Notes: generated from the letters alone by a model not told the origin. 64,000 nt of DNA from an uncultured Acidobacteriota bacterium (GCA_963749265.1 CAVVML010000030.1:328-64327), one strand, 5' to 3'; counted from the first letter of the stretch, positions 1 through 64,000 are shown. Program-made: numbers and translations.

Positions 1-331
1 TCTGGCGGTCGGCCACGATGAGCAGGGCCTCGAGCTGGCGGAGCATCTTGTCGGTGCGCCAGTCCTTGGCGAGCTCGATCGCCGAGCGCTCGAGGTTGCC
101 GCGGTGCTCGTCGAGCTTGCCTTCGAAACGCGAGAAGAGGGCGAACGCGTCGGCCGAGGAGCCGGCGAAGCCCGCGATCACCGAGCCTCCCGCGAGCCGG
201 CGGATCTTGGCCGCCGTCTGCTTCATGACCGTGGTGCCGAGCGTGACCTGCCCGTCCGAGGCCATCGCGACTTTGCCGCCGGCCCTCACGCAGAGGACGG
301 TCGTCGAGTGCCAGCGAGGCGGTTTGGGCAT
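1..331 (-). CDS. hslV: ATP-dependent protease subunit HslV (ClpQ), 3' end outside window
   Basis: Manual translation [32 protein letters not shown]...[13 protein letters not shown]...[15 protein letters not shown]; Thr-protease signature. Not in the ORF track because it is truncated. Confidence 0.95.
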
Positions 332-347
332 TGGCGAAGAGATTATC

Positions 348-1607
348 TCAAGCGGGCGGACGCGCATGCGTCGTCGAAAGCGCCCGGATCGCGGCCTCGA
401 CGACGGCGTCCTCTCCGCCCTCGGCCGCCGCGGGTCGGTCGGCGACGGCGACGTCGGGCTCGACACCCCGGCCCTCGTAGCTCTTTCCGTCGAGGCTCTC
501 GATCGCGCGCTCCGAAAACCAGAGCATCGAGCCGTCGGAGAGCTTGACCGCGGCCGCGCCGCCGCTCGCCATCCCGGCGGTGCGCTCGCCGACGATCGGC
601 CCGATCTTGTGAGCGCGGAACTTCAGCGCGAGCGCCTCGGCGTTGGACGCCGTGCCGGAGTTCGTCAGGAGGGCCACGGGCAGCGGCTTGTAGGCCGGGG
701 GCGTGAGGCGCCTGGCGTCGCGGGAGATCACGTAGTAGTCGGCGGCGTTCCACTGTCCGCGCAGAAACGTCGGGAGGATGTTGGGATCATAGCCACCGCT
801 GTTCCCGCGCACGTCCAGAAGGAAGCCGTCGATCTGAGAGAGGCCTCCGAGATTCGGCCGCGAGCCTTCAGCGCCCTTCGGGTCGGACAGCATGTCGACG
901 ATGGCGAGGGCCGCATCGGCGGACATGCCCCAGAGATGCGCGTACCCGTAGGCTTTTCCGTTCCTTCGGATGACGCGTGCACTTTTCCAGACGAGATCAT
1001 CGACGGGCGGTTCCGGGACGCGGACCAGTTCCTGAGTGGCCGATGTGTCGCTCGATCTCTGACGCCGGACCGAAACGGAAGAACCGGGCTCGCCCTCGAA
1101 GACGAAAAACAGGTCGCGGAAGTTGACGCGATCGCTTCCATAGGGCCGACCGTTCACAGACAGGACGCGGTCCCCGAGGCGAAAGCCCGCGCGTTCGGCC
1201 GGACCGCCGGGGATCACCCCCTTGACCGCATAGCCATCGCCGTCCTGGCCGATGCGCAGTCCCGCGGTCCCCCAGCCGTGTTCGGGGAGCCGGCCCGCGG
1301 GCACGCGGAACGTGTGGGAATCGCCGAGCGTCGCGAGGAGGCGATCGTAAATCTCGTTCTGGGCGTCGGGACTCGGGCCCCGGGCGAGAACCTCGGCCGC
1401 CTGCGCGACGGCGCCCTCCCAGTTCACACCCTTCAGCTTCGGATCCCAGAACCGCTCGCGGATCGTCCGGTCGATCTCGGATAGCAGCGGCGGCGGCGCC
1501 GCCGGCGTCCCTGTCTGCGCGGACAGGCACGCCGCGACCAGAAATGCCGAAACCCAGACGGGGCCGCAGAAGCGCCCTGAAACCCGCTCAGGCCTTCGGA
1601 TGCGCAT
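348..1607 (-). CDS. S41 family (tail-specific) peptidase with PDZ domain; true start probably slightly downstream
   Basis: PDZ-like [39 protein letters not shown] and IVGERTAG motifs; signal peptide-like N-terminus. Confidence 0.85.
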
Positions 1608-2517
1608 TCCGGTAGACCTCGGCGAGCCTCGCGGCGTCGAGGTGCGTGTACTTCTGCGTCGTCGAAAGCGAGGCGTGGCCGAGCAGCTCCTGGATCGCGC
1701 GGAGGTCCGCGCCCGCCTGCAGCAGGTGCGTCGCGAAGGTGTGGCGCAGCGCGTGGGGCGAGATCTCTTCGGGAAGACCGGCGGCGCGCAGGCGGCGTTT
1801 CAAAAGCCGCGCCATCGAGCGCGGCGTGAGGCGTCCTCCCCGCGCGTTGACGAAAACGGGCTCGCCCCCGCGCGCGGCCGCCGGATCGGCGCGGTGGCGC
1901 AGGGCGTCTCGCGAGGGCAGGTACTCGCGCAGGGCTTCGGCGGCCGCTTCGCCGAAAGGCACGATCCGCTCGCGGCTCCCCTTTCCGGTGACGCGCAGGA
2001 GCCGCGAAGAAAAATCGACGTCCGAAAGATCGAGGCCCGCGGCTTCGGAGACGCGCAGGCCCGTCGCGTAGAGGAGCTCGAAGAGGGCGCGCTCTCGCTC
2101 GGGAACGAAGGCCTCGTTCTCGTCGGCCGAGAGCAGTCGCTCCGTGTCGCCGAGCGACATTGCCCTCGGCAGAGTCTTCGGGACTCGCGGCGAGGGCAGC
2201 CCGCGCGCCGGGTTCTTCTCGAGGTGGCCTTCGCGGCAGGCCCAGCGGAAGAACGAGCGCAGCGTCGAGAGGTGCCGGGCGAGCGACCGGTTCGCCAGCC
2301 GGTCCCGGTGGAGGTGGGCCAGATGGGAGCGCACGGCCAGCGTGTCGACTTTCGAAAGCGGCGTCTTCGCGGCCGGGGTGTTCGCGAACTCTTTCTCCCA
2401 GAAGCCCGCGAAGCGCTCGAGGTCCCGCCGGTAGGCCTCGACGGTCCGCGGGGAGAAGCGGCGCTCGTCGGCCACGTAGGAGGCGAAGCCTTCGATGGCG
2501 CGAGCCAGGGAAATCAC
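1588..2517 (-). CDS. xerC: Tyrosine recombinase XerC
   Basis: LYATGLRVSE, GKGSRER, HALRHTFATH and LGHASLSTTQKYTH; lies upstream of hslV. Confidence 0.9.
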   Translation of the reverse strand: MISLARAIEGFASYVADERRFSPRTVEAYRRDLERFAGFWEKEFANTPAAKTPLSKVDTLAVRSHLAHLHRDRLANRSLARHLSTLRSFFRWACREGHLEKNPARGLPSPRVPKTLPRAMSLGDTERLLSADENEAFVPERERALFELLYATGLRVSEAAGLDLSDVDFSSRLLRVTGKGSRERIVPFGEAAAEALREYLPSRDALRHRADPAAARGGEPVFVNARGGRLTPRSMARLLKRRLRAAGLPEEISPHALRHTFATHLLQAGADLRAIQELLGHASLSTTQKYTHLDAARLAEVYRNAHPKA

Positions 2518-2625
2518 CGTGACATCAGTTTAGCGCGCCGTCCGGCGCGACAGTGTAGCGGCCGTTCGGCGCGACATTGTCGCGGCCGTGGCAAATCGGG
2601 TTCTCTGAACGCATAATGCCCCGCC

Positions 2626-3897
2626 ATGGAATTGCGACCGTTTCGCTCGATTCGCTTCTCCCCGCGCGTCATCCGCGAGCGCGGGCTCTCGAACGTGTTC
2701 GCGCCGCCCTACGACCAGATCTCGCCGGAGCGGCAGGACCAGCTCTACGCCCGCGCGCCCGAGAACATCGTGCGCGTCACGTATCCGAAGAAGGAGGGCC
2801 CGGATCCGTACGCCGGAGCCGCGAAGACGCTGGCGGACTGGCTCGCCGGAGGGATCCTCGAGAAGGAGAAGCGCCCCGCGCTCTGGACCTACCGTCAGAT
2901 CTTCACGGAAGACGGAAAGACCATCGTGCGCGACGCGCTCGTGGGCCTCGTGAAGCTCGAGGAATACGAACGCGGAACGATCCGGCCGCACGAGCGCACG
3001 CTCGCGAAGCCCAAGGAGGACCGCCTCGCGCTGCTCTCGGCCACGAAGGCCGACCTGGAGCTCCTGTTTCTGCTGACGCGCGCGCGCCTCTCGGCGGCCC
3101 TGTCGACGCGGCGGGCGGCGGACCTCACGGCCACCGATACCGACGGCGTCCGCCACGACGCGTTCCGCATCTCGGACTACGCCGCGCACGTCGAGCTCCA
3201 GGGCCTGGTCAAGAACGCGGAATCGATCATCGCCGACGGCCACCATCGCTACGAGACGGCGCTCGCATTCTCGAAAGACCCGGCCGCCGAGAAGATGCCG
3301 GGCGCGAAGTACAAGCTGTGCGCGATCGTCGACATGGAGTCCCCGGGCGTGATCGTCCGGCCGATCCACCGGCTGCTCTCCGGAATGCCGGACTGGCGCC
3401 CCGTCAAGACGCTGCACGCGGCCCGCGACTACTTCGAGCTGCGCGAGCTCGGCTCGGCCCGGGAGGCCCACGACGCGCTCGAAGCGCACTCTCGCCGCTT
3501 CCCCGCGTTCGTGCTCTATGCCCCTCCGGACAAGCCCGTGCTCATGACGCTCAAGGAGAAGCCCGAGGCCCTCCCGTGGCCGGAGGGACGCTCGGAAGCC
3601 TGGAAGGCGCTGGACGTCGCCGCTCTGGAGGTCGCGTTCTTCGACAAGCTCCTCGGCATCCGCACCGACGCGATCGCGAAGGGCGAGCGCATCTCCTTCA
3701 TGTCCGACACCGACGCCGCCATCGAGGCCGTCGACTCGGGCCGCGCCCAGGCGGCGATCCTGATGCGCGCGACCACCGTCTCGGACGTCGACGCCGTGGT
3801 CGGCGCGGGAGACCGGCTTCCGCAGAAGTCGACCCACTTCTTCCCGAAGATGTACTCGGGCATCTTCGGCGTCGCGCTCGAGGACGCGGTCTACTAG
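2626..3897 (+). CDS. DUF1015 family protein
   Basis: APPYDQI, PHERT, IADGHHRYETA and PQKSTHFFPK motifs. Confidence 0.85.
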   Translation: MELRPFRSIRFSPRVIRERGLSNVFAPPYDQISPERQDQLYARAPENIVRVTYPKKEGPDPYAGAAKTLADWLAGGILEKEKRPALWTYRQIFTEDGKTIVRDALVGLVKLEEYERGTIRPHERTLAKPKEDRLALLSATKADLELLFLLTRARLSAALSTRRAADLTATDTDGVRHDAFRISDYAAHVELQGLVKNAESIIADGHHRYETALAFSKDPAAEKMPGAKYKLCAIVDMESPGVIVRPIHRLLSGMPDWRPVKTLHAARDYFELRELGSAREAHDALEAHSRRFPAFVLYAPPDKPVLMTLKEKPEALPWPEGRSEAWKALDVAALEVAFFDKLLGIRTDAIAKGERISFMSDTDAAIEAVDSGRAQAAILMRATTVSDVDAVVGAGDRLPQKSTHFFPKMYSGIFGVALEDAVY

Positions 3898-3903
3898 GAC
3901 CTG

Positions 3904-4722
3904 ATGGGGCTCGAGGCCGAAAAACGCGTCAAGGAGGCGGAGGAGCACCTGGCCGCAGGCCGGGTCGAGGACGCCATCGCCGCCTGCCGCGAGGCTCTTG
4001 CGATCCAGCCTGACTGCCTCGGGGCGCACGTGTGCATGGCGCATGCGAAGCTGCCGGGCGACGACTTTCTCGCCCATCTCGCCCGGTTTCACGAGACGCT
4101 GCGGCCCCGCGTGTATCTCGAGATCGGCGTCGACGTCGGCCGCACGCTCTCGCTCGCCCGGCCGCCGACCCGGGCCATCGGTGTCGATCCCGGAGCGAAG
4201 GGCGGGCGCGTGTTCGCGGCGACGACGATGCTCTTCACGCTCGAGAGCAACCTGTTTTTCCAAACGGGAGAAGCGGCGCGGGCGCTCGCCGGCGAGCCCG
4301 TCGATCTCGCGTTCGTGGACGGCCTGCATCTCTTCGAGCAGGCCCTGCGTGATTTTCAGAACATCGAGCGCTACGCGGGACCCGGCACCGTCGCGGTCTT
4401 CCACGATTGCCTGCCCATCACGGCCGCGACGGCGACCCGTGGCCGGGCGACGTCGTTCTGGACCGGCGACGTCTGGAAGATCGCGCCGATCCTCCGCCGG
4501 CTGCGTCCCGATCTCACGATCTTCCTGGTGCCGACGTATCCCACGGGGCTGCTCGTCGTCACCGGCCTGGATCCGCGCTCGCGCGTGCTCGAGGAGCGCA
4601 TGGACTCTCTGATCGCGGAGTGGACGCCGAAAGAGTGGAACGACGCGCCGTCGGAGCCGCCGATCCCGCTCGTTCCGAACGCCTGGGAGGCCGTGCGCGC
4701 GCGGCTGCCAACGTCGGCCTGA
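3904..4722 (+). CDS. Class I SAM-dependent methyltransferase (Methyltransf_24-like) with N-terminal TPR-like helix pair
   Basis: YLEIGV, VDLAFVDGLH, FHDCLP and WTGDVWK motifs. Confidence 0.8.
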   Translation: MGLEAEKRVKEAEEHLAAGRVEDAIAACREALAIQPDCLGAHVCMAHAKLPGDDFLAHLARFHETLRPRVYLEIGVDVGRTLSLARPPTRAIGVDPGAKGGRVFAATTMLFTLESNLFFQTGEAARALAGEPVDLAFVDGLHLFEQALRDFQNIERYAGPGTVAVFHDCLPITAATATRGRATSFWTGDVWKIAPILRRLRPDLTIFLVPTYPTGLLVVTGLDPRSRVLEERMDSLIAEWTPKEWNDAPSEPPIPLVPNAWEAVRARLPTSA

Positions 4723-4725
4723 CCT

Positions 4726-5064
4726 CTACTTCTTCGGAGCGAACCCCCGCACGTCGAACTTCACGAGGCTGTCGATCTGCTCCTTGGTGAGCTTCTTGCC
4801 GAACGGCGGCATGTCGTCCTTGCCCTCGGTCACGGCCTCGATCATGTCCGCGTCGCTCTCCTCCGCCTGGAATTCCGCGTCCGTGAAATCCCGAGCCTTG
4901 AGGTTCTTGCCGCGCTGCGTCTGCGCCTTGCCGTCCTCGCCGTGGCACTTCGCGCAGTACTGGAGGAACTCCTCCGACGGATGTTTCGGCTGGGCATAAA
5001 GGACCAGGCCCAGCCCGACGATCCCGCCGAAGACCAGCGCGGTGAGAAGACGCGTCCGACTCAT
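4726..5064 (-). CDS. Monoheme c-type cytochrome
   Basis: Signal/TM helix, YCAKCHG and distal MPPFG; ATG overlaps the SCO gene stop (ATGA). Confidence 0.9.
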   Translation of the reverse strand: MSRTRLLTALVFGGIVGLGLVLYAQPKHPSEEFLQYCAKCHGEDGKAQTQRGKNLKARDFTDAEFQAEESDADMIEAVTEGKDDMPPFGKKLTKEQIDSLVKFDVRGFAPKK

Positions 5065-5987
5065 CCTTTTCTCGCTTTCTGCAGGTCCTGGAGCACCGTT
5101 TCGGGCTCCCACTGCTCGCCGTAATACACGGTCGCCAGCTTTCCGTCGGGATCGACGATCGCGACCGCCTGGGAGTGCACGATCTGGGCCTTGTCGGGGT
5201 AGTAGAGGACGCCGAAGCGTTCCGCCACGCGCGCGACGTCCCGAGGATCGCCGGTCAGGAACTTCCAGCGCTTCGGGTCCGCGCCGACGTGCGCGGCGTA
5301 TTCCTTGAGCGCCGCGGGCGTGTCGTTTTCGGGGTCGACCGTGACGCACAGGAGGGCGCCGAAGTTCTCCTTCTTCAGCCCGGCGTCGATCTTCGAAAAC
5401 CGGGCCACCGTGAGCGGGCAGGCCGTCGCGATGGGACAGCGCGAGTAGACGAACGTCACGGCCACCGGCTGCCCCCGGAACTGGGAGAGCTTGACCCGGG
5501 CGCCGGTCTGGTCCGTGAGCGTGAAGTCCGGGATCGCGTCGCCGATCGCGACGCCCTTGTTGGGCTCGGGCTTGATGCCGGCGCCGCCGAACGGCGTCGG
5601 CGTCGGAACGAAGCCCTTGGTCAGCACTTCCTCGAGAAAGTAGGTCTTGCCGTCCACGACGAGCCGCGCCTCGATGCGGTCGCCGGGCCGGAGAAACGCG
5701 ATGACCTTGGGATCGTCCCGGATCGGAAAGGCCATCGTCATCGCGTTCATGAAGCCCGGGACCTCCTCGTGCTGCACGGTGATCTCCGCCCGCGCGGGAT
5801 CGACCTTCGTGATGACTCCCTTGAGGGGATACCGCTTCGCGTCGGGTCCGACGGTCGGCGCGGTCACGGCCGCGATCGCCGGTTTCGACGGGGCGTTCGC
5901 GGGAACCTCCGCTTTCCGGCAGGCGGCGACAAGCAGCAGCGCGAGCGCGGAGAGTGTGGCGGCGGAGAAGACGACAACTCGTTTCAC
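5061..5987 (-). CDS. SCO1/SenC family lipoprotein with N-terminal CusF-like copper-binding domain
   Basis: Lipobox VAAC, HEEVPGFMNAMTMAF, RCPIATACP, TVDPENDT and IVHS. Confidence 0.9.
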   Translation of the reverse strand: MKRVVVFSAATLSALALLLVAACRKAEVPANAPSKPAIAAVTAPTVGPDAKRYPLKGVITKVDPARAEITVQHEEVPGFMNAMTMAFPIRDDPKVIAFLRPGDRIEARLVVDGKTYFLEEVLTKGFVPTPTPFGGAGIKPEPNKGVAIGDAIPDFTLTDQTGARVKLSQFRGQPVAVTFVYSRCPIATACPLTVARFSKIDAGLKKENFGALLCVTVDPENDTPAALKEYAAHVGADPKRWKFLTGDPRDVARVAERFGVLYYPDKAQIVHSQAVAIVDPDGKLATVYYGEQWEPETVLQDLQKARKG

Positions 5988-6814
5988 GGCGCCCTTCCTA
6001 TCGGATTTTTGGTCCCGTTTTCAAAGGTTAAGGAGGCCCAAAGGCTCTTCCAGTCTGCATCCACGCCGGACGGCGCCGGCGACATGTCGACGGCTTTGAT
6101 CAGCCAGAAGCCCGGGCGCGCGAGGCGGAGCGTGGCGCGCCCGCGGCGGTCCGTGCGCGCGCCCGCCGTCACGCTCGGGTCCCCGTGGAGGTTGGCCTGC
6201 ACGAGCGCGCCGGCGAGCGGCTTCCCTTCGAGCAGCAGGACGAGGGGCAGCTCGCCGCCGGGCCCGAGGGCATACGGGTCTTTTTCCGCCACGAGCTCGA
6301 GCGTCAGGCCGATGGCGCGATCCTTTCCGGATTTACCGTCCCCGGCCTGGATGAGCGCCTTGGCGCAGCGCGAGAACACCTCGCGCGCCGGCTTGTCCGC
6401 CTCGCCCGCCTTCTTGCGCAGCGCGGAGATCTTCTCGAGCCCCTCTTCCTTGAGGTACTCCTCGAACTTCGCGGGCTCGACCGTGATCGGCGAGTCGAAG
6501 CTGCGGTAGCCCACGATCTGGAGGCCGGGCGACTCGGCGCGAATGACCCCGGCCGGGTCGCCTCCGGCGCGGCCCGGAACGTCGCGCTCGGCGCCGGACG
6601 GCGGGACGAGGACGAAGCGCTGGATGAGCTGCGGCACTCGTGGAAACGGCTCCCCTTCGAAGTGGGGGCCCACGAAGAGGCGAAGCTCGACGACCGAGCC
6701 GACCTCCGGCTGGAAAGTCGAGGGCTGGATCCAGAAGTCGTGCGCGGCCAGCCGCCCCGCGGCAAGAAACGCCGCGACAAGAACCGCAGCGCCCAGGAGC
6801 GGTCGCCCGCTCAT
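5984..6814 (-). CDS. DUF4198 family exported protein
   Basis: Signal peptide then AHDFWI; C-terminal WKSLWASLTF. Confidence 0.8.
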   Translation of the reverse strand: MSGRPLLGAAVLVAAFLAAGRLAAHDFWIQPSTFQPEVGSVVELRLFVGPHFEGEPFPRVPQLIQRFVLVPPSGAERDVPGRAGGDPAGVIRAESPGLQIVGYRSFDSPITVEPAKFEEYLKEEGLEKISALRKKAGEADKPAREVFSRCAKALIQAGDGKSGKDRAIGLTLELVAEKDPYALGPGGELPLVLLLEGKPLAGALVQANLHGDPSVTAGARTDRRGRATLRLARPGFWLIKAVDMSPAPSGVDADWKSLWASLTFENGTKNPIGRAP

Positions 6815-7788
6815 CCCGCCGCCGCGGGAACCGGGCGCGACGCGATGTAGTCGGCGAGCTTCGCGAGATCGACGTTGCCGCCCGAGAGCACGACGCCGAC
6901 CTTCCGTCCGCGGAAGTCGGCTTTCCGATGGCGCACGGCCGCCGCGGCCGCCGCGCCGGACGGCTCGATGAGCACCTTCATCCTCTCGAGCATCCAGGTC
7001 AGCGTCTCGATCATCTCGGCGTCGGAGACGAGGAGGATGTCCGCCACGCTCTGCTGGACGATCGGAAAGGTGAGCTTGCCCGGCGAGGTCACGCGCAAGC
7101 CGTCGGCGATCGTCGGGTTCTCCTTGACCTCGACGCGCGTTCCGGCCCGCAGCGAGCGTCTCGTGTCGTCGGCGGTCTCCGGCTCCGCGCCGTAGATCCG
7201 GATCTGCGGCCGCATGTGCTTCGCCGCGGTCGCCCACCCCGCGAGGAGCCCGCCCCCAGAGACGCAGACGACGAGCGTGTCGAGGTCGGGAACTTCTTCC
7301 AGGAGCTCGACCGCCCCGGTCGCCTGGCCGGCCATGATGAGCTCATCGTCGAAAGGCGGCACGAGCAGGGCCTTCCTCTCCCGCGCGATTTCGGCGGCCA
7401 TGTCGTCGCGGCTCTGGAGCTCGCGGTCGTAGAGAACGACCTCCGCCCCGTAGCCGCGCGTCGCGTCGACCTTTGACTGGGGCGCGTCCTTCGGCATGAC
7501 GATCGTCGCGCGGATCCCGAGAAGCTTGGAGACGAGGGCCACCGCCTGAGCGTGATTGCCCGAAGAAAAAGCGACGACGGCCTGGACGGGACCTCTCTCG
7601 CTCTCGGCCTTGATCTTGTTGTACGCGCCCCGGAACTTGAAGGCGCCGCCGCGCTGCAGGTTCTCGGCCTTGAAATGGACCTCGGCGCCGCACTCCGCGT
7701 CGAACTGCTTCGAGTGGAGGACGGGCGTGCGGTGGGCGACGCCCGCGAGGCGGCGGCGCGCGGCTTCGATGTCTTCCCAGCTGGGCAT
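6811..7788 (-). CDS. PLP-dependent threonine/serine dehydratase or serine racemase family protein
   Basis: KAENLQRGGAFKFRGA, SSGNHAQ, GGGLL and SGGNVD. Confidence 0.9.
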   Translation of the reverse strand: MPSWEDIEAARRRLAGVAHRTPVLHSKQFDAECGAEVHFKAENLQRGGAFKFRGAYNKIKAESERGPVQAVVAFSSGNHAQAVALVSKLLGIRATIVMPKDAPQSKVDATRGYGAEVVLYDRELQSRDDMAAEIARERKALLVPPFDDELIMAGQATGAVELLEEVPDLDTLVVCVSGGGLLAGWATAAKHMRPQIRIYGAEPETADDTRRSLRAGTRVEVKENPTIADGLRVTSPGKLTFPIVQQSVADILLVSDAEMIETLTWMLERMKVLIEPSGAAAAAAVRHRKADFRGRKVGVVLSGGNVDLAKLADYIASRPVPAAAG

Positions 7789-7798
7789 GTGGCTTCCC

Positions 7799-9142
7799 CT
7801 ACGTAGATACGACGGCCGCGGGCGCCGAGATCTGTTCCTTCCACTCCCCGATGGCCGCGAGCGCCCGATCGACCATCTTCTGGCGGCGCACCTGCTTGTC
7901 CCGCACGGGAGAGTGCGACGTGTCCTCGATCAGGCCGAACGTCACGTTCATGGGCTCGAACTTCTCGGACGGCGGCCGCTCCGAGCAGTGGCGGGCCAGC
8001 GAACCGATCGCCGTCGTGTACGGGATCGGAACGGGCTCCCTCCCCTCCAGGATCTGCGCGATCGCGAGGCCGACGGCGAGCCCGGTCGCCGCGCTCTCGA
8101 CGTAGCCCTCCACGCCCGTGATCTGGCCGGCGAAATAGATGCGGGGCTCCCGGCGCATCCGGAAGAAGCGGTCGAGGTGCGCGGGCGCGTGGATGTACGT
8201 GTTGCGGTGAAGCATGCCGTAGCGGGCGAAGACCGCGTTCTCGAGGCCGGGGATCATCCGGAAGACGCGTTGCTGCTCGGGGATCTTGAGCTTCGTCTGG
8301 AAGCCCACGATGTTGTAGTGCTCCTTCGCGAGATCGTCCTGGCGAAGCTGGACCACGGCCCAGGGGCGCCGGCCGGTCCTCGGGTCCGTCAGGCCCATGG
8401 GCTTCATCGGGCCGTGCCGCAGCGTTTCGCGTCCGCGCTGCGCCATGACCTCGATCGGGAGGCACCCTTCGAAGTAGACGCCCTTCTCGAAGTCCTTGAT
8501 CGGAACCGTCTCGCCCGCGAGGAGAGCGTCGATGAAGCGCTCGTACTCTTCGCGCGAGAGCGGACAGTTCCAGTAGTCCGCGCCCTCGCCTTTTCCGTAG
8601 CGCGACAGCGCGTACATCTTCGAAAAGTCGAGCGATGAGGCCTCGAGGATCGGCGCCATCGAGTCGTAGAAGTAGAGGTCCTCGGTGCCGAGGAGCTCGC
8701 CGATCGCGCGATCGAGCGCCGGCGAAGTCAGGGGGCCCGTGGCGATCACGGCGAAGCCCGAGGCCGGGATCGCCGTGACTTCCTCGCGGACGAGCTCGAT
8801 TTCCGGCCGCGCGGCGATCGCTTCGGTGACGAGGCCGGCGAAAACGTGGCGGTCCATGGCGAGAGCGTCCCCCGCCGGGACGGCGGCCTGCCTCGCGCAG
8901 CGGATCACGAGCGAGTCGAGGGCCTCCATCTCGCGCTTGATCAGCCCGACGGCGTTGCGCGGGTTATCCGACCGAAAGGAGTTCGAGCAGACGAGCTCGG
9001 CGCAGCGGTCGGTCTGGTGCGCCGAGGTCGTGACCTTCGGCCGCATCTCGTGGACGCGGACGCGATGGCCCCGACGGGCAAGCTGCCAGGCGCACTCCGA
9101 GCCGGCCAGGCCCGCGCCGACGATGGTGACGGATTCGTGCAC
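7799..9142 (-). CDS. trmFO: tRNA (uracil-5-)-methyltransferase TrmFO (Gid)
   Basis: GAGLAGSE, ELVCSNS, FEGCLPIEVMA and AGQITGVEGYVES. Confidence 0.97.
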   Translation of the reverse strand: MHESVTIVGAGLAGSECAWQLARRGHRVRVHEMRPKVTTSAHQTDRCAELVCSNSFRSDNPRNAVGLIKREMEALDSLVIRCARQAAVPAGDALAMDRHVFAGLVTEAIAARPEIELVREEVTAIPASGFAVIATGPLTSPALDRAIGELLGTEDLYFYDSMAPILEASSLDFSKMYALSRYGKGEGADYWNCPLSREEYERFIDALLAGETVPIKDFEKGVYFEGCLPIEVMAQRGRETLRHGPMKPMGLTDPRTGRRPWAVVQLRQDDLAKEHYNIVGFQTKLKIPEQQRVFRMIPGLENAVFARYGMLHRNTYIHAPAHLDRFFRMRREPRIYFAGQITGVEGYVESAATGLAVGLAIAQILEGREPVPIPYTTAIGSLARHCSERPPSEKFEPMNVTFGLIEDTSHSPVRDKQVRRQKMVDRALAAIGEWKEQISAPAAVVST

Positions 9143-9172
9143 GAAGGGGGATTCTACGGGGAGCCGGGATCC

Positions 9173-9196
9173 GGCCTTACTGCCTTACTGCCTTAC
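9173..9196. repeat. Octamer tandem repeat (T/G)GCCTTAC x3 overlapping the DUF2207 gene stop
   Basis: ggccttac tgccttac tgccttac. Confidence 0.8.
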
Positions 9197-11097
9197 CAGC
9201 CCCCGCCGCCGCCGCCGCCCGAGCTCCCGCCGCCTCCCCCGCCTCCGCCCGAGGAGGAGGACGACGGCGCCGAGACGCCGGCGGCGAGCGCTCCCGCCGC
9301 GACCGCCCAGGTGCCCGAGGCTCCCGCCCCGCCGAACGCGCCCCCGCCGCCGCTCCAGCCGCCGGAGGAGGAGGAGGACGACGACGAGGACGAGCCAGAG
9401 GACTGCGAGCCGCTCCAGGCCGTCGTGCCCGCGGCCGCCGCCGCCCCGTGCGCCTTGAACCACCGGTCGGCTTCGGAAGTCAGCCCAAACGCGACGACGT
9501 ACGGGAACCAGGCGTCGCGCAGCCGCGGCTCGGGCTTCTTCAGCTCCTCGACGAAGTAGGCCCGCGCCGCCGCGAGCTGCTTGCGACGCGCCAGCCGCTT
9601 GGGACCGTTGCGCGTACGGACGACGTTGAAAAGCGACCAGACGGCGGCCAGCCGCAGCAGGAACGTCCCCGTCACGACGAGGACCGCATACGGCGCCGCC
9701 TGTTGCACGCCGTACCAGGCCATCCAGACCAGAAGCGCCGGCGCCCACAGAAACGAGAGGGACCACGGGTCGATCGACCGGATGCGGTTCTGGAAGGTCC
9801 AGGCGCCGATGAGGCCGAGCAGATAAATGATCCCCGTGATGATCGCGGCGCCGATCACCGTGCCCGGCTCCGTGCGTCCCTGCAGCACCGCGGCGACGAA
9901 GCAGGCGACGCCGGCGAGGGCCAGCAACAACGCCGGCCACCGCGACGGCTTCGGCGCCGCGTCACCGAAATCCGGCAGGGCCTGGAGCTTCTTTTTCAGG
10001 CCGGGCTCGATCCGCGACACGGGGTTGAAGCCGCGCGAGCGGTAGTGCGCCTTGATCGCGTCGGTGTCGGTCTCCGTCCGTCCGCCGAAGAAGAGGCCCT
10101 GGATGAGCTCGCGTTCGTAGTCGTCGAACCGCGCCGCCGGCACGAGCAGCCGCATCACGAGCTTCTTGCCCTCGACCTCGGTTTCGATCTTCTTCTCGGC
10201 GGAAAGGCGCGCCAGGACCGCCGCGACCTCGGGCGGTCCGACCTTTTCGTCCCAGAGAGCGCCGGACTCCTCCGGAGCGAGCACGAGCAGGTTCTTCTCG
10301 AGCCACTCCGTGCCGATCTCGGAGGCCGGAGTCAGCGGCGCGAAGCGGCCGAGGGCCTGGTCGCGGCGCCGCCACCGCACGTACGCGAAGACGATCGCGG
10401 CCACGAGCGCGCCGAGAAGGCCGCGGCGCAGGCCGGGGCTGGCGAAGGCCGGGCCGGCCGCCGGAGTTCCGGCGCCGGTGTACGCCAGCGGAACGGTGAC
10501 CGTGAAGTTGGAGCCCGCGGAGAGCGGTCCTCCTTCGTACCGTCCCGGGAAGGCGCCTGCAGTTTTCCAGACCGGGTCGAGCTCGAGCGTCACCGTCAGC
10601 TTGCGGATCGGAAACGCGGCGGCCGGCAGGCCGAAGTTGTGGTCGAGCAGGTAGCCGCCGCTCTGCCGCACGAGCACGTCGCGCAGCGTGTAGGCGAGCT
10701 CGTAGACGAGCGTGGTCTCCGAGAATTCGGGATCGCCCGGCAGCCGGCTGCGCCAGCGCAACACGTTCTCCTCCGCCCAGTCCCACTCGTCGACGGCCGA
10801 CAGCCCTCCCCGATTCAGCGGATGCCGGCCGCCCTCCGGATCGATCCGCGTCACCGACTCGAGCGTGACGCTCTGGCCCGGAAAGAGGCGGAAGGTTCGC
10901 TCGCCGCCGTTCCAGTCTCCGGAGAAGACCATGGTCTGCGTCTCGACGACGTGAAGCGCGCCTTCGGCATCGAGGCGGGCCCGGACGTCGATCGCGTCCC
11001 AGCGCAGGTCGCGGGCCGCCGACACGGACACGACGGCGAATGCGACGGCGGCGAGCAGAATCGTCCCGGCGAGAGATCCCCGTCGGCGTGAGTGCAT
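9193..11097 (-). CDS. DUF2207 family membrane protein with Gly/Ser-rich C-terminal tail
   Basis: N-terminal exported domain, TM helices, PYVVAFG and GGGGGGGW terminus. Confidence 0.85.
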   Translation of the reverse strand: MHSRRRGSLAGTILLAAVAFAVVSVSAARDLRWDAIDVRARLDAEGALHVVETQTMVFSGDWNGGERTFRLFPGQSVTLESVTRIDPEGGRHPLNRGGLSAVDEWDWAEENVLRWRSRLPGDPEFSETTLVYELAYTLRDVLVRQSGGYLLDHNFGLPAAAFPIRKLTVTLELDPVWKTAGAFPGRYEGGPLSAGSNFTVTVPLAYTGAGTPAAGPAFASPGLRRGLLGALVAAIVFAYVRWRRRDQALGRFAPLTPASEIGTEWLEKNLLVLAPEESGALWDEKVGPPEVAAVLARLSAEKKIETEVEGKKLVMRLLVPAARFDDYERELIQGLFFGGRTETDTDAIKAHYRSRGFNPVSRIEPGLKKKLQALPDFGDAAPKPSRWPALLLALAGVACFVAAVLQGRTEPGTVIGAAIITGIIYLLGLIGAWTFQNRIRSIDPWSLSFLWAPALLVWMAWYGVQQAAPYAVLVVTGTFLLRLAAVWSLFNVVRTRNGPKRLARRKQLAAARAYFVEELKKPEPRLRDAWFPYVVAFGLTSEADRWFKAHGAAAAAGTTAWSGSQSSGSSSSSSSSSSGGWSGGGGAFGGAGASGTWAVAAGALAAGVSAPSSSSSGGGGGGGGSSGGGGGGGW

Positions 11098-11189
11098 GCC
11101 GGAATTGTACGGTCCCCGCGGTGTCGCTTGACCGCGTCCGGACGCACGGCTACCCTCGATCGACTTCTCCGTTTCCCGAGGCCATTTCG

Positions 11190-12476
11190 ATGCTCGCGCG
11201 CGCCATGTCCGCCAGCTTCGCCGCGCTGCTCCTCTTCGCGGGAGCTTCGCGAGGCCAGTGGCTCTCCCGCTGGGCCGACCAGCCGACGATGACCGGCGAC
11301 TGGGGCGGCCTCCGCACGCGCTGGAACGACGCGGGCGTCTCGATCTTCGCGACTTACGGGGTCAACCTGGCGGGCAACCCGGTCGGGGGCCTCGAACAGG
11401 ACACGACTTACATAGACGACCAGTCCTGGGGGGCCGACTTCGACCTCGGCAAGCTCTTCTGTCTCGACGGCTCCGCGGTCCGCCTCTCCTTCAACAACCG
11501 CGACGGCGTGAGTCTCTCCTCCGACATCGGCGCGCTCTTCGCGGTGCAGCAGCTCTTCGGCGGCGGCGAGCGGCCGCGCCTGATGGAGCTCGCGATCACG
11601 CAGACGTTCCTCGACGGCAAGCTGAACGTCCGGGCCGGCCGCGTCATGGGCGCCTCCGACTTCGCGACGTCGCCGCTCTACTGCGAGTACATGAACCAGG
11701 CGCTCTGCGGCAACCTCGGCAACCTCGGCAAGAACATCACGTTCTCGTTCTACCCGGTCTCGTCCTGGGGCGGCCGCGTGCAATGGAAGCCGGACGATTC
11801 CAACCGCTTCCTGGTCCAGGCCGGCGTCTTCGAAGCCAACCCGACGCTCGTCAACAAGGACGGCTTCGACTGGAGCACTGCGGGAGCCATCGGGACGGTG
11901 ACGATCGGTGAGTTCTGGTACACGCCGGGCGCCGAGCACGGGTATCTCCCCGGCCACTACAAGCTCGGCGCGTACTACTCGTCGGCCAACGTTCCCGATC
12001 TCTACTTCGACGCCGACGGACGCTCTTACGTGGAATCCGGCCAGCCGCCGCTCGAGCACTCCGGACAGAGCGGCGTGTACTTTCTGGCCGATCAGGCCGT
12101 GATGCGGGAGGCCGAGGAGGGCAACCAGGGATTGACGGCTCTGGGAGGAATCGCCTTCGCCAGCGAGGCCACGAACACCATGCCGTTCTTCTTCTTCGTC
12201 GGCCTCCAGTACACCGGGGCCTTCGCCGGGCGGCCCGACGACATCCTCGGCTTCTCCGTGGCGCAGGGCCGCATCAGCTCGAACCTCGCGGCAACGCAGA
12301 GGCTCCTGGGACAACTCCCCCAGGACGCCGAGACGCTCTTCGAGCTCAACTACTCGATGCGCCTGACGAACTGGTTCGTCTTCGAGCCGAACGTCCAGTA
12401 CATCCTGACGCCCGGAGGCACCGGCGCGATCCCGAACGCCCTCGTCCTGGGCCTCCAGACGACGTTGACGTTCTAG
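11190..12476 (+). CDS. Carbohydrate-selective porin, OprB family
   Basis: MTGDWGGLRT, NPVGG, PGHYKLG, PNVQYILTPGG and terminal Phe. Confidence 0.9.
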   Translation: MLARAMSASFAALLLFAGASRGQWLSRWADQPTMTGDWGGLRTRWNDAGVSIFATYGVNLAGNPVGGLEQDTTYIDDQSWGADFDLGKLFCLDGSAVRLSFNNRDGVSLSSDIGALFAVQQLFGGGERPRLMELAITQTFLDGKLNVRAGRVMGASDFATSPLYCEYMNQALCGNLGNLGKNITFSFYPVSSWGGRVQWKPDDSNRFLVQAGVFEANPTLVNKDGFDWSTAGAIGTVTIGEFWYTPGAEHGYLPGHYKLGAYYSSANVPDLYFDADGRSYVESGQPPLEHSGQSGVYFLADQAVMREAEEGNQGLTALGGIAFASEATNTMPFFFFVGLQYTGAFAGRPDDILGFSVAQGRISSNLAATQRLLGQLPQDAETLFELNYSMRLTNWFVFEPNVQYILTPGGTGAIPNALVLGLQTTLTF

Positions 12477-13009
12477 GGCTTCGATTCCCCCGCCACGGCG
12501 CGGGCGCCCACGACGCGGCCGTCGGCGAGCTTGACCGGATCGGAGAGAGCGCGCGCCTGGACGGCGGGCATTCCTTCGGCGTCGAGATAGACGTCCGTGC
12601 GCCGGCCCGGGGAGATGAGGACCGGAACGACGATCGTGCCGACCTTGGCGCCGCGGGCGCGCACCTGGTAGAGGCCCGCCTTCAGCGGCACCTCCTCGGG
12701 CTCGGACTCGACCAACGCGTTGTGGTTGTCGACTTTCGTGAGGACCTGCCCGTTGGCGCGAAGAATCACGTAGCCCGTATGGAGGAAGGACGGGGCGCTG
12801 CGATGCTTCGAGACGGGCAGTTCCTCCGAGTAGACGACGAGCGTCCCCGTCATCACCGGCTCCTCGCCTTCCGAAGGCGCACGTGTCAGTGTCGCCGCAC
12901 CGGTCGGGCCGACCGCGGGCAGCTGCACCGGAGGATTCGAAGCGCAGCCGGCGACCAAAACGACGAGAACGGCGAGAGCGACGAGAGCTCCCAGGTGACG
13001 CCGCGCCAT
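12473..13009 (-). CDS. Hypothetical lipoprotein
   Basis: Lipobox LVAGC; leaderless-type -10 box upstream. Confidence 0.65.
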   Translation of the reverse strand: MARRHLGALVALAVLVVLVAGCASNPPVQLPAVGPTGAATLTRAPSEGEEPVMTGTLVVYSEELPVSKHRSAPSFLHTGYVILRANGQVLTKVDNHNALVESEPEEVPLKAGLYQVRARGAKVGTIVVPVLISPGRRTDVYLDAEGMPAVQARALSDPVKLADGRVVGARAVAGESKP

Positions 13010-13018
13010 GTCGGGATT

Positions 13019-13441
13019 CTAAGGGGACGGCCGGATGACGAAACTCGCGCGGAGCTTCGGGCGCGACGGATCGATCGCGTCCTCGACGGTCACCTCCACA
13101 GGGCCGGGCGTTTCGAGCAAGCCCGGCGGCACGGCGGCCGTGAGAAGCCGGCTGTGTCCGAAGCCGGTCCGGAGAGCCCGCCCGTTCCAGAGAACCGTAT
13201 CGCCGCGTGTCAGGCCGGTGCCGAGGATCATGAGAGCCGCCTCGCCGCTCTCGAGGCGCTGGAACACTTCGCCCGCGCGGCACTCTTCGGGCACGAGAGC
13301 GCGCAGGCTCCGATCCGACTCGCCTCCAACGCGCGCGACGCGCCCCGCGGGGATCTCGGGAGGCGCCTCGTCGCGGCACCCGGCGACGAACATGAGCAGA
13401 AGTCCGGCGGCGGCGGCCGCGCGCCAGGCCTCAGTCCGCAC
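13019..13441 (-). CDS. Hypothetical lipoprotein with IPT/TIG-like segment
   Basis: Lipobox VAGC; VLWNGRAL...LTAAVP...VEVTV pattern. Confidence 0.6.
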   Translation of the reverse strand: MRTEAWRAAAAAGLLLMFVAGCRDEAPPEIPAGRVARVGGESDRSLRALVPEECRAGEVFQRLESGEAALMILGTGLTRGDTVLWNGRALRTGFGHSRLLTAAVPPGLLETPGPVEVTVEDAIDPSRPKLRASFVIRPSP

Positions 13442-15674
13442 GGCCGATCCGGATCTCTCCCGGAGCGAGACTCGCGTCCGGAGCTTCGCCCGGCGCCGTC
13501 GCCTTCGTCGGGAGCGCCGCCGGCGAGGACGCGAAAGGCAGATAGCCCAGCGAGAGCAGGCGCGCCACCACCTCGCCCGGCAGAGGCAACATGCCGCCCG
13601 ACCGCGCGGCGGACGGCGGCGTGGTGAACACCGCGACTCCGGAGGGCAGCGGCGCGCGCCCCGTCCAACCGAGGCCGCTCCAGCTGTAGGAACCCTGGCC
13701 GACGCTCGCGCCCATGATCGACGACACGGGCCCGGCGCCCTGCACTTCCAGATCGAGCGCGCGCGAGCCGTCGGTTTCGAACGCCAGCCAGACCGGTGCT
13801 CTTGGCCGCGCGAACCGCGCTTCGGTCCGCGCGCCGCGCTGGGAGAAAGAGCCTTGCGATGCGAGCCCGAAGACGCGGAGCGCCGGCGCCGCCGCGCGGC
13901 CCCGCGCCGAGACCACGATCGGGCGGCCGGCCTCGGAGGGAGCCGCGGGCAGGCGCACCACGAGGGAGTCCGGAAAGCCCGAAGCCATGTACCGGTCCAC
14001 CTCTGCGAGAAGACGGGCGCCCCAGTCGGAGGCGGAGGGCAGAGGCTGCCTCTCCCCCGGATCGCGTGCGAGGTCGAAGGACTCCTGGACCGAGAGGACC
14101 AGAAACGCGCCGCCGTCGAACCAGGAGTTCTGCGGCGCGCCGGTCCGCCGGATGAGCTTGTGATCCTCGACGCGAACGGCGAGAGCCTCGAGCGGTGGGG
14201 CCTCCGTCACCAGGGCCCGGCCCGCCGGCGGCGACTCCGCGAGAAGCGAGCGTCCCTGGAAGCTCGCGGGCGCCGGCACGCCGGCCGCCTCGAGAAGCGT
14301 CGGAGCGACGTCGAGATGGGACGCGTTGCCGCGCCGCAAGCCGCGCGCGCGGGGCTCCCACGGAACCCGCGCCTCGAGGGGAACGAGGATCTCCTCTTCG
14401 AAGAGATAAGGGCTCGCGTGGCCCCACTCGAGACACTGACCGTCGATCCGCCGGTCGCAGAGGGCCTCGCCGTGGTCGGAGGTCAGGAGAATCGCGGTCC
14501 GCGAAAGGCGTTCCTCCCGCTGCAGACCTTCGAGAAGCTCGCCGAACGCGCTGTCCACGCTTCGGAGCGCCGCGTCGTAGCGATTGCGGAGCGAGTCGGC
14601 GAGTCCGGGATCGGCGGCGCGCGCGCGGGTCACGTCGGCGAATTCCGCCCGCCAGTCCGGGCCGAGCGCGGCGACGTCGCCGAAGAGCGCGCGGGCCGAC
14701 TCTTCGTCGGCGGCGTAGTCGTGCACCTGGTACGTGTGGAGAAAGAGGAACACGGGCTCGTCGCGATGCTCCCGCAGCAGATCGAGCGACCGCCGGACGG
14801 CCTGCGACGCCGTCTCCCGCGTCGCGAAGTAGCGGTCGAAGCCCTGAGCCATGCCGAACGCGGGATCGACGAGCCCGCCTCCCGTCACCCCGAGCGTCCG
14901 GTAACCCGCCGCCGCCATGCGCTCGGCGAGCGTGTCGAAGCTCTCCGCCAGCACGTTTCCGTAGCGGCCGGCGTCGTGCCGGGCGACGGGGACCGAGGAG
15001 AAGAGCGAGGCGTGCGAGGGCAGCGTCCAGTTCGCCGCGGCGACGCATTTTTCCGCCCGGAGACCCTCGCGAAAGTAGCCGTCGAGGTGCGGCGTGGTCG
15101 GGAGCCGGTAGCCGTACGCCCCCACGCGATCGGCCCGCAGCGTATCGATCAGGAACAGGACGATCGTGCGCGGCGGGCCCCGCGCGGGAACTTCGAGCGA
15201 AGGCTCCGAAAGGAAAATCGAGCGGGTCGTCGGGCCGGCGTCTCCGCTCTCGTACACGAGCTCGAGCTCGGCCGGCGCGCCGATCTTCGGCAGCTCCACC
15301 GAGAACCCGTGCCAGCGCGCCGGGTCCGCGGAGAGCTCCAGGATGCCGGGCCGCGCGGCGCGCTCCGAGCCGGTGATACGGATCCGAAGCTTCCCTGCGG
15401 GATCACCCGCGAGGAGGCTCGCGTAGCCGCCCGCGAGGCGGCGCGCCGGGCCGGCCGGGAGAGACCACCGCACGGAATCCCCGGGCGAGAGCCAGACACC
15501 GGGCCGGGTCTCCGAAGCGACGCCGACCCACTCGGTCTCGGGCACCGGAAGGCGGACGACTCTGCGAGAACGGTCCGCGCAGGCGAGGGATCCCGCGGCG
15601 ACCGCAAGCGCGAGCGTCATCGCGGCGGCGCGGCGTCTTCGGCAGCTTCGACGGTGAGCGCGCTCCGCGTCCAT
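13431..15674 (-). CDS. Sulfatase-like (alkaline phosphatase superfamily) lipoprotein
   Basis: LIDTLRADR, WTLPSHASLF, FLHTYQVH, TSDHGE and HLDVAPT; lipobox SLAC. Confidence 0.85.
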   Translation of the reverse strand: MDAERAHRRSCRRRRAAAMTLALAVAAGSLACADRSRRVVRLPVPETEWVGVASETRPGVWLSPGDSVRWSLPAGPARRLAGGYASLLAGDPAGKLRIRITGSERAARPGILELSADPARWHGFSVELPKIGAPAELELVYESGDAGPTTRSIFLSEPSLEVPARGPPRTIVLFLIDTLRADRVGAYGYRLPTTPHLDGYFREGLRAEKCVAAANWTLPSHASLFSSVPVARHDAGRYGNVLAESFDTLAERMAAAGYRTLGVTGGGLVDPAFGMAQGFDRYFATRETASQAVRRSLDLLREHRDEPVFLFLHTYQVHDYAADEESARALFGDVAALGPDWRAEFADVTRARAADPGLADSLRNRYDAALRSVDSAFGELLEGLQREERLSRTAILLTSDHGEALCDRRIDGQCLEWGHASPYLFEEEILVPLEARVPWEPRARGLRRGNASHLDVAPTLLEAAGVPAPASFQGRSLLAESPPAGRALVTEAPPLEALAVRVEDHKLIRRTGAPQNSWFDGGAFLVLSVQESFDLARDPGERQPLPSASDWGARLLAEVDRYMASGFPDSLVVRLPAAPSEAGRPIVVSARGRAAAPALRVFGLASQGSFSQRGARTEARFARPRAPVWLAFETDGSRALDLEVQGAGPVSSIMGASVGQGSYSWSGLGWTGRAPLPSGVAVFTTPPSAARSGGMLPLPGEVVARLLSLGYLPFASSPAALPTKATAPGEAPDASLAPGEIRIGRAD

Positions 15675-15676
15675 CC

Positions 15677-16160
15677 TCAGCGGCTCGACCGGACTTTGTC
15701 TCTGCGCCTTGCGCCGCGCCACGGGGATGACGAAGCGGATCGAGGTCAGCCGCGGCGAAAACGCGGCGATCTTGTTGTCGACGAGTCCCGCCGCGAGGCC
15801 GGCTTTCTGGACGTCGAGCCACATGTACGGAAACTCGAGCTCGGCGACGAAAGGCTTCTTCGGGAAGACGACCCAGAGCGAGCCCGCCGGCTCGAGGCGC
15901 TCTTCGAGATCCGAGAAGAAGGAGGATAGCGAGCCCTCGGAGGGGACCTCCACCATCAGCCAGGCGTGCCGCCCCGCGGGCAGCTTCGTCACGCGCTCGA
16001 CCAGAGGCCCGAAGATCTCGCGCATCGTCCGCACGAACTCGGGCGAGCGGCCCGTGGCATAGGCGGTGCCGTCCTGCGCGGGGAGCGAGAACTTCTCCCA
16101 GGGGGCCTTCACGACGCCAGAATAGCGTGCGATCATCCTGAAGTGCTGTTCGTCCGACAT
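15677..16160 (-). CDS. DUF3052-like protein; in frame with the sulfatase in this assembly
   Basis: LWVVFPKK...GLAAGLVDNKIAAFS...RFVIPVARR; an out-of-frame TGA lies just before the sulfatase ATG. Confidence 0.6.
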
Positions 16161-16184
16161 GCAATAGAATCCCTCCGCGCTCCC

Positions 16185-19100
16185 ATGAAAGTCGTGCTTC
16201 GGGCCGCCCTCCTGTCTTCTGTGCGCGGTCTCTCTCCTCGCGTCAGGAGTTCGAGATCTATCGTCAGTTCGCGCTGGCCGTACGGACAGCGCCGGGGAGA
16301 AGCTGACGCTCGGGACGGACGGCAATCTCTACGGAACGAGCGGCGGCGGGGAATTCGGGCGCGGACAAATCTTTCGTCTCGTTCCCGACGGAGGCGGCGG
16401 TTACGCCTACGAACGGCTTTACTCGTTCCACGGGCCCGACGGCCTCGATCCGTGGGGCGTCGTGCAGGGAGCGGACGGTCGCTTCTACGGCGCCACCTCG
16501 CATGGCGGAGCGTTCGACGGCGGAACGGTCTACGCGTTCGATCTCGCGACGGGCGGCGTCGTCGTGTTCCACAGCTTTCCGCAGGATCCTTTCTACGGAG
16601 CCTATCTGCCGAGTCGCCTCGTCGCGGCTTCCGACGGCAACCTCTACGGCACGACTCTCGTCGGAGGCGCGACCGGATTCGGCACGATCTACCGGGTCAC
16701 GACGGCCGGCGAATTCACCAACCTCCACGACTTCAGGGATCTCGAGGCCGAGCGTCCCAACGCCTTGATGCAGGCTTCGGACGGCTTTCTCTACGGCACG
16801 GCGCCGTACGGCGGCTCCGGCGTCCCCTCGCCACGGAGGGCTTCGGCTTGTCCGGAGGCGGCACGATCTTTCGCTCCGATCTCTCGGGCAACGTGACCGT
16901 GCTCTACATGTTTCCCGGGGGCGAACAACGTCGCCTGGGGCGATCTCGTCGAAGCGCCGGTCGGGAGCTTCTACGGGACGACGCGCAACGGAGGGTCATT
17001 CGGCAACGGGATCGCCTACCGTTGCGACACGGCCGGCAACGTGACGGTGCTTCAGGAGTTCCCGACCGCCTCGGGCCAGCCCGCACATCCGAACGGCGGG
17101 GCTCGCGCTGGGCGCGGACGGAAACTTCTACGGAGTGTCACGCCGGAAGACGGAGGCGGAACCGTCTTCCGAATGACGAGCGACGGGACCGTGACGACCG
17201 TGGTGTGCGTTCGCGAGCGGCGGACAGGCCGTCGTGGGCCTTCCGTTCCACACCCTGACTCCGTTGCCCGACGGAAGCCTGGTCGGCATCACCGTCGTGG
17301 GGCGGTCCCGCCTCGATGGGTGTCGCGTTCCGAGTGCCGCTCCCGAACACGAGCTACGAGGTGATTCACGAGTATGGCGGGCCGATCGGCGTCGTCGAGC
17401 CCGGCAGGCGGAGATGGTGCAGACGGCGGACGGCATTCTCTGGGGCACCGCCGGCGGAGGAGCGGCGGGGCTGGGAACCGTATTCCGTCTCTCCGGAGGC
17501 CCGCTCGTCGTCCACGAGTTTTCGGGAAGCCGACGGAGCGACTCCCGGCAACCTTTTCGCCGCGCCGGACGGAAATCTCTACGGCGTGACGGCGAGCCAG
17601 GGCACGGGCGGAGCCGGGAACGATCTTCCGCATCGACGGCTCGGGGACGTCTCACCACGCTTCACGACTTCTCGGGGCCCGACGGGTCCGAACCGGCCGG
17701 CGGGCTGATGCAGGCGAGCGACGGGAACTTCTACGGCACGACGGCCTTCGGCGGCGCCGACGGCGGAGGCACGCTGTTTCGCCTGACGAGCGCGGGCACG
17801 CACACGAAGCTCCACGACTTCGACCGCCAACGCGATCCCGGAGGAGCCCCGCGGCCGGATCCTCCAGGCCTCCGACGGGATGCTCTATTTCACCGGATAT
17901 CGGGTTCCGCGGGACGCTCTTCCGGAGCGATCTCGACGGAAACGTCGTCGACATCCACGATTTCTTCGTCCCCGAAGGCGAGAGACCGCCGGCCGGCGTC
18001 ATCGAGGCGGATGATGGAAATCTGTACGGAACGACCCGGTTCTATGGCGGCCCCGAGTCGTTGGGAACGGTCTTCCGGTTCGGTCTGCCCTCGACATACG
18101 AGGTGGTGCACGCCTTCTCGGGCAAGGGGCGAACGCTCGGCGGTGTCATCGAGGGAGGCGACGGACGTCTCTACGGAACCACGAGCGGCGAGTTCGCGAG
18201 CGCGGGCCTACAACGGCGGCGTTTTCGGCGTCGACCGGTCCGGGACCAATTTCGCGATGGTCCGCGAGTTTTCCGGATTCGACGGCGCCTCGCCGGAGGC
18301 CGGTCTGATGCGGGCATCCGACGGCATGCTCTACGGGACGACGCAGGGAGGCGGCGTGAGCGGCTTCGGACTGGTTTTTCGTGTGGATCTCGCGAACTCG
18401 CCGCCGTCGATCGAAGACCTCCGGCCGGCGTCGGGACTGGCCTCCGGCGGCGTCGCGGCTGACAATCCGCGGCGAGCATTTCCGTCCCGGCGCGGCCGCG
18501 ACGCTCGACCAGGTCCCGGTCGCGATCGAGGAGGGCTTTGACCAGGCAGACCCATTTCGCCGTCACACCGACGCTGACGCCCGGCACGCTCTACGACGTC
18601 ACGGTGACCAACACCGACGGCCAGTCGGCGACACTGCCCCAGGCCTTCTTCGCCGACTTCCTCGACGCTCCCTCGGGCAGCCTCTTCCACGATTCGATCG
18701 AGACGATCTTCCGCGACGGGATCACGGCGGGCTGCGGGAGCGGAAGCTACTGCGGCGGCGCGGCTGTGACGCGCGGGCAGATCGCCGTCTTCCTGCTCAA
18801 GGTCATGCATGGCTCGACGTACGTGCCGCCGCCGTGCACCGGGGTCTTTCCGGACGTGCCCTGTCCCTCGATGTTCGCCGACTGGATCGAAGAGCTCGCG
18901 CGCCGAAGGCATCAGCGCGGGATGCGGCGGCGGACTCTATTGTCCGCAGGGCTCCGTGCCGCGCGACCACGCGGCCGTGCTCCTGCTGAAGACCGAGCAC
19001 GGCACCGACTACGTTCCACCGGCGTGCGCGGGCATCTTCGCCGACGTGCCCTGTCCATCGCCCTATGCCGACTGGATCGAACAGCTCACCGCCGAGGGGA

Positions 19101-19200
19101 TCGCCGCGGGCTGCGGCACCGACATCTACTGCCCGTCAGGTCTCCGGCGACACGGGGCCAGATGGCGGTGTTTCTGGAGAAGGTGCCCGTCTCTCCCTGA
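16185..19200 (+). CDS. Choice-of-anchor (GloVer-type) tandem-repeat surface protein with IPT/TIG and SLH-like C-terminus; multiple frameshifts
   Basis: Repeated L(M/V)QASDGN(F/L)YGTT..GG...GT(V/L)F units across frames; C-terminal FADVPCPSPYADWIEQL..EGI.AGCG repeats. Confidence 0.85.
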
Positions 19201-19246
19201 GCCGCACGTCGGAGACGATCTCCGATCCGTCCCCTAAGATGCTCTC

Positions 19247-19981
19247 GTGACCTTCGAGGCCGAGCTCTACCCCGACGAGTACTACGACGGGCTGCATCGC
19301 GTCACGCCGTTCGCGGCGACGCCGCGGAAGTGGCGCGAGCGCGATCGGGACATCCTGAAGCTCGCGTTCGGGGGTCGCTCTTCCCCGACGTCGGAAAGCG
19401 TCCTGGACCTCGGCTCGGCCCGCGGCGACGTCTGCTTCCTGCTCGCGCCGCGCGTGCGCGAGGCCATCGGCGTCGACGCCTCGCCGAAGGCCCTCGAGAT
19501 CGCCGAAGCGGAGCGGGAGCGCCGGGGCCTCGCCAACGTCCGCTTCCTCCAGTCGGACGTGGCCTCCCTCGAAGGCGTGCCCGACGCTTCGATCGACGTG
19601 GCCGGAGCCTTCGATCTTCTCGAGCACGTCGACGACGCCACCGTCCGGCAGATGCTCCGGGCTCTGACGCGGGTCCTCAAGCCGGGCGGCGTCCTGGCCG
19701 CGTACACGCCCAACCGCGAGCACTACGTGGAGCGCCTCAAGGCCCACGACTTCATCCTCAAGCAGTTCCCCGAGCACATCGCCGTGCGCCGCCCTCGCGA
19801 GATCCGACGCCTGCTCGAGGCCGAGGGCTGGCGGCTCCTCGAGATGACCTACTCCCCGGCGCCCTTCCCCGTCGTGCACTGGATCGAGAAGCTTCTGTGG
19901 CGGGTGCCGGGCCTCGGACGCCTCTTCCGTTACCGCATCCTGCTGCGGGCGGCGCCGCCGCGCCCGCGATCCGAGAGATAA
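19247..19981 (+). CDS. Class I SAM-dependent methyltransferase
   Basis: VLDLGSARG, LLEHV and RVLKPGG. Confidence 0.9.
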   Translation: MTFEAELYPDEYYDGLHRVTPFAATPRKWRERDRDILKLAFGGRSSPTSESVLDLGSARGDVCFLLAPRVREAIGVDASPKALEIAEAERERRGLANVRFLQSDVASLEGVPDASIDVAGAFDLLEHVDDATVRQMLRALTRVLKPGGVLAAYTPNREHYVERLKAHDFILKQFPEHIAVRRPREIRRLLEAEGWRLLEMTYSPAPFPVVHWIEKLLWRVPGLGRLFRYRILLRAAPPRPRSER

Positions 19982-19993
19982 ACTGATCGGTTC

Positions 19994-20876
19994 ATGCGCG
20001 CCAGCGTCGTCATCCCCTGCCGGAACGCCGCCAACACCGTGCGGGACGCGGTCGCGTCGGCGTTTTCGCAATCGGAGCCGCCCGCGGAAGTCGTCGTCGT
20101 GGACGACGCCTCGACCGACCTCTCGGCCGACGCGGCGCGCGAGGCCGGCGCCCGCGTGATCCGCAATGCCGCGCGCCGCAACGCCGGCGGCGCCCGGAAC
20201 GTCGGCATGGAGGCGACCCGCGGCGAGCTCGTCGGCTTCCTCGACGCCGACGCCGTCGCGCCGAAAGACTGGCTCGCCCGGGCGCGCAATGCGTTCGAGA
20301 GGGATCCCTCGATCGTGGGCGTCGGAGGCCGCATCGTCAACGGGCGGCCGGGCCGCTACGGAGAGCTCGACTACTACCTGAATCACTCGGAGTGGATCGC
20401 CGCGGGAAGACCCGGCGCGAAGGCCAACATCCCGACGATGGCGATCGTCTACCGCCGCGAGGCCATCGGCCCGGTCCGCTTCCCCGAGACGAACACCGGC
20501 GAGGACACGGTCTTCGCGCTCGCCGTCACCGCGCGCGGCGGGCGGCTCTGGTACGACCCCGAGATCGCCGTGGTCCACCGCCACGAGCGGCTCGACCCGC
20601 GCGCCTTCTGGGAGAAGCAGGTCGCCTGCGGCCGGACGATCTACGAGACGCGCCGCGACTACGACCGGCCCGGCAAGGCGCTCGTCCGTTTCCCGGCGCT
20701 CCTCTATCTCTTTCCGCATCTCTGGATCACGCTCGGCCGGATGCTGCGCGCCGGGCACGTGGGCAAGGCCGTGACGCTGTTCCCCTGGCTCTTGACGGGC
20801 GAAGTCGCCCGAATCCAGGGCTTCCACCACGCGCGCCGCGCAGACCTGCTCCGGAACGGAGGCGCGGGCCGCATGA
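19994..20876 (+). CDS. GT2 family glycosyltransferase
   Basis: VVIPCRN, VDDASTD, ARNVG, FLDAD and GED; 3' boundary uncertain because it runs in frame into the next gene. Confidence 0.85.
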
Positions 20877-21974
20877 ACAAGCTCTCCCAGGGCCTCGCCC
20901 TCGCCCGCGACTGGATCGCGCCGGGAGAGGCGATCGCGCAGTGGACGCACTTCGTGACGTCCGTCTGCAATGCCCGCTGCGCTCACTGCTTCTACCCGAT
21001 CAACGCCGGCAAGAACGAGCTCACCCTCGAGGAGATGGACCGCTTCGCGGCGACACTCCCGCCGATCCGGCTCGCTGCTGATCTCCGGAGGCGAGCCGTT
21101 TCTGCGGCGCGACCTGCCGGAGCTCATGAGGATCTATTTCGAGCGCTGCCGGTTCTTCTCCGCCTCGATCCCGACCAACGGCTTCTCGCCGGAAGAGATC
21201 GCGCTCGCGGCCGAGAAGATCTGCGGTATCTCACCCGATCTTTCGCTGGGCGTGACCGTTTCGATCGACGGCTTCCGCGAGTTCCACGATCGCGTGCGCG
21301 CGGTGCCGGGGCTCTACAACCGGGCGCTCGCGACGCTCGAGGCTCTGCTCTCCGTGGCGCGGCGCACGCCGAACCTCACGGCCGGCGTGACGACCGTTTT
21401 CATGCGCGACAATCAGGTCGAGATCGAGGACTTTCTGGAATTCGTCTACGCCAGGTACCGTCCGAACCACCACTCCCTCGGGTTCGTCCGCGGAGAGGCC
21501 TACGACCCGGGCGTGAAGGAGGGCCTCGACGTCGATCTCTACCTCCGCCTGTCGAAGAAGATCGACCTCCGCTATCCTCCGGACGAGGCCCGGGGCGGCT
21601 GGAAGGGCGCGCGGACCCGGGCGCGGCGGGAGATCAACCGCCGGCGCTTCGAGTACATCGGCCGCCAGGCGAAAGGCGGGCCGTTCGAGGGTTTCTGCCT
21701 CGCCGGCGAAAGGGAGTACGTCCTGACCGAAGACGGCAACGTGCATGGCTGCGAGCTCATCTCGGACGTTCTCGGCAACGTCCGCGGGTCGGGCTACGAC
21801 TGGTCGAAGATCCGCGAATCCGAGGCCACACGGGCGTTCGTGGACTCCAAGCACGCCCGGCTCTGCCGTTGCACGCACGAGTGCAACGCCCGGACGATGA
21901 TCCTCTTCGACAAGAAAAACGCCTTGCCCGTCGTCGCCGCGATGGCGGGGCTCGAAGCGAGGCGGCCCTCTTGA
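20873..21974 (+). CDS. Radical SAM protein with SPASM/twitch-like Cys-rich C-terminus; frameshift near 21075
   Basis: CNARCAHC, ISGGEPFLR and CLAG...GCE...CRCTHEC. Confidence 0.85.
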
Positions 21975-22924
21975 GCAAGGGAAAGAACGGGCTCCGCCTC
22001 CGCTCGCTCAAATACATGCTGGAGCTGACCTCCCGCTGCAACCTGCGTTGCGGGATGTGTCCCATGGACGTCCTCACCCGCCCCTTCGAAGACGCGCCGT
22101 TCTCCATGGTCGAGGACGTCGCCCGGCAGATGCGCGAGCTCGATCTTCCGATGAAGTACCTCCACGAGATGGGCGAGCCCTTCCTCTACAAGAGGCTCTG
22201 CGAGGCGATCGACCTCTTCCCCGGGGTCTGCGTCTCGACGAACGGGACGCTGCTGTCCGAGCAGTGGGCGAAAGACATCCTCGCGAGCTCGCTCTCGAAG
22301 CTCCGCATCTGCATCGACACGCTCAAGCCCGAGGTCTACCCGATCGTCCGCAAGGGCGGGAAATTCGACGCCGTCGTCGAGAACATCCGGCGGTTTCTCG
22401 AGATGTCGAAGGGGAAGAAGATCGTCGTCGAGATCCAGCGCATGATCACGACCCAGACCCACGACGAGTCGGTCAAGTCGTTCCGGGAATTCTTCCACCT
22501 CGACCGCTACCCGCAGGCCACGATCATCCAGAAGACCTGCGAGGGCCTGGACACCTCCGAGGTCACCGAGCTTCACCAGGCGTACTACGGCTGCTTCCAG
22601 GGCACGCCGTATCAGTGGTTCGTCATCCTCTGCAACGGCGACGTCACGCACTGCTGCTACGACTACGACGGCACGCAGAAGCTCGGCAACGTCCGCGAGA
22701 AGTCGATCGCCGAGATCGCCAACTCGCCCTTCCTCGCGACGATCGAGGAGGGCTTCCGGACACACGACTTTTCGCAGCTCCCCCGCTGCGCCGAATGCTT
22801 CAAGAACCCCGCGGCCAAGCCCCCGCTGACGGACCGCCTCTGGCGCTACGCGCAGGCCTTCCCGTGGAAGGATCCGTTCCGGAGGTTCCTGAACATTCCG
22901 GGCGTCCCGGGCGGAGAGAACTGA
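21971..22924 (+). CDS. Radical SAM/SPASM (twitch) domain protein
   Basis: TTG start overlapping the previous stop; CNLRCGMC, GEPFL and GDVTHCCYD...LGNV...CAEC. Confidence 0.85.
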   Translation: MSKGKNGLRLRSLKYMLELTSRCNLRCGMCPMDVLTRPFEDAPFSMVEDVARQMRELDLPMKYLHEMGEPFLYKRLCEAIDLFPGVCVSTNGTLLSEQWAKDILASSLSKLRICIDTLKPEVYPIVRKGGKFDAVVENIRRFLEMSKGKKIVVEIQRMITTQTHDESVKSFREFFHLDRYPQATIIQKTCEGLDTSEVTELHQAYYGCFQGTPYQWFVILCNGDVTHCCYDYDGTQKLGNVREKSIAEIANSPFLATIEEGFRTHDFSQLPRCAECFKNPAAKPPLTDRLWRYAQAFPWKDPFRRFLNIPGVPGGEN

Positions 22925-22940
22925 TCAGGGCTCAACCCTC

Positions 22941-22963
22941 GTAGGGGCGGAGTGGGCCGCCCC
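22941..22963. repeat. GTAG-led REP-like hairpin between convergent genes
   Basis: GTA GGGGCGG AGTGGG CCGCCCC; single copy in window. Confidence 0.4.
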
Positions 22964-22983
22964 GGGGACCAGGGCCCTGTCGG

Positions 22984-25569
22984 TTACTTGGAGGCGGACT
23001 TCCGCACTCGGGGCTTCGCGGCCTTCTTGGCCGCGGCCGCCACGACCACGGGATCCGGCAGATCGGGCGGCGCTTCGGGCGTGTACTCGACGATCGGCGG
23101 CAGCTCGCCCGCGGGCTTCTCGAATCCGCAGCCGGCCTTGTCGCACGCGAAGACGTTGCCGGACTTGCGCTCGCGGAAGAGCAGGTACTCGTTGCCGCAC
23201 TGCGGGCACTTCTCGGGGATCGGCCGGACCGAGAGCGAGAAGTCGCAGTTGGGATAGTTCAGGCATCCATAGAACGGACGGAAGCGGCCGCGGCGCTCGG
23301 CGATGATCCCGCCGTCCTTGGGGCACTTCACTCCGGTGTCCTTGATGGGCTTGGGCGGTTTGAACTTGCAGGCCGGATAGTTGGAGCAGGACACGTACGC
23401 GCCATACCGGCCGTGTCGGCGCACGAGGCCGTGGCCGCAGCGCGGGCAGATCTGGCCGGTCGGCTCGTCGGGTCGCGCCTCGGCCTTGCCTCCCGCCACC
23501 GCGATGTTCACGACGTTGCGGCACTTGGGGTAAGCCGTGCACCCCAGGAAGGTCGAGCCCGTCCGGCTCTGCCGCACCTTCATCGGCTCGCCGCACTCGT
23601 CGCACGTCGTCTTCTCGATCTCCGACATGTCGACGGCGTCTTCCTCGGGATCGGGGATGTCCTGTGTGAACGTGCAGGTCGGGTAACCGCTGCACGCGAT
23701 GAAGAGGCCGTTCTTGCCCATGCGGAGCTTCAGCTTCTTGCCGCAGTTCGGGCACTTCTCGTCGATCTCGGGGACGACGGAGAGCTTGAGCTTCCTCGCC
23801 TGCGCCAGCGGTATGCCGGCCTTGCCCGAGTGCATGCCTTCGAGCGCCCGATTGCGGTCGCGCGTGAACGTCTTGTCGAAGTCGGAGAGGGCCTTCGTCC
23901 AGGAGAGCTTGCCCTCCTCGACGTCGTCGAGGGCCTCCTCCATGCGCGCCGTGTAGGCCGTCTCGAAGAAGTCGTCGAAGTACGGGATCAGGAGCTCGAT
24001 GACGGTCCGCCCGAGGGCCGTGGGAATGAACCGCCGGTCCTTGCGGTGGACGTAGCGGCGTTCCTCGATCTTCCGCAGGATCTCGGCATAGGTCGAGGGC
24101 CGGCCGATGCCGTTTTCCTCGAGGAACTTCACGAGGGAGGCCTCATTGAAGCGCGGCGGAGGCTGGGTGGCCTTCCCCTCCGGCAGAAGCTCGACGAGCG
24201 TGAGCGGCTCCCCCTGCGTGAGCGGCGGCAGCTTCGGCGAGTCCTTGTCCGCGCCTTCGTCTTCTTCGTCGGCAGAGACCCCGTACGCCGCGAGGTACCC
24301 GGCGAACTTGAGCGTGGAGCCCGAGGCGCGGTACACGGCGCGGCCGGCCGTGATCTCGGCGGACGTCGTGTCGTAGACCGCCGGCGACATCTGCGAGGCG
24401 ACGAAGCGCTCCCAGATGATCCGGTAGAGCCGGGCCTCGTCGGGCGCGACGTACTTGGCCACCTCGTCGGGCGGCAGGTCCAGGTATGTCGGCCGGATCG
24501 CCTCGTGCGCGTCCTGCGTGTCGCGGCGGCTCTTGAAGTAACGCGCCGACTCGGGCATGGACGTCGGTCCGTACTGCGCCGCGATGTGCTCGCGCACCTC
24601 CTTCAGCGCGTCGTCGGAGACGCGCGTGGAGTCGGTGCGCATGTACGTGATCAATCCGACCGTGCCGCGCCCCGGGATCTCGCGGCCCTCATAGAGCCTC
24701 TGCGCGATCTGCATCGTGCGCCGCACCGCAAAACCGAGCCTTCGGGCGGCCGCCTGCTGGAGCTGCGAGGTGATGAACGGCGGCGCCGGGTTCTTGCGCC
24801 GCTCGGAGGTCTCGACCGAAGAGACGGTCCAGACCGCCTTCGAGACGTCGTCGGCGACCCGCTTGGCTGAGTCCTCGTCGGGGAGACGGGGATCTGTTCC
24901 GTCGAACTTGAGCTTCTCGCCGTCGAAGGAGGCGAGGCGCGCCGTGAACTCGGGCGGGACCTTGCCCGAAAGCTTCGCGTCGACCGACCAGTACTCGACC
25001 GGGACGAACGCTTCGATCTCGCTCTCGCGCTCGCAGATGATCCGGAGGGCGACGGTCTGGACCCGGCCGGCGGAGAGACCCCGCCAGACCTTCTTCCAGA
25101 GCAGGTCCGAGACCTCGTATCCGACGAGGCGATCGATGATGCGCCGGGCCTGCTGGGCGTCGACGCGCCGCGCGTCGATCTCGCCGGCGTTCTCCATGGC
25201 CGCGAGCACGGCCTTCTTGGTGATCTCGTTGAACCGCACCCGACGGAACGTCGTGGTCTTGCCGGCTCCGGGCTTCAGCGTCTCGCGCAGGTGCCAGGAG
25301 ATCGCTTCGCCCTCGCGGTCGGGGTCGGCCGCGAGATAGACCGCGTCGGCGGTCTTGGCGGCGCGCTTGAGCTCGTTGATCGTCTTCTCTTTTCCGGCGA
25401 GCACCTCGTAGGTCGGCTCGTAGGAGTGCTCGCGATCGACACCCAGGCCCTTGCGCGGCAGATCCCGCACGTGGCCGTACGAGGCCATGACCTTGAAACC
25501 CTTGCCGAGGAACTTCTCGAGGGTCTTGGCCTTCGCGGGGGACTCGACGATGACGATGGACTTGGCCAT
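22984..25569 (-). CDS. topA: DNA topoisomerase I with C-terminal zinc ribbons
   Basis: IVESPAKAKT, DPDREGEAI, SAGRVQ, ITYMRTDS and repeated C4 ribbons. Confidence 0.98.
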   Translation of the reverse strand: MAKSIVIVESPAKAKTLEKFLGKGFKVMASYGHVRDLPRKGLGVDREHSYEPTYEVLAGKEKTINELKRAAKTADAVYLAADPDREGEAISWHLRETLKPGAGKTTTFRRVRFNEITKKAVLAAMENAGEIDARRVDAQQARRIIDRLVGYEVSDLLWKKVWRGLSAGRVQTVALRIICERESEIEAFVPVEYWSVDAKLSGKVPPEFTARLASFDGEKLKFDGTDPRLPDEDSAKRVADDVSKAVWTVSSVETSERRKNPAPPFITSQLQQAAARRLGFAVRRTMQIAQRLYEGREIPGRGTVGLITYMRTDSTRVSDDALKEVREHIAAQYGPTSMPESARYFKSRRDTQDAHEAIRPTYLDLPPDEVAKYVAPDEARLYRIIWERFVASQMSPAVYDTTSAEITAGRAVYRASGSTLKFAGYLAAYGVSADEEDEGADKDSPKLPPLTQGEPLTLVELLPEGKATQPPPRFNEASLVKFLEENGIGRPSTYAEILRKIEERRYVHRKDRRFIPTALGRTVIELLIPYFDDFFETAYTARMEEALDDVEEGKLSWTKALSDFDKTFTRDRNRALEGMHSGKAGIPLAQARKLKLSVVPEIDEKCPNCGKKLKLRMGKNGLFIACSGYPTCTFTQDIPDPEEDAVDMSEIEKTTCDECGEPMKVRQSRTGSTFLGCTAYPKCRNVVNIAVAGGKAEARPDEPTGQICPRCGHGLVRRHGRYGAYVSCSNYPACKFKPPKPIKDTGVKCPKDGGIIAERRGRFRPFYGCLNYPNCDFSLSVRPIPEKCPQCGNEYLLFRERKSGNVFACDKAGCGFEKPAGELPPIVEYTPEAPPDLPDPVVVAAAAKKAAKPRVRKSASK

Positions 25570-25660
25570 ACGGGGCGGGGAACCTCTCACAACGGTGGAG
25601 AAAGAGCAAACCGAGGGTCGTTCATGTCCCGAAACAAATCTCTATTCCAGAGGGAAAGAA

Positions 25661-25736
25661 GTTGAGCGTTAAGAGTTGAGAGTTAAGGGTTAACGCCACG
25701 CTCAACACTCAACTCTCGACACTCAACTTCAACTCA
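25661..25736. repeat. Palindromic heptamer tandem-repeat element (GTTRAGN)n...(CTCRACN)n
   Basis: GTTGAGC GTTAAGA GTTGAGA GTTAAGG GTTAACG ... CTCAACA CTCAACT CTCGACA CTCAACT. Confidence 0.9.
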
Positions 25737-26840
25737 ATGTCTCCGCACCCCATACCTCCCATCCTGCGAAAGCGCGAGTCCGGCCGCTTCCAGCTCGAAG
25801 AGCCCGGCGAGGACCGTCGCGGCGGGCAGCTCGAGCGCCTGCGCGAGCTCCTCCGCGGAAAGCGATTCGTCCCGGGACAGCGCTTCGAGCATACGCCTCG
25901 CCTCCTCCGAAAGCTCCGTGAAGGGGACCGGGGCGGCGACGCGCTGAGGCTGCGGGGTGCCGACCGCCGGAAAGAGCTCTGCGAGCACGTCCTCGGCGCC
26001 GCGGCAGAGGATCGCGCCGTCCTTCAGAAGCGCGTGCGTGCCGGCGGAGGTCTCCGAGAAGACCGAGCCCGGAACGGCGAACACGTCCCGCCCGAAATCG
26101 GCGGCGAGTCGCGCGGTGATGAGGGAGCCCGAGCGGCGTGACGCTTCCACCACGACGACTCCGGCCGAAATTCCGGCGATGACGCGATTGCGGATCGGAA
26201 AGTTCTGCGGCCGCGGCTCGGTGCCCGGAGGGTACTCGGAGAGCAGAAGGTGTTCCGAAGCGAGGCGCTCCTTCAGCCGTCCGTGCTCGCGCGGATACTC
26301 CACGTCGATGCCGCACCCGAGGACCGCGATCGTTCCTCCGGGGCCCTCGAGCGCGGCCTCGTGCGCCGCGGCGTCCACGCCGCGCGCGAAGCCGGAAGCC
26401 ACCGCCACGCCCGCGGCCGAGAGCTCCAGCGCCAGCTTCCAGGCGACGTCCCGGCCGTAGCGCGAGGCGTCCCGCGAGCCCACGATCGCGACGACCGGAA
26501 GGCGCAGCCGCTCGAGCCGCCCCAGCGCAAACAGAAGAAACGGCGGGTCGGCGATCTCCCGCAGGGCCTCGGGGTACTCGGGTTCGAAGGCGGTCACAAG
26601 GCGCAGGCCCGTCTGCTCGATCCGGGCCGCCCAGCGCTCGGCCTCGGAGTCGTCGCCGGCCCGGAGCACGGCCCGCGCCCGGTCCCGAGAGCCCAAAAAC
26701 GCGGACAAGTCCTCCTCTTCGGAGGACAGAAGCCCCTCCACGCCTCCGCGCGCGCGGATCAGGGGCCAGAGTTTTTGCGGGGTCACGCTGCCACGCGCCC
26801 ACGACAACGCGGCGCGACGATCCAGGGAATGCGGGCTCAC
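25734..26840 (-). CDS. dprA: DNA-processing protein DprA (Smf)
   Basis: AIVGSR, SGFARGVD, FPIRNRVIAG and SGSLITA; upstream of topA. Confidence 0.95.
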   Translation of the reverse strand: MSPHSLDRRAALSWARGSVTPQKLWPLIRARGGVEGLLSSEEEDLSAFLGSRDRARAVLRAGDDSEAERWAARIEQTGLRLVTAFEPEYPEALREIADPPFLLFALGRLERLRLPVVAIVGSRDASRYGRDVAWKLALELSAAGVAVASGFARGVDAAAHEAALEGPGGTIAVLGCGIDVEYPREHGRLKERLASEHLLLSEYPPGTEPRPQNFPIRNRVIAGISAGVVVVEASRRSGSLITARLAADFGRDVFAVPGSVFSETSAGTHALLKDGAILCRGAEDVLAELFPAVGTPQPQRVAAPVPFTELSEEARRMLEALSRDESLSAEELAQALELPAATVLAGLFELEAAGLALSQDGRYGVRRH

Positions 26841-26942
26841 GGATTTAAGTAATCATTCATCGAGCAAGAGGCGACAATTCTCCGATCCTCCGTCGACCCC
26901 AAACCTATAATAGCCACCCCGACGCGGGAGGCGGGTGACAGC

Positions 26943-27314
26943 TTGAGGAAAAGCGGCGCGTGGATCCTCACCCTACTTCTTGTCGCGAGCGCGTGCACGT
27001 CGTACTCCCACACGGACCTCCCCTCGACGCAGCTCGCCTTCGGCACCGACGTCGCGAAGGAAGGCCACTGGCGGGAAGCGGCCTTCCGGTTCGAGCAGGC
27101 GATCGCGAAGGACCCCTCGAACGCCCGCGCCCACAACAACCTCGCCGTCGCGATGGAAGCCAACGGCGATTTCGCGCGCGCGCTCGTCGAGTACAAGAAG
27201 GCGCTCGAGCTCGAGCCCAACAACGAGTACATCCGGCGCAACTACGCGCGATTCGCCGAGTTCTACACCTCCTACACGAAGACCACCGGAAAGGCCGCCA
27301 GTGCGACGCCGTAA
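26943..27314 (+). CDS. TPR-containing lipoprotein
   Basis: Lipobox ASAC; AHNNLAVA...YKKALELEP TPR pattern. Confidence 0.85.
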   Translation: MRKSGAWILTLLLVASACTSYSHTDLPSTQLAFGTDVAKEGHWREAAFRFEQAIAKDPSNARAHNNLAVAMEANGDFARALVEYKKALELEPNNEYIRRNYARFAEFYTSYTKTTGKAASATP

Positions 27315-28008
27315 GCTCGCGGCGGCCGCCGCGGCCCTGCTCCTCTTGCTCGGACCGATGCCGGCCTTCGCCGGCGTCGACCAGGTGCGGCTGCGGCTGC
27401 CGCTGAAGGCGAAGCTGCCGCTGCGCGGCAACGAGCGGATCGCGCTCGCCCCCATGATCATCGTGACCGACGCCGAGAAGGGACGCGACAAGCGCCTCGC
27501 CAACGTCGACCTCCAGGCCGAGTTCCAGCGCTTCCTGAAAAAGCAGCTCGAGAAGCGGACACGTTTCGAGATCATCCAGACGCCGCCGGACGTGAAGCTG
27601 CCGACGCAGGTCCTCACCGAGCTCGCGAAGGCGCAGGAGTTCTGGGCCTCGGTCGGCACCCAGACCGGCGCCGAGATCGTGGTCTCGGGAAGCCTCGAGT
27701 TCAAGGTCGAGGACCGCTCCGGCTACAAGACCGAGGAGTACACCTCGCCGATCGACGGCCGGACGTACTACCGCCAGGTCTACGTCGAGCAGACGGGCTT
27801 CCTCTTCGACATCGTGCTGCTCGTCCTCGACGGCCACACCGGAGAGAAGCTCCTCCAGGATCAGTTCAAGGACTTCCGCCAGACCGGCAGCCGCCGTGCC
27901 GACGAGCTTCAGGGACTCTTCGAAAACCTCTTTTCGCTGGAGAGCCAGATCCTGAACACGTTCGTGGCCCGTGATCGCGAGGCCGAACGCTACATCTTCA
28001 CCAACTGA
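27301..28008 (+). CDS. Exported hypothetical protein, possibly CsgG/TolB-N-like alpha/beta fold
   Basis: GTG start, signal peptide, GC3-rich codons and VGTQTGAEIVVSGSL pattern. Confidence 0.7.
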   Translation: MRRRKLAAAAAALLLLLGPMPAFAGVDQVRLRLPLKAKLPLRGNERIALAPMIIVTDAEKGRDKRLANVDLQAEFQRFLKKQLEKRTRFEIIQTPPDVKLPTQVLTELAKAQEFWASVGTQTGAEIVVSGSLEFKVEDRSGYKTEEYTSPIDGRTYYRQVYVEQTGFLFDIVLLVLDGHTGEKLLQDQFKDFRQTGSRRADELQGLFENLFSLESQILNTFVARDREAERYIFTN

Positions 28009-28024
28009 TCCTCCGAGGACATCA

Positions 28025-30997
28025 ATGAAGAAGTCGTCCGCCGTCTCCGTGCCCGTGCTCGTGCTTGTCGCCCTCGCCGTCGCCGCGGGGCTCTTCCTCC
28101 CCGCCGCCGCCTCGGCCCAGTTCGTCGATCCGTACTACACGTACTTCGGCGTCAACAAGATCGCCTACGACACCTTCACGTGGAAGACCTACCGCTCGAC
28201 GCACTTCCTCATCTACTTCCATGACCGCGAGGAGATGTCCCTGCAGAAGGTCGCGTCCTACGCCGAGAGCGCCTACGACGAGATCTCGCGGTCGCTGAAT
28301 TTCCAGATTCCCAAGCCGATCAACATCATTTATTACGCGACCCATACCGAGTTCGAGCAGACGAACACGCTCGCCGGCTTCATCCCCGAAGGCGTGGGCG
28401 CCTTCGCCCTGCCGACCCGCAACCGGATGGTCCTGCCGATCGACATGCCCGACGAGGAGCTCCAGAAGCTCCTCGCCCACGAGCTCACGCACGTCTTCCA
28501 GTTCGAGATCTTCTTCGGCGGCAGCTTCATCCGGGCGTACACCTCGGGCGCGCCGCAGTGGCTGACGGAGGGCATGGCCTCCTACTTCGCCGCCGACGAG
28601 GACTCGAAGGACATGATGGTCCTCCGCGACGCCGTCCTCGCCGACCAGGTCCCCCAGATCGCCGAGCAGGGCATCTTCGGCTTCTTCGCGTACCGCTTCG
28701 GCCACGCCGTCTTCGACTTCATCGAGGCCGAGTGGGGCAAGGACGGCGTGCGCGACTTCGTCTTCGAGTACCGCGGGCAGCTCGGCCCGAACATCGACCG
28801 CGTCCTCCAGCGCACCTACGGCGTCAACGCCGAGGACTTCGACATCCGCTTCCGCCGCTACCTCCGCCAGCGCTTCTTGAAGATGCTGACGGAGCGCGGC
28901 GAGCCGATCGACTTCGGAGACCAGGTCCGTCTCTCGCAGGAGGGCTCGGCCGAGGTCTCGGTTCGCCCCTTCCCCTCCGGAGACTTCGGCGCCGCGATCT
29001 CGACGCTCGGACAGGACGCGAACGTCGTCGTCTTCTCGCCCCGCGACCGCAAGCTCTACCGGAACCTGACCAAGGGGTTCAAGACCGACTACGAGTACAT
29101 CGTCGCGCAGTGGCTGACGACCGGCCCCGTCGGAGGCGTCGACCTCGCGGTCTCCCCCGACGGCAACTCGCTCGCGTTCTTCGTCAAGCGGGAGCGCGGC
29201 CGCGAGCTCCTCCTCCTCAACGCCCTGGACGGAAAGATCGAGACGATGATCCCCATGCCGGGCCTCGACCAGCAGCTCAACCCGGCCTTCTCTCCGGACG
29301 GCAAGCAGATCGCGTTTCTCGCGGTCAAGGGCGGCGATGCCGACATCTACACCTACAGCTTCGACACCAAGGCCATCGTCAACATCACGCAGGACCGTTC
29401 CTTCGACTTCGCGCCGACCTTCTCGCCCGACGGCGAGTGGGTCTACTACTCCGGCGTCCAGGGCACCTCGGCCAAGATCTTCCGGATCCGTCCGGGAGTC
29501 GAAGGCTCGCGCGAACAGGTCACGTACGGCGACTCGAACGACGAGGACGCCGCCGTCTCCCCCGACGGCAAGCGCCTCTTCTTCTCCTCGGACCGCAACG
29601 GCGGCGTCTACAACGTCTACTCCGTGGACCTGGCGAACGGGGAGACGAACATGTTCACGAACGTCGTGGGCGGCTGCTTCTCGCCGGCGATCCTGACCGC
29701 CCGCGACGGTTCCGAGCGGCTGGTGTTTTCGGCCTACTACAAGCGCCGGTTCATGCTCTACGTCACCGACGCGAAAAAGCCGTACCGGAAGCTCGCCGAG
29801 CTCAACCCCGCGCCGTCGCCGGCCGGGCCGGCCACGATCGCTCCGTTCCAGCCCTCGATCGAGGTCTCCGTCGACCCCGAGAAGATCGAGCGGCCGAGCC
29901 GCAAGCTCTTCCTCGAGAACGCCCAGATCCTCGCGGGCGTCGCCTCCGACGGCCAGTTCCTCTCCAACACGATCCTGACCTTCGGCGACAACCTCGGCGA
30001 CCGCCGGCTGCAGGCGATCCTCTGGACCGTGTCCGGATACACGAACGGCAGCCTCTCGTACATCGACATCGGCTCACGCATGCAGAAGGGCGTCGTCGGC
30101 TACTACAACCGCAACTACTACTACGTCCTCAATCCCGACGGCACGATCGGCACGCAAAGCAACTACCAGTACATCGGAGGCAACCTCTTCGCCTCCTACC
30201 CCTTCAATCGCTACTACCGGCTGGAAGGGGAGCTCGGTTACAACGACCGGGATTTCAACGGGTATCCGGTCTGGGTCGAGACCCCCGAGGGCTCCGGGAT
30301 CATCGGTATTCCGACATCCAACGGCTATGCGACGCTCGGCACGCGCCTCGTCGGCGACACGACGCAATACGAATCCTTCGGACCGATCTCCGGCCGGAAG
30401 CTCTCGATCGGCCTCTCCTGGTCGCCCTACATCAGCGGCACGAAGTTGCCCGGACAGGATGGCATCACGTTGACATGGGACGCGACGATGGACTTGCGCC
30501 ACTACTTCAAAGTGACGCGCCGCTCGCTGTTCGCGATCCGCCTCTACGGGTTCCGGGCCGATGGCAACCTTCCGGACGTTCTGGCCTTCGGCGGCATCGA
30601 CACGCTGCGCACGTTCCCGGTCTACGGCATCGTGGGCAACACGGCGGCGTTCTTGAACATCGAGTTCCGCTTCCCGCTCATCGACCTGCTCGCGACGCCG
30701 GTGCTCGGCATCCGGGAGATCCGAGGCAAGGTCTTCATCGACGTCGGCGGCGCGAAACTCAAGAACCAGCCCTGGCAGTTCTGGGACGATTACACCCTCT
30801 GCGGCAACGGCAACACCGTTTTCGGCGGCGCTCCGGCGGGCTGCAACGGCGCGCAGGGCGGATACTCCGACTGGGGATTCGGATTCCAGACGAACTTTCT
30901 CGGGCTGCCGCTGCACTTCGACGTCGCGAGGCAGTGGAACTTCAAGCAGCAGCTGACCGACTTCAAGCTGTTCTTCTACCTCGGGCAGGAATTCTAG
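28025..30997 (+). CDS. Outer-membrane protein: gluzincin (MA) peptidase domain, PD40/TolB-like propeller and Omp85/BamA-type barrel
   Basis: HELTH...WLTEGMASY, repeated SPDG units, LRTF...GNTAAFLNIEFRFP and terminal FYLGQEF. Confidence 0.85.
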   Translation: MKKSSAVSVPVLVLVALAVAAGLFLPAAASAQFVDPYYTYFGVNKIAYDTFTWKTYRSTHFLIYFHDREEMSLQKVASYAESAYDEISRSLNFQIPKPINIIYYATHTEFEQTNTLAGFIPEGVGAFALPTRNRMVLPIDMPDEELQKLLAHELTHVFQFEIFFGGSFIRAYTSGAPQWLTEGMASYFAADEDSKDMMVLRDAVLADQVPQIAEQGIFGFFAYRFGHAVFDFIEAEWGKDGVRDFVFEYRGQLGPNIDRVLQRTYGVNAEDFDIRFRRYLRQRFLKMLTERGEPIDFGDQVRLSQEGSAEVSVRPFPSGDFGAAISTLGQDANVVVFSPRDRKLYRNLTKGFKTDYEYIVAQWLTTGPVGGVDLAVSPDGNSLAFFVKRERGRELLLLNALDGKIETMIPMPGLDQQLNPAFSPDGKQIAFLAVKGGDADIYTYSFDTKAIVNITQDRSFDFAPTFSPDGEWVYYSGVQGTSAKIFRIRPGVEGSREQVTYGDSNDEDAAVSPDGKRLFFSSDRNGGVYNVYSVDLANGETNMFTNVVGGCFSPAILTARDGSERLVFSAYYKRRFMLYVTDAKKPYRKLAELNPAPSPAGPATIAPFQPSIEVSVDPEKIERPSRKLFLENAQILAGVASDGQFLSNTILTFGDNLGDRRLQAILWTVSGYTNGSLSYIDIGSRMQKGVVGYYNRNYYYVLNPDGTIGTQSNYQYIGGNLFASYPFNRYYRLEGELGYNDRDFNGYPVWVETPEGSGIIGIPTSNGYATLGTRLVGDTTQYESFGPISGRKLSIGLSWSPYISGTKLPGQDGITLTWDATMDLRHYFKVTRRSLFAIRLYGFRADGNLPDVLAFGGIDTLRTFPVYGIVGNTAAFLNIEFRFPLIDLLATPVLGIREIRGKVFIDVGGAKLKNQPWQFWDDYTLCGNGNTVFGGAPAGCNGAQGGYSDWGFGFQTNFLGLPLHFDVARQWNFKQQLTDFKLFFYLGQEF

Positions 30998-30998
30998 G

Positions 30999-31090
30999 GA
31001 CGGGAGGCAGGCCGCAGTAGGCGGGAGGCAGGACCAGCCCGATCGCGCTGTCTTCCGCTGCCTCCGGCCTCCCGCTTCCTGCCTCCTGTC
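30999..31090. repeat. Palindromic heptamer tandem-repeat element (GGCAGGA)n...(TCCTGCC)n
   Basis: GACGGGA GGCAGGC CGCAGTA GGCGGGA GGCAGGA ... TCCGGCC TCCCGCT TCCTGCC TCCTGTC. Confidence 0.75.
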
Positions 31091-31117
31091 CCGGCACTCC
31101 CTTACAATCCCCGCAAC

Positions 31118-31894
31118 GTGTCTTCCGGCCGGTCACTCGCGATTCGGGTTCTCGGGCCCTACGGAGGGTCCGCGCCCGGCTATCGGATGACGACGTTCGT
31201 CATCGACGGCGAGACCGCGCTGGACGCGGGCGCATTGACCGACGCGCTCCCCATCTCCGCGCAGCGCCGTCTCCGCCGCGTCGTGCTCACGCACGCGCAC
31301 CTCGACCACGTGGCGTCGCTGCCGTTTCTGGTCGAGAACGTCTACGGCCGGGAGAGGCCGCTCGAGATCATCGCTCCGGCGCCCGTGCTTCGCACGCTCT
31401 CCCGACACGTATTCAACGACGCCGCGTGGCCCGATTTTTCGCGCCTGCCCTCGCGCCGTCGGCCGACGATCGTGTTCCGGCCCGTGGCCGTCGGCCGGCC
31501 CTTCGCGGCGGGCGGTGTGCGGTTCACTCCCATTCCCGTCGATCACATCGTCCCGGCCTTCGGCTACCTCGTCTCGAAGCCCGGCCGCGCCGTGCTCTTC
31601 TCGGGCGACACGATGCCGACGCGCCGGCTCTGGGAGCACGCCGGCCGCGCCCGCGACCTGAAAGCGATCTTCCTCGAGGTGTCGTTTTCGGACTCCCAGG
31701 CGACGGTGGCCCGGGCGTCGTGTCACCTCACGCCGCAGCTGCTGCCCGCGGAGCTGGCGAAGGCGCCGGAGCGGGTGCCCGTGTTCCTGTACCACATGAA
31801 GCCGCCGTCGGTCTCCCGCATCCGCCGCGAGGTCGCCCGCCTCGACGAGCCGCGCCTGCGGCTGCTCGAATCGGAGAGATCCTTTCGCTTCTGA
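31118..31894 (+). CDS. Metallo-beta-lactamase-fold class II cyclic nucleotide phosphodiesterase
   Basis: THAHLDHV, HVFNDAAWPDF, FSGDT, HLTP and YHMKP. Confidence 0.85.
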   Translation: MSSGRSLAIRVLGPYGGSAPGYRMTTFVIDGETALDAGALTDALPISAQRRLRRVVLTHAHLDHVASLPFLVENVYGRERPLEIIAPAPVLRTLSRHVFNDAAWPDFSRLPSRRRPTIVFRPVAVGRPFAAGGVRFTPIPVDHIVPAFGYLVSKPGRAVLFSGDTMPTRRLWEHAGRARDLKAIFLEVSFSDSQATVARASCHLTPQLLPAELAKAPERVPVFLYHMKPPSVSRIRREVARLDEPRLRLLESERSFRF

Positions 31895-31895
31895 G

Positions 31896-31974
31896 AGTCC
31901 AAGTGTCGAAATGTTGAAATGTCGAAGGTTCCGCGTTTAGCAGTTCGACGCTTCGACGCTTCGACATTCCGACT
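31896..31974. repeat. Palindromic octamer tandem-repeat element (TGTYGAAR)n...(YTTCRACN)n
   Basis: TGTCGAAA TGTTGAAA TGTCGAAG ... GTTCGACG CTTCGACG CTTCGACA. Confidence 0.9.
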
Positions 31975-31979
31975 CGGCT

Positions 31980-33452
31980 TCAGGAAGGAATCGCGACCGC
32001 GATCCCGCGCCAGCGCTGGAGACGGAAACGCCCCACGCTCAGGGCGCAACGGGTGATGTGGCCCAGCACGATGGCCGTCCAGATGCCTCCCGCGGTCAGC
32101 CCGCCCGTCGCCTGGAGCACGGTGCAGATGCCGAGAGGAATGACGACCTGGGACACGATCGAAATGTAGAGCGGCCCGCGCGTGTCGCCGGTGCCCTGGA
32201 GAGCGCCCGTGAAGCTCAGCGCCACGGTGATGAAGAGCCCCGAGACCGAGAGATAGCGCAGGAGCTGCTGTCCGAGGGCGCGCGCCGTGGGATCGTCCAT
32301 GCCGAAGATGCCGAGGAGCAGGTTCGGAACGGCAAAGAACAGGATGCCGACGAAGGCCGCGGCGCCCAGCCCGATGCGCGAGGCCACGCGCACGCCTTCG
32401 ACGACCCGATCGGGCCGGCCCGCGCCCAGGTTCTGGCCGGCGATGGCGGCGGCGGCGCCCATCAGGCCGACCGACGTCCACGTGATGAGCGAGAAGAGCT
32501 CGGTGTAGGCGACGGCATACGCCGCCTGGGCCGCGGCGCTCTGCGGAAGCGATCCGATGAATCGCAGCAGGAACACACCGGCGACGTTCATGACGATGCC
32601 CTGGAAGCCCGTGGGCAGGCCGAAACGAAAGAGCTCGCGGATGACGGCGAGATCCGGCGCCTTGCGCATTCCGGGCTCGAGGTGGATCACCGCGTCCGGC
32701 TTGGTCAGCCGCCAGAGGCCGTAAGCGGAGACGATCGTGCTGCTCGCAATCGTGCCGAGCGCCGCGCCGAGAGTCCCCAGACGGGGAATCAGGATCACGT
32801 TGAAGACGATGGTCAGCGCCGTCATCATGAGGCCGAGCCGCAGCGGCGTGCGCGCGTCGCCGGCGGCGCGCATCGCTCCGCTCAGCAGGAAGAAGACCAT
32901 CATGCCGACGATGCCGACGAGCATCGCCCGCAGAAACGGCAGCGCCTGGATCCGGACTTCGGGCGCGGCGTGGACCAGATCGAGCAGGCTCGGGGCGAAG
33001 ATCCAGCCGGCCGCGCCCAGCGTCACGGACAGCCCCACGGCCGTCAGGAACGCCTGGTAGAAGACGCGGTTCACCTTCTCGGGCTGGTTCGCGCCGGCGA
33101 AGCGCGCGATGAGCACGCCCATTCCGCTGAAGACGGAGCTCGCGAAAACGATGACGACGATGACGATCTGCCAGCTCACGCCGATGGCGGCGTTCGCCGT
33201 GTAGCCCACGAAGTGGCCGACCATCGCGTGATCGATGATTCCCTGCAGGCCCGCGATCACGTTCTGCAGCATGGTCGGCCAGGCGAGCTTCCAGACCGCC
33301 GGACCAATGGGTCCCTCGACCAGCGAACGATCGAACGTCTTCCGAGGCCGCGCCGGCGCGGCGAACGCCTTCGCCTCGGCCACCCCGTCGGGGACCGCGG
33401 CCGCGCCCTCCGTCAAGACGGGCGCCTCGGGGGAATCTCCGACAGGGGTCAT
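31980..33452 (-). CDS. MATE family efflux transporter
   Basis: KLAWPTM, RAAGDARTP, AGQNLGAG and multiple TM helices. Confidence 0.92.
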   Translation of the reverse strand: MTPVGDSPEAPVLTEGAAAVPDGVAEAKAFAAPARPRKTFDRSLVEGPIGPAVWKLAWPTMLQNVIAGLQGIIDHAMVGHFVGYTANAAIGVSWQIVIVVIVFASSVFSGMGVLIARFAGANQPEKVNRVFYQAFLTAVGLSVTLGAAGWIFAPSLLDLVHAAPEVRIQALPFLRAMLVGIVGMMVFFLLSGAMRAAGDARTPLRLGLMMTALTIVFNVILIPRLGTLGAALGTIASSTIVSAYGLWRLTKPDAVIHLEPGMRKAPDLAVIRELFRFGLPTGFQGIVMNVAGVFLLRFIGSLPQSAAAQAAYAVAYTELFSLITWTSVGLMGAAAAIAGQNLGAGRPDRVVEGVRVASRIGLGAAAFVGILFFAVPNLLLGIFGMDDPTARALGQQLLRYLSVSGLFITVALSFTGALQGTGDTRGPLYISIVSQVVIPLGICTVLQATGGLTAGGIWTAIVLGHITRCALSVGRFRLQRWRGIAVAIPS

Positions 33453-33516
33453 GAGTGTTACTACGATGTCAACGCGGTTTCGGTCGCAACTTCTTTCGAA
33501 AATCGCTCGACAATTC

Positions 33517-33669
33517 TTAGAGCATCCTTCGCCAGGTCAGGCGGTTGGCGGCGTCCGCGGCGAGTCTTGGAGCATCCTTCCCAAGGCCATCAGGTCCACG
33601 GCGTTCGCGGCGGGTCTCAGAGCATCCTTCCCCAGGCCAGCAGGTCCACGGCGAGGTTCGCGGCGTAGC
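33517..33669. repeat. Three degenerate tandem copies (50-bp period) of the 3' end of the N-acetyltransferase gene
   Basis: AGCATCCTTC at 33521, 33571 and 33621 with similar flanking sequence. Confidence 0.9.
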
Positions 33670-34828
33670 GTCCGCGGAGGGAGTCGTTGCGGAGCAGGTC
33701 CTCCCGCGCCCCCGGCAGGATCACCTCGCGCATGAGATAGGTCCGGCCCTCGCGCGTCTGGGCACGGTAGGACGAGCGTTGCTCCGACGCCGCCGTCCGG
33801 CGGATCACCGCGACACGGCGCGACTCGGGATCGAGGGACACCTCGTCCTCGAGGCGCGCTTCCGGGGCGGCGCCGGAACCGGGCGTCAACGTCAGCCGGA
33901 ATCCCGAGGACGTCGGGGTGAGATCGCCGACGTCGGCCACTCCCTGGAGGAGCCGCCGGTAGCCTTTCGGCGACGCGATCGCGCCGTAGGCTTCGGCCGT
34001 CGAGGCGTTCGTGTCGAGATATGACGTGAGAACCGCTTCCCGAGACCCCGGCTCCGGATCGCCCGCGATCGCAAGCGCTCGCGCGAGCAGCTCCTCCTCC
34101 ACGCCGAAGAGGGCGGACAGCGCCGACGGGCGCGGCGCGGGCAGCGGAATGCGGAGGCGCGAGTGCCGGTCGTCGACACGGACTTCGCCGCGCGCGAAGG
34201 ACAGCACGCGCTGGCCGAGATCCCGCCGCAAGCTCACTTCCTGCAGAAACGGAGCGCCCTTTCGGAAAGTCCGACGCCACAGCTCGCGATAGGCCTCGGG
34301 CGAGGCCGTCGCCGTGCCGATGGCGAGCGTCCGCGGGCCTTCGGGCACGCCGCCTTCGAAGGTCACGCGGAAGCCTTCGCCGCTTCGGATCGCCTCGATT
34401 CGAAGACCGGCGAGCGCCGACTCGACGAGCCCGGGCGCCGCGGGAAGGAGCACGGGCAGCGGAAACCCGACGTCGGCGATCGTCTCCCCCCTCGGAGTCT
34501 CGACGAAGAGGGCCGCGTGGTCCTCGGGGTTGCGGACCTGGCCGATGACGCGCCGCGTCTTGAAACCGAGCTCCGTCAGCAGCGCGTCGAACGCCGCGAC
34601 ACGCGCGAAGCAGGTTCCGCCGGTCCCGCGCTCGAGATGATCGGCCCAGAAGACGTCGGGCATGCGCGGCTTCGCGGGATCCTCGCCACCTCCGCATCGC
34701 GGACGATCTTCGAGGCGGTCTCGAAGGGGACGCGAGCGTTGAAGCGGACGAAGATCGCTTCGAGGAACCGGATCCGGGCTGGGCCCGCGACAGATCGAGA
34801 GCCTCGAGATCTCGTCGGCCGGAATCAC
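33617..34828 (-). CDS. Arylamine N-acetyltransferase-family protein with extra C-terminal domain; frameshifts in 5' part
   Basis: VPFET, GGTCF (Cys), EDHAAL (His) and IADVGF (Asp) triad motifs. Confidence 0.8.
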   Translation of the reverse strand: MIPADEISRLSICRGPSPDPVPRSDLRPLQRSRPLRDRLEDRPRCGGGEDPAKPRMPDVFWADHLERGTGGTCFARVAAFDALLTELGFKTRRVIGQVRNPEDHAALFVETPRGETIADVGFPLPVLLPAAPGLVESALAGLRIEAIRSGEGFRVTFEGGVPEGPRTLAIGTATASPEAYRELWRRTFRKGAPFLQEVSLRRDLGQRVLSFARGEVRVDDRHSRLRIPLPAPRPSALSALFGVEEELLARALAIAGDPEPGSREAVLTSYLDTNASTAEAYGAIASPKGYRRLLQGVADVGDLTPTSSGFRLTLTPGSGAAPEARLEDEVSLDPESRRVAVIRRTAASEQRSSYRAQTREGRTYLMREVILPGAREDLLRNDSLRGRYAANLAVDLLAWGRML

Positions 34829-35573
34829 GCCCGGCTCGAGAGCCTGGCGACCATGTCGCGGATCCGGAAGCGCGCGTCCTCCGAGAACCAGAAGTCGAGG
34901 AAGGGGTCGTGCTCGCGCGCCTGGTCGAAACGCGCCAGCGCCGCGGCCCTCGAGCGCCGCTTGATCTCGGCGTGGGCCGGGCTCGAGAGGCCGGCCAGCA
35001 CCCGCGCCCGCTCGAACGCCCGCTCGCCGAGGTCCGCCGCGGGCACGACGCGCGTCGAGAAGGCCGATCGCGAGGGCCTCCTCGACGGTCCGGTTCTCCC
35101 CCGTCACCGCCAGGCGCTCCATCTGCCGCGCGCCCAGCGACGTGCCGGAACGGCTCCATGAGGCACTGCGGCACCGAAACGCCGAGGATGACCTCGGAGA
35201 GCCCGAACTTGGCCTCGCCTTCCGCCGCGATCCGCTCGTCCGCCGCCATGGCGAGGATCAGACCTCCCGCGATGGCGTGGCCGGGCAGCGCCGCAGACCG
35301 GGGGCCCGGCGACGAAGATCTGCCGCACGAGGTCGCAGTAGGCGCCGACGAACTCCTCCATCGCTTCGCGGCTTGTCGACGAGGAGCGGGAGGTCCCAGC
35401 CCGCCGAGAAGATCCCGGGGAGCGCCGAGGCGAGGACGATCGCGCGGGCCGTCTCGACTTCGGCGAACGCGGCGGAGAGCTCGGCGACGAGCTCCGGGTA
35501 GAACGCGTTGGCCTTCGGGCGGTCGAGGGTGAGGAGCGCGACGCCGTCGCGAATCGATGCGGACTGAACTCAT
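34825..35573 (-). CDS. Enoyl-CoA hydratase/isomerase family protein; frameshifted
   Basis: LTLDRPKANA, FSAG, GHAIAGGLILAMAADERI and FGLSEV across frames. Confidence 0.85.
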
Positions 35574-35590
35574 GGGCTCATCACGAGACG

Positions 35591-35671
35591 AGTTGAAATG
35601 TTGAAATGTTGAAGCGTCGAAGGGCTGATGCACCGTCCCCTTCGACATTTCAACACTTCGACCCTTCGACT
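35591..35671. repeat. Palindromic octamer tandem-repeat element
   Basis: AGTTGAAA TGTTGAAA TGTTGAAG CGTCGAAG ... CTTCGACA TTTCAACA CTTCGACC CTTCGACT. Confidence 0.9.
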
Positions 35672-35710
35672 TTCCCCATTCAAGCGCTCGCCCGCTCGGC
35701 TGCCCCGTCG

Positions 35711-36310
35711 CTACGCGCGCGAAGAGAAGCGGTGAGCGCCGTCCGACGTCAGCTCCGGATGGAACGTCGCCGCGGCCACGTTGCCCTGCCGCACGAGCAC
35801 CGGCTCGCCGCCGTGCGTCGCGAGGATCTCGACGCCGGAGCCCGCCCGACGGATCCGGGGCGCGCGGATGAAGACGGCCGGCATCGCGCCTCCCAGCGCC
35901 GGCGCATCGACCTCGCCGACGAACGAGTCGACCTGACGGCCGTAGGCGTTGCGCTCCACGGAGATGTCGATGAGGCCCAGGCCCCTCTGCGCCGGATTCG
36001 TCACCTCGCGGGCGAGCACGATCGCGCCGGCGCACGTGCCGAGCACCGGGGCGGCCGGTCTCCGCGAGGTTGCGGATGCCGTCCTCCCACGGCGCGGACT
36101 CGAAGAACTTCCAGAGCGTCGTCGACTCGCCGCCCGGCATGACCAGGCCCGCGGCGCCGTCGAGGTCCGGGGCCGCTTCGCCTCGAAGGAGTCGAGACCG
36201 ATCTCCGCGAGCGCCCGGCGGTGCGCCTCGAAGTCGCCCTGGAGCGCGAGGACGGCGACGCCGGTCCCGCCTCCTGCCTCCGGCCTCCTGCCTCCTGGCA
36301 TTCTCACCAT
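35711..36310 (-). CDS. pdxT: Pyridoxal 5'-phosphate synthase glutaminase subunit; internal frameshifts
   Basis: [33 protein letters not shown] and FHPELT. Confidence 0.93.
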
Positions 36311-37191
36311 CCGCTCCTCTGCAGCTGCGCCTCTTCGGGCAGGCTCGCCGCCTCGATCCCCTTCATCCCGACGCCGAGCGACTGCTCGGCCGCGAGCAGG
36401 CCTGCGCGTCCTGCCAGTGGGTCGTGGCCTTCACGATCGCGCGGGCGCGGAGCTGCGGGATCGTCCGACTTGAAGATCCCGGAGCCCACGAAGATCGCCT
36501 CGGCGCCGAGCATCATGCAGAGCGCGGCGTCCGCCGGCGTGGCGACGCCTCCCGCCGCGAAGTTCGGCACCGGGAAGCTGCCCGTCTCCGCGACCTGCTC
36601 GACCAGCTCGAACGGCGCCTGCAGCCGCTTGGCCTCGCGCATCCGCTCGTCCTTGCTCGTGAGCTGGGTCAGCATCCGGATCTCGCGGTGGACGTCGCGG
36701 AGGTGCTTGACCGCGTGAACGATGTCGCCCGTGCCCGCCTCCCCCTTCGTGCGGATCATCGCCGCGCCCTCGCCGATCCGCCGCAGCGCCTCGCCGAGGT
36801 TGCGGCAGCCGCACACGAACGGGACCGCGAAGTCGTGCTTGTAGACGTGGTTCTCCTCGTCGGCCGGGGTGAGGACCTCGGACTCGTCGATGAAGTCCAC
36901 CTTCAGCGCTTCGAGGATCCGCGCCTCGGCGACGTGCCCGATCCGGCACTTCGCCATGACCGGGATCGAGACGGCCTCCTGGATCTCGCGGATCTTCGAG
37001 ACCGGCGACATGCGGGCGACTCCCCCGTCGCGGCGGATGTCCGCGGGCACGCGCTCGAGCGCCATGACCGCCGCCGCGCCCGCGGCCTCCGCGATCCTCG
37101 CCTGGTCCGCGTTGACGACGTCCATGATGACGCCGCCTTTCAACATCTCGGCGAGGCCGACCTTGACGCGGAACGAATCGCTGTTTCTCAT
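36304..37191 (-). CDS. pdxS: Pyridoxal 5'-phosphate synthase lyase subunit; frameshift near 3' end
   Basis: [29 protein letters not shown] and [14 protein letters not shown]. Confidence 0.97.
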
Positions 37192-37280
37192 CGCGACTCC
37201 TCCTTTCATGAGCTCAGTCTGCTGAAGCTGCTGCCGGGTGCCGGTCCCTGCGGACCTGCTCCGCCGGCGCCTCTGACTTG

Positions 37281-38740
37281 TCACACCACCGGCGCGGCAT
37301 CGATCACCGACGACCGCGCTCGCGTTTCCTTGACCGCCTCCGCCAGAAGCGCGACGCCCGGCTCGATCGCTTCGCGCTCGACGCGGGAAACCGACAGACG
37401 CACGCGGCGCGGTCCTTCCCCTCCGGGTCGAAGTCCCCGCCCGGCGCGACGGCGACGCCCCGAGCCGCCGCGGCCTCGGCCACGCTTCTCCCCGAGACTC
37501 CCTCCGGAAGCCGCAGCCAGAAGAGCGCGCTTCCGGGCTCTCCCGCCCCACCACGAGACTTCCGGCAGGTGTCTCCGAGCGCCTCCGCCATCGCCTCGCG
37601 CCGCGAGCTCGCACTTCCCACGCGCGCGCCTTGCGCGCCTCGCGGTCGGCTCCCGCGCGCAGAAACGACGCGATCGCGGCCTGCAGCGGGAGCGGCGTCT
37701 GGAAGTCGGCGGTTCTCTTCACGAGGGCGAGCCGCTCGACGACGCCGCGCGGCGCGGCGAGCCAGCCGATGCGGAAGCCGGGCACGAGGTCCTTCGACAG
37801 CGTCCCCAGCCAGACGACCCGGTCGGGCCGGCGCGCCGCGAGCGGCGGCTCGCCCGACTCGGGCTCCTCGTAGCCGTCCTCGACGACGAGCGCGCCCGCG
37901 TCCTCCGCCGCCTCCAGGATCTCGCGCCGCTTCGTTCGGTCGCCGTGACGCCCGTGGGGTTCTGCCGTTCCGGCATCACGTAGAGGAGCTTCGCGCGCCG
38001 CCCGCGCAGCGGCAGACGTCCGGCCCGCCGGGCGTCATCGGCAGCGGCAGCAGATCTCGACACCGGCGAAGCGCGCCAGCGCGAGCGCGCCCGTATAGGT
38101 GGGCGACTCCATCGCGACGAGTCGCCCGGGTCCGTGAACGTGCGGAAGAGCAGGTCGAGGCCCTGCTGCGCGCCGCTCGTCGACGAGGATCTCGTCGGGG
38201 GAGCGCGCGATGCCGCTCTCGGAGAGCCGGCGCGAGATCTCGACGCGCAGTTCCTCGAGGCCGAGCGGGGGAGCGTACTGCCAGAGGTCCGGCGGCGGCT
38301 CCAGGCGTCGGTCAGCGTGCGATGAAGCGGTCGAGGGGGAAGAACCGCTCGTCCGGCGTCAGGCGCGAGAAGTCGGCGACGACCGGGAGCGAGACGAGCG
38401 GGGGAGCCGCGCCGGGCATCGCGGACGCGCGGCTCGAGACGAGCTCCGCGGCGTCGAAACGGCCGGGGGCGGCGGGCGAGTGGCGCGGACGACCGTGCCG
38501 CTGCCCACGCGGTCGTCGCCAGGCCCTCTTCGGCCAGGCGCCGATACGCCGTCTGGACGGTGCCGCGGTTGACGCCGAGCGCGGCCGCGACCTCGCGCGT
38601 CGTGGGGAGGCGCGACGCCTCGCGGAAAGAGGCCCGTCTCGATGCGCGCGGCGAGCGCCGCGAAGAGCTGCTGGGCGAGCGGCTCGCGGGAGGCCCGGTC
38701 GAGCTCGATCGAGACCAGGTAGATCCAATTGGCCCGCCAT
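37281..38740 (-). CDS. MocR/GabR (PdxR-like) GntR-aminotransferase transcriptional regulator; heavily frameshifted
   Basis: N-terminal PLAQQL...[18 protein letters not shown] wHTH; [30 protein letters not shown]; adjacent to pdxST. Confidence 0.85.
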
Positions 38741-38873
38741 CGCGCCAATTGTATTGGCCAAGCTCAGAGCGCAGGGAATCTCTCTAATTGCTGATGGTGA
38801 TCTGGTTATAGCTCACAGCGATTTGGATGTAAATCGCGGCGTTAGCGATAAGTTGCTTATCAGAATCTACGTG
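38725..38873. promoter_or_regulatory. AT-rich regulatory region with CCAAT/ATTGG boxes and two perfect inverted repeats
   Basis: CCAATTGG..CCAATTGTATTGG; GCGATTT-N6-AAATCGC (38818-38837); GATAAG-N3-CTTATC (38847-38861). Confidence 0.55.
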
Positions 38874-39148
38874 TAGAGGATCCAGGCGCCGTGCTTGCGG
38901 AGCTCGTCGTCCAGGTTGCGTCGAGAAGAGGAACTCCTCGTCCTGCTCGTTGAGGTTCCGGCGCTTGGCGAGCGAGGCGCGGACCTTCTCCTCGATCGCG
39001 TCGAGCTCCTTGTAGCGTCTCGGTCAGGTCCCGCACGACCGCCCGCCGCACCGTGTCGTCGTCCGCCTTCTGCTCAGGTTCGGTTGTCCTTGAGCTTCTT
39101 CAGCGATGACGCGCGACAGGTAGAGAACCGGTCGGCCGAAGTCTTCAT
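38867..39148 (-). CDS. DUF507-like small protein; frameshifted
   Basis: Stitched translation ...VRRAVVRDLTE..KELDAIEEKVRASLAKRRNLNEQDEEFLF...LDDELRKHGA. Confidence 0.6.
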
Positions 39149-39774
39149 CGCGCCTCGGCTCGCGAGGATCTCGTCGGACAGCGGGTGGCGGAAGAGCTGC
39201 TCGATCACCGGCCCGGCGAGATCGCGGCGACGTCGGCGCCCATCAGCGCGGCGTCGAGAACGTGGACCGGGTTGCGCAGCGTCCGAAACCAGGATCTGCG
39301 TCTGGAAGCCGTAGTTGTCGTAGACGCGGATGATCTGCTCGACGAGGTCCATGCCGATCGAGCCGACGTCGTCGAGCGGTCCCACCGCCGGCGCCACGTA
39401 GCTGACGTTGGACTTGGCGGCGATCAGCGCCTGCGCCGCGGAGAAGCAGCCGGAGGCGCAGACGGCGACCTGGTCCTGGGCCAGCAGCCGCGCCACGCGC
39501 ATGCCCTCGGGCTGCGGCGGCAGGCGAGACGACGATGTCCTTGCCGAGCTTGGCGAGCTCGCGCGCCTCCTTGTACATGCCCTTCGCGTCGGTCGAGGCG
39601 GGGGCCACGCAGACCGGGCCGTCGGTCAGCGCGCGAGAGCTCGCGACGCCTTGCCGGTAGTCCGAGCCGGCCTTCTCCGCCGGCGCCGAGGGAGAGCCAC
39701 ACGCCGTCGAGCAGCCGAGGTCCCTGATGCGCACGGGCTTCTTCCGCGCTGGCGCTGTCGAGAAAGAAACGCAT
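39145..39774 (-). CDS. Transaldolase/fructose-6-phosphate aldolase (TalC/Fsa)-like protein with degenerate active site; frameshifted
   Basis: MRFFLDSA, DGPV, MYKEARELAK, FSAAQALIAAK, VGPLDD, YDNYGFQTQIL and HPLSD. Confidence 0.8.
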
Positions 39775-39795
39775 GGGGGCGGGATTCTATATGCA

Positions 39796-39835
39796 GGGAC
39801 AGGAGCAGACGGCAGCAGGAGGCAGGAGGCAGGGA
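39796..39835. repeat. Single-arm GGCAGGA heptamer tandem repeat downstream of gyrA
   Basis: GACAGGA ... GCAGGA GGCAGGA GGCAGGG. Confidence 0.6.
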
Positions 39836-39878
39836 ATACAAGGCGCGAGACGGACGAGGCGGGGAGAGCTGGTCCTCG

Positions 39879-45031
<5,153 letters not shown>

Positions 45032-45035
<4 letters not shown>

Positions 45036-46214
45036 GAGGCTCCGTTCACGGCGCGTACGCGCACGAGCGCGGCGGAGGAAAAGTGCCCGTGCGGCGCCGC
45101 CGCCCGGACGCTTCCCCGCTGTATTTCCAGGACCGCCGCCGGGCGTTTCGACGCTCCGACCCCGAACCGGGCCGGAGGCGCCGTCGTCGTCAGCAGCACC
45201 TGGGCGTCGGCGGGCAGTGCGTCGAAAAACTCCTCGACCCAGCTCTCGGACAGACCGGCGTCGAAATCGTCGGCCGCAAACAGCGGCGGCTCACCCGCCG
45301 ACTTCGCCACCGCGCTCCATTCCGCGAGCTTCACGAGAGCGACCGTGCGCGCGACTTCGCCCGAAGACGCTTCGGCCGCCAGCGGACGGCCGTCCCGTGT
45401 CCAGAGCAGATCGTCGCGGTGCGGGCCCGCGAGCGAATACCCGCGGCGCCGTTCGAGAGGCAGCAGCCGCTGGCAGGCCGCGCGCAGCTCCTCGACCGAG
45501 TCGCCCGGAGACCGAATACTCGGCGCGCACGCCGCGATAGGCCTCGCCGGCCTCGCGCGCCAGAAGCTCGAATTCTTCGTACCAGAGGCCCAGCGCCGCG
45601 CGCCGATGCCGGCGCACCGCCGCTCCGGCGACCGCAAGCTCCTCCGTCCAGGCCTCGAGCTCGCCCGGAGCCGCCGCGTGTCCTCCGGCGCCCGCCCGGC
45701 GCGAGCGCGCGAGCAGCGCGTTGCGCTCCCGCAGGGCCGTGCCGTAGCGCGCGAGATCGTCTCCGGCCGCCGGCTTCAGACCGAGCACGAGTCGATCCAG
45801 GAACCGACGCCGCGCCGACGGAGAGCCGAGGAGCAGCTCGCGATGTTCGGGGGCGAGGAACACCGCCGGCGCCAGGCCGGAAACCTCGCGGAACCCGGCC
45901 GTCTTCTCGCCGCGCCGGAACTCCCGGCCTTCGGCGCGCGACCAGGACACGGTGACCCGTTCCGGGCCCGAGGCCGCCTCGAGCGTCCCGGTGATCGAAA
46001 AGGCTTCGCCCTCGCGCGCCATCGCCGCCGACGTCGCCCCGCGAAAGGAGCGCTGCCCGCACACGAGGGCCGCAGCCTCGAGGAGGTTCGTTTTGCCCTG
46101 CGCGTTCTCTCCCGTGATCAGCGTGACCCCCGCGCCAAAAAACACGGGGTCGGGGGAGAGGTTGCGGAAGCCCTGGTTCGAGATCTCGGAAAGCTGCAAG
46201 CGGTCTAGTCCCAC
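45032..46214 (-). CDS. recF: DNA replication/repair protein RecF; frameshift near 45510
   Basis: [30 protein letters not shown] and ASSGE. Confidence 0.93.
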
Positions 46215-46223
46215 CTCGAGAGT

Positions 46224-47342
46224 TCAGAGACGCATCGGCATGACGACGTAGAGATACCGGGAGGCGCCCTCGAGGCCTCCCTCCGGCTGACACAGGCACT
46301 GGGTGTTTTCGTCCTTCAGCTCGAGCCGCACCGTTTCGGTCTCCGCCTCCTCCAGAAAATCCAGGAGGTACTGCGCGTTGAGCCCGATCGACAGCGGCTC
46401 GCCGTCGAAGGAGACGTCGAGCGTCTCGTGGCCCTCGCCGAGCTCCTGGCTCGCCGAAGCCACCGTGAGCAGGTCCTTCTCGAACGAGAGCTTCACGCCG
46501 CGCGACCGCTCCGAGGAAAACAGCGAGACGCGGCGGATCGCGTCCTTCGTCGCGGCCGTCGGCACCAGCGCGACGCGGTCGTTGTTCTTCGACAGGATCT
46601 TTTCGTAGTCCGGGAAATTCACGTCCAGAAGCCGGGCGACGAGCTGCCGGCTCCCGACGGTGAAGAGCAGGTGATTCTCGGAGTGGCGGATCTCGAGCCG
46701 GGGCGACTCCTCGGATCCTCCGTCCATCTTCAGGATCTCGGCCAGGGCCTTCTTCGGGATCAGGACGTTGGGCACCGTCGCCTTGGCGTCTTCCTTCGGA
46801 AAGTCGATCAGGGCCAGCCGATGGCCGTCGGTTGCGACGAGCTCGAACTCCTTGCCCTTGTCCTTGAGGAGGGCTCCCATGAGCTGGAACCGGGTCTCTT
46901 CGGCGGATACGGCGTATAAAACCTTACGGGTCAGTCGCTTCCATAGGTCCAGGGGGAATGAAACCCCCTTTTTCGCCTCTACCTTGGGTACAGTCGGAAA
47001 ATCCTCGGCCGGCTGCGCCACGAGGCGGAAATTCGACCTCTGGCAGGTCACCCCGAGGTAGTGGTTGTCGAGGAGCTTCAGGTTCACGTCCGCCTCGGGA
47101 AGGTTCCGGATGAGGTCGAAGAGTTTCCTCGCCGGGACCGTCACGCTGCCCGGCCGGGTGACCTTGGCCTCCGCCTGGGAGAGCAGAGTCAGGTCGAGAT
47201 CGGTGGACGTGAACGAGAGATGTCCGTCGGCTGCCCGGAGAAGGATGTTGGAGAGGATCGGAATCGTGTTCTTCCTCTCCACGACTCCCTGCATGAGCGT
47301 GAGCTCATTCAAGAAGTCGCCCCGTTTGACCGTCAATTCCAT
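46224..47342 (-). CDS. dnaN: DNA polymerase III beta clamp
   Basis: IPILSNILL, VATDGHRL, FPDYEKI, LNAQYLLD and VVMPMRL. Confidence 0.98.
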   Translation of the reverse strand: MELTVKRGDFLNELTLMQGVVERKNTIPILSNILLRAADGHLSFTSTDLDLTLLSQAEAKVTRPGSVTVPARKLFDLIRNLPEADVNLKLLDNHYLGVTCQRSNFRLVAQPAEDFPTVPKVEAKKGVSFPLDLWKRLTRKVLYAVSAEETRFQLMGALLKDKGKEFELVATDGHRLALIDFPKEDAKATVPNVLIPKKALAEILKMDGGSEESPRLEIRHSENHLLFTVGSRQLVARLLDVNFPDYEKILSKNNDRVALVPTAATKDAIRRVSLFSSERSRGVKLSFEKDLLTVASASQELGEGHETLDVSFDGEPLSIGLNAQYLLDFLEEAETETVRLELKDENTQCLCQPEGGLEGASRYLYVVMPMRL

Positions 47343-47570
47343 CGGGATTTCCCACCTCCGAGAAGAGAAAAAAGTCTATCACATTTAACCGTATTAATAG
47401 GGCCGCGGAAGAATCGCGAACATCGAAAAAACCCAATAAATACGGGGTCGAAATCGAGGTCGGTCCTGCGGACGCCACTTCGCTTCTTCCGCAGTTCGGA
47501 GGGGTTGCGCGAGCACGCGAGAGGGTGCGGAAAACGCGCTCGCGGAAAACTCGGAGCGACCCGCACCGCG
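47343..47570. other. Putative oriC unwinding region (dnaA-dnaN intergenic)
   Basis: Minus strand TCTTCCGCG-GCCC-TAT-TAA-TAC (box, GC spacer, DnaA-trio layout) beside an AT-rich tract; further box-like TTTTCCGCA/G; gene polarity switches nearby. Confidence 0.7.
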
Positions 47571-48908
47571 TCAGCGATACGTCTGCAGAAAACCGTCGAT
47601 GACCCTGCGGAAATCGGCGTCATCCTCGATCATCCGCTCGATCTTTTCGACCGAGTGCATGACCGTCGAGTGGTGCTTGTCGTTGAAGAGCCGGCCGATC
47701 TCCGGATAGGAAAGCTCGGTCAGCTTCCGGCAGAGGTACATGGCCACCTGGCGGGGAAAGGCCACCGGTTTGGCGTTGGATTTGGCCTTCATGTCCGACA
47801 CCCGCAGCCCGTAATGGGAGGCCACGGTCTTCAGGATTTCGGAGGGGGCGGCCTTGTGCTCCTCCGTCCCCACGATGTCCCGCAGGGTCTCCTTGGCGAG
47901 CTCGACCGAGAGGGGCTTTCCGGTCAGGGACGAGAAGGCCATGACCCGGTTCAGCCGCCCTTCGAGCTCGCGGATGTTGGACTTGACCGTGCCCGCGATG
48001 AACATGGCCACATCGTTGGGGACCTCGACCTTTTCGGCGGCCGCCTTCTTGCGGATGATCGCCACCTTCATCTCGAGATCCGGCGGCTGGATGTCGGCGA
48101 TCAGGCCCCACTCGAAGCGCGAGCGGAGGCGCTCCTCGAGCGTCGGGATCTCCTTGGGGAGCGCGTCGGAGGTCAGGACGATCTGCTTCTGGGCGTCGTG
48201 CAGCGCGTTGAACGTGTGGAAGAACTCTTCCTGCGTCGAGTCTTTGCCGGCGATGAACTGCACGTCGTCCATGAGCAGCACGTCGAGCTCGCGGTAGCGC
48301 CGCTTGAACTCATGCATGCGCTCGAAGCGGAGGGCATTGATCAGATCGTTCAGGAACCGTTCGGCCGAGAGGTAGAGAACGTTGGCGGCCGGGTTGCGCC
48401 GCAGGACCTCTCCCGCGATCGCGTGCATCAGGTGCGTCTTGCCGAGCCCGACGCCGCCGTACAGGAAGAGCGGGTTGTAAGAGCGGGACGGTGTCTCGGC
48501 GACGGCTCGCGCCGCGGCATGGGCGAACTGGTTGGAGTTGCCGACGACGAAGGTTTCGAAGGTGAACCGCGGATTCCCCGTCACTCGGCGCTCGGCGCCG
48601 CCAGGAGGGCCGGCGTCCGCCGACGCCGCGGTCGGCGTCGGAACTCCGGCCGGCTCCGCCGCGGAAGCTTCGAAGCGGATCTCGAGCCCGGGGAACCCCG
48701 CCGCGTCGGCCTCGCGCGCGAGCATCTCGCCGTGACGCGACTGGATCCAGTCCGCGAAGACGCGCGAGGGGACCAGGATCGTGAGGACCGGGCCGTTCGA
48801 GGAGGAGACGAGATCGAGCTGGCGCGTCGGGCCAAACCAGGTCTTCAGCTCCTTCGCATCGAGCTTCGACTCGATCTGTCTGAGGATGGCAGTCCAGATC
48901 TCGGTCAT
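47571..48908 (-). CDS. dnaA: Chromosomal replication initiator DnaA
   Basis: YNPLFLYGGVGLGKTHL, DDVQF, QEEFFHTFN and RLRSRFEWGL. Confidence 0.99.
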   Translation of the reverse strand: MTEIWTAILRQIESKLDAKELKTWFGPTRQLDLVSSSNGPVLTILVPSRVFADWIQSRHGEMLAREADAAGFPGLEIRFEASAAEPAGVPTPTAASADAGPPGGAERRVTGNPRFTFETFVVGNSNQFAHAAARAVAETPSRSYNPLFLYGGVGLGKTHLMHAIAGEVLRRNPAANVLYLSAERFLNDLINALRFERMHEFKRRYRELDVLLMDDVQFIAGKDSTQEEFFHTFNALHDAQKQIVLTSDALPKEIPTLEERLRSRFEWGLIADIQPPDLEMKVAIIRKKAAAEKVEVPNDVAMFIAGTVKSNIRELEGRLNRVMAFSSLTGKPLSVELAKETLRDIVGTEEHKAAPSEILKTVASHYGLRVSDMKAKSNAKPVAFPRQVAMYLCRKLTELSYPEIGRLFNDKHHSTVMHSVEKIERMIEDDADFRRVIDGFLQTYR

Positions 48909-48921
48909 GGTGTGCGCCAGG

Positions 48922-48962
48922 ATTTCCACAAGTTTTCCACAGCTGTGGAAGCCTGTGGGAAG
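48922..48962. promoter_or_regulatory. Cluster of four DnaA boxes just upstream of dnaA
   Basis: ATTTCCACA 48922, TTTTCCACA 48933, and inverted TGTGGAAGC 48944 and TGTGGGAAG 48954. Confidence 0.85.
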
Positions 48963-48999
48963 CCGGGGGCCGGGAGTATATGCCGAGCCGTGGGCGGAA

Positions 49000-49078
49000 A
49001 GTCGAATGTCGAAGCGTCGAAGCGTGAATTCGAGGCGCTTCAACCTTTGAACCTTTCAACACTTCGACTTTCTCGACT
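49000..49078. repeat. Palindromic octamer tandem-repeat element between dnaA and rpmH
   Basis: AGTCGAA TGTCGAAG CGTCGAAG ... CTTCAACC TTTGAACC TTTCAACA CTTCGACT. Confidence 0.85.
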
Positions 49079-49090
49079 CGCCTCGCCCGC

Positions 49091-49119
49091 TTGACTTCGC
49101 ACCCCCCTCCACCTAGGAT
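49091..49119 (+). promoter_or_regulatory. Sigma70-type promoter of rpmH
   Basis: TTGACT-N17-TAGGAT, 11 nt before the ATG. Confidence 0.7.
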
Positions 49120-49130
49120 TCGCCCTCTTT

Positions 49131-49264
49131 ATGAAGCGCACCTACCAGCCCAACAATCGGCGTCGCAAGCGCACGCATGGCTTCCTCGTTCGGATGCGGA
49201 CACGGGCCGGGCGCGCCATATTTCGGCTCGCCGGCGCAAGGGGCGCAAGAAACTCTCGGTGTGA
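49131..49264 (+). CDS. rpmH: 50S ribosomal protein L34; single-base frameshift
   Basis: [22 protein letters not shown]...[10 protein letters not shown]. Confidence 0.95.
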
Positions 49265-49649
49265 ACTCGGGCCCGGCCGTCTCCGAGACCTTCTCGAAAG
49301 ACGACCGCCTCCGCAAACGCAGGGAATTCGAAGAGTGCTACGCCTCCGGGGTGCGCGTTTCCGGACGCCACATCCAGGTTTTTCTTCTCGAAGGATCGCC
49401 ACGGGCGCTTCGTCGCGTCCGCGCCTGGGGATCTCTGTCCCGCGCCGGGTCGGCAACGCGGTGACGCGGAACCGGGTGCGGCGACGCCTGCGCGAGATTT
49501 TCCGGCGCACACGGACGCAGCTCTCGATCGGCGCGGCGCGCCTGGTCGTCAACGCCCGGCCCTCGTCCGCCGCCGCCGCGTTCTCCGAGCTTCTCGAGGA
49601 CTACCGATCGGCCGTGTCGCGAGCGACCTTGCGGCGGATGCGCCGGTGA
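49261..49649 (+). CDS. rnpA: Ribonuclease P protein component; frameshifted
   Basis: [37 protein letters not shown]. Confidence 0.93.
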
Positions 49650-49864
49650 GGTGGCCATCGAGGATCGCGATCGCGGTCCTCGACTTCTACAAGAAATTTC
49701 TTTCGCCGCTTCTGCCCCGGGCCTGCCGCTTCGAGCCGACCTGCTCGCTCTACGCCCGCGAGGCGATCGCGCGATACGGCCTCGGGCGCGGCGCCGCGCT
49801 GGCCCTGCGGCGACTCTTCCGCTGCCACCCGTTCCATCCCGGCGGGATGGATCCGGTGCCCTGA
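49646..49864 (+). CDS. yidD: Membrane protein insertion efficiency factor YidD
   Basis: [10 protein letters not shown]...[14 protein letters not shown]. Confidence 0.95.
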
Positions 49865-49878
49865 GCCGAGACCGACCC

Positions 49879-51556
49879 TTGGAAAAACGCCTTCTCATCG
49901 CTGCCGGGCTCTCGCTCGTGGTGCTCCTCGCCTGGGAGTGGCTCGTCCCCAAGCCCCCGAAACCGCCTCGGACGGCGGCCACCACGCCCTCGGCGGCTGT
50001 GTCGGCGACGCCTGCCCCGGGACAGACACAAGCACAGACACCCGGTCCGGCCGGCGCCGCGTCCGTCGTCTCGGCTCCCGCCTCCGTCGCCGTGAAACCG
50101 GAGCCGGCCGCTGCCGCCGCCGAGGAAACCGTGCGGATGGGCAACGACCTCTTCACGGCCACCTTCTCGAACCGCGGGGGAGTGCTGACCGGCTTCCAGC
50201 TCGCGAAGTACACGGACCAGGAAAAGAAGCCTCTGGAGCTCGTCCGCTCGCTGCCGCCGGATCTGCCCCGGCCCCTCGGCCTGGACTTCGGCCGCGACAC
50301 CGCGCTCACGAAGACCGTGTCGAACGCCCTCTTCCTCGTCGAGAGCCTCCGATCGAAAGTGCTGCGCCTGCGGTACGCCGATGCGAACGTGGCGGTCGAA
50401 AAGGAGATCCGGATCGCCGACGGCTATCTCTTCGACATGAAGGTCACGGTGACCGGTCCGCCGTACGACGTGCTCGTCGGTCCCGGCCTGCGCAATCCGA
50501 CGGACGCCGAGCGCAAATCGAGCTACGTCATGCCGACGAGCGCCGTGCTCGCGACGACGGAAGGCCTCAAGCTCATTCGCGGCGACAAGGCCGAGAAGGC
50601 CAAGGACGAGACCTGGACGCGTGTCCCCGCGCTCCTGGGCGGGCATCGAAGACAACTACTTCCTCGAAGTTCTCATCCCGGGACGGCCCGCGACGGCGCG
50701 CCTCTACACGTATACGGTGACGCGCCCGGACGGCAAGCCTTCGACCGAGATCGCGACGGGGATCTCGGCCGACGGGACGCTGGAGGCTTCGGCCTACTTC
50801 GGCCCCAAGGACGTCTCGGTCCTCGAGAGCTACGGCTACGGCCTCGAGCGCACCGTGGATTTCGGCTGGTACGGCATCCTCGCGCGGCCGCTGTTGTGGC
50901 TGATGAAGAAGTCCTACGCGATCGTCCCCAACTGGGGGGTCGCGATCCTCGTCGTCACGTTTCTCATCCGGCTCCTGCTCTTTCCGCTGACGGCCAAGAG
51001 CTACACGTCGATGAAGAAGATGCAGAAGCTCGCGCCGAAGATGAACGCGATCCGCGACAAGTACAAGAAGGCCAAGACCGACGCGGCGCAGCGCCAGAAG
51101 ATGAACGCCGAGCTGATGGCCCTCTACCAGACCGAGGGCTACAACCCGATGAGCGGCTGCCTGCCGGTGCTCCTGCAGCTTCCCGTCCTCGTCGCGTTCT
51201 ACAACGTGCTCTCGCGCACGATCGAGCTGCGGCACGCGCCGTTCGTGTTCTGGATCAAGGACCTCTCCGCCATCGACCACACCTACGTGCTCGTGATCCT
51301 GATGATCGCTTCGATGTACGCCCAGCAGGCCATGACGCCGTCGACGATGGATCCGGCGCAGAAGAAGATCTTCATGTTCATGCCGGTGCTGTGGGGATTC
51401 TTCCTGAAGGACATGCCGTCGGGACTCGTCCTGTACTGGCTGTTTTCCAACCTGCTGACGATCGTGCAGCAGCTCGTGATGAACAAGATCGTGAAGGAGG
51501 ACGACCCGGCGCCGCCGGCCAAAGGGGCGAAGGCCCTGAAGCAGGCGCGCGCGTAG
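49879..51556 (+). CDS. yidC: Membrane protein insertase YidC; frameshift near 50620
   Basis: EKRLLIA N-terminal TM, YFGPK, VDFGW, NWGVAI, SGCLP, ELRHAPF and GLVLYW. Confidence 0.95.
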
Positions 51557-51568
51557 GTCGATGAGCGC

Positions 51569-52424
51569 ATGAGGTACGAAGCAAAAACGGTCGAAGAGGC
51601 GGTCGAAGGGGCGGCCCGCGCCCTCGGAAAGACGGCTGCGGAGCTCAAGTACACCGTCATCCGGGACGAGAAATCGTTCTGGGGCGGCAGGGTCGTAGAG
51701 ATCGACGTCGACGAGGGGAGAGGCGAACGAGTCGAGGGTCGAGAGTCCAGGGCCGAAGATCGTTTGCCGGAGCGTTGCCGAGGTGGAGACGAAACTGCCT
51801 GCGGAGGCGTTCGCCGCCCCGTCGTCGACCGCGGGAACGCGGCGCGGTTCAGAGTCGACGCGGGAAAGCGGCGGGCTCCGAGTCGCCGCGCGAGCGCGGG
51901 CTCGGCGGGAACGGGGCGCGGCCTCAGAGGCCCCCCGCGAACGCGACACCACGCCGGGCGCGACGGATGCCGAGGCGATCGCGCTGGTCGAGGCCACGTT
52001 GACGGAGCTGCTCTCAGCGGCCGGACTGCTCGTCGAAATCCGGCGGCGCGACGCGCAGGGCGACGAGCTGCTCTTCGAGCTCATCGGCGACGACGTGGAG
52101 CCTCTGCTCGCCAACAAGGGCGAGGGCCTCACGGGTCTCGAGGTTCTCGTGGGCCGCATCGCCGCCAAGCGACTGGGCAAGCCGGTCCACCCGCGGCTCG
52201 ACGCGGACGGCTTCCGGGCGCACCGCAAGGACGCGCTCGAAGAGCTCGCGCGCCAGTCCGCCGAGGAGGTCCGCCGCTCGCGTCGACCCTCGCTGCTTCC
52301 GCCCCTGGCTCCTTGGGAGCGGCGGCTCGTGCATCTCGCGCTCGCGGAGGACGCCGAAGTCGAGACCCAGTCCGAAGGCGACGGCTTTCTGAAACGCGTG
52401 GAGGTTCGCCTCAAGAGCCGCTAG
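51569..52424 (+). CDS. jag: Jag/KhpB (EloR) RNA-binding protein with R3H domain; frameshifted in the linker
   Basis: AKTVEEAV N-terminus; ERRLVHLAL and TQSEG..KRVEV. Confidence 0.88.
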
Positions 52425-52438
52425 GAGGTCGCGTCCGC

Positions 52439-53802
52439 GTGCGCCCCTCCGACGCTCTCCTCGACACCATCGTCGCCCCCGCCACGGCGGCGGGGCGCGC
52501 GGCCATCGCGCTCGTGCGCCTGTCCGGCCCCGAGGCGGAGCGCATCCTGCGGTCCCTCGCCCCAAGCCTTCCGGCGGCCGGTCAACTTCGCCCGCGCCGG
52601 CCCTATCTCGCGGCTCTTCGGGACGCGGCGGGCGAAGGGATCGACACGGGGCTTCTGACGTTCTTCTCCGCTCCAGCATCGGTCACGGGCGAAGACGTCG
52701 CCGAGATCTCGGTCCACGGAAGCCCGGCGGTCGTCGAGCGCGTCCTGGAGGCCGCCGTCGCGGCCGGAGCGCGGCCGGCGAAGCCAGGGGAGTTCACCGA
52801 ACGCGCCTTTCGCTCGGGCAAGATCGATCTCGTGCGGGCGGAGGCCGTCCGCGACCTGATCGATTCGAAGACCGCCGCCGCGGCGCGGTTCTCGGCGCGC
52901 CGGCTGGAGGGCGGGCTCTCGCGCCGGCTCGACGCGGTCCGCGAGGACCTCCTCTTCGCCGCCGCGGCGCTCTCGGCCGCCGTGGATTTTTCGGAGGACG
53001 TCGGCACGGAGATCGATCCGCAGACGCTGTCGCATCTCGAGACGGCCGAGCGCGAGCTCGCCCGCCTCGCCGCGACCTATCGGACCGGGCGGCTGCTCTC
53101 CGGAGGCTGTCGCGTCGCGATCCTGGGCCGGCCGAACGCGGGGAAGTCGACCCTCTTCAACGCCCTCGTGGGCTCCGCACGAGCCATCGTGACGGAGATT
53201 CCGGGTACGACGCGCGACGCCCTCGAAGCTCTCGTCGACGTGCGCGGCATTCCCGTGACGCTCGTCGACACGGCGGGCCTGCGTGAGAGCGAGGAGCCCG
53301 TCGAGAAAATCGGCGTGGCCCGGGCTCGCGAAGAAGCGGCAAAAGCGGACGCGATCCTCTACGTCTTCGACGGCTCGGAAGGTTTCTCCGGCGAGGATGC
53401 GCAGGCTCTCGCCGAGATCCCGGAAAAGCCGCGGATTCTGGTGGCCAACAAGGCCGATCGCGGCCGCGCGGAGAATCTTCCCGGCGGATGCGACGCCCGT
53501 CTGCGGCCTCTCTCCGGATGCGGGCGCCAGGCTGTCGGACGCTTCTCGGCGCGCTGATCGCCGAAGACATCCGGACCGAGGAGACTTCGGAGGTCCTCGG
53601 CTCGCTGCGCCAGCGCGATCTCGTCGAGCGTGCGCGAGGGAGCGCGGAGCAGACGATCGCGGCTCTCGAACGCGGCGACTCGCCCGAGTACGCCGTCACG
53701 CACTGCCACGCCGCGCTGGACGCGCTCGCCGACCTCGTGGGCGAGACGACGTCGGACGACGTCCTCGCGCGCCTCTTCTCGACGTTCTGCGTCGGGAAGT
53801 AA
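52439..53802 (+). CDS. mnmE: tRNA modification GTPase MnmE (TrmE); frameshift near 53490
   Basis: DTIVAPAT, PGEFTERAF, GRPNAGKS, GTTRD, DTAG, NKAD and FCVGK. Confidence 0.96.
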
Positions 53803-53805
53803 ACC

Positions 53806-53981
53806 GTCGCCTCCGCGCTCGATTCGGCAATCTGCGAGCATCGGTTCGCGGGGGCCGCGAGCGCGCGACCGCGCGCCAGTCAGCGCGCGCGTTCGCTCCC
53901 GCGGTGCGAGCCTGCGCCTCCGCGCGAGCCGACTCGCCGGTCGCGCCATGAGGCGCAGACTGCCGAGCAAGTGGAGGCGAC
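53806..53981. repeat. 176-bp imperfect multi-branched hairpin element with 9-bp terminal inverted repeats
   Basis: GTCGCCTCC...GGAGGCGAC ends; TCGGCAATCTGCG pairs with CGCAGACTGCCGA; nested GC-rich stems. Confidence 0.65.
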
Positions 53982-53986
53982 TTGGT

Positions 53987-54796
53987 CTACGGAGCCGTCG
54001 CCGGCCAGTGGAGGCCGAGCGCCTTGGCGAGGAACACGGCCATCTGGCCGCGCGTGAGAGGGGAGTCGGGGCAGTAGATGCCGGTGCCGCAGCCGGCCGT
54101 GATCCCCGAGGCCGCGAGCGCCTCGACGAACTGGAAGAACGGGTGCGAGGTGGGAACGTCGTTGAAAGTCGCGGCACCGGGAGCCGGCGTGACCTGGCGG
54201 CGGTAGAGAATGCGAGCGCCGCGAAGGCGGAGATTGGAGGAAAAGTCCGGCATGCCGTTGGTCCCGAAACTGGCGACGAGCACGTAGCTGATGACTTCGG
54301 GGGTCCCGTCGTCATCGGCGTCGCCGTCGTACCGCATCTCGAAGTCCGGCTGAACCGACACCACGGTGTCGCCCGGGGCGCCCGAAGTGGTGCCGCCGAT
54401 CGAACAGTCGCCGCCCGGGCCGGTGCCGTCGGGATCGATCCAGCTTCGGCAGAGGCGAACGTCCATGTCGACATCGGCATCGGCCGAGATCGTCGCGAAC
54501 GAAGAAGTCGATCCGCTCGATGCGCGCGCCGTTGGGAATCATCCCGGAGTGGAGAGGCGCGAAGAACTCGGCTCGATTCCGCCGGTGGGCCGCCGATACG
54601 AGTCGGCGGCGCAGCAGAACGAGAGGTAAGTCTGCAGGGAGCTGGTCGGAAGGAAAGCCACGTGCGACAGCGTCAAGACCTGCAGATCGTCGGTTCCGTA
54701 CCCGCTGCGCGGTGCGGACGCGGGCTGGGCGGCGAGCGGCGCGATTCCGATGGCGGCGAGGAGTACGGCCAGAGCGGCGAGGCGCGCGTGGGACAT
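53987..54796 (-). CDS. Exported protein with C-terminal SLH-like domain; frameshift near 54480
   Basis: Signal peptide; ATFNDVPTSHPFFQFVEALAASGITAGCGTGIYCPDSPLTRGQMAVFLAKALGLHWP. Confidence 0.85.
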
Positions 54797-54883
54797 GGAG
54801 GCCTCCGTTTGGCGTTTGGCGTTTGCGTCAGGCGTTACCCGAGATCGTAGCGCCGGAGCGAAGTCGTGGGAGACAATCCCGGC

Positions 54884-56770
54884 GTGCGATACGAGGTCCT
54901 GGTCATCGGCGGCGGACACGCGGGCATCGAGGCGGCGCATGCGTCGGCTCGCATGGGCCGTCGCACGGCGCTTCTGACCGGGGCGCTCGACGCGATCGGC
55001 CGCATGTCCTGCAACCCGGCGATCGGAGGCCTCGCCAAGGGCCAGCTCGTCCGGGAGATCGACGCGCTCGGCGGGGTCATGGGGGGCCTCGCCGACGCCG
55101 CCGGCATCCAGTTCCGGATCCTCAACCGTTCGCGCGGGCCGGCGGTGTGGGGGCCGCGCGCCCAGTGCGACCGGACCCTCTACGCGAGGCTCGCCCGCGC
55201 GCGCATGGAGGAGACGGAGAACCTGACCGTCCTCCAGGGCATGGCGGAACGCCTCACGACTGCGCGGGGGCGTGTGACCGGAGCGATCACCTCGAACGGC
55301 GAAGCGATCGACGCGGACGCCGTCGTCGTGACGACGGGAACGTTTCTCAACGGCCTCATGCACACGGGAACGCGGCGCACGCCGGGCGGGCGCGTCGGCG
55401 AGCTGGCTTCGGCGGGGCTCTCGGCCTCTCTTGCCTCGCTCGGGCTCGCCCTCGGCCGCTTCAAGACGGGAACGCCTCCGCGCGTGCATCGCGATTCGGT
55501 GGACTACGCCGCGTGCGCGCCGCAGGACGGCGACGATCCGCCGGTTCCGTTCTCGTTCCGGACTGACGTCCGGCGGCTGCCCGCTGCGGCAGGCCAGGCG
55601 CGCTGCTGGCTGACGGCGACGAATCCGCGCGTGCATGCGCTCATCCGCGCCCACCTGCACGAAAGCCCCATGTATTCGGGCCAGATTCACGGCACCGGCC
55701 CGCGCTACTGCCCGTCGGTCGAAGACAAGGTCGTGAAGTTCGCGGAGAAGGAGTCCCACACCATCTTTCTCGAGCCCGACGGTTGGGATTCCGAAGAGAT
55801 CTACATCAACGGCCTCTCGACCTCGCTTCCCGAAGAAGTGCAGCGCGCGATTCTCGACGAGATCCCCGGGCTCTCGAGCGCGGGCATGCTGCGTCCCGGC
55901 TACGCGGTCGAGTACGACGTCGTTTTTCCGGAGCAGCTCGCGCCGACGCTCGAGGCGCTCGAGGTCCCGGGCCTGTTTCTCGGCGGACAGATCAACGGCA
56001 CCTCCGGCTACGAAGAGGCCGCGGCGCAGGGTCTGCTCGCCGGAATCAACGCGGCGCTCGGGGCGCGGGGAGAGGCGCCCTTCGTCCTGGATCGTTCGGA
56101 GGCGTACGCCGCGGTCATGGTGGATGACCTGACGACGAAGGGCGTCGAGGAGCCCTACCGGCTGTTCACCTCGCGAGCCGAGTACCGCTTGCTGCTCGGC
56201 GTGGATACCGTGCTCCCCCGTCTGCTTCCGCACGGACGGCGCCTGGGGCTGATCGACGAAGGGGAGTACCGGACGGCCATGGAGGGCGAGAACAGGATTC
56301 TCCGGGCCGAGGCGGCGCTCCGAGAGCGTGTTTTCAATCCTTCCGCCGCGAACCGTGCGCTCTTCGCTGAGACTCTCGACATTGCGCTCGATGTGCCTGT
56401 ATCCGCGTTTAAACTATTGCAAAGAAAAGACTTATCGTCAATCAAGATCTCGGCCGTTGCCCCGGAGGCCTTCGAGGGGCTCTCGTCCGAAGAACGGAGC
56501 TACCTGGAGAGCCGGGTCCGCTACGAGGGCTACATCCGGCGGGAGAAGGAACGGCTCGAGAGGCTGAAGCCGTTCGAGTCGCGGCCGATCCCCGAAGACT
56601 TCCGTTACGCGGGCCTTCCCGGTCTCTCGCACGAGATCGTCGAAAAGTGCACGCGCAAGCGACCCCGAACCGTCGGCGACGTCGCCCGGCTTCCCGGCGT
56701 GACGCCCGCCGCCGTCGCGATAATCTCGGCGCATGTCGCTCGATTCGGAGGAGGCTCCCAGCCCTCCTGA
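54884..56770 (+). CDS. mnmG: tRNA uridine-5-carboxymethylaminomethyl modification enzyme MnmG (GidA)
   Basis: [33 protein letters not shown] and [16 protein letters not shown]. Confidence 0.98.
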
Positions 56771-57377
56771 GGCCTTCCGGCGGCTGCTCCAGGACGGGGC
56801 CCGCCGCTTCGAATTGAGCCTCCCCGATCCCGTTCTGGACCTCCTCGCGGCGTACCTGTCCGAGCTCGATGTGTGGCGCCGCAGGGTCAATCTCACCGGC
56901 CGCCTCTCCCCGGCGGAGCTGGGACTCCATGCGCTGGAATCCGTGCTCGGGGCGCAGCTAATTGCTCATGGCGCTAGGGTTGTTGATGTCGGCAGCGGCG
57001 CCGGCTTTCCGGGACTCCCCCTCGCGATCGCTCGCGACGACCTCGCCGTCACCCTCGTCGAGCCCCGCGCCAAACGTTGCGCCTTCCTGCGGCATGTCGT
57101 TCGAACCCTCGGACTGAACAACGTCCAGGTGCTCGAGGCTCGCATCGAGCAGGTCGGCGGGCAGACCTTCGATGTGGCGACGACGAGGGCCGTCGGGCAC
57201 TTTGCCGATTGGCTGGCCGGCACTCCCTTCCTGGACGCTTCCGGCCTCGTGCTGGCCTGGGCAACCGACACGGCCGGTCTCGAGACCGCGCTCGGTCCGA
57301 AGTTCCGCGTTGACGGCGCCATCTCAATTCCCGGTTCCGAAAAGCGCCGCATCGTCGCGTTCCGGCGCTCCATGTAG
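56733..57377 (+). CDS. rsmG: 16S rRNA m7G527 methyltransferase RsmG (GidB)
   Basis: [17 protein letters not shown] and TRAV; follows mnmG. Confidence 0.93.
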
Positions 57378-57393
57378 CGTTCCACGTGGAACA
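57378..57393. promoter_or_regulatory. parS centromere site
   Basis: CGTTCCACGTGGAACA, close to consensus TGTTNCACGTGAAACA; upstream of parA. Confidence 0.9.
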
Positions 57394-57446
57394 CTCCCGA
57401 TTTGTCCTTCGGACTTCGGGCGCGAGCGACGATAATCCCCGACCAC

Positions 57447-58211
57447 ATGAGCCGGATCCTCGCGATTACCAACCAGAAGGGCGGCGTCGGAAAGACCACA
57501 ACCGCGATCAACCTGGCAGCCGCGCTCGCCGCCTTCGACAAGAAAGTTCTTCTCGTCGACCTCGACCCCCAGGCCAATGCGACCTCCGGCCTCGGCTTCT
57601 CCAAGCGGGAGGAGGCCACGATCTACGGAGCCCTGCTCTCGGGAAACATGGGTGGCAGCGTCCGCCAATCAAGCTTCGCCAACCTCTGGGTCGTCCCCTC
57701 CGGCCGGGACCTGGTCGGGGCCGAGATCGAGCTCGTCGGGCAGCCCGATCGGGAAGCGAAGCTCCGGTTCGCGCTTGGCCCGGTCCGGGGCACGTACGAC
57801 TTCGTGATCATCGACTGCCCCCCGACTCTGTCGCTTCTGACCGTGAACGCCCTGGCCGCGGCGGACGCGGTCCTGGTGCCGATCCAGACCGAGTACTTCG
57901 CCCTCGAGGGGCTCACGGAGCTGCTCGAGACGGTCGAGCGCGTCCGGAACTCTTTCAACCCTCTTCTCGCCATGGAGGGCATCGTCTTGACGATGTTCGA
58001 TGAGCGGACTAACCTCGCCAGACAGGTCGTCGACGACATCCGCAAGCACTTCGGCGACAAGGTTTTCGAAACCGTGATACCGCGGAACATTCGTCTCGGC
58101 GAGGCGCCGTCCTTCGGCAAGCCGGTCCTTTCCTACGACATCAAGTCGAAGGGCGCCGAGGCCTACCTCGCTCTCGGGCGGGAGCTTTTGAAGCGGCGGG
58201 AGGGCGCATGA
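57447..58211 (+). CDS. parA: Chromosome partitioning ATPase ParA (Soj)
   Basis: NQKGGVGKTT, DLDPQANAT, IDCPP and EAPSFGKP. Confidence 0.97.
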   Translation: MSRILAITNQKGGVGKTTTAINLAAALAAFDKKVLLVDLDPQANATSGLGFSKREEATIYGALLSGNMGGSVRQSSFANLWVVPSGRDLVGAEIELVGQPDREAKLRFALGPVRGTYDFVIIDCPPTLSLLTVNALAAADAVLVPIQTEYFALEGLTELLETVERVRNSFNPLLAMEGIVLTMFDERTNLARQVVDDIRKHFGDKVFETVIPRNIRLGEAPSFGKPVLSYDIKSKGAEAYLALGRELLKRREGA

Positions 58212-59071
58212 CGAGCGGAAAAAAGCCGGCCCTGGGGCGGGGCCTTTCGGCTTTGCTGCCCGGAAAAGACGATGACGTTCCACGTGGAACGCAGCGGGAG
58301 ACCGAGCTCGGCCAACTGAGGCCCTCGAGATTTCAGCCCCGCCGCGACTTCTCGGAGGGCGCTCTGGCCGACCTCGCCCAATCGATCCGGGAGCAGGGGA
58401 TTGTCCAGCCCATCGTCGTGGTCGCCCGAGGTGAAGGTTTCGAGATCGTCGCGGGGGAGCGCCGCTGGCGGGCAGCCAGGCTGGCCGGCCTCGACCGGGT
58501 GCCCATCGTGGTCCGGGAACACACGTCGGATCGGGAGCTCCTCGAGCTGGCTCTCGTCGAGAACCTGCAGCGCGAGGATCTGAACGCGCTCGAAGCCGCC
58601 GAGGCCTACGCGCGTCTCCGCGAGGAGTTCCAGCTCACGCAGGATCAGATCGCCGACCGGGTTGGCAAAGAGCGGGCAACAGTAGCTAACTCATTGAGAC
58701 TATTGAAGTTATCAGCAGTCGTCAAGGATCGTGTCCGCTCGGGAGAGCTTTCGGCCGGGCACGCCAAGGCTCTCCTCGCCCTCGCCTCCGTCGACGACCA
58801 GGAACGACTCGCGGAGGAGATCGTCCGGCGTGCGCTGTCGGTGCGGCAGGCGGAGAAGCGGGCCGCGACGATGGCGGCCGGCGACAAGGTGGTGCGCGAC
58901 AAGCGCCGGGATCCGTTCACGCGCGACGCCGAAGAAAAGCTCACGCGCCGCCTGCAGACGAAGGTCCGCATCGTCCGGAAGCGTCGCGGCGGAAGGATCG
59001 AGCTGTCGTTCGGATCCGAGGAAGAGCTGATCGGTCTGTTCGAGAATCTGATGAAAAACCAGTGGCAGTAG
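58208..59071 (+). CDS. parB: Chromosome partitioning protein ParB (Spo0J)
   Basis: LGRGLSAL, QPRRDF, AGERRWRA, ENLQREDL and HTH. Confidence 0.97.
   Translation: MTSGKKPALGRGLSALLPGKDDDVPRGTQRETELGQLRPSRFQPRRDFSEGALADLAQSIREQGIVQPIVVVARGEGFEIVAGERRWRAARLAGLDRVPIVVREHTSDRELLELALVENLQREDLNALEAAEAYARLREEFQLTQDQIADRVGKERATVANSLRLLKLSAVVKDRVRSGELSAGHAKALLALASVDDQERLAEEIVRRALSVRQAEKRAATMAAGDKVVRDKRRDPFTRDAEEKLTRRLQTKVRIVRKRRGGRIELSFGSEEELIGLFENLMKNQWQ
58276..58291. promoter_or_regulatory. parS site inside parB
   Basis: Perfect 16-bp palindrome CGTTCCACGTGGAACG. Confidence 0.88.
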
Positions 59072-59100
59072 GGACCAGGAGGCAGTAGGGCCTGCCTCCT
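59064..59100. repeat. Short GGCAG(T/G)A heptamer palindrome overlapping the parB stop
   Basis: GGCAGTA..CCAGGA GGCAGTA GGG CCTGCCTCCT. Confidence 0.55.
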
Positions 59101-59122
59101 CGTACCTTTCGAAGGAGATGCC

Positions 59123-59503
59123 ATGAAGACCCGCGGCGACGGCGCAACGCTCGACGGATTCCTCGACAAGGGCAGCCGCTTCAAGGGCGAGCTGTCGTTC
59201 GACGAGACCTTTCGCATCGACGGCAAGTTCGAGGGCACGATTCCCTCCGGAAGCGAGCTCATCCTCGGGGACACCGCCGAAGTCGACGCCCAGATCCGGG
59301 TCGAGCGCATCTCGATCAACGGGACGCTCAAGGGCAGCGTGCACGCCACCGAGCGCATCGAGATCCATCCGCGCGCGCGCGTGACCGCGGATCTGCACGC
59401 GCCGGTGCTGCGGATCGAAGAGGGCGCGTACTTTCAGGGAACCTGCGACATGAGCGGCGACGCGGCGCCGAAGCTTCTGGAGATGCCGGGCACCCGCAAG
59501 TAG
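59123..59503 (+). CDS. Bactofilin (polymer-forming cytoskeletal protein)
   Basis: FRIDGKFEG, INGTLKGSV and LRIEEGAYFQGTC. Confidence 0.92.
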   Translation: MKTRGDGATLDGFLDKGSRFKGELSFDETFRIDGKFEGTIPSGSELILGDTAEVDAQIRVERISINGTLKGSVHATERIEIHPRARVTADLHAPVLRIEEGAYFQGTCDMSGDAAPKLLEMPGTRK

Positions 59504-59509
59504 CTGCCG

Positions 59510-59601
59510 GTCAAGGGTTAAGAGTTGAGAGTTGAGTGTTGAGCGTCGGCGCGCGTCCTGCCGGGCCCCCACGCTTAACTCTCGACGCTCGACACTTGAC
59601 T
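59510..59601. repeat. Palindromic heptamer tandem-repeat element upstream of the atp operon
   Basis: GTCAAGG GTTAAGA GTTGAGA GTTGAGT GTTGAGC ... CTTAACT CTCGACG CTCGACA CTTGACT. Confidence 0.9.
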
Positions 59602-59651
59602 CCCCCTGTGTTATTCATCCGCGGTTCCGCTTACGTCGCCAGGAAATCTCC

Positions 59652-60086
59652 ATGATCGAACTACCCAACGTGACGAGTCTCTATGTGCTTCTTGCCTTCG
59701 GGGTGAGTTACTTCATCCTGAAGAGATACCTCTTCGTTCCTCTCTCGGGGATCCTCGAGGCACGCGAACGTGAAGAGCACGAAGCGCAGAAGGCCTACGC
59801 CGAGAGCCTCGCCGCACTCGAGAAGGCCGTGGCCGCGGGAGAACAGAAGATCGTCCTCGCGCGGCGCGAGGCGCTGAAGACGCGCGAAGATCTTCGCGGC
59901 GAAGGCTCCGCGCTGCTCGAGCAGAAGCTCGCCGAGGCCCGCGCGAAGGCCTCGGAGGAGATCGCTCGCGGCAGCCGCGAGATCGACGCTCAGGCCTCCG
60001 AATCCGCCCGCCAGCTTCCCGAGAAGGCCCGGGGCCTCGCGCGCGAGCTCGCGGAGAAGATCCTCGGCCGAAAGCTCGCCGCGTGA
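59652..60086 (+). CDS. ATP synthase F0 subunit b' (first of two b-type genes)
   Basis: N-terminal TM, YLFVPL..ILEARE and coiled coil. Confidence 0.88.
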   Translation: MIELPNVTSLYVLLAFGVSYFILKRYLFVPLSGILEAREREEHEAQKAYAESLAALEKAVAAGEQKIVLARREALKTREDLRGEGSALLEQKLAEARAKASEEIARGSREIDAQASESARQLPEKARGLARELAEKILGRKLAA

Positions 60087-60646
60087 CCCTGTCCTTTCTT
60101 CCATCCACCGCGCTCGCGACCGCCCTCCTGTCCTCCTCCGAGGAAGGGGAGCATGCGAGCTCTTTCCTGGGCGTGCCGATGACGATCTGGCAGATCGTCA
60201 ACCTGGTCCTGTTTCTCGCCGTGCTGATCTATTTCGTGGCCAAGCCGATGAGCGCGGCCTTTCGAAAGCGCCAGGAGGAGATCGAGGAACGCCGCCGCGA
60301 GGCCGAGAAGCAGAAGGCGTCCGTCGAGCGGCTCTCCGCCGACATCCGCGAGCGCACGGCGAAGCTCGAGCGCGAGATCGAAGAGATCCGGAAGCAGGGA
60401 ATCGTCGAAGGGCAGGCCGCTCGGGCCGAGCTCGCGGCGCGGGCCGACGAGGAAGTGGCTCGCGTCGGCAAGGAATCGAAGGAAGAGATCGAGCGGCGCG
60501 TGGCCGCGGCGCGCGAGCAGCTGCGCCGCGCCGCCGCGGATCTGACGGCGCAGAGCGCCGAAGGGATCCTGTCGCGCGAGATCAACGACGCCGACCGCCA
60601 GCGGCTGCTGACCGAGAGCGTCGAGAAGCTGAAGGCCTCGCGATGA
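60083..60646 (+). CDS. atpF: ATP synthase F0 subunit b
   Basis: WQIVNLVLF...KPM...R and coiled coil. Confidence 0.9.
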   Translation: MTLSFLPSTALATALLSSSEEGEHASSFLGVPMTIWQIVNLVLFLAVLIYFVAKPMSAAFRKRQEEIEERRREAEKQKASVERLSADIRERTAKLEREIEEIRKQGIVEGQAARAELAARADEEVARVGKESKEEIERRVAAAREQLRRAAADLTAQSAEGILSREINDADRQRLLTESVEKLKASR

Positions 60647-61183
60647 GCTTCGCCATGCCGTACGCCAGGGCGTTTCTCGAGACCGCCCCGAAGGGCTACG
60701 ACGTCGAGGCGTTTCTGGCGTCCGCCGGAGACCTCGCCCGCGCGATCGAGAAAGATCCCGCGCTGCGAGCCTTTCTCGCGGCGCCGGCGGTCCCGGAGGA
60801 GGCCAAGCGGAAGGCCATCGCCGAGCTCGCGACGCGCGCGGGCGTCGACGCGTTCGGCGCGCGGTTTCTCGAGCTGCTCTTGAGACACCGGCGCATCCTC
60901 GCGCACGGGCGTCATCCTCCAGGGGGTGCGCAAGAGCTTCGACGCTTCGCGCGGGATGCTCGAGGGCAGCGTCACCGTCGCCGCTCCGATCGGGGACGCC
61001 GAACGGGCGACGATCGAGCAGGCTCTCGGCGCGAAGCTGAACGGCCGGGTGCGTCTGAAAGTCGCGGTCGATCCGAAGATCCTGGGCGGTTTCGTGGCGC
61101 GCGTGGGCTCGAGCGTTTTCGACGCCTCCGCCGCGGCCGGAATTCGCCGTTTCCAGGAGCAAGCGAAAGGAACGGGAGCCTGA
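60643..61183 (+). CDS. atpH: ATP synthase F1 subunit delta; frameshift near 60905
   Basis: PYARAF and [21 protein letters not shown]. Confidence 0.92.
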
Positions 61184-61184
61184 G

Positions 61185-62717
<1,533 letters not shown>

Positions 62718-62742
62718 CCGCCTGAGACCGCCTGACGAACTG

Positions 62743-63630
62743 ATGGCTTCTCTCATCGACATCCGCCGCCGGCTGCGCTCGGTCAAGAGCACGCAGCAGA
62801 TCACCAAGGCCATGAAGATGGTCGCGGCGGCGAAGCTCCGGCGCGCGCAGGACCGGGTCGTCGGTGCCCGCCCCTACGCGAAGCTCCTCTCGGATGTGCT
62901 CGCGCCCGTCACGGCGCAGGCGGGGGAGCTCAAGCACCCGCTCCTCGCGGTGCGACCCGAGAAGAAGGTCATCGTCATGGTCGTCGCGGGAGACCGCGGC
63001 CTCTGCGGCGCCTTCAACACGAACGTCCATCGGGCGACGGCGCATCTGATCGGTTCGCACCCGGAGTGGACCGAGGTGCGCCTGCTCCCGGTCGGGAAGA
63101 AGGCCGTCGAGTACTGGAAGCGCCGCAAGTACCCGTTCACCGAGAAGACGTATCCCGCCATCCTCGGGGATCTCAAGTACGCGCACGCCCGGGAGATCGC
63201 CACCTTCCTCGCGGAGGAGTTCCTGGCCGAGCGCGTCGACGCCGTGTACATCGTCGTCAACGAGTTCCGCTCGATCCTCTCGCAGGTCGTGCAGGTGGGT
63301 AAGCTCCTGCCGCTGTCGACGGAGCAGGCCGCTTCGAAGGACGCCAAGACCCCCGAGAAGGCCGCCCCGCCGGTCGACTACCTCTACGAGCCCGACGCGC
63401 CGTCGATCCTGGCGTGGCTGCTGCCGCGATACCTGGAGTTCACGGTCTACCGCGCGCTCGCCGAGTCCGCCGCGGCCGAGATGGGCGCGCGCATGACGGC
63501 GATGGATTCGGCCTCGAAGAACGCCGGCGAGATCATCGACAAGCTCACGCTGACCTACAACCGCGCCCGCCAGGCGCGCATCACGAAGGAACTGATCGAG
63601 ATTGTGTCGGGCGCGGCCGCGCTGGAGTAG
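62743..63630 (+). CDS. atpG: ATP synthase F1 subunit gamma
   Basis: ITKAMKMV, DRGLCGAFN and NRARQARITKELIEI. Confidence 0.98.
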   Translation: MASLIDIRRRLRSVKSTQQITKAMKMVAAAKLRRAQDRVVGARPYAKLLSDVLAPVTAQAGELKHPLLAVRPEKKVIVMVVAGDRGLCGAFNTNVHRATAHLIGSHPEWTEVRLLPVGKKAVEYWKRRKYPFTEKTYPAILGDLKYAHAREIATFLAEEFLAERVDAVYIVVNEFRSILSQVVQVGKLLPLSTEQAASKDAKTPEKAAPPVDYLYEPDAPSILAWLLPRYLEFTVYRALAESAAAEMGARMTAMDSASKNAGEIIDKLTLTYNRARQARITKELIEIVSGAAALE

Positions 63631-63633
63631 AGA

Positions 63634-63725
63634 AGTCGAAATGTTGAAATGTCGAAGTGTTGAAGGGTCGAGACGTTGACAACGCGTTCAGAGCTTCAAC
63701 GCTTGAACACTTCAACACTTCAACT
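63634..63725. repeat. Palindromic octamer tandem-repeat element between atpG and atpD
   Basis: AGTCGAAA TGTTGAAA TGTCGAAG TGTTGAAG ... CTTCAACG CTTGAACA CTTCAACA CTTCAACT. Confidence 0.9.
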
Positions 63726-63758
63726 TGTAACTCTGAGACCCGGACAGGAGTAAGGCCA

Positions 63759-64000
63759 ATGGCAGAGCAAAACGTCGGAAAAGTCGTCGCGATCATCGGG
63801 CCGGTGCTCGACATCGAGTTCCCGGAAGGCAAGCTCCCCGCGATCTACAACGCCGTCCAGATCCAGGACGACGGGAAGACGACGGGCGAGAAGATCGACG
63901 TCATCGCCGAAGTCGCCCAGCAGCTCGGCGAGTCCGTCGCCCGCTGTGTGTCGATGAAGCCGACCGACGGCATGGTGCGCGGCATGAAGGCCGTGGACCT
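63759..64000 (+). CDS. atpD: ATP synthase F1 subunit beta, 5' part
   Basis: MAEQNVGKVVAIIGPVLDIEF...LPAIYNA...EVAQQLG; SD AGGAG upstream. Confidence 0.96.
   Translation, partial: MAEQNVGKVVAIIGPVLDIEFPEGKLPAIYNAVQIQDDGKTTGEKIDVIAEVAQQLGESVARCVSMKPTDGMVRGMKAVD

Follow-up and report, generated by a model that had tools for sequence, protein, structure and literature searches.

The question at this locus is what a set of short palindromic tandem-repeat elements represents at the junctions of core genes such as gyrB and gyrA or atpG and atpD. Seven such elements lie in the window, the whole 64,000-nt stretch of DNA from an uncultured Acidobacteriota bacterium that was analyzed. An earlier note proposed that they are empty landing pads or scars of a cassette that carries small genes between its two arms, or else a family of mRNA-processing hairpins. 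Reading the sequence at each site confirmed all seven, along with their division into a heptamer class (GTTRAGN...NCTYAAC at 25661, 42524 and 59510) and an octamer class (GTYGAARN...NYTTCRAC at 31896, 35591, 49000 and 63634). Each of them sits between protein-coding genes and none in 23S rRNA, and an Rfam search of the window detected no rRNA or other Rfam family. The neighboring genes supported by Pfam are topA, dprA, a gyrA fragment, bactofilin, ATP synthase B, dnaA, L34, atpG and atpD.

Each window element is predicted to fold into a single long hairpin with a ΔG between -30.9 and -50.9 kcal/mol and a z-score, calculated against 200 shuffles per element, between -2.25 and -7.55. The heptamer-class hairpin between dprA and topA, both on the minus strand, spans 25658..25737 (ΔG = -42.9, z = -7.55), and the dprA stop (25734-25736) falls within its outermost degenerate unit. 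The octamer-class hairpin at 31895..31979 (ΔG = -36.3, z = -3.97) constitutes the entire spacer between the convergent stops of a plus-strand metallo-beta-lactamase-fold gene (31892-31894) and a minus-strand MatE gene (31980-31982). A second octamer-class hairpin at 35589..35678 (ΔG = -36.8, z = -5.18) is located approximately 30 to 40 nt downstream of the stop of a minus-strand SNO/PdxT-type glutaminase gene (35711). Reading the gyrB frames placed the true gyrB stop after NLDI at 42613-42615 on the minus strand, and the heptamer-class hairpin that lies upstream of gyrA begins 3 nt beyond it (42524..42610; ΔG = -34.8, z = -2.53). The divergent dnaA/rpmH spacer holds an octamer-class hairpin at 49001..49090 (ΔG = -30.9, z = -2.25). 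The heptamer-class hairpin at 59510..59602 (ΔG = -50.9, z = -5.15) starts 6 nt past the bactofilin stop (59501-59503) and ends about 50 nt ahead of an ATP synthase B-type gene, and the octamer-class atpG/atpD hairpin at 63631..63737 (ΔG = -39.8, z = -4.14) begins directly after the atpG stop TAG (63628-63630) and precedes the atpD ribosome-binding region. No shuffle folded as well as the native sequence for five of the seven elements; 7 of 200 did so for gyrB/gyrA and 6 of 200 for dnaA/rpmH.

The family extends far beyond the window. The 4.63-Mb assembly of this bacterium (G000) was scanned for GTYRA cores chained at 6 to 9 nt, with TYRAC cores following within 100 nt and a minimum of six units in total. 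The scan returned at least 97 elements with the forward arm first and 4 with the opposite order; each of the 4 is a chance match in which one real arm stands beside coding sequence, and the same tolerant scan found none in the reversed sequence. A constant arm order, as claimed in the earlier note, follows necessarily within one family, since reverse-complementing such a palindrome leaves the order unchanged. Each arm consists of about four to six units, a unit being a conserved hexamer (GTYRAG or GTYGAA) plus one or two free bases, and the commonest arm length is about five heptads (39 of 97). Of 51 strictly defined copies, 32 have 7/7 and 14 have 8/8 unit periods; frameshifts are common in the assembly, so unit lengths and stop positions are somewhat inexact. 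The median length of the main stem is 29 bp, the mean ΔG is -41.9 kcal/mol at a mean length of 91 nt, and the loops of the 97 gene-less copies range from 6 to 81 nt with no homology to one another or to the cassette described below. The arms are not exact mirror copies: the seventh base of the heptamer is Watson-Crick complementary to its opposite in 44 of 153 cases, compared with 39.6 expected if the two were independent.

The placement of the elements relative to genes is not random. The 97 copies comprise 39 tail-to-tail, 48 co-directional, 4 head-to-head and 6 unclear cases, compared with expected counts of 14.4, 66.4 and 10.2 for the first three classes (chi-square p = 1e-11), a 2.7-fold enrichment between convergent genes. 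The distance from stop codon to array is between -21 and +14 nt in 117 of 130 cases, and the stop lies inside a unit in about 39 of the 130. The upstream gene ends at the element or takes its stop codon from it, and convergent junctions are preferred. This location, together with the very high stability of the stems, is what would be expected of ordinary transcript-end hairpins (terminators lacking a U-tract, or 3' stabilizers) that evolved in place, acquired their repeat texture by slippage and are not mobile. This explanation is quite unlikely, since roughly 100 unrelated junctions share one hexamer and a gene cassette is bounded by the same arms. Four copies, including dnaA/rpmH, cannot be transcript ends because they lie between divergent genes. 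Most copies also lack a U-tract, as had been noticed for the window: a T-run of at least 3 occurs within 8 nt after 18 of the 97 copies and one of at least 4 after only 5, and the tail of the element is T/C-rich because it is a partial unit. The G+C-rich stem followed directly by a U-tract that defines an intrinsic (Rho-independent) terminator does not describe these elements.

The arms belong to a small-gene cassette. One gene-bearing copy is present in the genome, outside the window at C18:616873-617344, where the sole PF05635 match in the assembly (83 bits) lies in the 418 nt that separate a GTCGAGN arm from an NCTYRAC arm. Cassette genes from the genus score 94 to 118 bits on TIGR02436 (cut-off 24). 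Arrays flank the gene on both sides at 14 of 19 genus loci by script and at 3 more by eye; one of the remaining loci is imperfect and the other is cut by a contig end. The unit sequences vary from locus to locus. On metagenome contigs, 56 of 67 such genes are array-flanked compared with 4 of 67 in the control. The arm units co-diverge with the protein: 96% of protein pairs with at least 80% identity share arm 5-mers, and the share is 25% among pairs at 45 to 55% identity. The suggested association with four-helix-bundle genes of the TIGR02436/PF05635 type is borne out by the C18 copy and by the genus and metagenome loci. The window elements are the gene-less form of a cassette that, in full, bears such a gene between like arms. 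The encoded protein is S23p, the product of 23S rRNA intervening sequences (IVS), and is distantly related to the DGR accessory protein Avd; among solved structures, 2gsc (Xanthomonas XCC0516, five chains) and 2rld are nearest to it. A full-text search of an incomplete literature collection yielded no statement that this gene family is generally linked to inverted heptamer arrays.

The same pairing of gene-bearing and gene-less forms is seen with other units. The GTAAGCA unit, which flanks a resident gene, is also an abundant gene-less unit in other genomes, with 116 matches in G024, 28 in G052, 40 in G004 and 0 in G053 and G020. The GGTCCCA unit has 41 matches in G004, 18 in G052 and 0 in G024, G053 and G020. 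The link between arrays and gene is loose at the level of whole genomes. Strict arrays per 400 kb number 0, 0 and 0 in the PF05635-negative genomes G018, G042 and G003 and 3 in PF05635-negative G055, compared with 9 and 1 in the PF05635-positive genomes G020 and G024. G048 has a hairpin at atpG/atpD and no PF05635 match.

If gene-less hairpins were deletion scars, they would once have been full cassettes whose gene was lost by deletion between the arms. Such decay does occur. At a peptidase junction the cassette is present in G000, G023, G046 and G001, and in G019 and G056 only a decayed remnant is left, in which the gene is gone and one arm persists with a TCGCGACAAT-like cassette motif. One G000 loop, at C1:130757, contains TGCGACAAT. 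However, this is the sole convincing cassette-motif match in 97 loops, which share no homology and are as short as 6 nt, and gene-less copies outnumber the gene-bearing copy by about 97 to 1 in G000. The atpG/atpD junction adds that hairpins occur at 3 of 30 genus loci and the gene at none. Deletion scars are a decidedly unlikely origin for the family as a whole.

Comparison of the window junctions among relatives shows insertion and turnover directly. The atpG/atpD junction is filled in G000 and empty, with a 26- to 50-nt spacer, in G023, G001, G016 and G014, where the flanks are 88 to 98% identical to G000. It is empty in 27 of the 30 genus loci, and the three filled ones carry hairpins of three different units. 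The atpG/atpD insertion is specific to G000 and arrived already gene-less. A complete 105-nt element in G000 that is absent from four near relatives, with no intermediates at this site, also argues against transcript-end hairpins evolving in place. G023 and G001 both carry the dprA/topA hairpin in the orthologous position, altered by point changes and, in G001, by one extra unit. The gyrB/gyrA element is shared with G001; in G023 an unrelated, non-array hairpin of equal length occupies the same place, as hairpins serving only as transcript ends might. A hairpin of a different unit family (TCRGCTN) occupies the dnaA/rpmH spot in G001 and a decayed hairpin in G023. At the bactofilin/ATP synthase B-type junction, G001 has an orthologous element with GTCGAG units and G023 has one with a decayed left arm. 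These elements are DNA insertions, and their turnover is fast enough to be seen among species of a single genus.

No open reading frame lies between the arms at atpG/atpD in the 30 loci or at five window junctions in G001 and G023, and the gene-filled alleles that the earlier note anticipated at these junctions were not found. Its cassette hypothesis is upheld in the link to the small gene; both the landing pad and the deletion scar are unproven for the seven elements, given the lack of a filled junction allele, the unrelated loops and the gene-less arrival at atpG/atpD.

Where orthologous copies have GTTGAG in one genome and GTCGAG in another, the change is present on both arms. Watson-Crick pairing at the variable core positions was found for 509 of 650 pairs, compared with 463 ± 10 in between-element shuffles (0 of 2000 reached the observed value) and 496 ± 6 in within-element shuffles (50 of 2000). 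Because core pairing exceeds the shuffles and orthologs change on both arms together, the two arms of one element may be kept alike by concerted evolution, through slippage or arm-to-arm correction.

Copy-and-paste spread is not supported by copy similarity or by the loops. No two of the 97 copies match at ≥90% identity across ≥85% of the element, and the best match is 86% over 78 nt. REP/REPIN palindromes with their RAYT proteins are, in the available text of the sources, short and intergenic, species-specific and present in tens to hundreds of copies, with a proposed role in termination or mRNA stability (PMC3733652, PMC3116915). The elements here are likewise short, intergenic, palindromic, lineage-specific and present in about a hundred copies. 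Mobilization of REP/REPIN-type palindromes by a RAYT (Y1 transposase), or of classical MITEs in trans, is nevertheless very improbable. The arms are tandem 7- or 8-nt units rather than a 20- to 40-bp palindrome with a tagged end, the copies lack internal homology, and no target-site duplication is visible. Y1_Tnp is absent from the array-holding genomes G001, G023, G016, G020 and G048 and gives one weak match in G000 (36.7 bits), and 3 to 5 matches occur in G018, G042 and G003, the three genomes with 0 arrays per 400 kb. Neither reverse transcriptase nor Y1 transposase presence tracks the arrays. Assignment as MITEs was rejected: the expected whole-length homology and target-site duplications were not seen, with 0 of 97 copies having a partner, unrelated loops and no duplication visible at atpG/atpD, the single clean empty/filled pair.

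A close parallel is the ORF-bearing IVS of Coxiella burnetii 23S rRNA. According to the available text of that report, its terminal inverted repeats pair in a stem of about 28 bp, which RNase III cuts, its 5' arm contains tandem heptamers of variable copy number and its loop contains an S23p/PF05635 gene. The authors call it a selfish element of unknown origin, and they describe ORF-bearing IVS in Leptospira and Brucella as well (PMC4990558). The elements here share the long inverted-repeat stem and the tandem heptamers within it. They differ in lying between protein-coding genes rather than in helix 45 of 23S rRNA, where helices 25 and 45 are the sites typical of such cassettes, and the seven, like the approximately 97, lack a gene in the loop. 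The favored reading, somewhat more probable than not, is that the seven are gene-less copies of an IVS-type foldback cassette whose stems, by this analogy, probably act as RNase III-type or transcript-end hairpins. A transcript of either strand would form a stem of roughly 29 bp, interrupted by a 1-nt mismatch in every unit, and this stem may serve as a double-stranded RNA processing or transcript-end signal. Processing at the stem would let a copy insert after a gene or within an operon without harm, and as a by-product host transcripts could be defined or split, for example between gyrB and gyrA, atpG and atpD, or dprA and topA. The mRNA-processing role first suggested for these hairpins is therefore plausible. 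A purely structural RNase III stem does not account for a conserved hexamer with a free seventh base, a pattern that looks like sequence-specific recognition or templating.

That pattern invites a different reading, in which the arrays are DNA or single-strand binding sites with one hexamer per protein subunit and hairpin potential is secondary. It is unlikely but not negligible. The hexamer is conserved across about 100 copies and the seventh base is free and non-complementary between the arms, as would be expected of a binding site. The strand asymmetry expected of a one-strand RNA function is absent: of the 48 co-directional copies, 27 have the more stable fold on the sense strand and 21 on the antisense strand (Wilcoxon p = 0.64), the two strands have nearly equal numbers of G-U pairs (134 sense, 133 antisense), and nothing points to RNA-level selection on one strand. 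The obvious candidate is the pentameric four-helix-bundle protein itself, which would mark, protect or propagate the arrays. Arms commonly have about five units, the nearest solved relative (2gsc) has five chains, and the arm units co-diverge with the protein. TRAP reads spaced triplets; a TRAP-like arrangement, in which the pentamer reads the arrays directly with one hexamer per subunit and about five units around one ring, is conceivable on these grounds and is given a low probability. The presence of several unit families in one genome argues against binding by this protein, as GTYRAGN, GTYGAARN, GGAGGCA and TCAGC coexist in G000 with a single PF05635 gene and G020 has at least four families. 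Arrays in G055 and G048 without a detectable gene argue against it as well.

If the protein does read the arrays, the cassette would be a new type of mobile or self-maintaining element without transposase, integrase or reverse transcriptase, the hundred or so gene-less hairpins would be its non-autonomous copies and the heptamer-repeat excess in many bacterial phyla would be its footprint. It would also give this relative of Avd a testable function. If instead, as favored here, the stems are processing signals, they would shape housekeeping expression lineage-wide at gyrB-gyrA, the atp operon and dprA-topA. Many bacterial genomes have an excess of heptamer tandem repeats, and TIGR02436/S23p is a large family; the available portions of the literature assign a function to neither. 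Both sides of the link are visible in one genome, which has roughly a hundred heptamer or octamer hairpins lacking the gene and one copy in which the same arms enclose it, and its close relatives show the dynamics in a fresh atpG/atpD insertion, unit-family replacement at one site and decay.

Designs of this kind are found elsewhere. Drosophila foldback (FB) transposons have long inverted arms of short tandem subrepeats, with variable arm length and a center that is variable or absent, and only some copies carry genes. FB transposons are eukaryotic and kilobase-sized, and the likeness to the elements here is in design only. The STRR heptamers of cyanobacteria are comparable intergenic heptamer arrays. 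Inverted GGGAATC heptamers, most often four units long, are described in Xanthomonas campestris and X. citri, where 70 to 75 convergent pairs per genome can form stem-loops, about 90% are intergenic, the upstream ORF lies a mean of 28 nt away and the downstream ORF 160 nt, and lengths differ between sister species (PMC4692102). The convergent, intergenic arrangement nearer the upstream ORF is common to both systems. The Xanthomonas units are G-tracts studied as G-quadruplex formers, whereas GTTGAG and GTYGAA lack a run of three G and cannot form one. The available text of PMC4692102 draws no link to a four-helix-bundle gene, although 2gsc itself is from X. campestris. TAACTGA heptamer repeats occur in Beggiatoaceae, cyanobacteria and some Bacteroidetes (PMC4679880). 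As described in the accessible part of that source, these are direct repeats mostly just upstream of start codons, with one inverted set only, in contrast to the inverted arrays here. Both form intergenic arrays of two to six heptamers that are lineage-specific and patchy across phyla, and in both, stop codons arise from the units in every reading frame, so that an ORF overlapped by an array is bound to terminate.

The sequence of each site bore out the seven palindromic repeat elements that the earlier note had placed at operon junctions, at window positions 25661 (dprA/topA), 31896, 35591, 42524 (gyrB/gyrA), 49000 (dnaA/rpmH), 59510 (bactofilin/atpF) and 63634 (atpG/atpD), and Pfam confirmed the flanking genes it had named. 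An element consists of an arm of tandem 7- or 8-nt units (GTYRAGN or GTYGAARN), a short loop and an inverted-complement arm. Each of the seven folds as a single long hairpin (ΔG of -30.9 to -50.9 kcal/mol; z of -2.25 to -7.55), and for five of them 0 of 200 shuffled sequences folded equally well. An Rfam scan of the window, positions 328-64327 of contig C30, returned no family at the gathering score. The gyrB C terminus (NLDI and stop) was located by three-frame translation behind an apparent frameshift. About 14 codons short of the true stop, the gyrB frame (minus strand, window 42613-42680) shifts; because the canonical C terminus is encoded in a different frame, the ORF as called continues through the hairpin to 42515. 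Similar breaks affect atpG, which is split in four related genomes of the genus (G001, G023, G017 and G012), as well as the ATPase and peptidase genes beside a gene-bearing element on contig C18. These breaks make the source assembly (4.63 Mb, 33 contigs, G+C 0.688) and its nearest relatives look indel-rich, which fits a marker completeness of 67% despite the full genome size.

The seven belong to a large family of array-armed hairpins in the source genome. A whole-genome scan, as the earlier note had proposed, found 51 strict pairs of GTYRA units followed by TYRAC units and 0 in the opposite order. A tolerant version found 97 elements against 4 opposite-order matches, all four of which are one genuine arm beside coding sequence, and reversed sequence gave 0. 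The fixed arm order is no finding in itself: a palindrome of this kind keeps its order when reverse-complemented. Loops span 6-81 nt, the median main stem is 29 bp (97 copies), and the commonest arm has about five heptads (39/97). A T-run of ≥4 follows only 5 of the 97 elements, in agreement with the claim that most lack a U-tract. One half element (C2:160630-160700) has three GTCGAGA units and no partner arm, and directly after it comes a G+C hairpin with a T-run that looks like a canonical terminator.

A unit-agnostic k-mer chain detector recovered 54/97 known elements with 3 control hits and was adopted. Two earlier repeat-agnostic detectors recovered 18/97 and 34/97, and the reversed-sequence control of the first was invalid because reversal preserves inverted repeats. 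Minor families emerged from the k-mer detector: GGAGGCA...TGCCTCC at six places (C9:54391, C13:216811, C17:159125, C19:14137, C20:151128 and C25:6040) and TCAGC-type...GCTGA-type at one or two (C13:367323 and C29:24347). The latter resembles the cassette arms of G016 and the dnaA/rpmH hairpin of G001, both from the same genus.

The hexamer core is conserved from copy to copy, and the seventh heptamer base shows no complementarity to its opposite above chance (44/153 Watson-Crick versus 39.6 expected). The two variable core positions are complementary in 509/650 cases. Shuffling partners between elements gave 463 ± 10, with 0/2000 shuffles reaching 509, and shuffling units within an element gave 496 ± 6, with 50/2000 reaching it. 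Together the two controls indicate that the arms of one element are alike mainly as wholes. Units thus evolve in concert within an element, and the position-specific signal is only weak. None of the 97 copies has a near-identical partner (≥90% identity over ≥85% of the length; the best match is 86% over 78 nt), and the loops of the gene-less copies in the source genome show no homology to each other beyond degenerate inner units. Partial units make the 5' flanks purine-rich and the 3' flanks T/C-rich.

Arms 100-4000 nt apart were found at three places in the source genome, and one of these is a cassette in which a TIGR02436/PF05635 (S23p) four-helix-bundle gene lies between inverted arrays. 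The other two candidates were rejected as independent elements side by side, which leaves the cassette as the sole true long-loop pair. The gene (C18:617014-617232, 83 bits) is the sole PF05635 match in the genome. Its left arm of GTCGAGN units (C18:616873-616908) starts 6 nt past the upstream stop, and its right arm of NCTYRAC units occupies C18:617317-617344. PF05635 scores above the cut-off in 16/41 genomes of the genus, the source included. Tandem heptamers were detected by script on both sides of the gene in 14 of 19 inspected genus loci and by eye in three more (L163, L168 and L158); of the remaining loci, L169 is imperfect and L170 is truncated where its contig ends. Left and right arrays are reverse complements of each other, and the unit varies between loci. 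The encoded proteins are only 32-43% identical to one another, score 94-118 bits against TIGR02436 (cut-off 24) and match the DGR Avd profile weakly. Among solved structures, they match the five-chain 2gsc (X. campestris XCC0516) and 2rld. A TCGCGACAAT(A/T) motif is conserved between arm and gene start, 20-60 nt upstream, in the genus loci (L158-L173 and L186), with remnants at L198 (G019) and L213 (G056), and it may be the cassette promoter. As a general cassette motif it was rejected, since 9/74 metagenome cassettes carry it at ≤2 mismatches, which is near chance; the motif is restricted to this genus.

Relatives on metagenome contigs were searched for with a 5-row subset alignment, and the best 80 of 579 confirmed relatives were analyzed. 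Among these, 67 loci had ≥200 nt on each side of the gene. Inverted arrays surround the gene in 56/67 of these loci versus 4 in a reverse-not-complement control, and an array is present on at least one side in 65/67. Divergence of the arm units goes along with that of the protein (Spearman 0.30, computed on related loci that are not independent). Arm 5-mers are common to 96% of pairs at ≥80% protein identity versus 25% of pairs at 45-55%.

The gene-less hairpins are akin to the TIGR02436 cassette arms, and gene-less copies have the same unit as the resident cassette. The GTAAGCA unit that flanks the G024 gene has 116 matches in G024, 40 in G004, 28 in G052 and none in either G053 or G020. GGTCCCA, from the GGCCCA-type arms that flank the G004 gene, has 41 matches in G004 and 18 in G052, and none in the remaining three of these five genomes. 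GTTGAGN arrays occur in 6/41 genomes (172 in the source genome, 62 in G001, 26 in G023, 23 in G016, 3 in G002 and 1 in G013).

The elements are placed tightly at stop codons. Frame-walks beside each of the 97 elements assigned 39 to tail-to-tail, 48 to co-directional and 4 to head-to-head gene pairs, with 6 unclear. The expectation from adjacent gene pairs was 14.4, 66.4 and 10.2, respectively (chi-square p = 1e-11); the background is a set of rough gene calls made in this analysis, whose coverage the frameshift-rich assembly limits to 68% of the genome. The distance from stop to first core lies between -21 and +14 nt in 117/130 cases, with peaks at -5, -12/-13 and -19, and a TGA within a GTTGA unit serves as the stop codon in about 39 cases. 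With periods of 7 and 8, three units suffice to place the TGA of GTTGA in every reading frame of both strands. Stop codons in all three frames are likewise noted for TAACTGA repeats in the available text of PMC4679880. The stop-supplying property is not universal: by eye, relatives' arms made of GGTCCCA or ACGGRAA units lack a stop.

Alignment of the junctions across relatives, also proposed in the earlier note, revealed insertion, unit replacement and decay. At atpG/atpD, 27 of 30 genus loci have spacers of 10-39 nt and three have hairpins built from three different units (the source genome, G048 and G002). No insert is present at the junction in G023 and G001, the nearest relatives, whose flanks are 97-98% and 96% identical, respectively, or in G016 and G014. 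The source insert starts straight after the TAG stop, and comparison of the empty and filled sites gave no clear target duplication. Intergenic sequence is already strongly diverged between the source genome and G023, so the insertion is recent only in a relative sense and the missing near-identical donor is only suggestive. The dprA/topA element is present in the source genome, G001 and G023, with one additional unit in G001. At gyrB/gyrA, the source genome and G001 have the array hairpin in common, and G023 has a 97-nt stretch of the same length that carries an unrelated, ordinary nested inverted repeat without tandem units (L358, C12:117267-117364, corresponding to window 42519-42615). A hairpin is therefore retained at this junction although its type differs between genomes. 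The bactofilin/atpF element has GTTGAG units in the source genome and GTCGAG units in G001, in both arms, and its left arm is decayed in G023. At dnaA/rpmH there are GTCGAAR octamers in the source genome, a TCRGCTN-family hairpin in G001 and a decayed hairpin in G023. The peptidase junction, the cassette site outside the window, holds a cassette in 3 of the 30 loci listed (the source genome, G023 and G046), plus G001. G019 and G056 have a single arm and a TCGCGACAAT-like motif there and no gene, and in most other loci two convergent stops are separated by a few bases. In G047 (L201), a perfect ~19-bp inverted repeat without tandem units lies at this site, 3' of the S9 peptidase gene.

The presence of PF05635 was compared with array load, defined as strict heptamer arrays (≥4 units) per 400 kb sampled. 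Among PF05635-positive genomes, G020 has 9, G024 has 1 and the source genome averages 4.3; the PF05635-negative genomes G018, G042 and G003 have 0, and G055 (negative, 78% complete) has 3 in one 5-kb cluster. The trend agrees with a link between gene and arrays in a small, unclean sample. An Avd-plus-reverse-transcriptase or telomerase-like origin of the arrays is opposed by the rarity of RVT_1, which was found in 1/41 genus genomes and is absent from the source. Y1 transposase occurs in 28/41 genomes and was rejected as the array mover because its presence does not track the arrays (none in G001, G023, G016, G020 or G048).

[quoted passage not shown] Such action would make insertion tolerable. 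For the 48 co-directional copies, folding favored the sense strand in 27 and the antisense strand in 21 (Wilcoxon p = 0.64), and G-U pairs number 134 versus 133 between strands. Neither comparison points to selection acting on a single transcript strand; if the design served both strands, the picture would be identical. Of the 24 sequencing runs listed, none contained half of the sequence words searched for (best share 0.41 for DNA and 0.30 for RNA).

Among published systems, the convergent GGGAATC heptamer pairs found in Xanthomonas (PMC4692102) and the ORF-bearing IVS of Coxiella (PMC4990558) come closest. The available text of neither states a general gene-array link, and a full-text literature search of incomplete coverage found no paper that does. 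The exact (GTTGAGN)4 pattern occurs at ≥123 loci in many phyla, and at ≥14 of these three or more CTYRAC follow within 160 nt. Hosts among the matches listed (L035-L157) include Bacteroidota, Verrucomicrobiota, Planctomycetota, Kiritimatiellia and Fibrobacterota-type MAGs, and further Gemmatimonadota, Acidobacteriota, Chloroflexota, Cyanobacteria and Betaproteobacteria. Some of the listed arrays reach 9-14 or more units, and behind many lies a second array with another heptamer, octamer or nonamer unit in place of the exact complement. No PF05635 gene was found in the 78% complete G055 genome. Its contig C11 (L310-L329) carries three lone arms at gene junctions, spaced 1.6 and 3.3 kb apart within one 5-kb stretch: GTCGAGA x5 at 208172, CTCAACC/CTCGACT x4 at 209847 and CTCAACT x4 at 213153 of the 400-kb sample. 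These lone arms may bracket whole genes.
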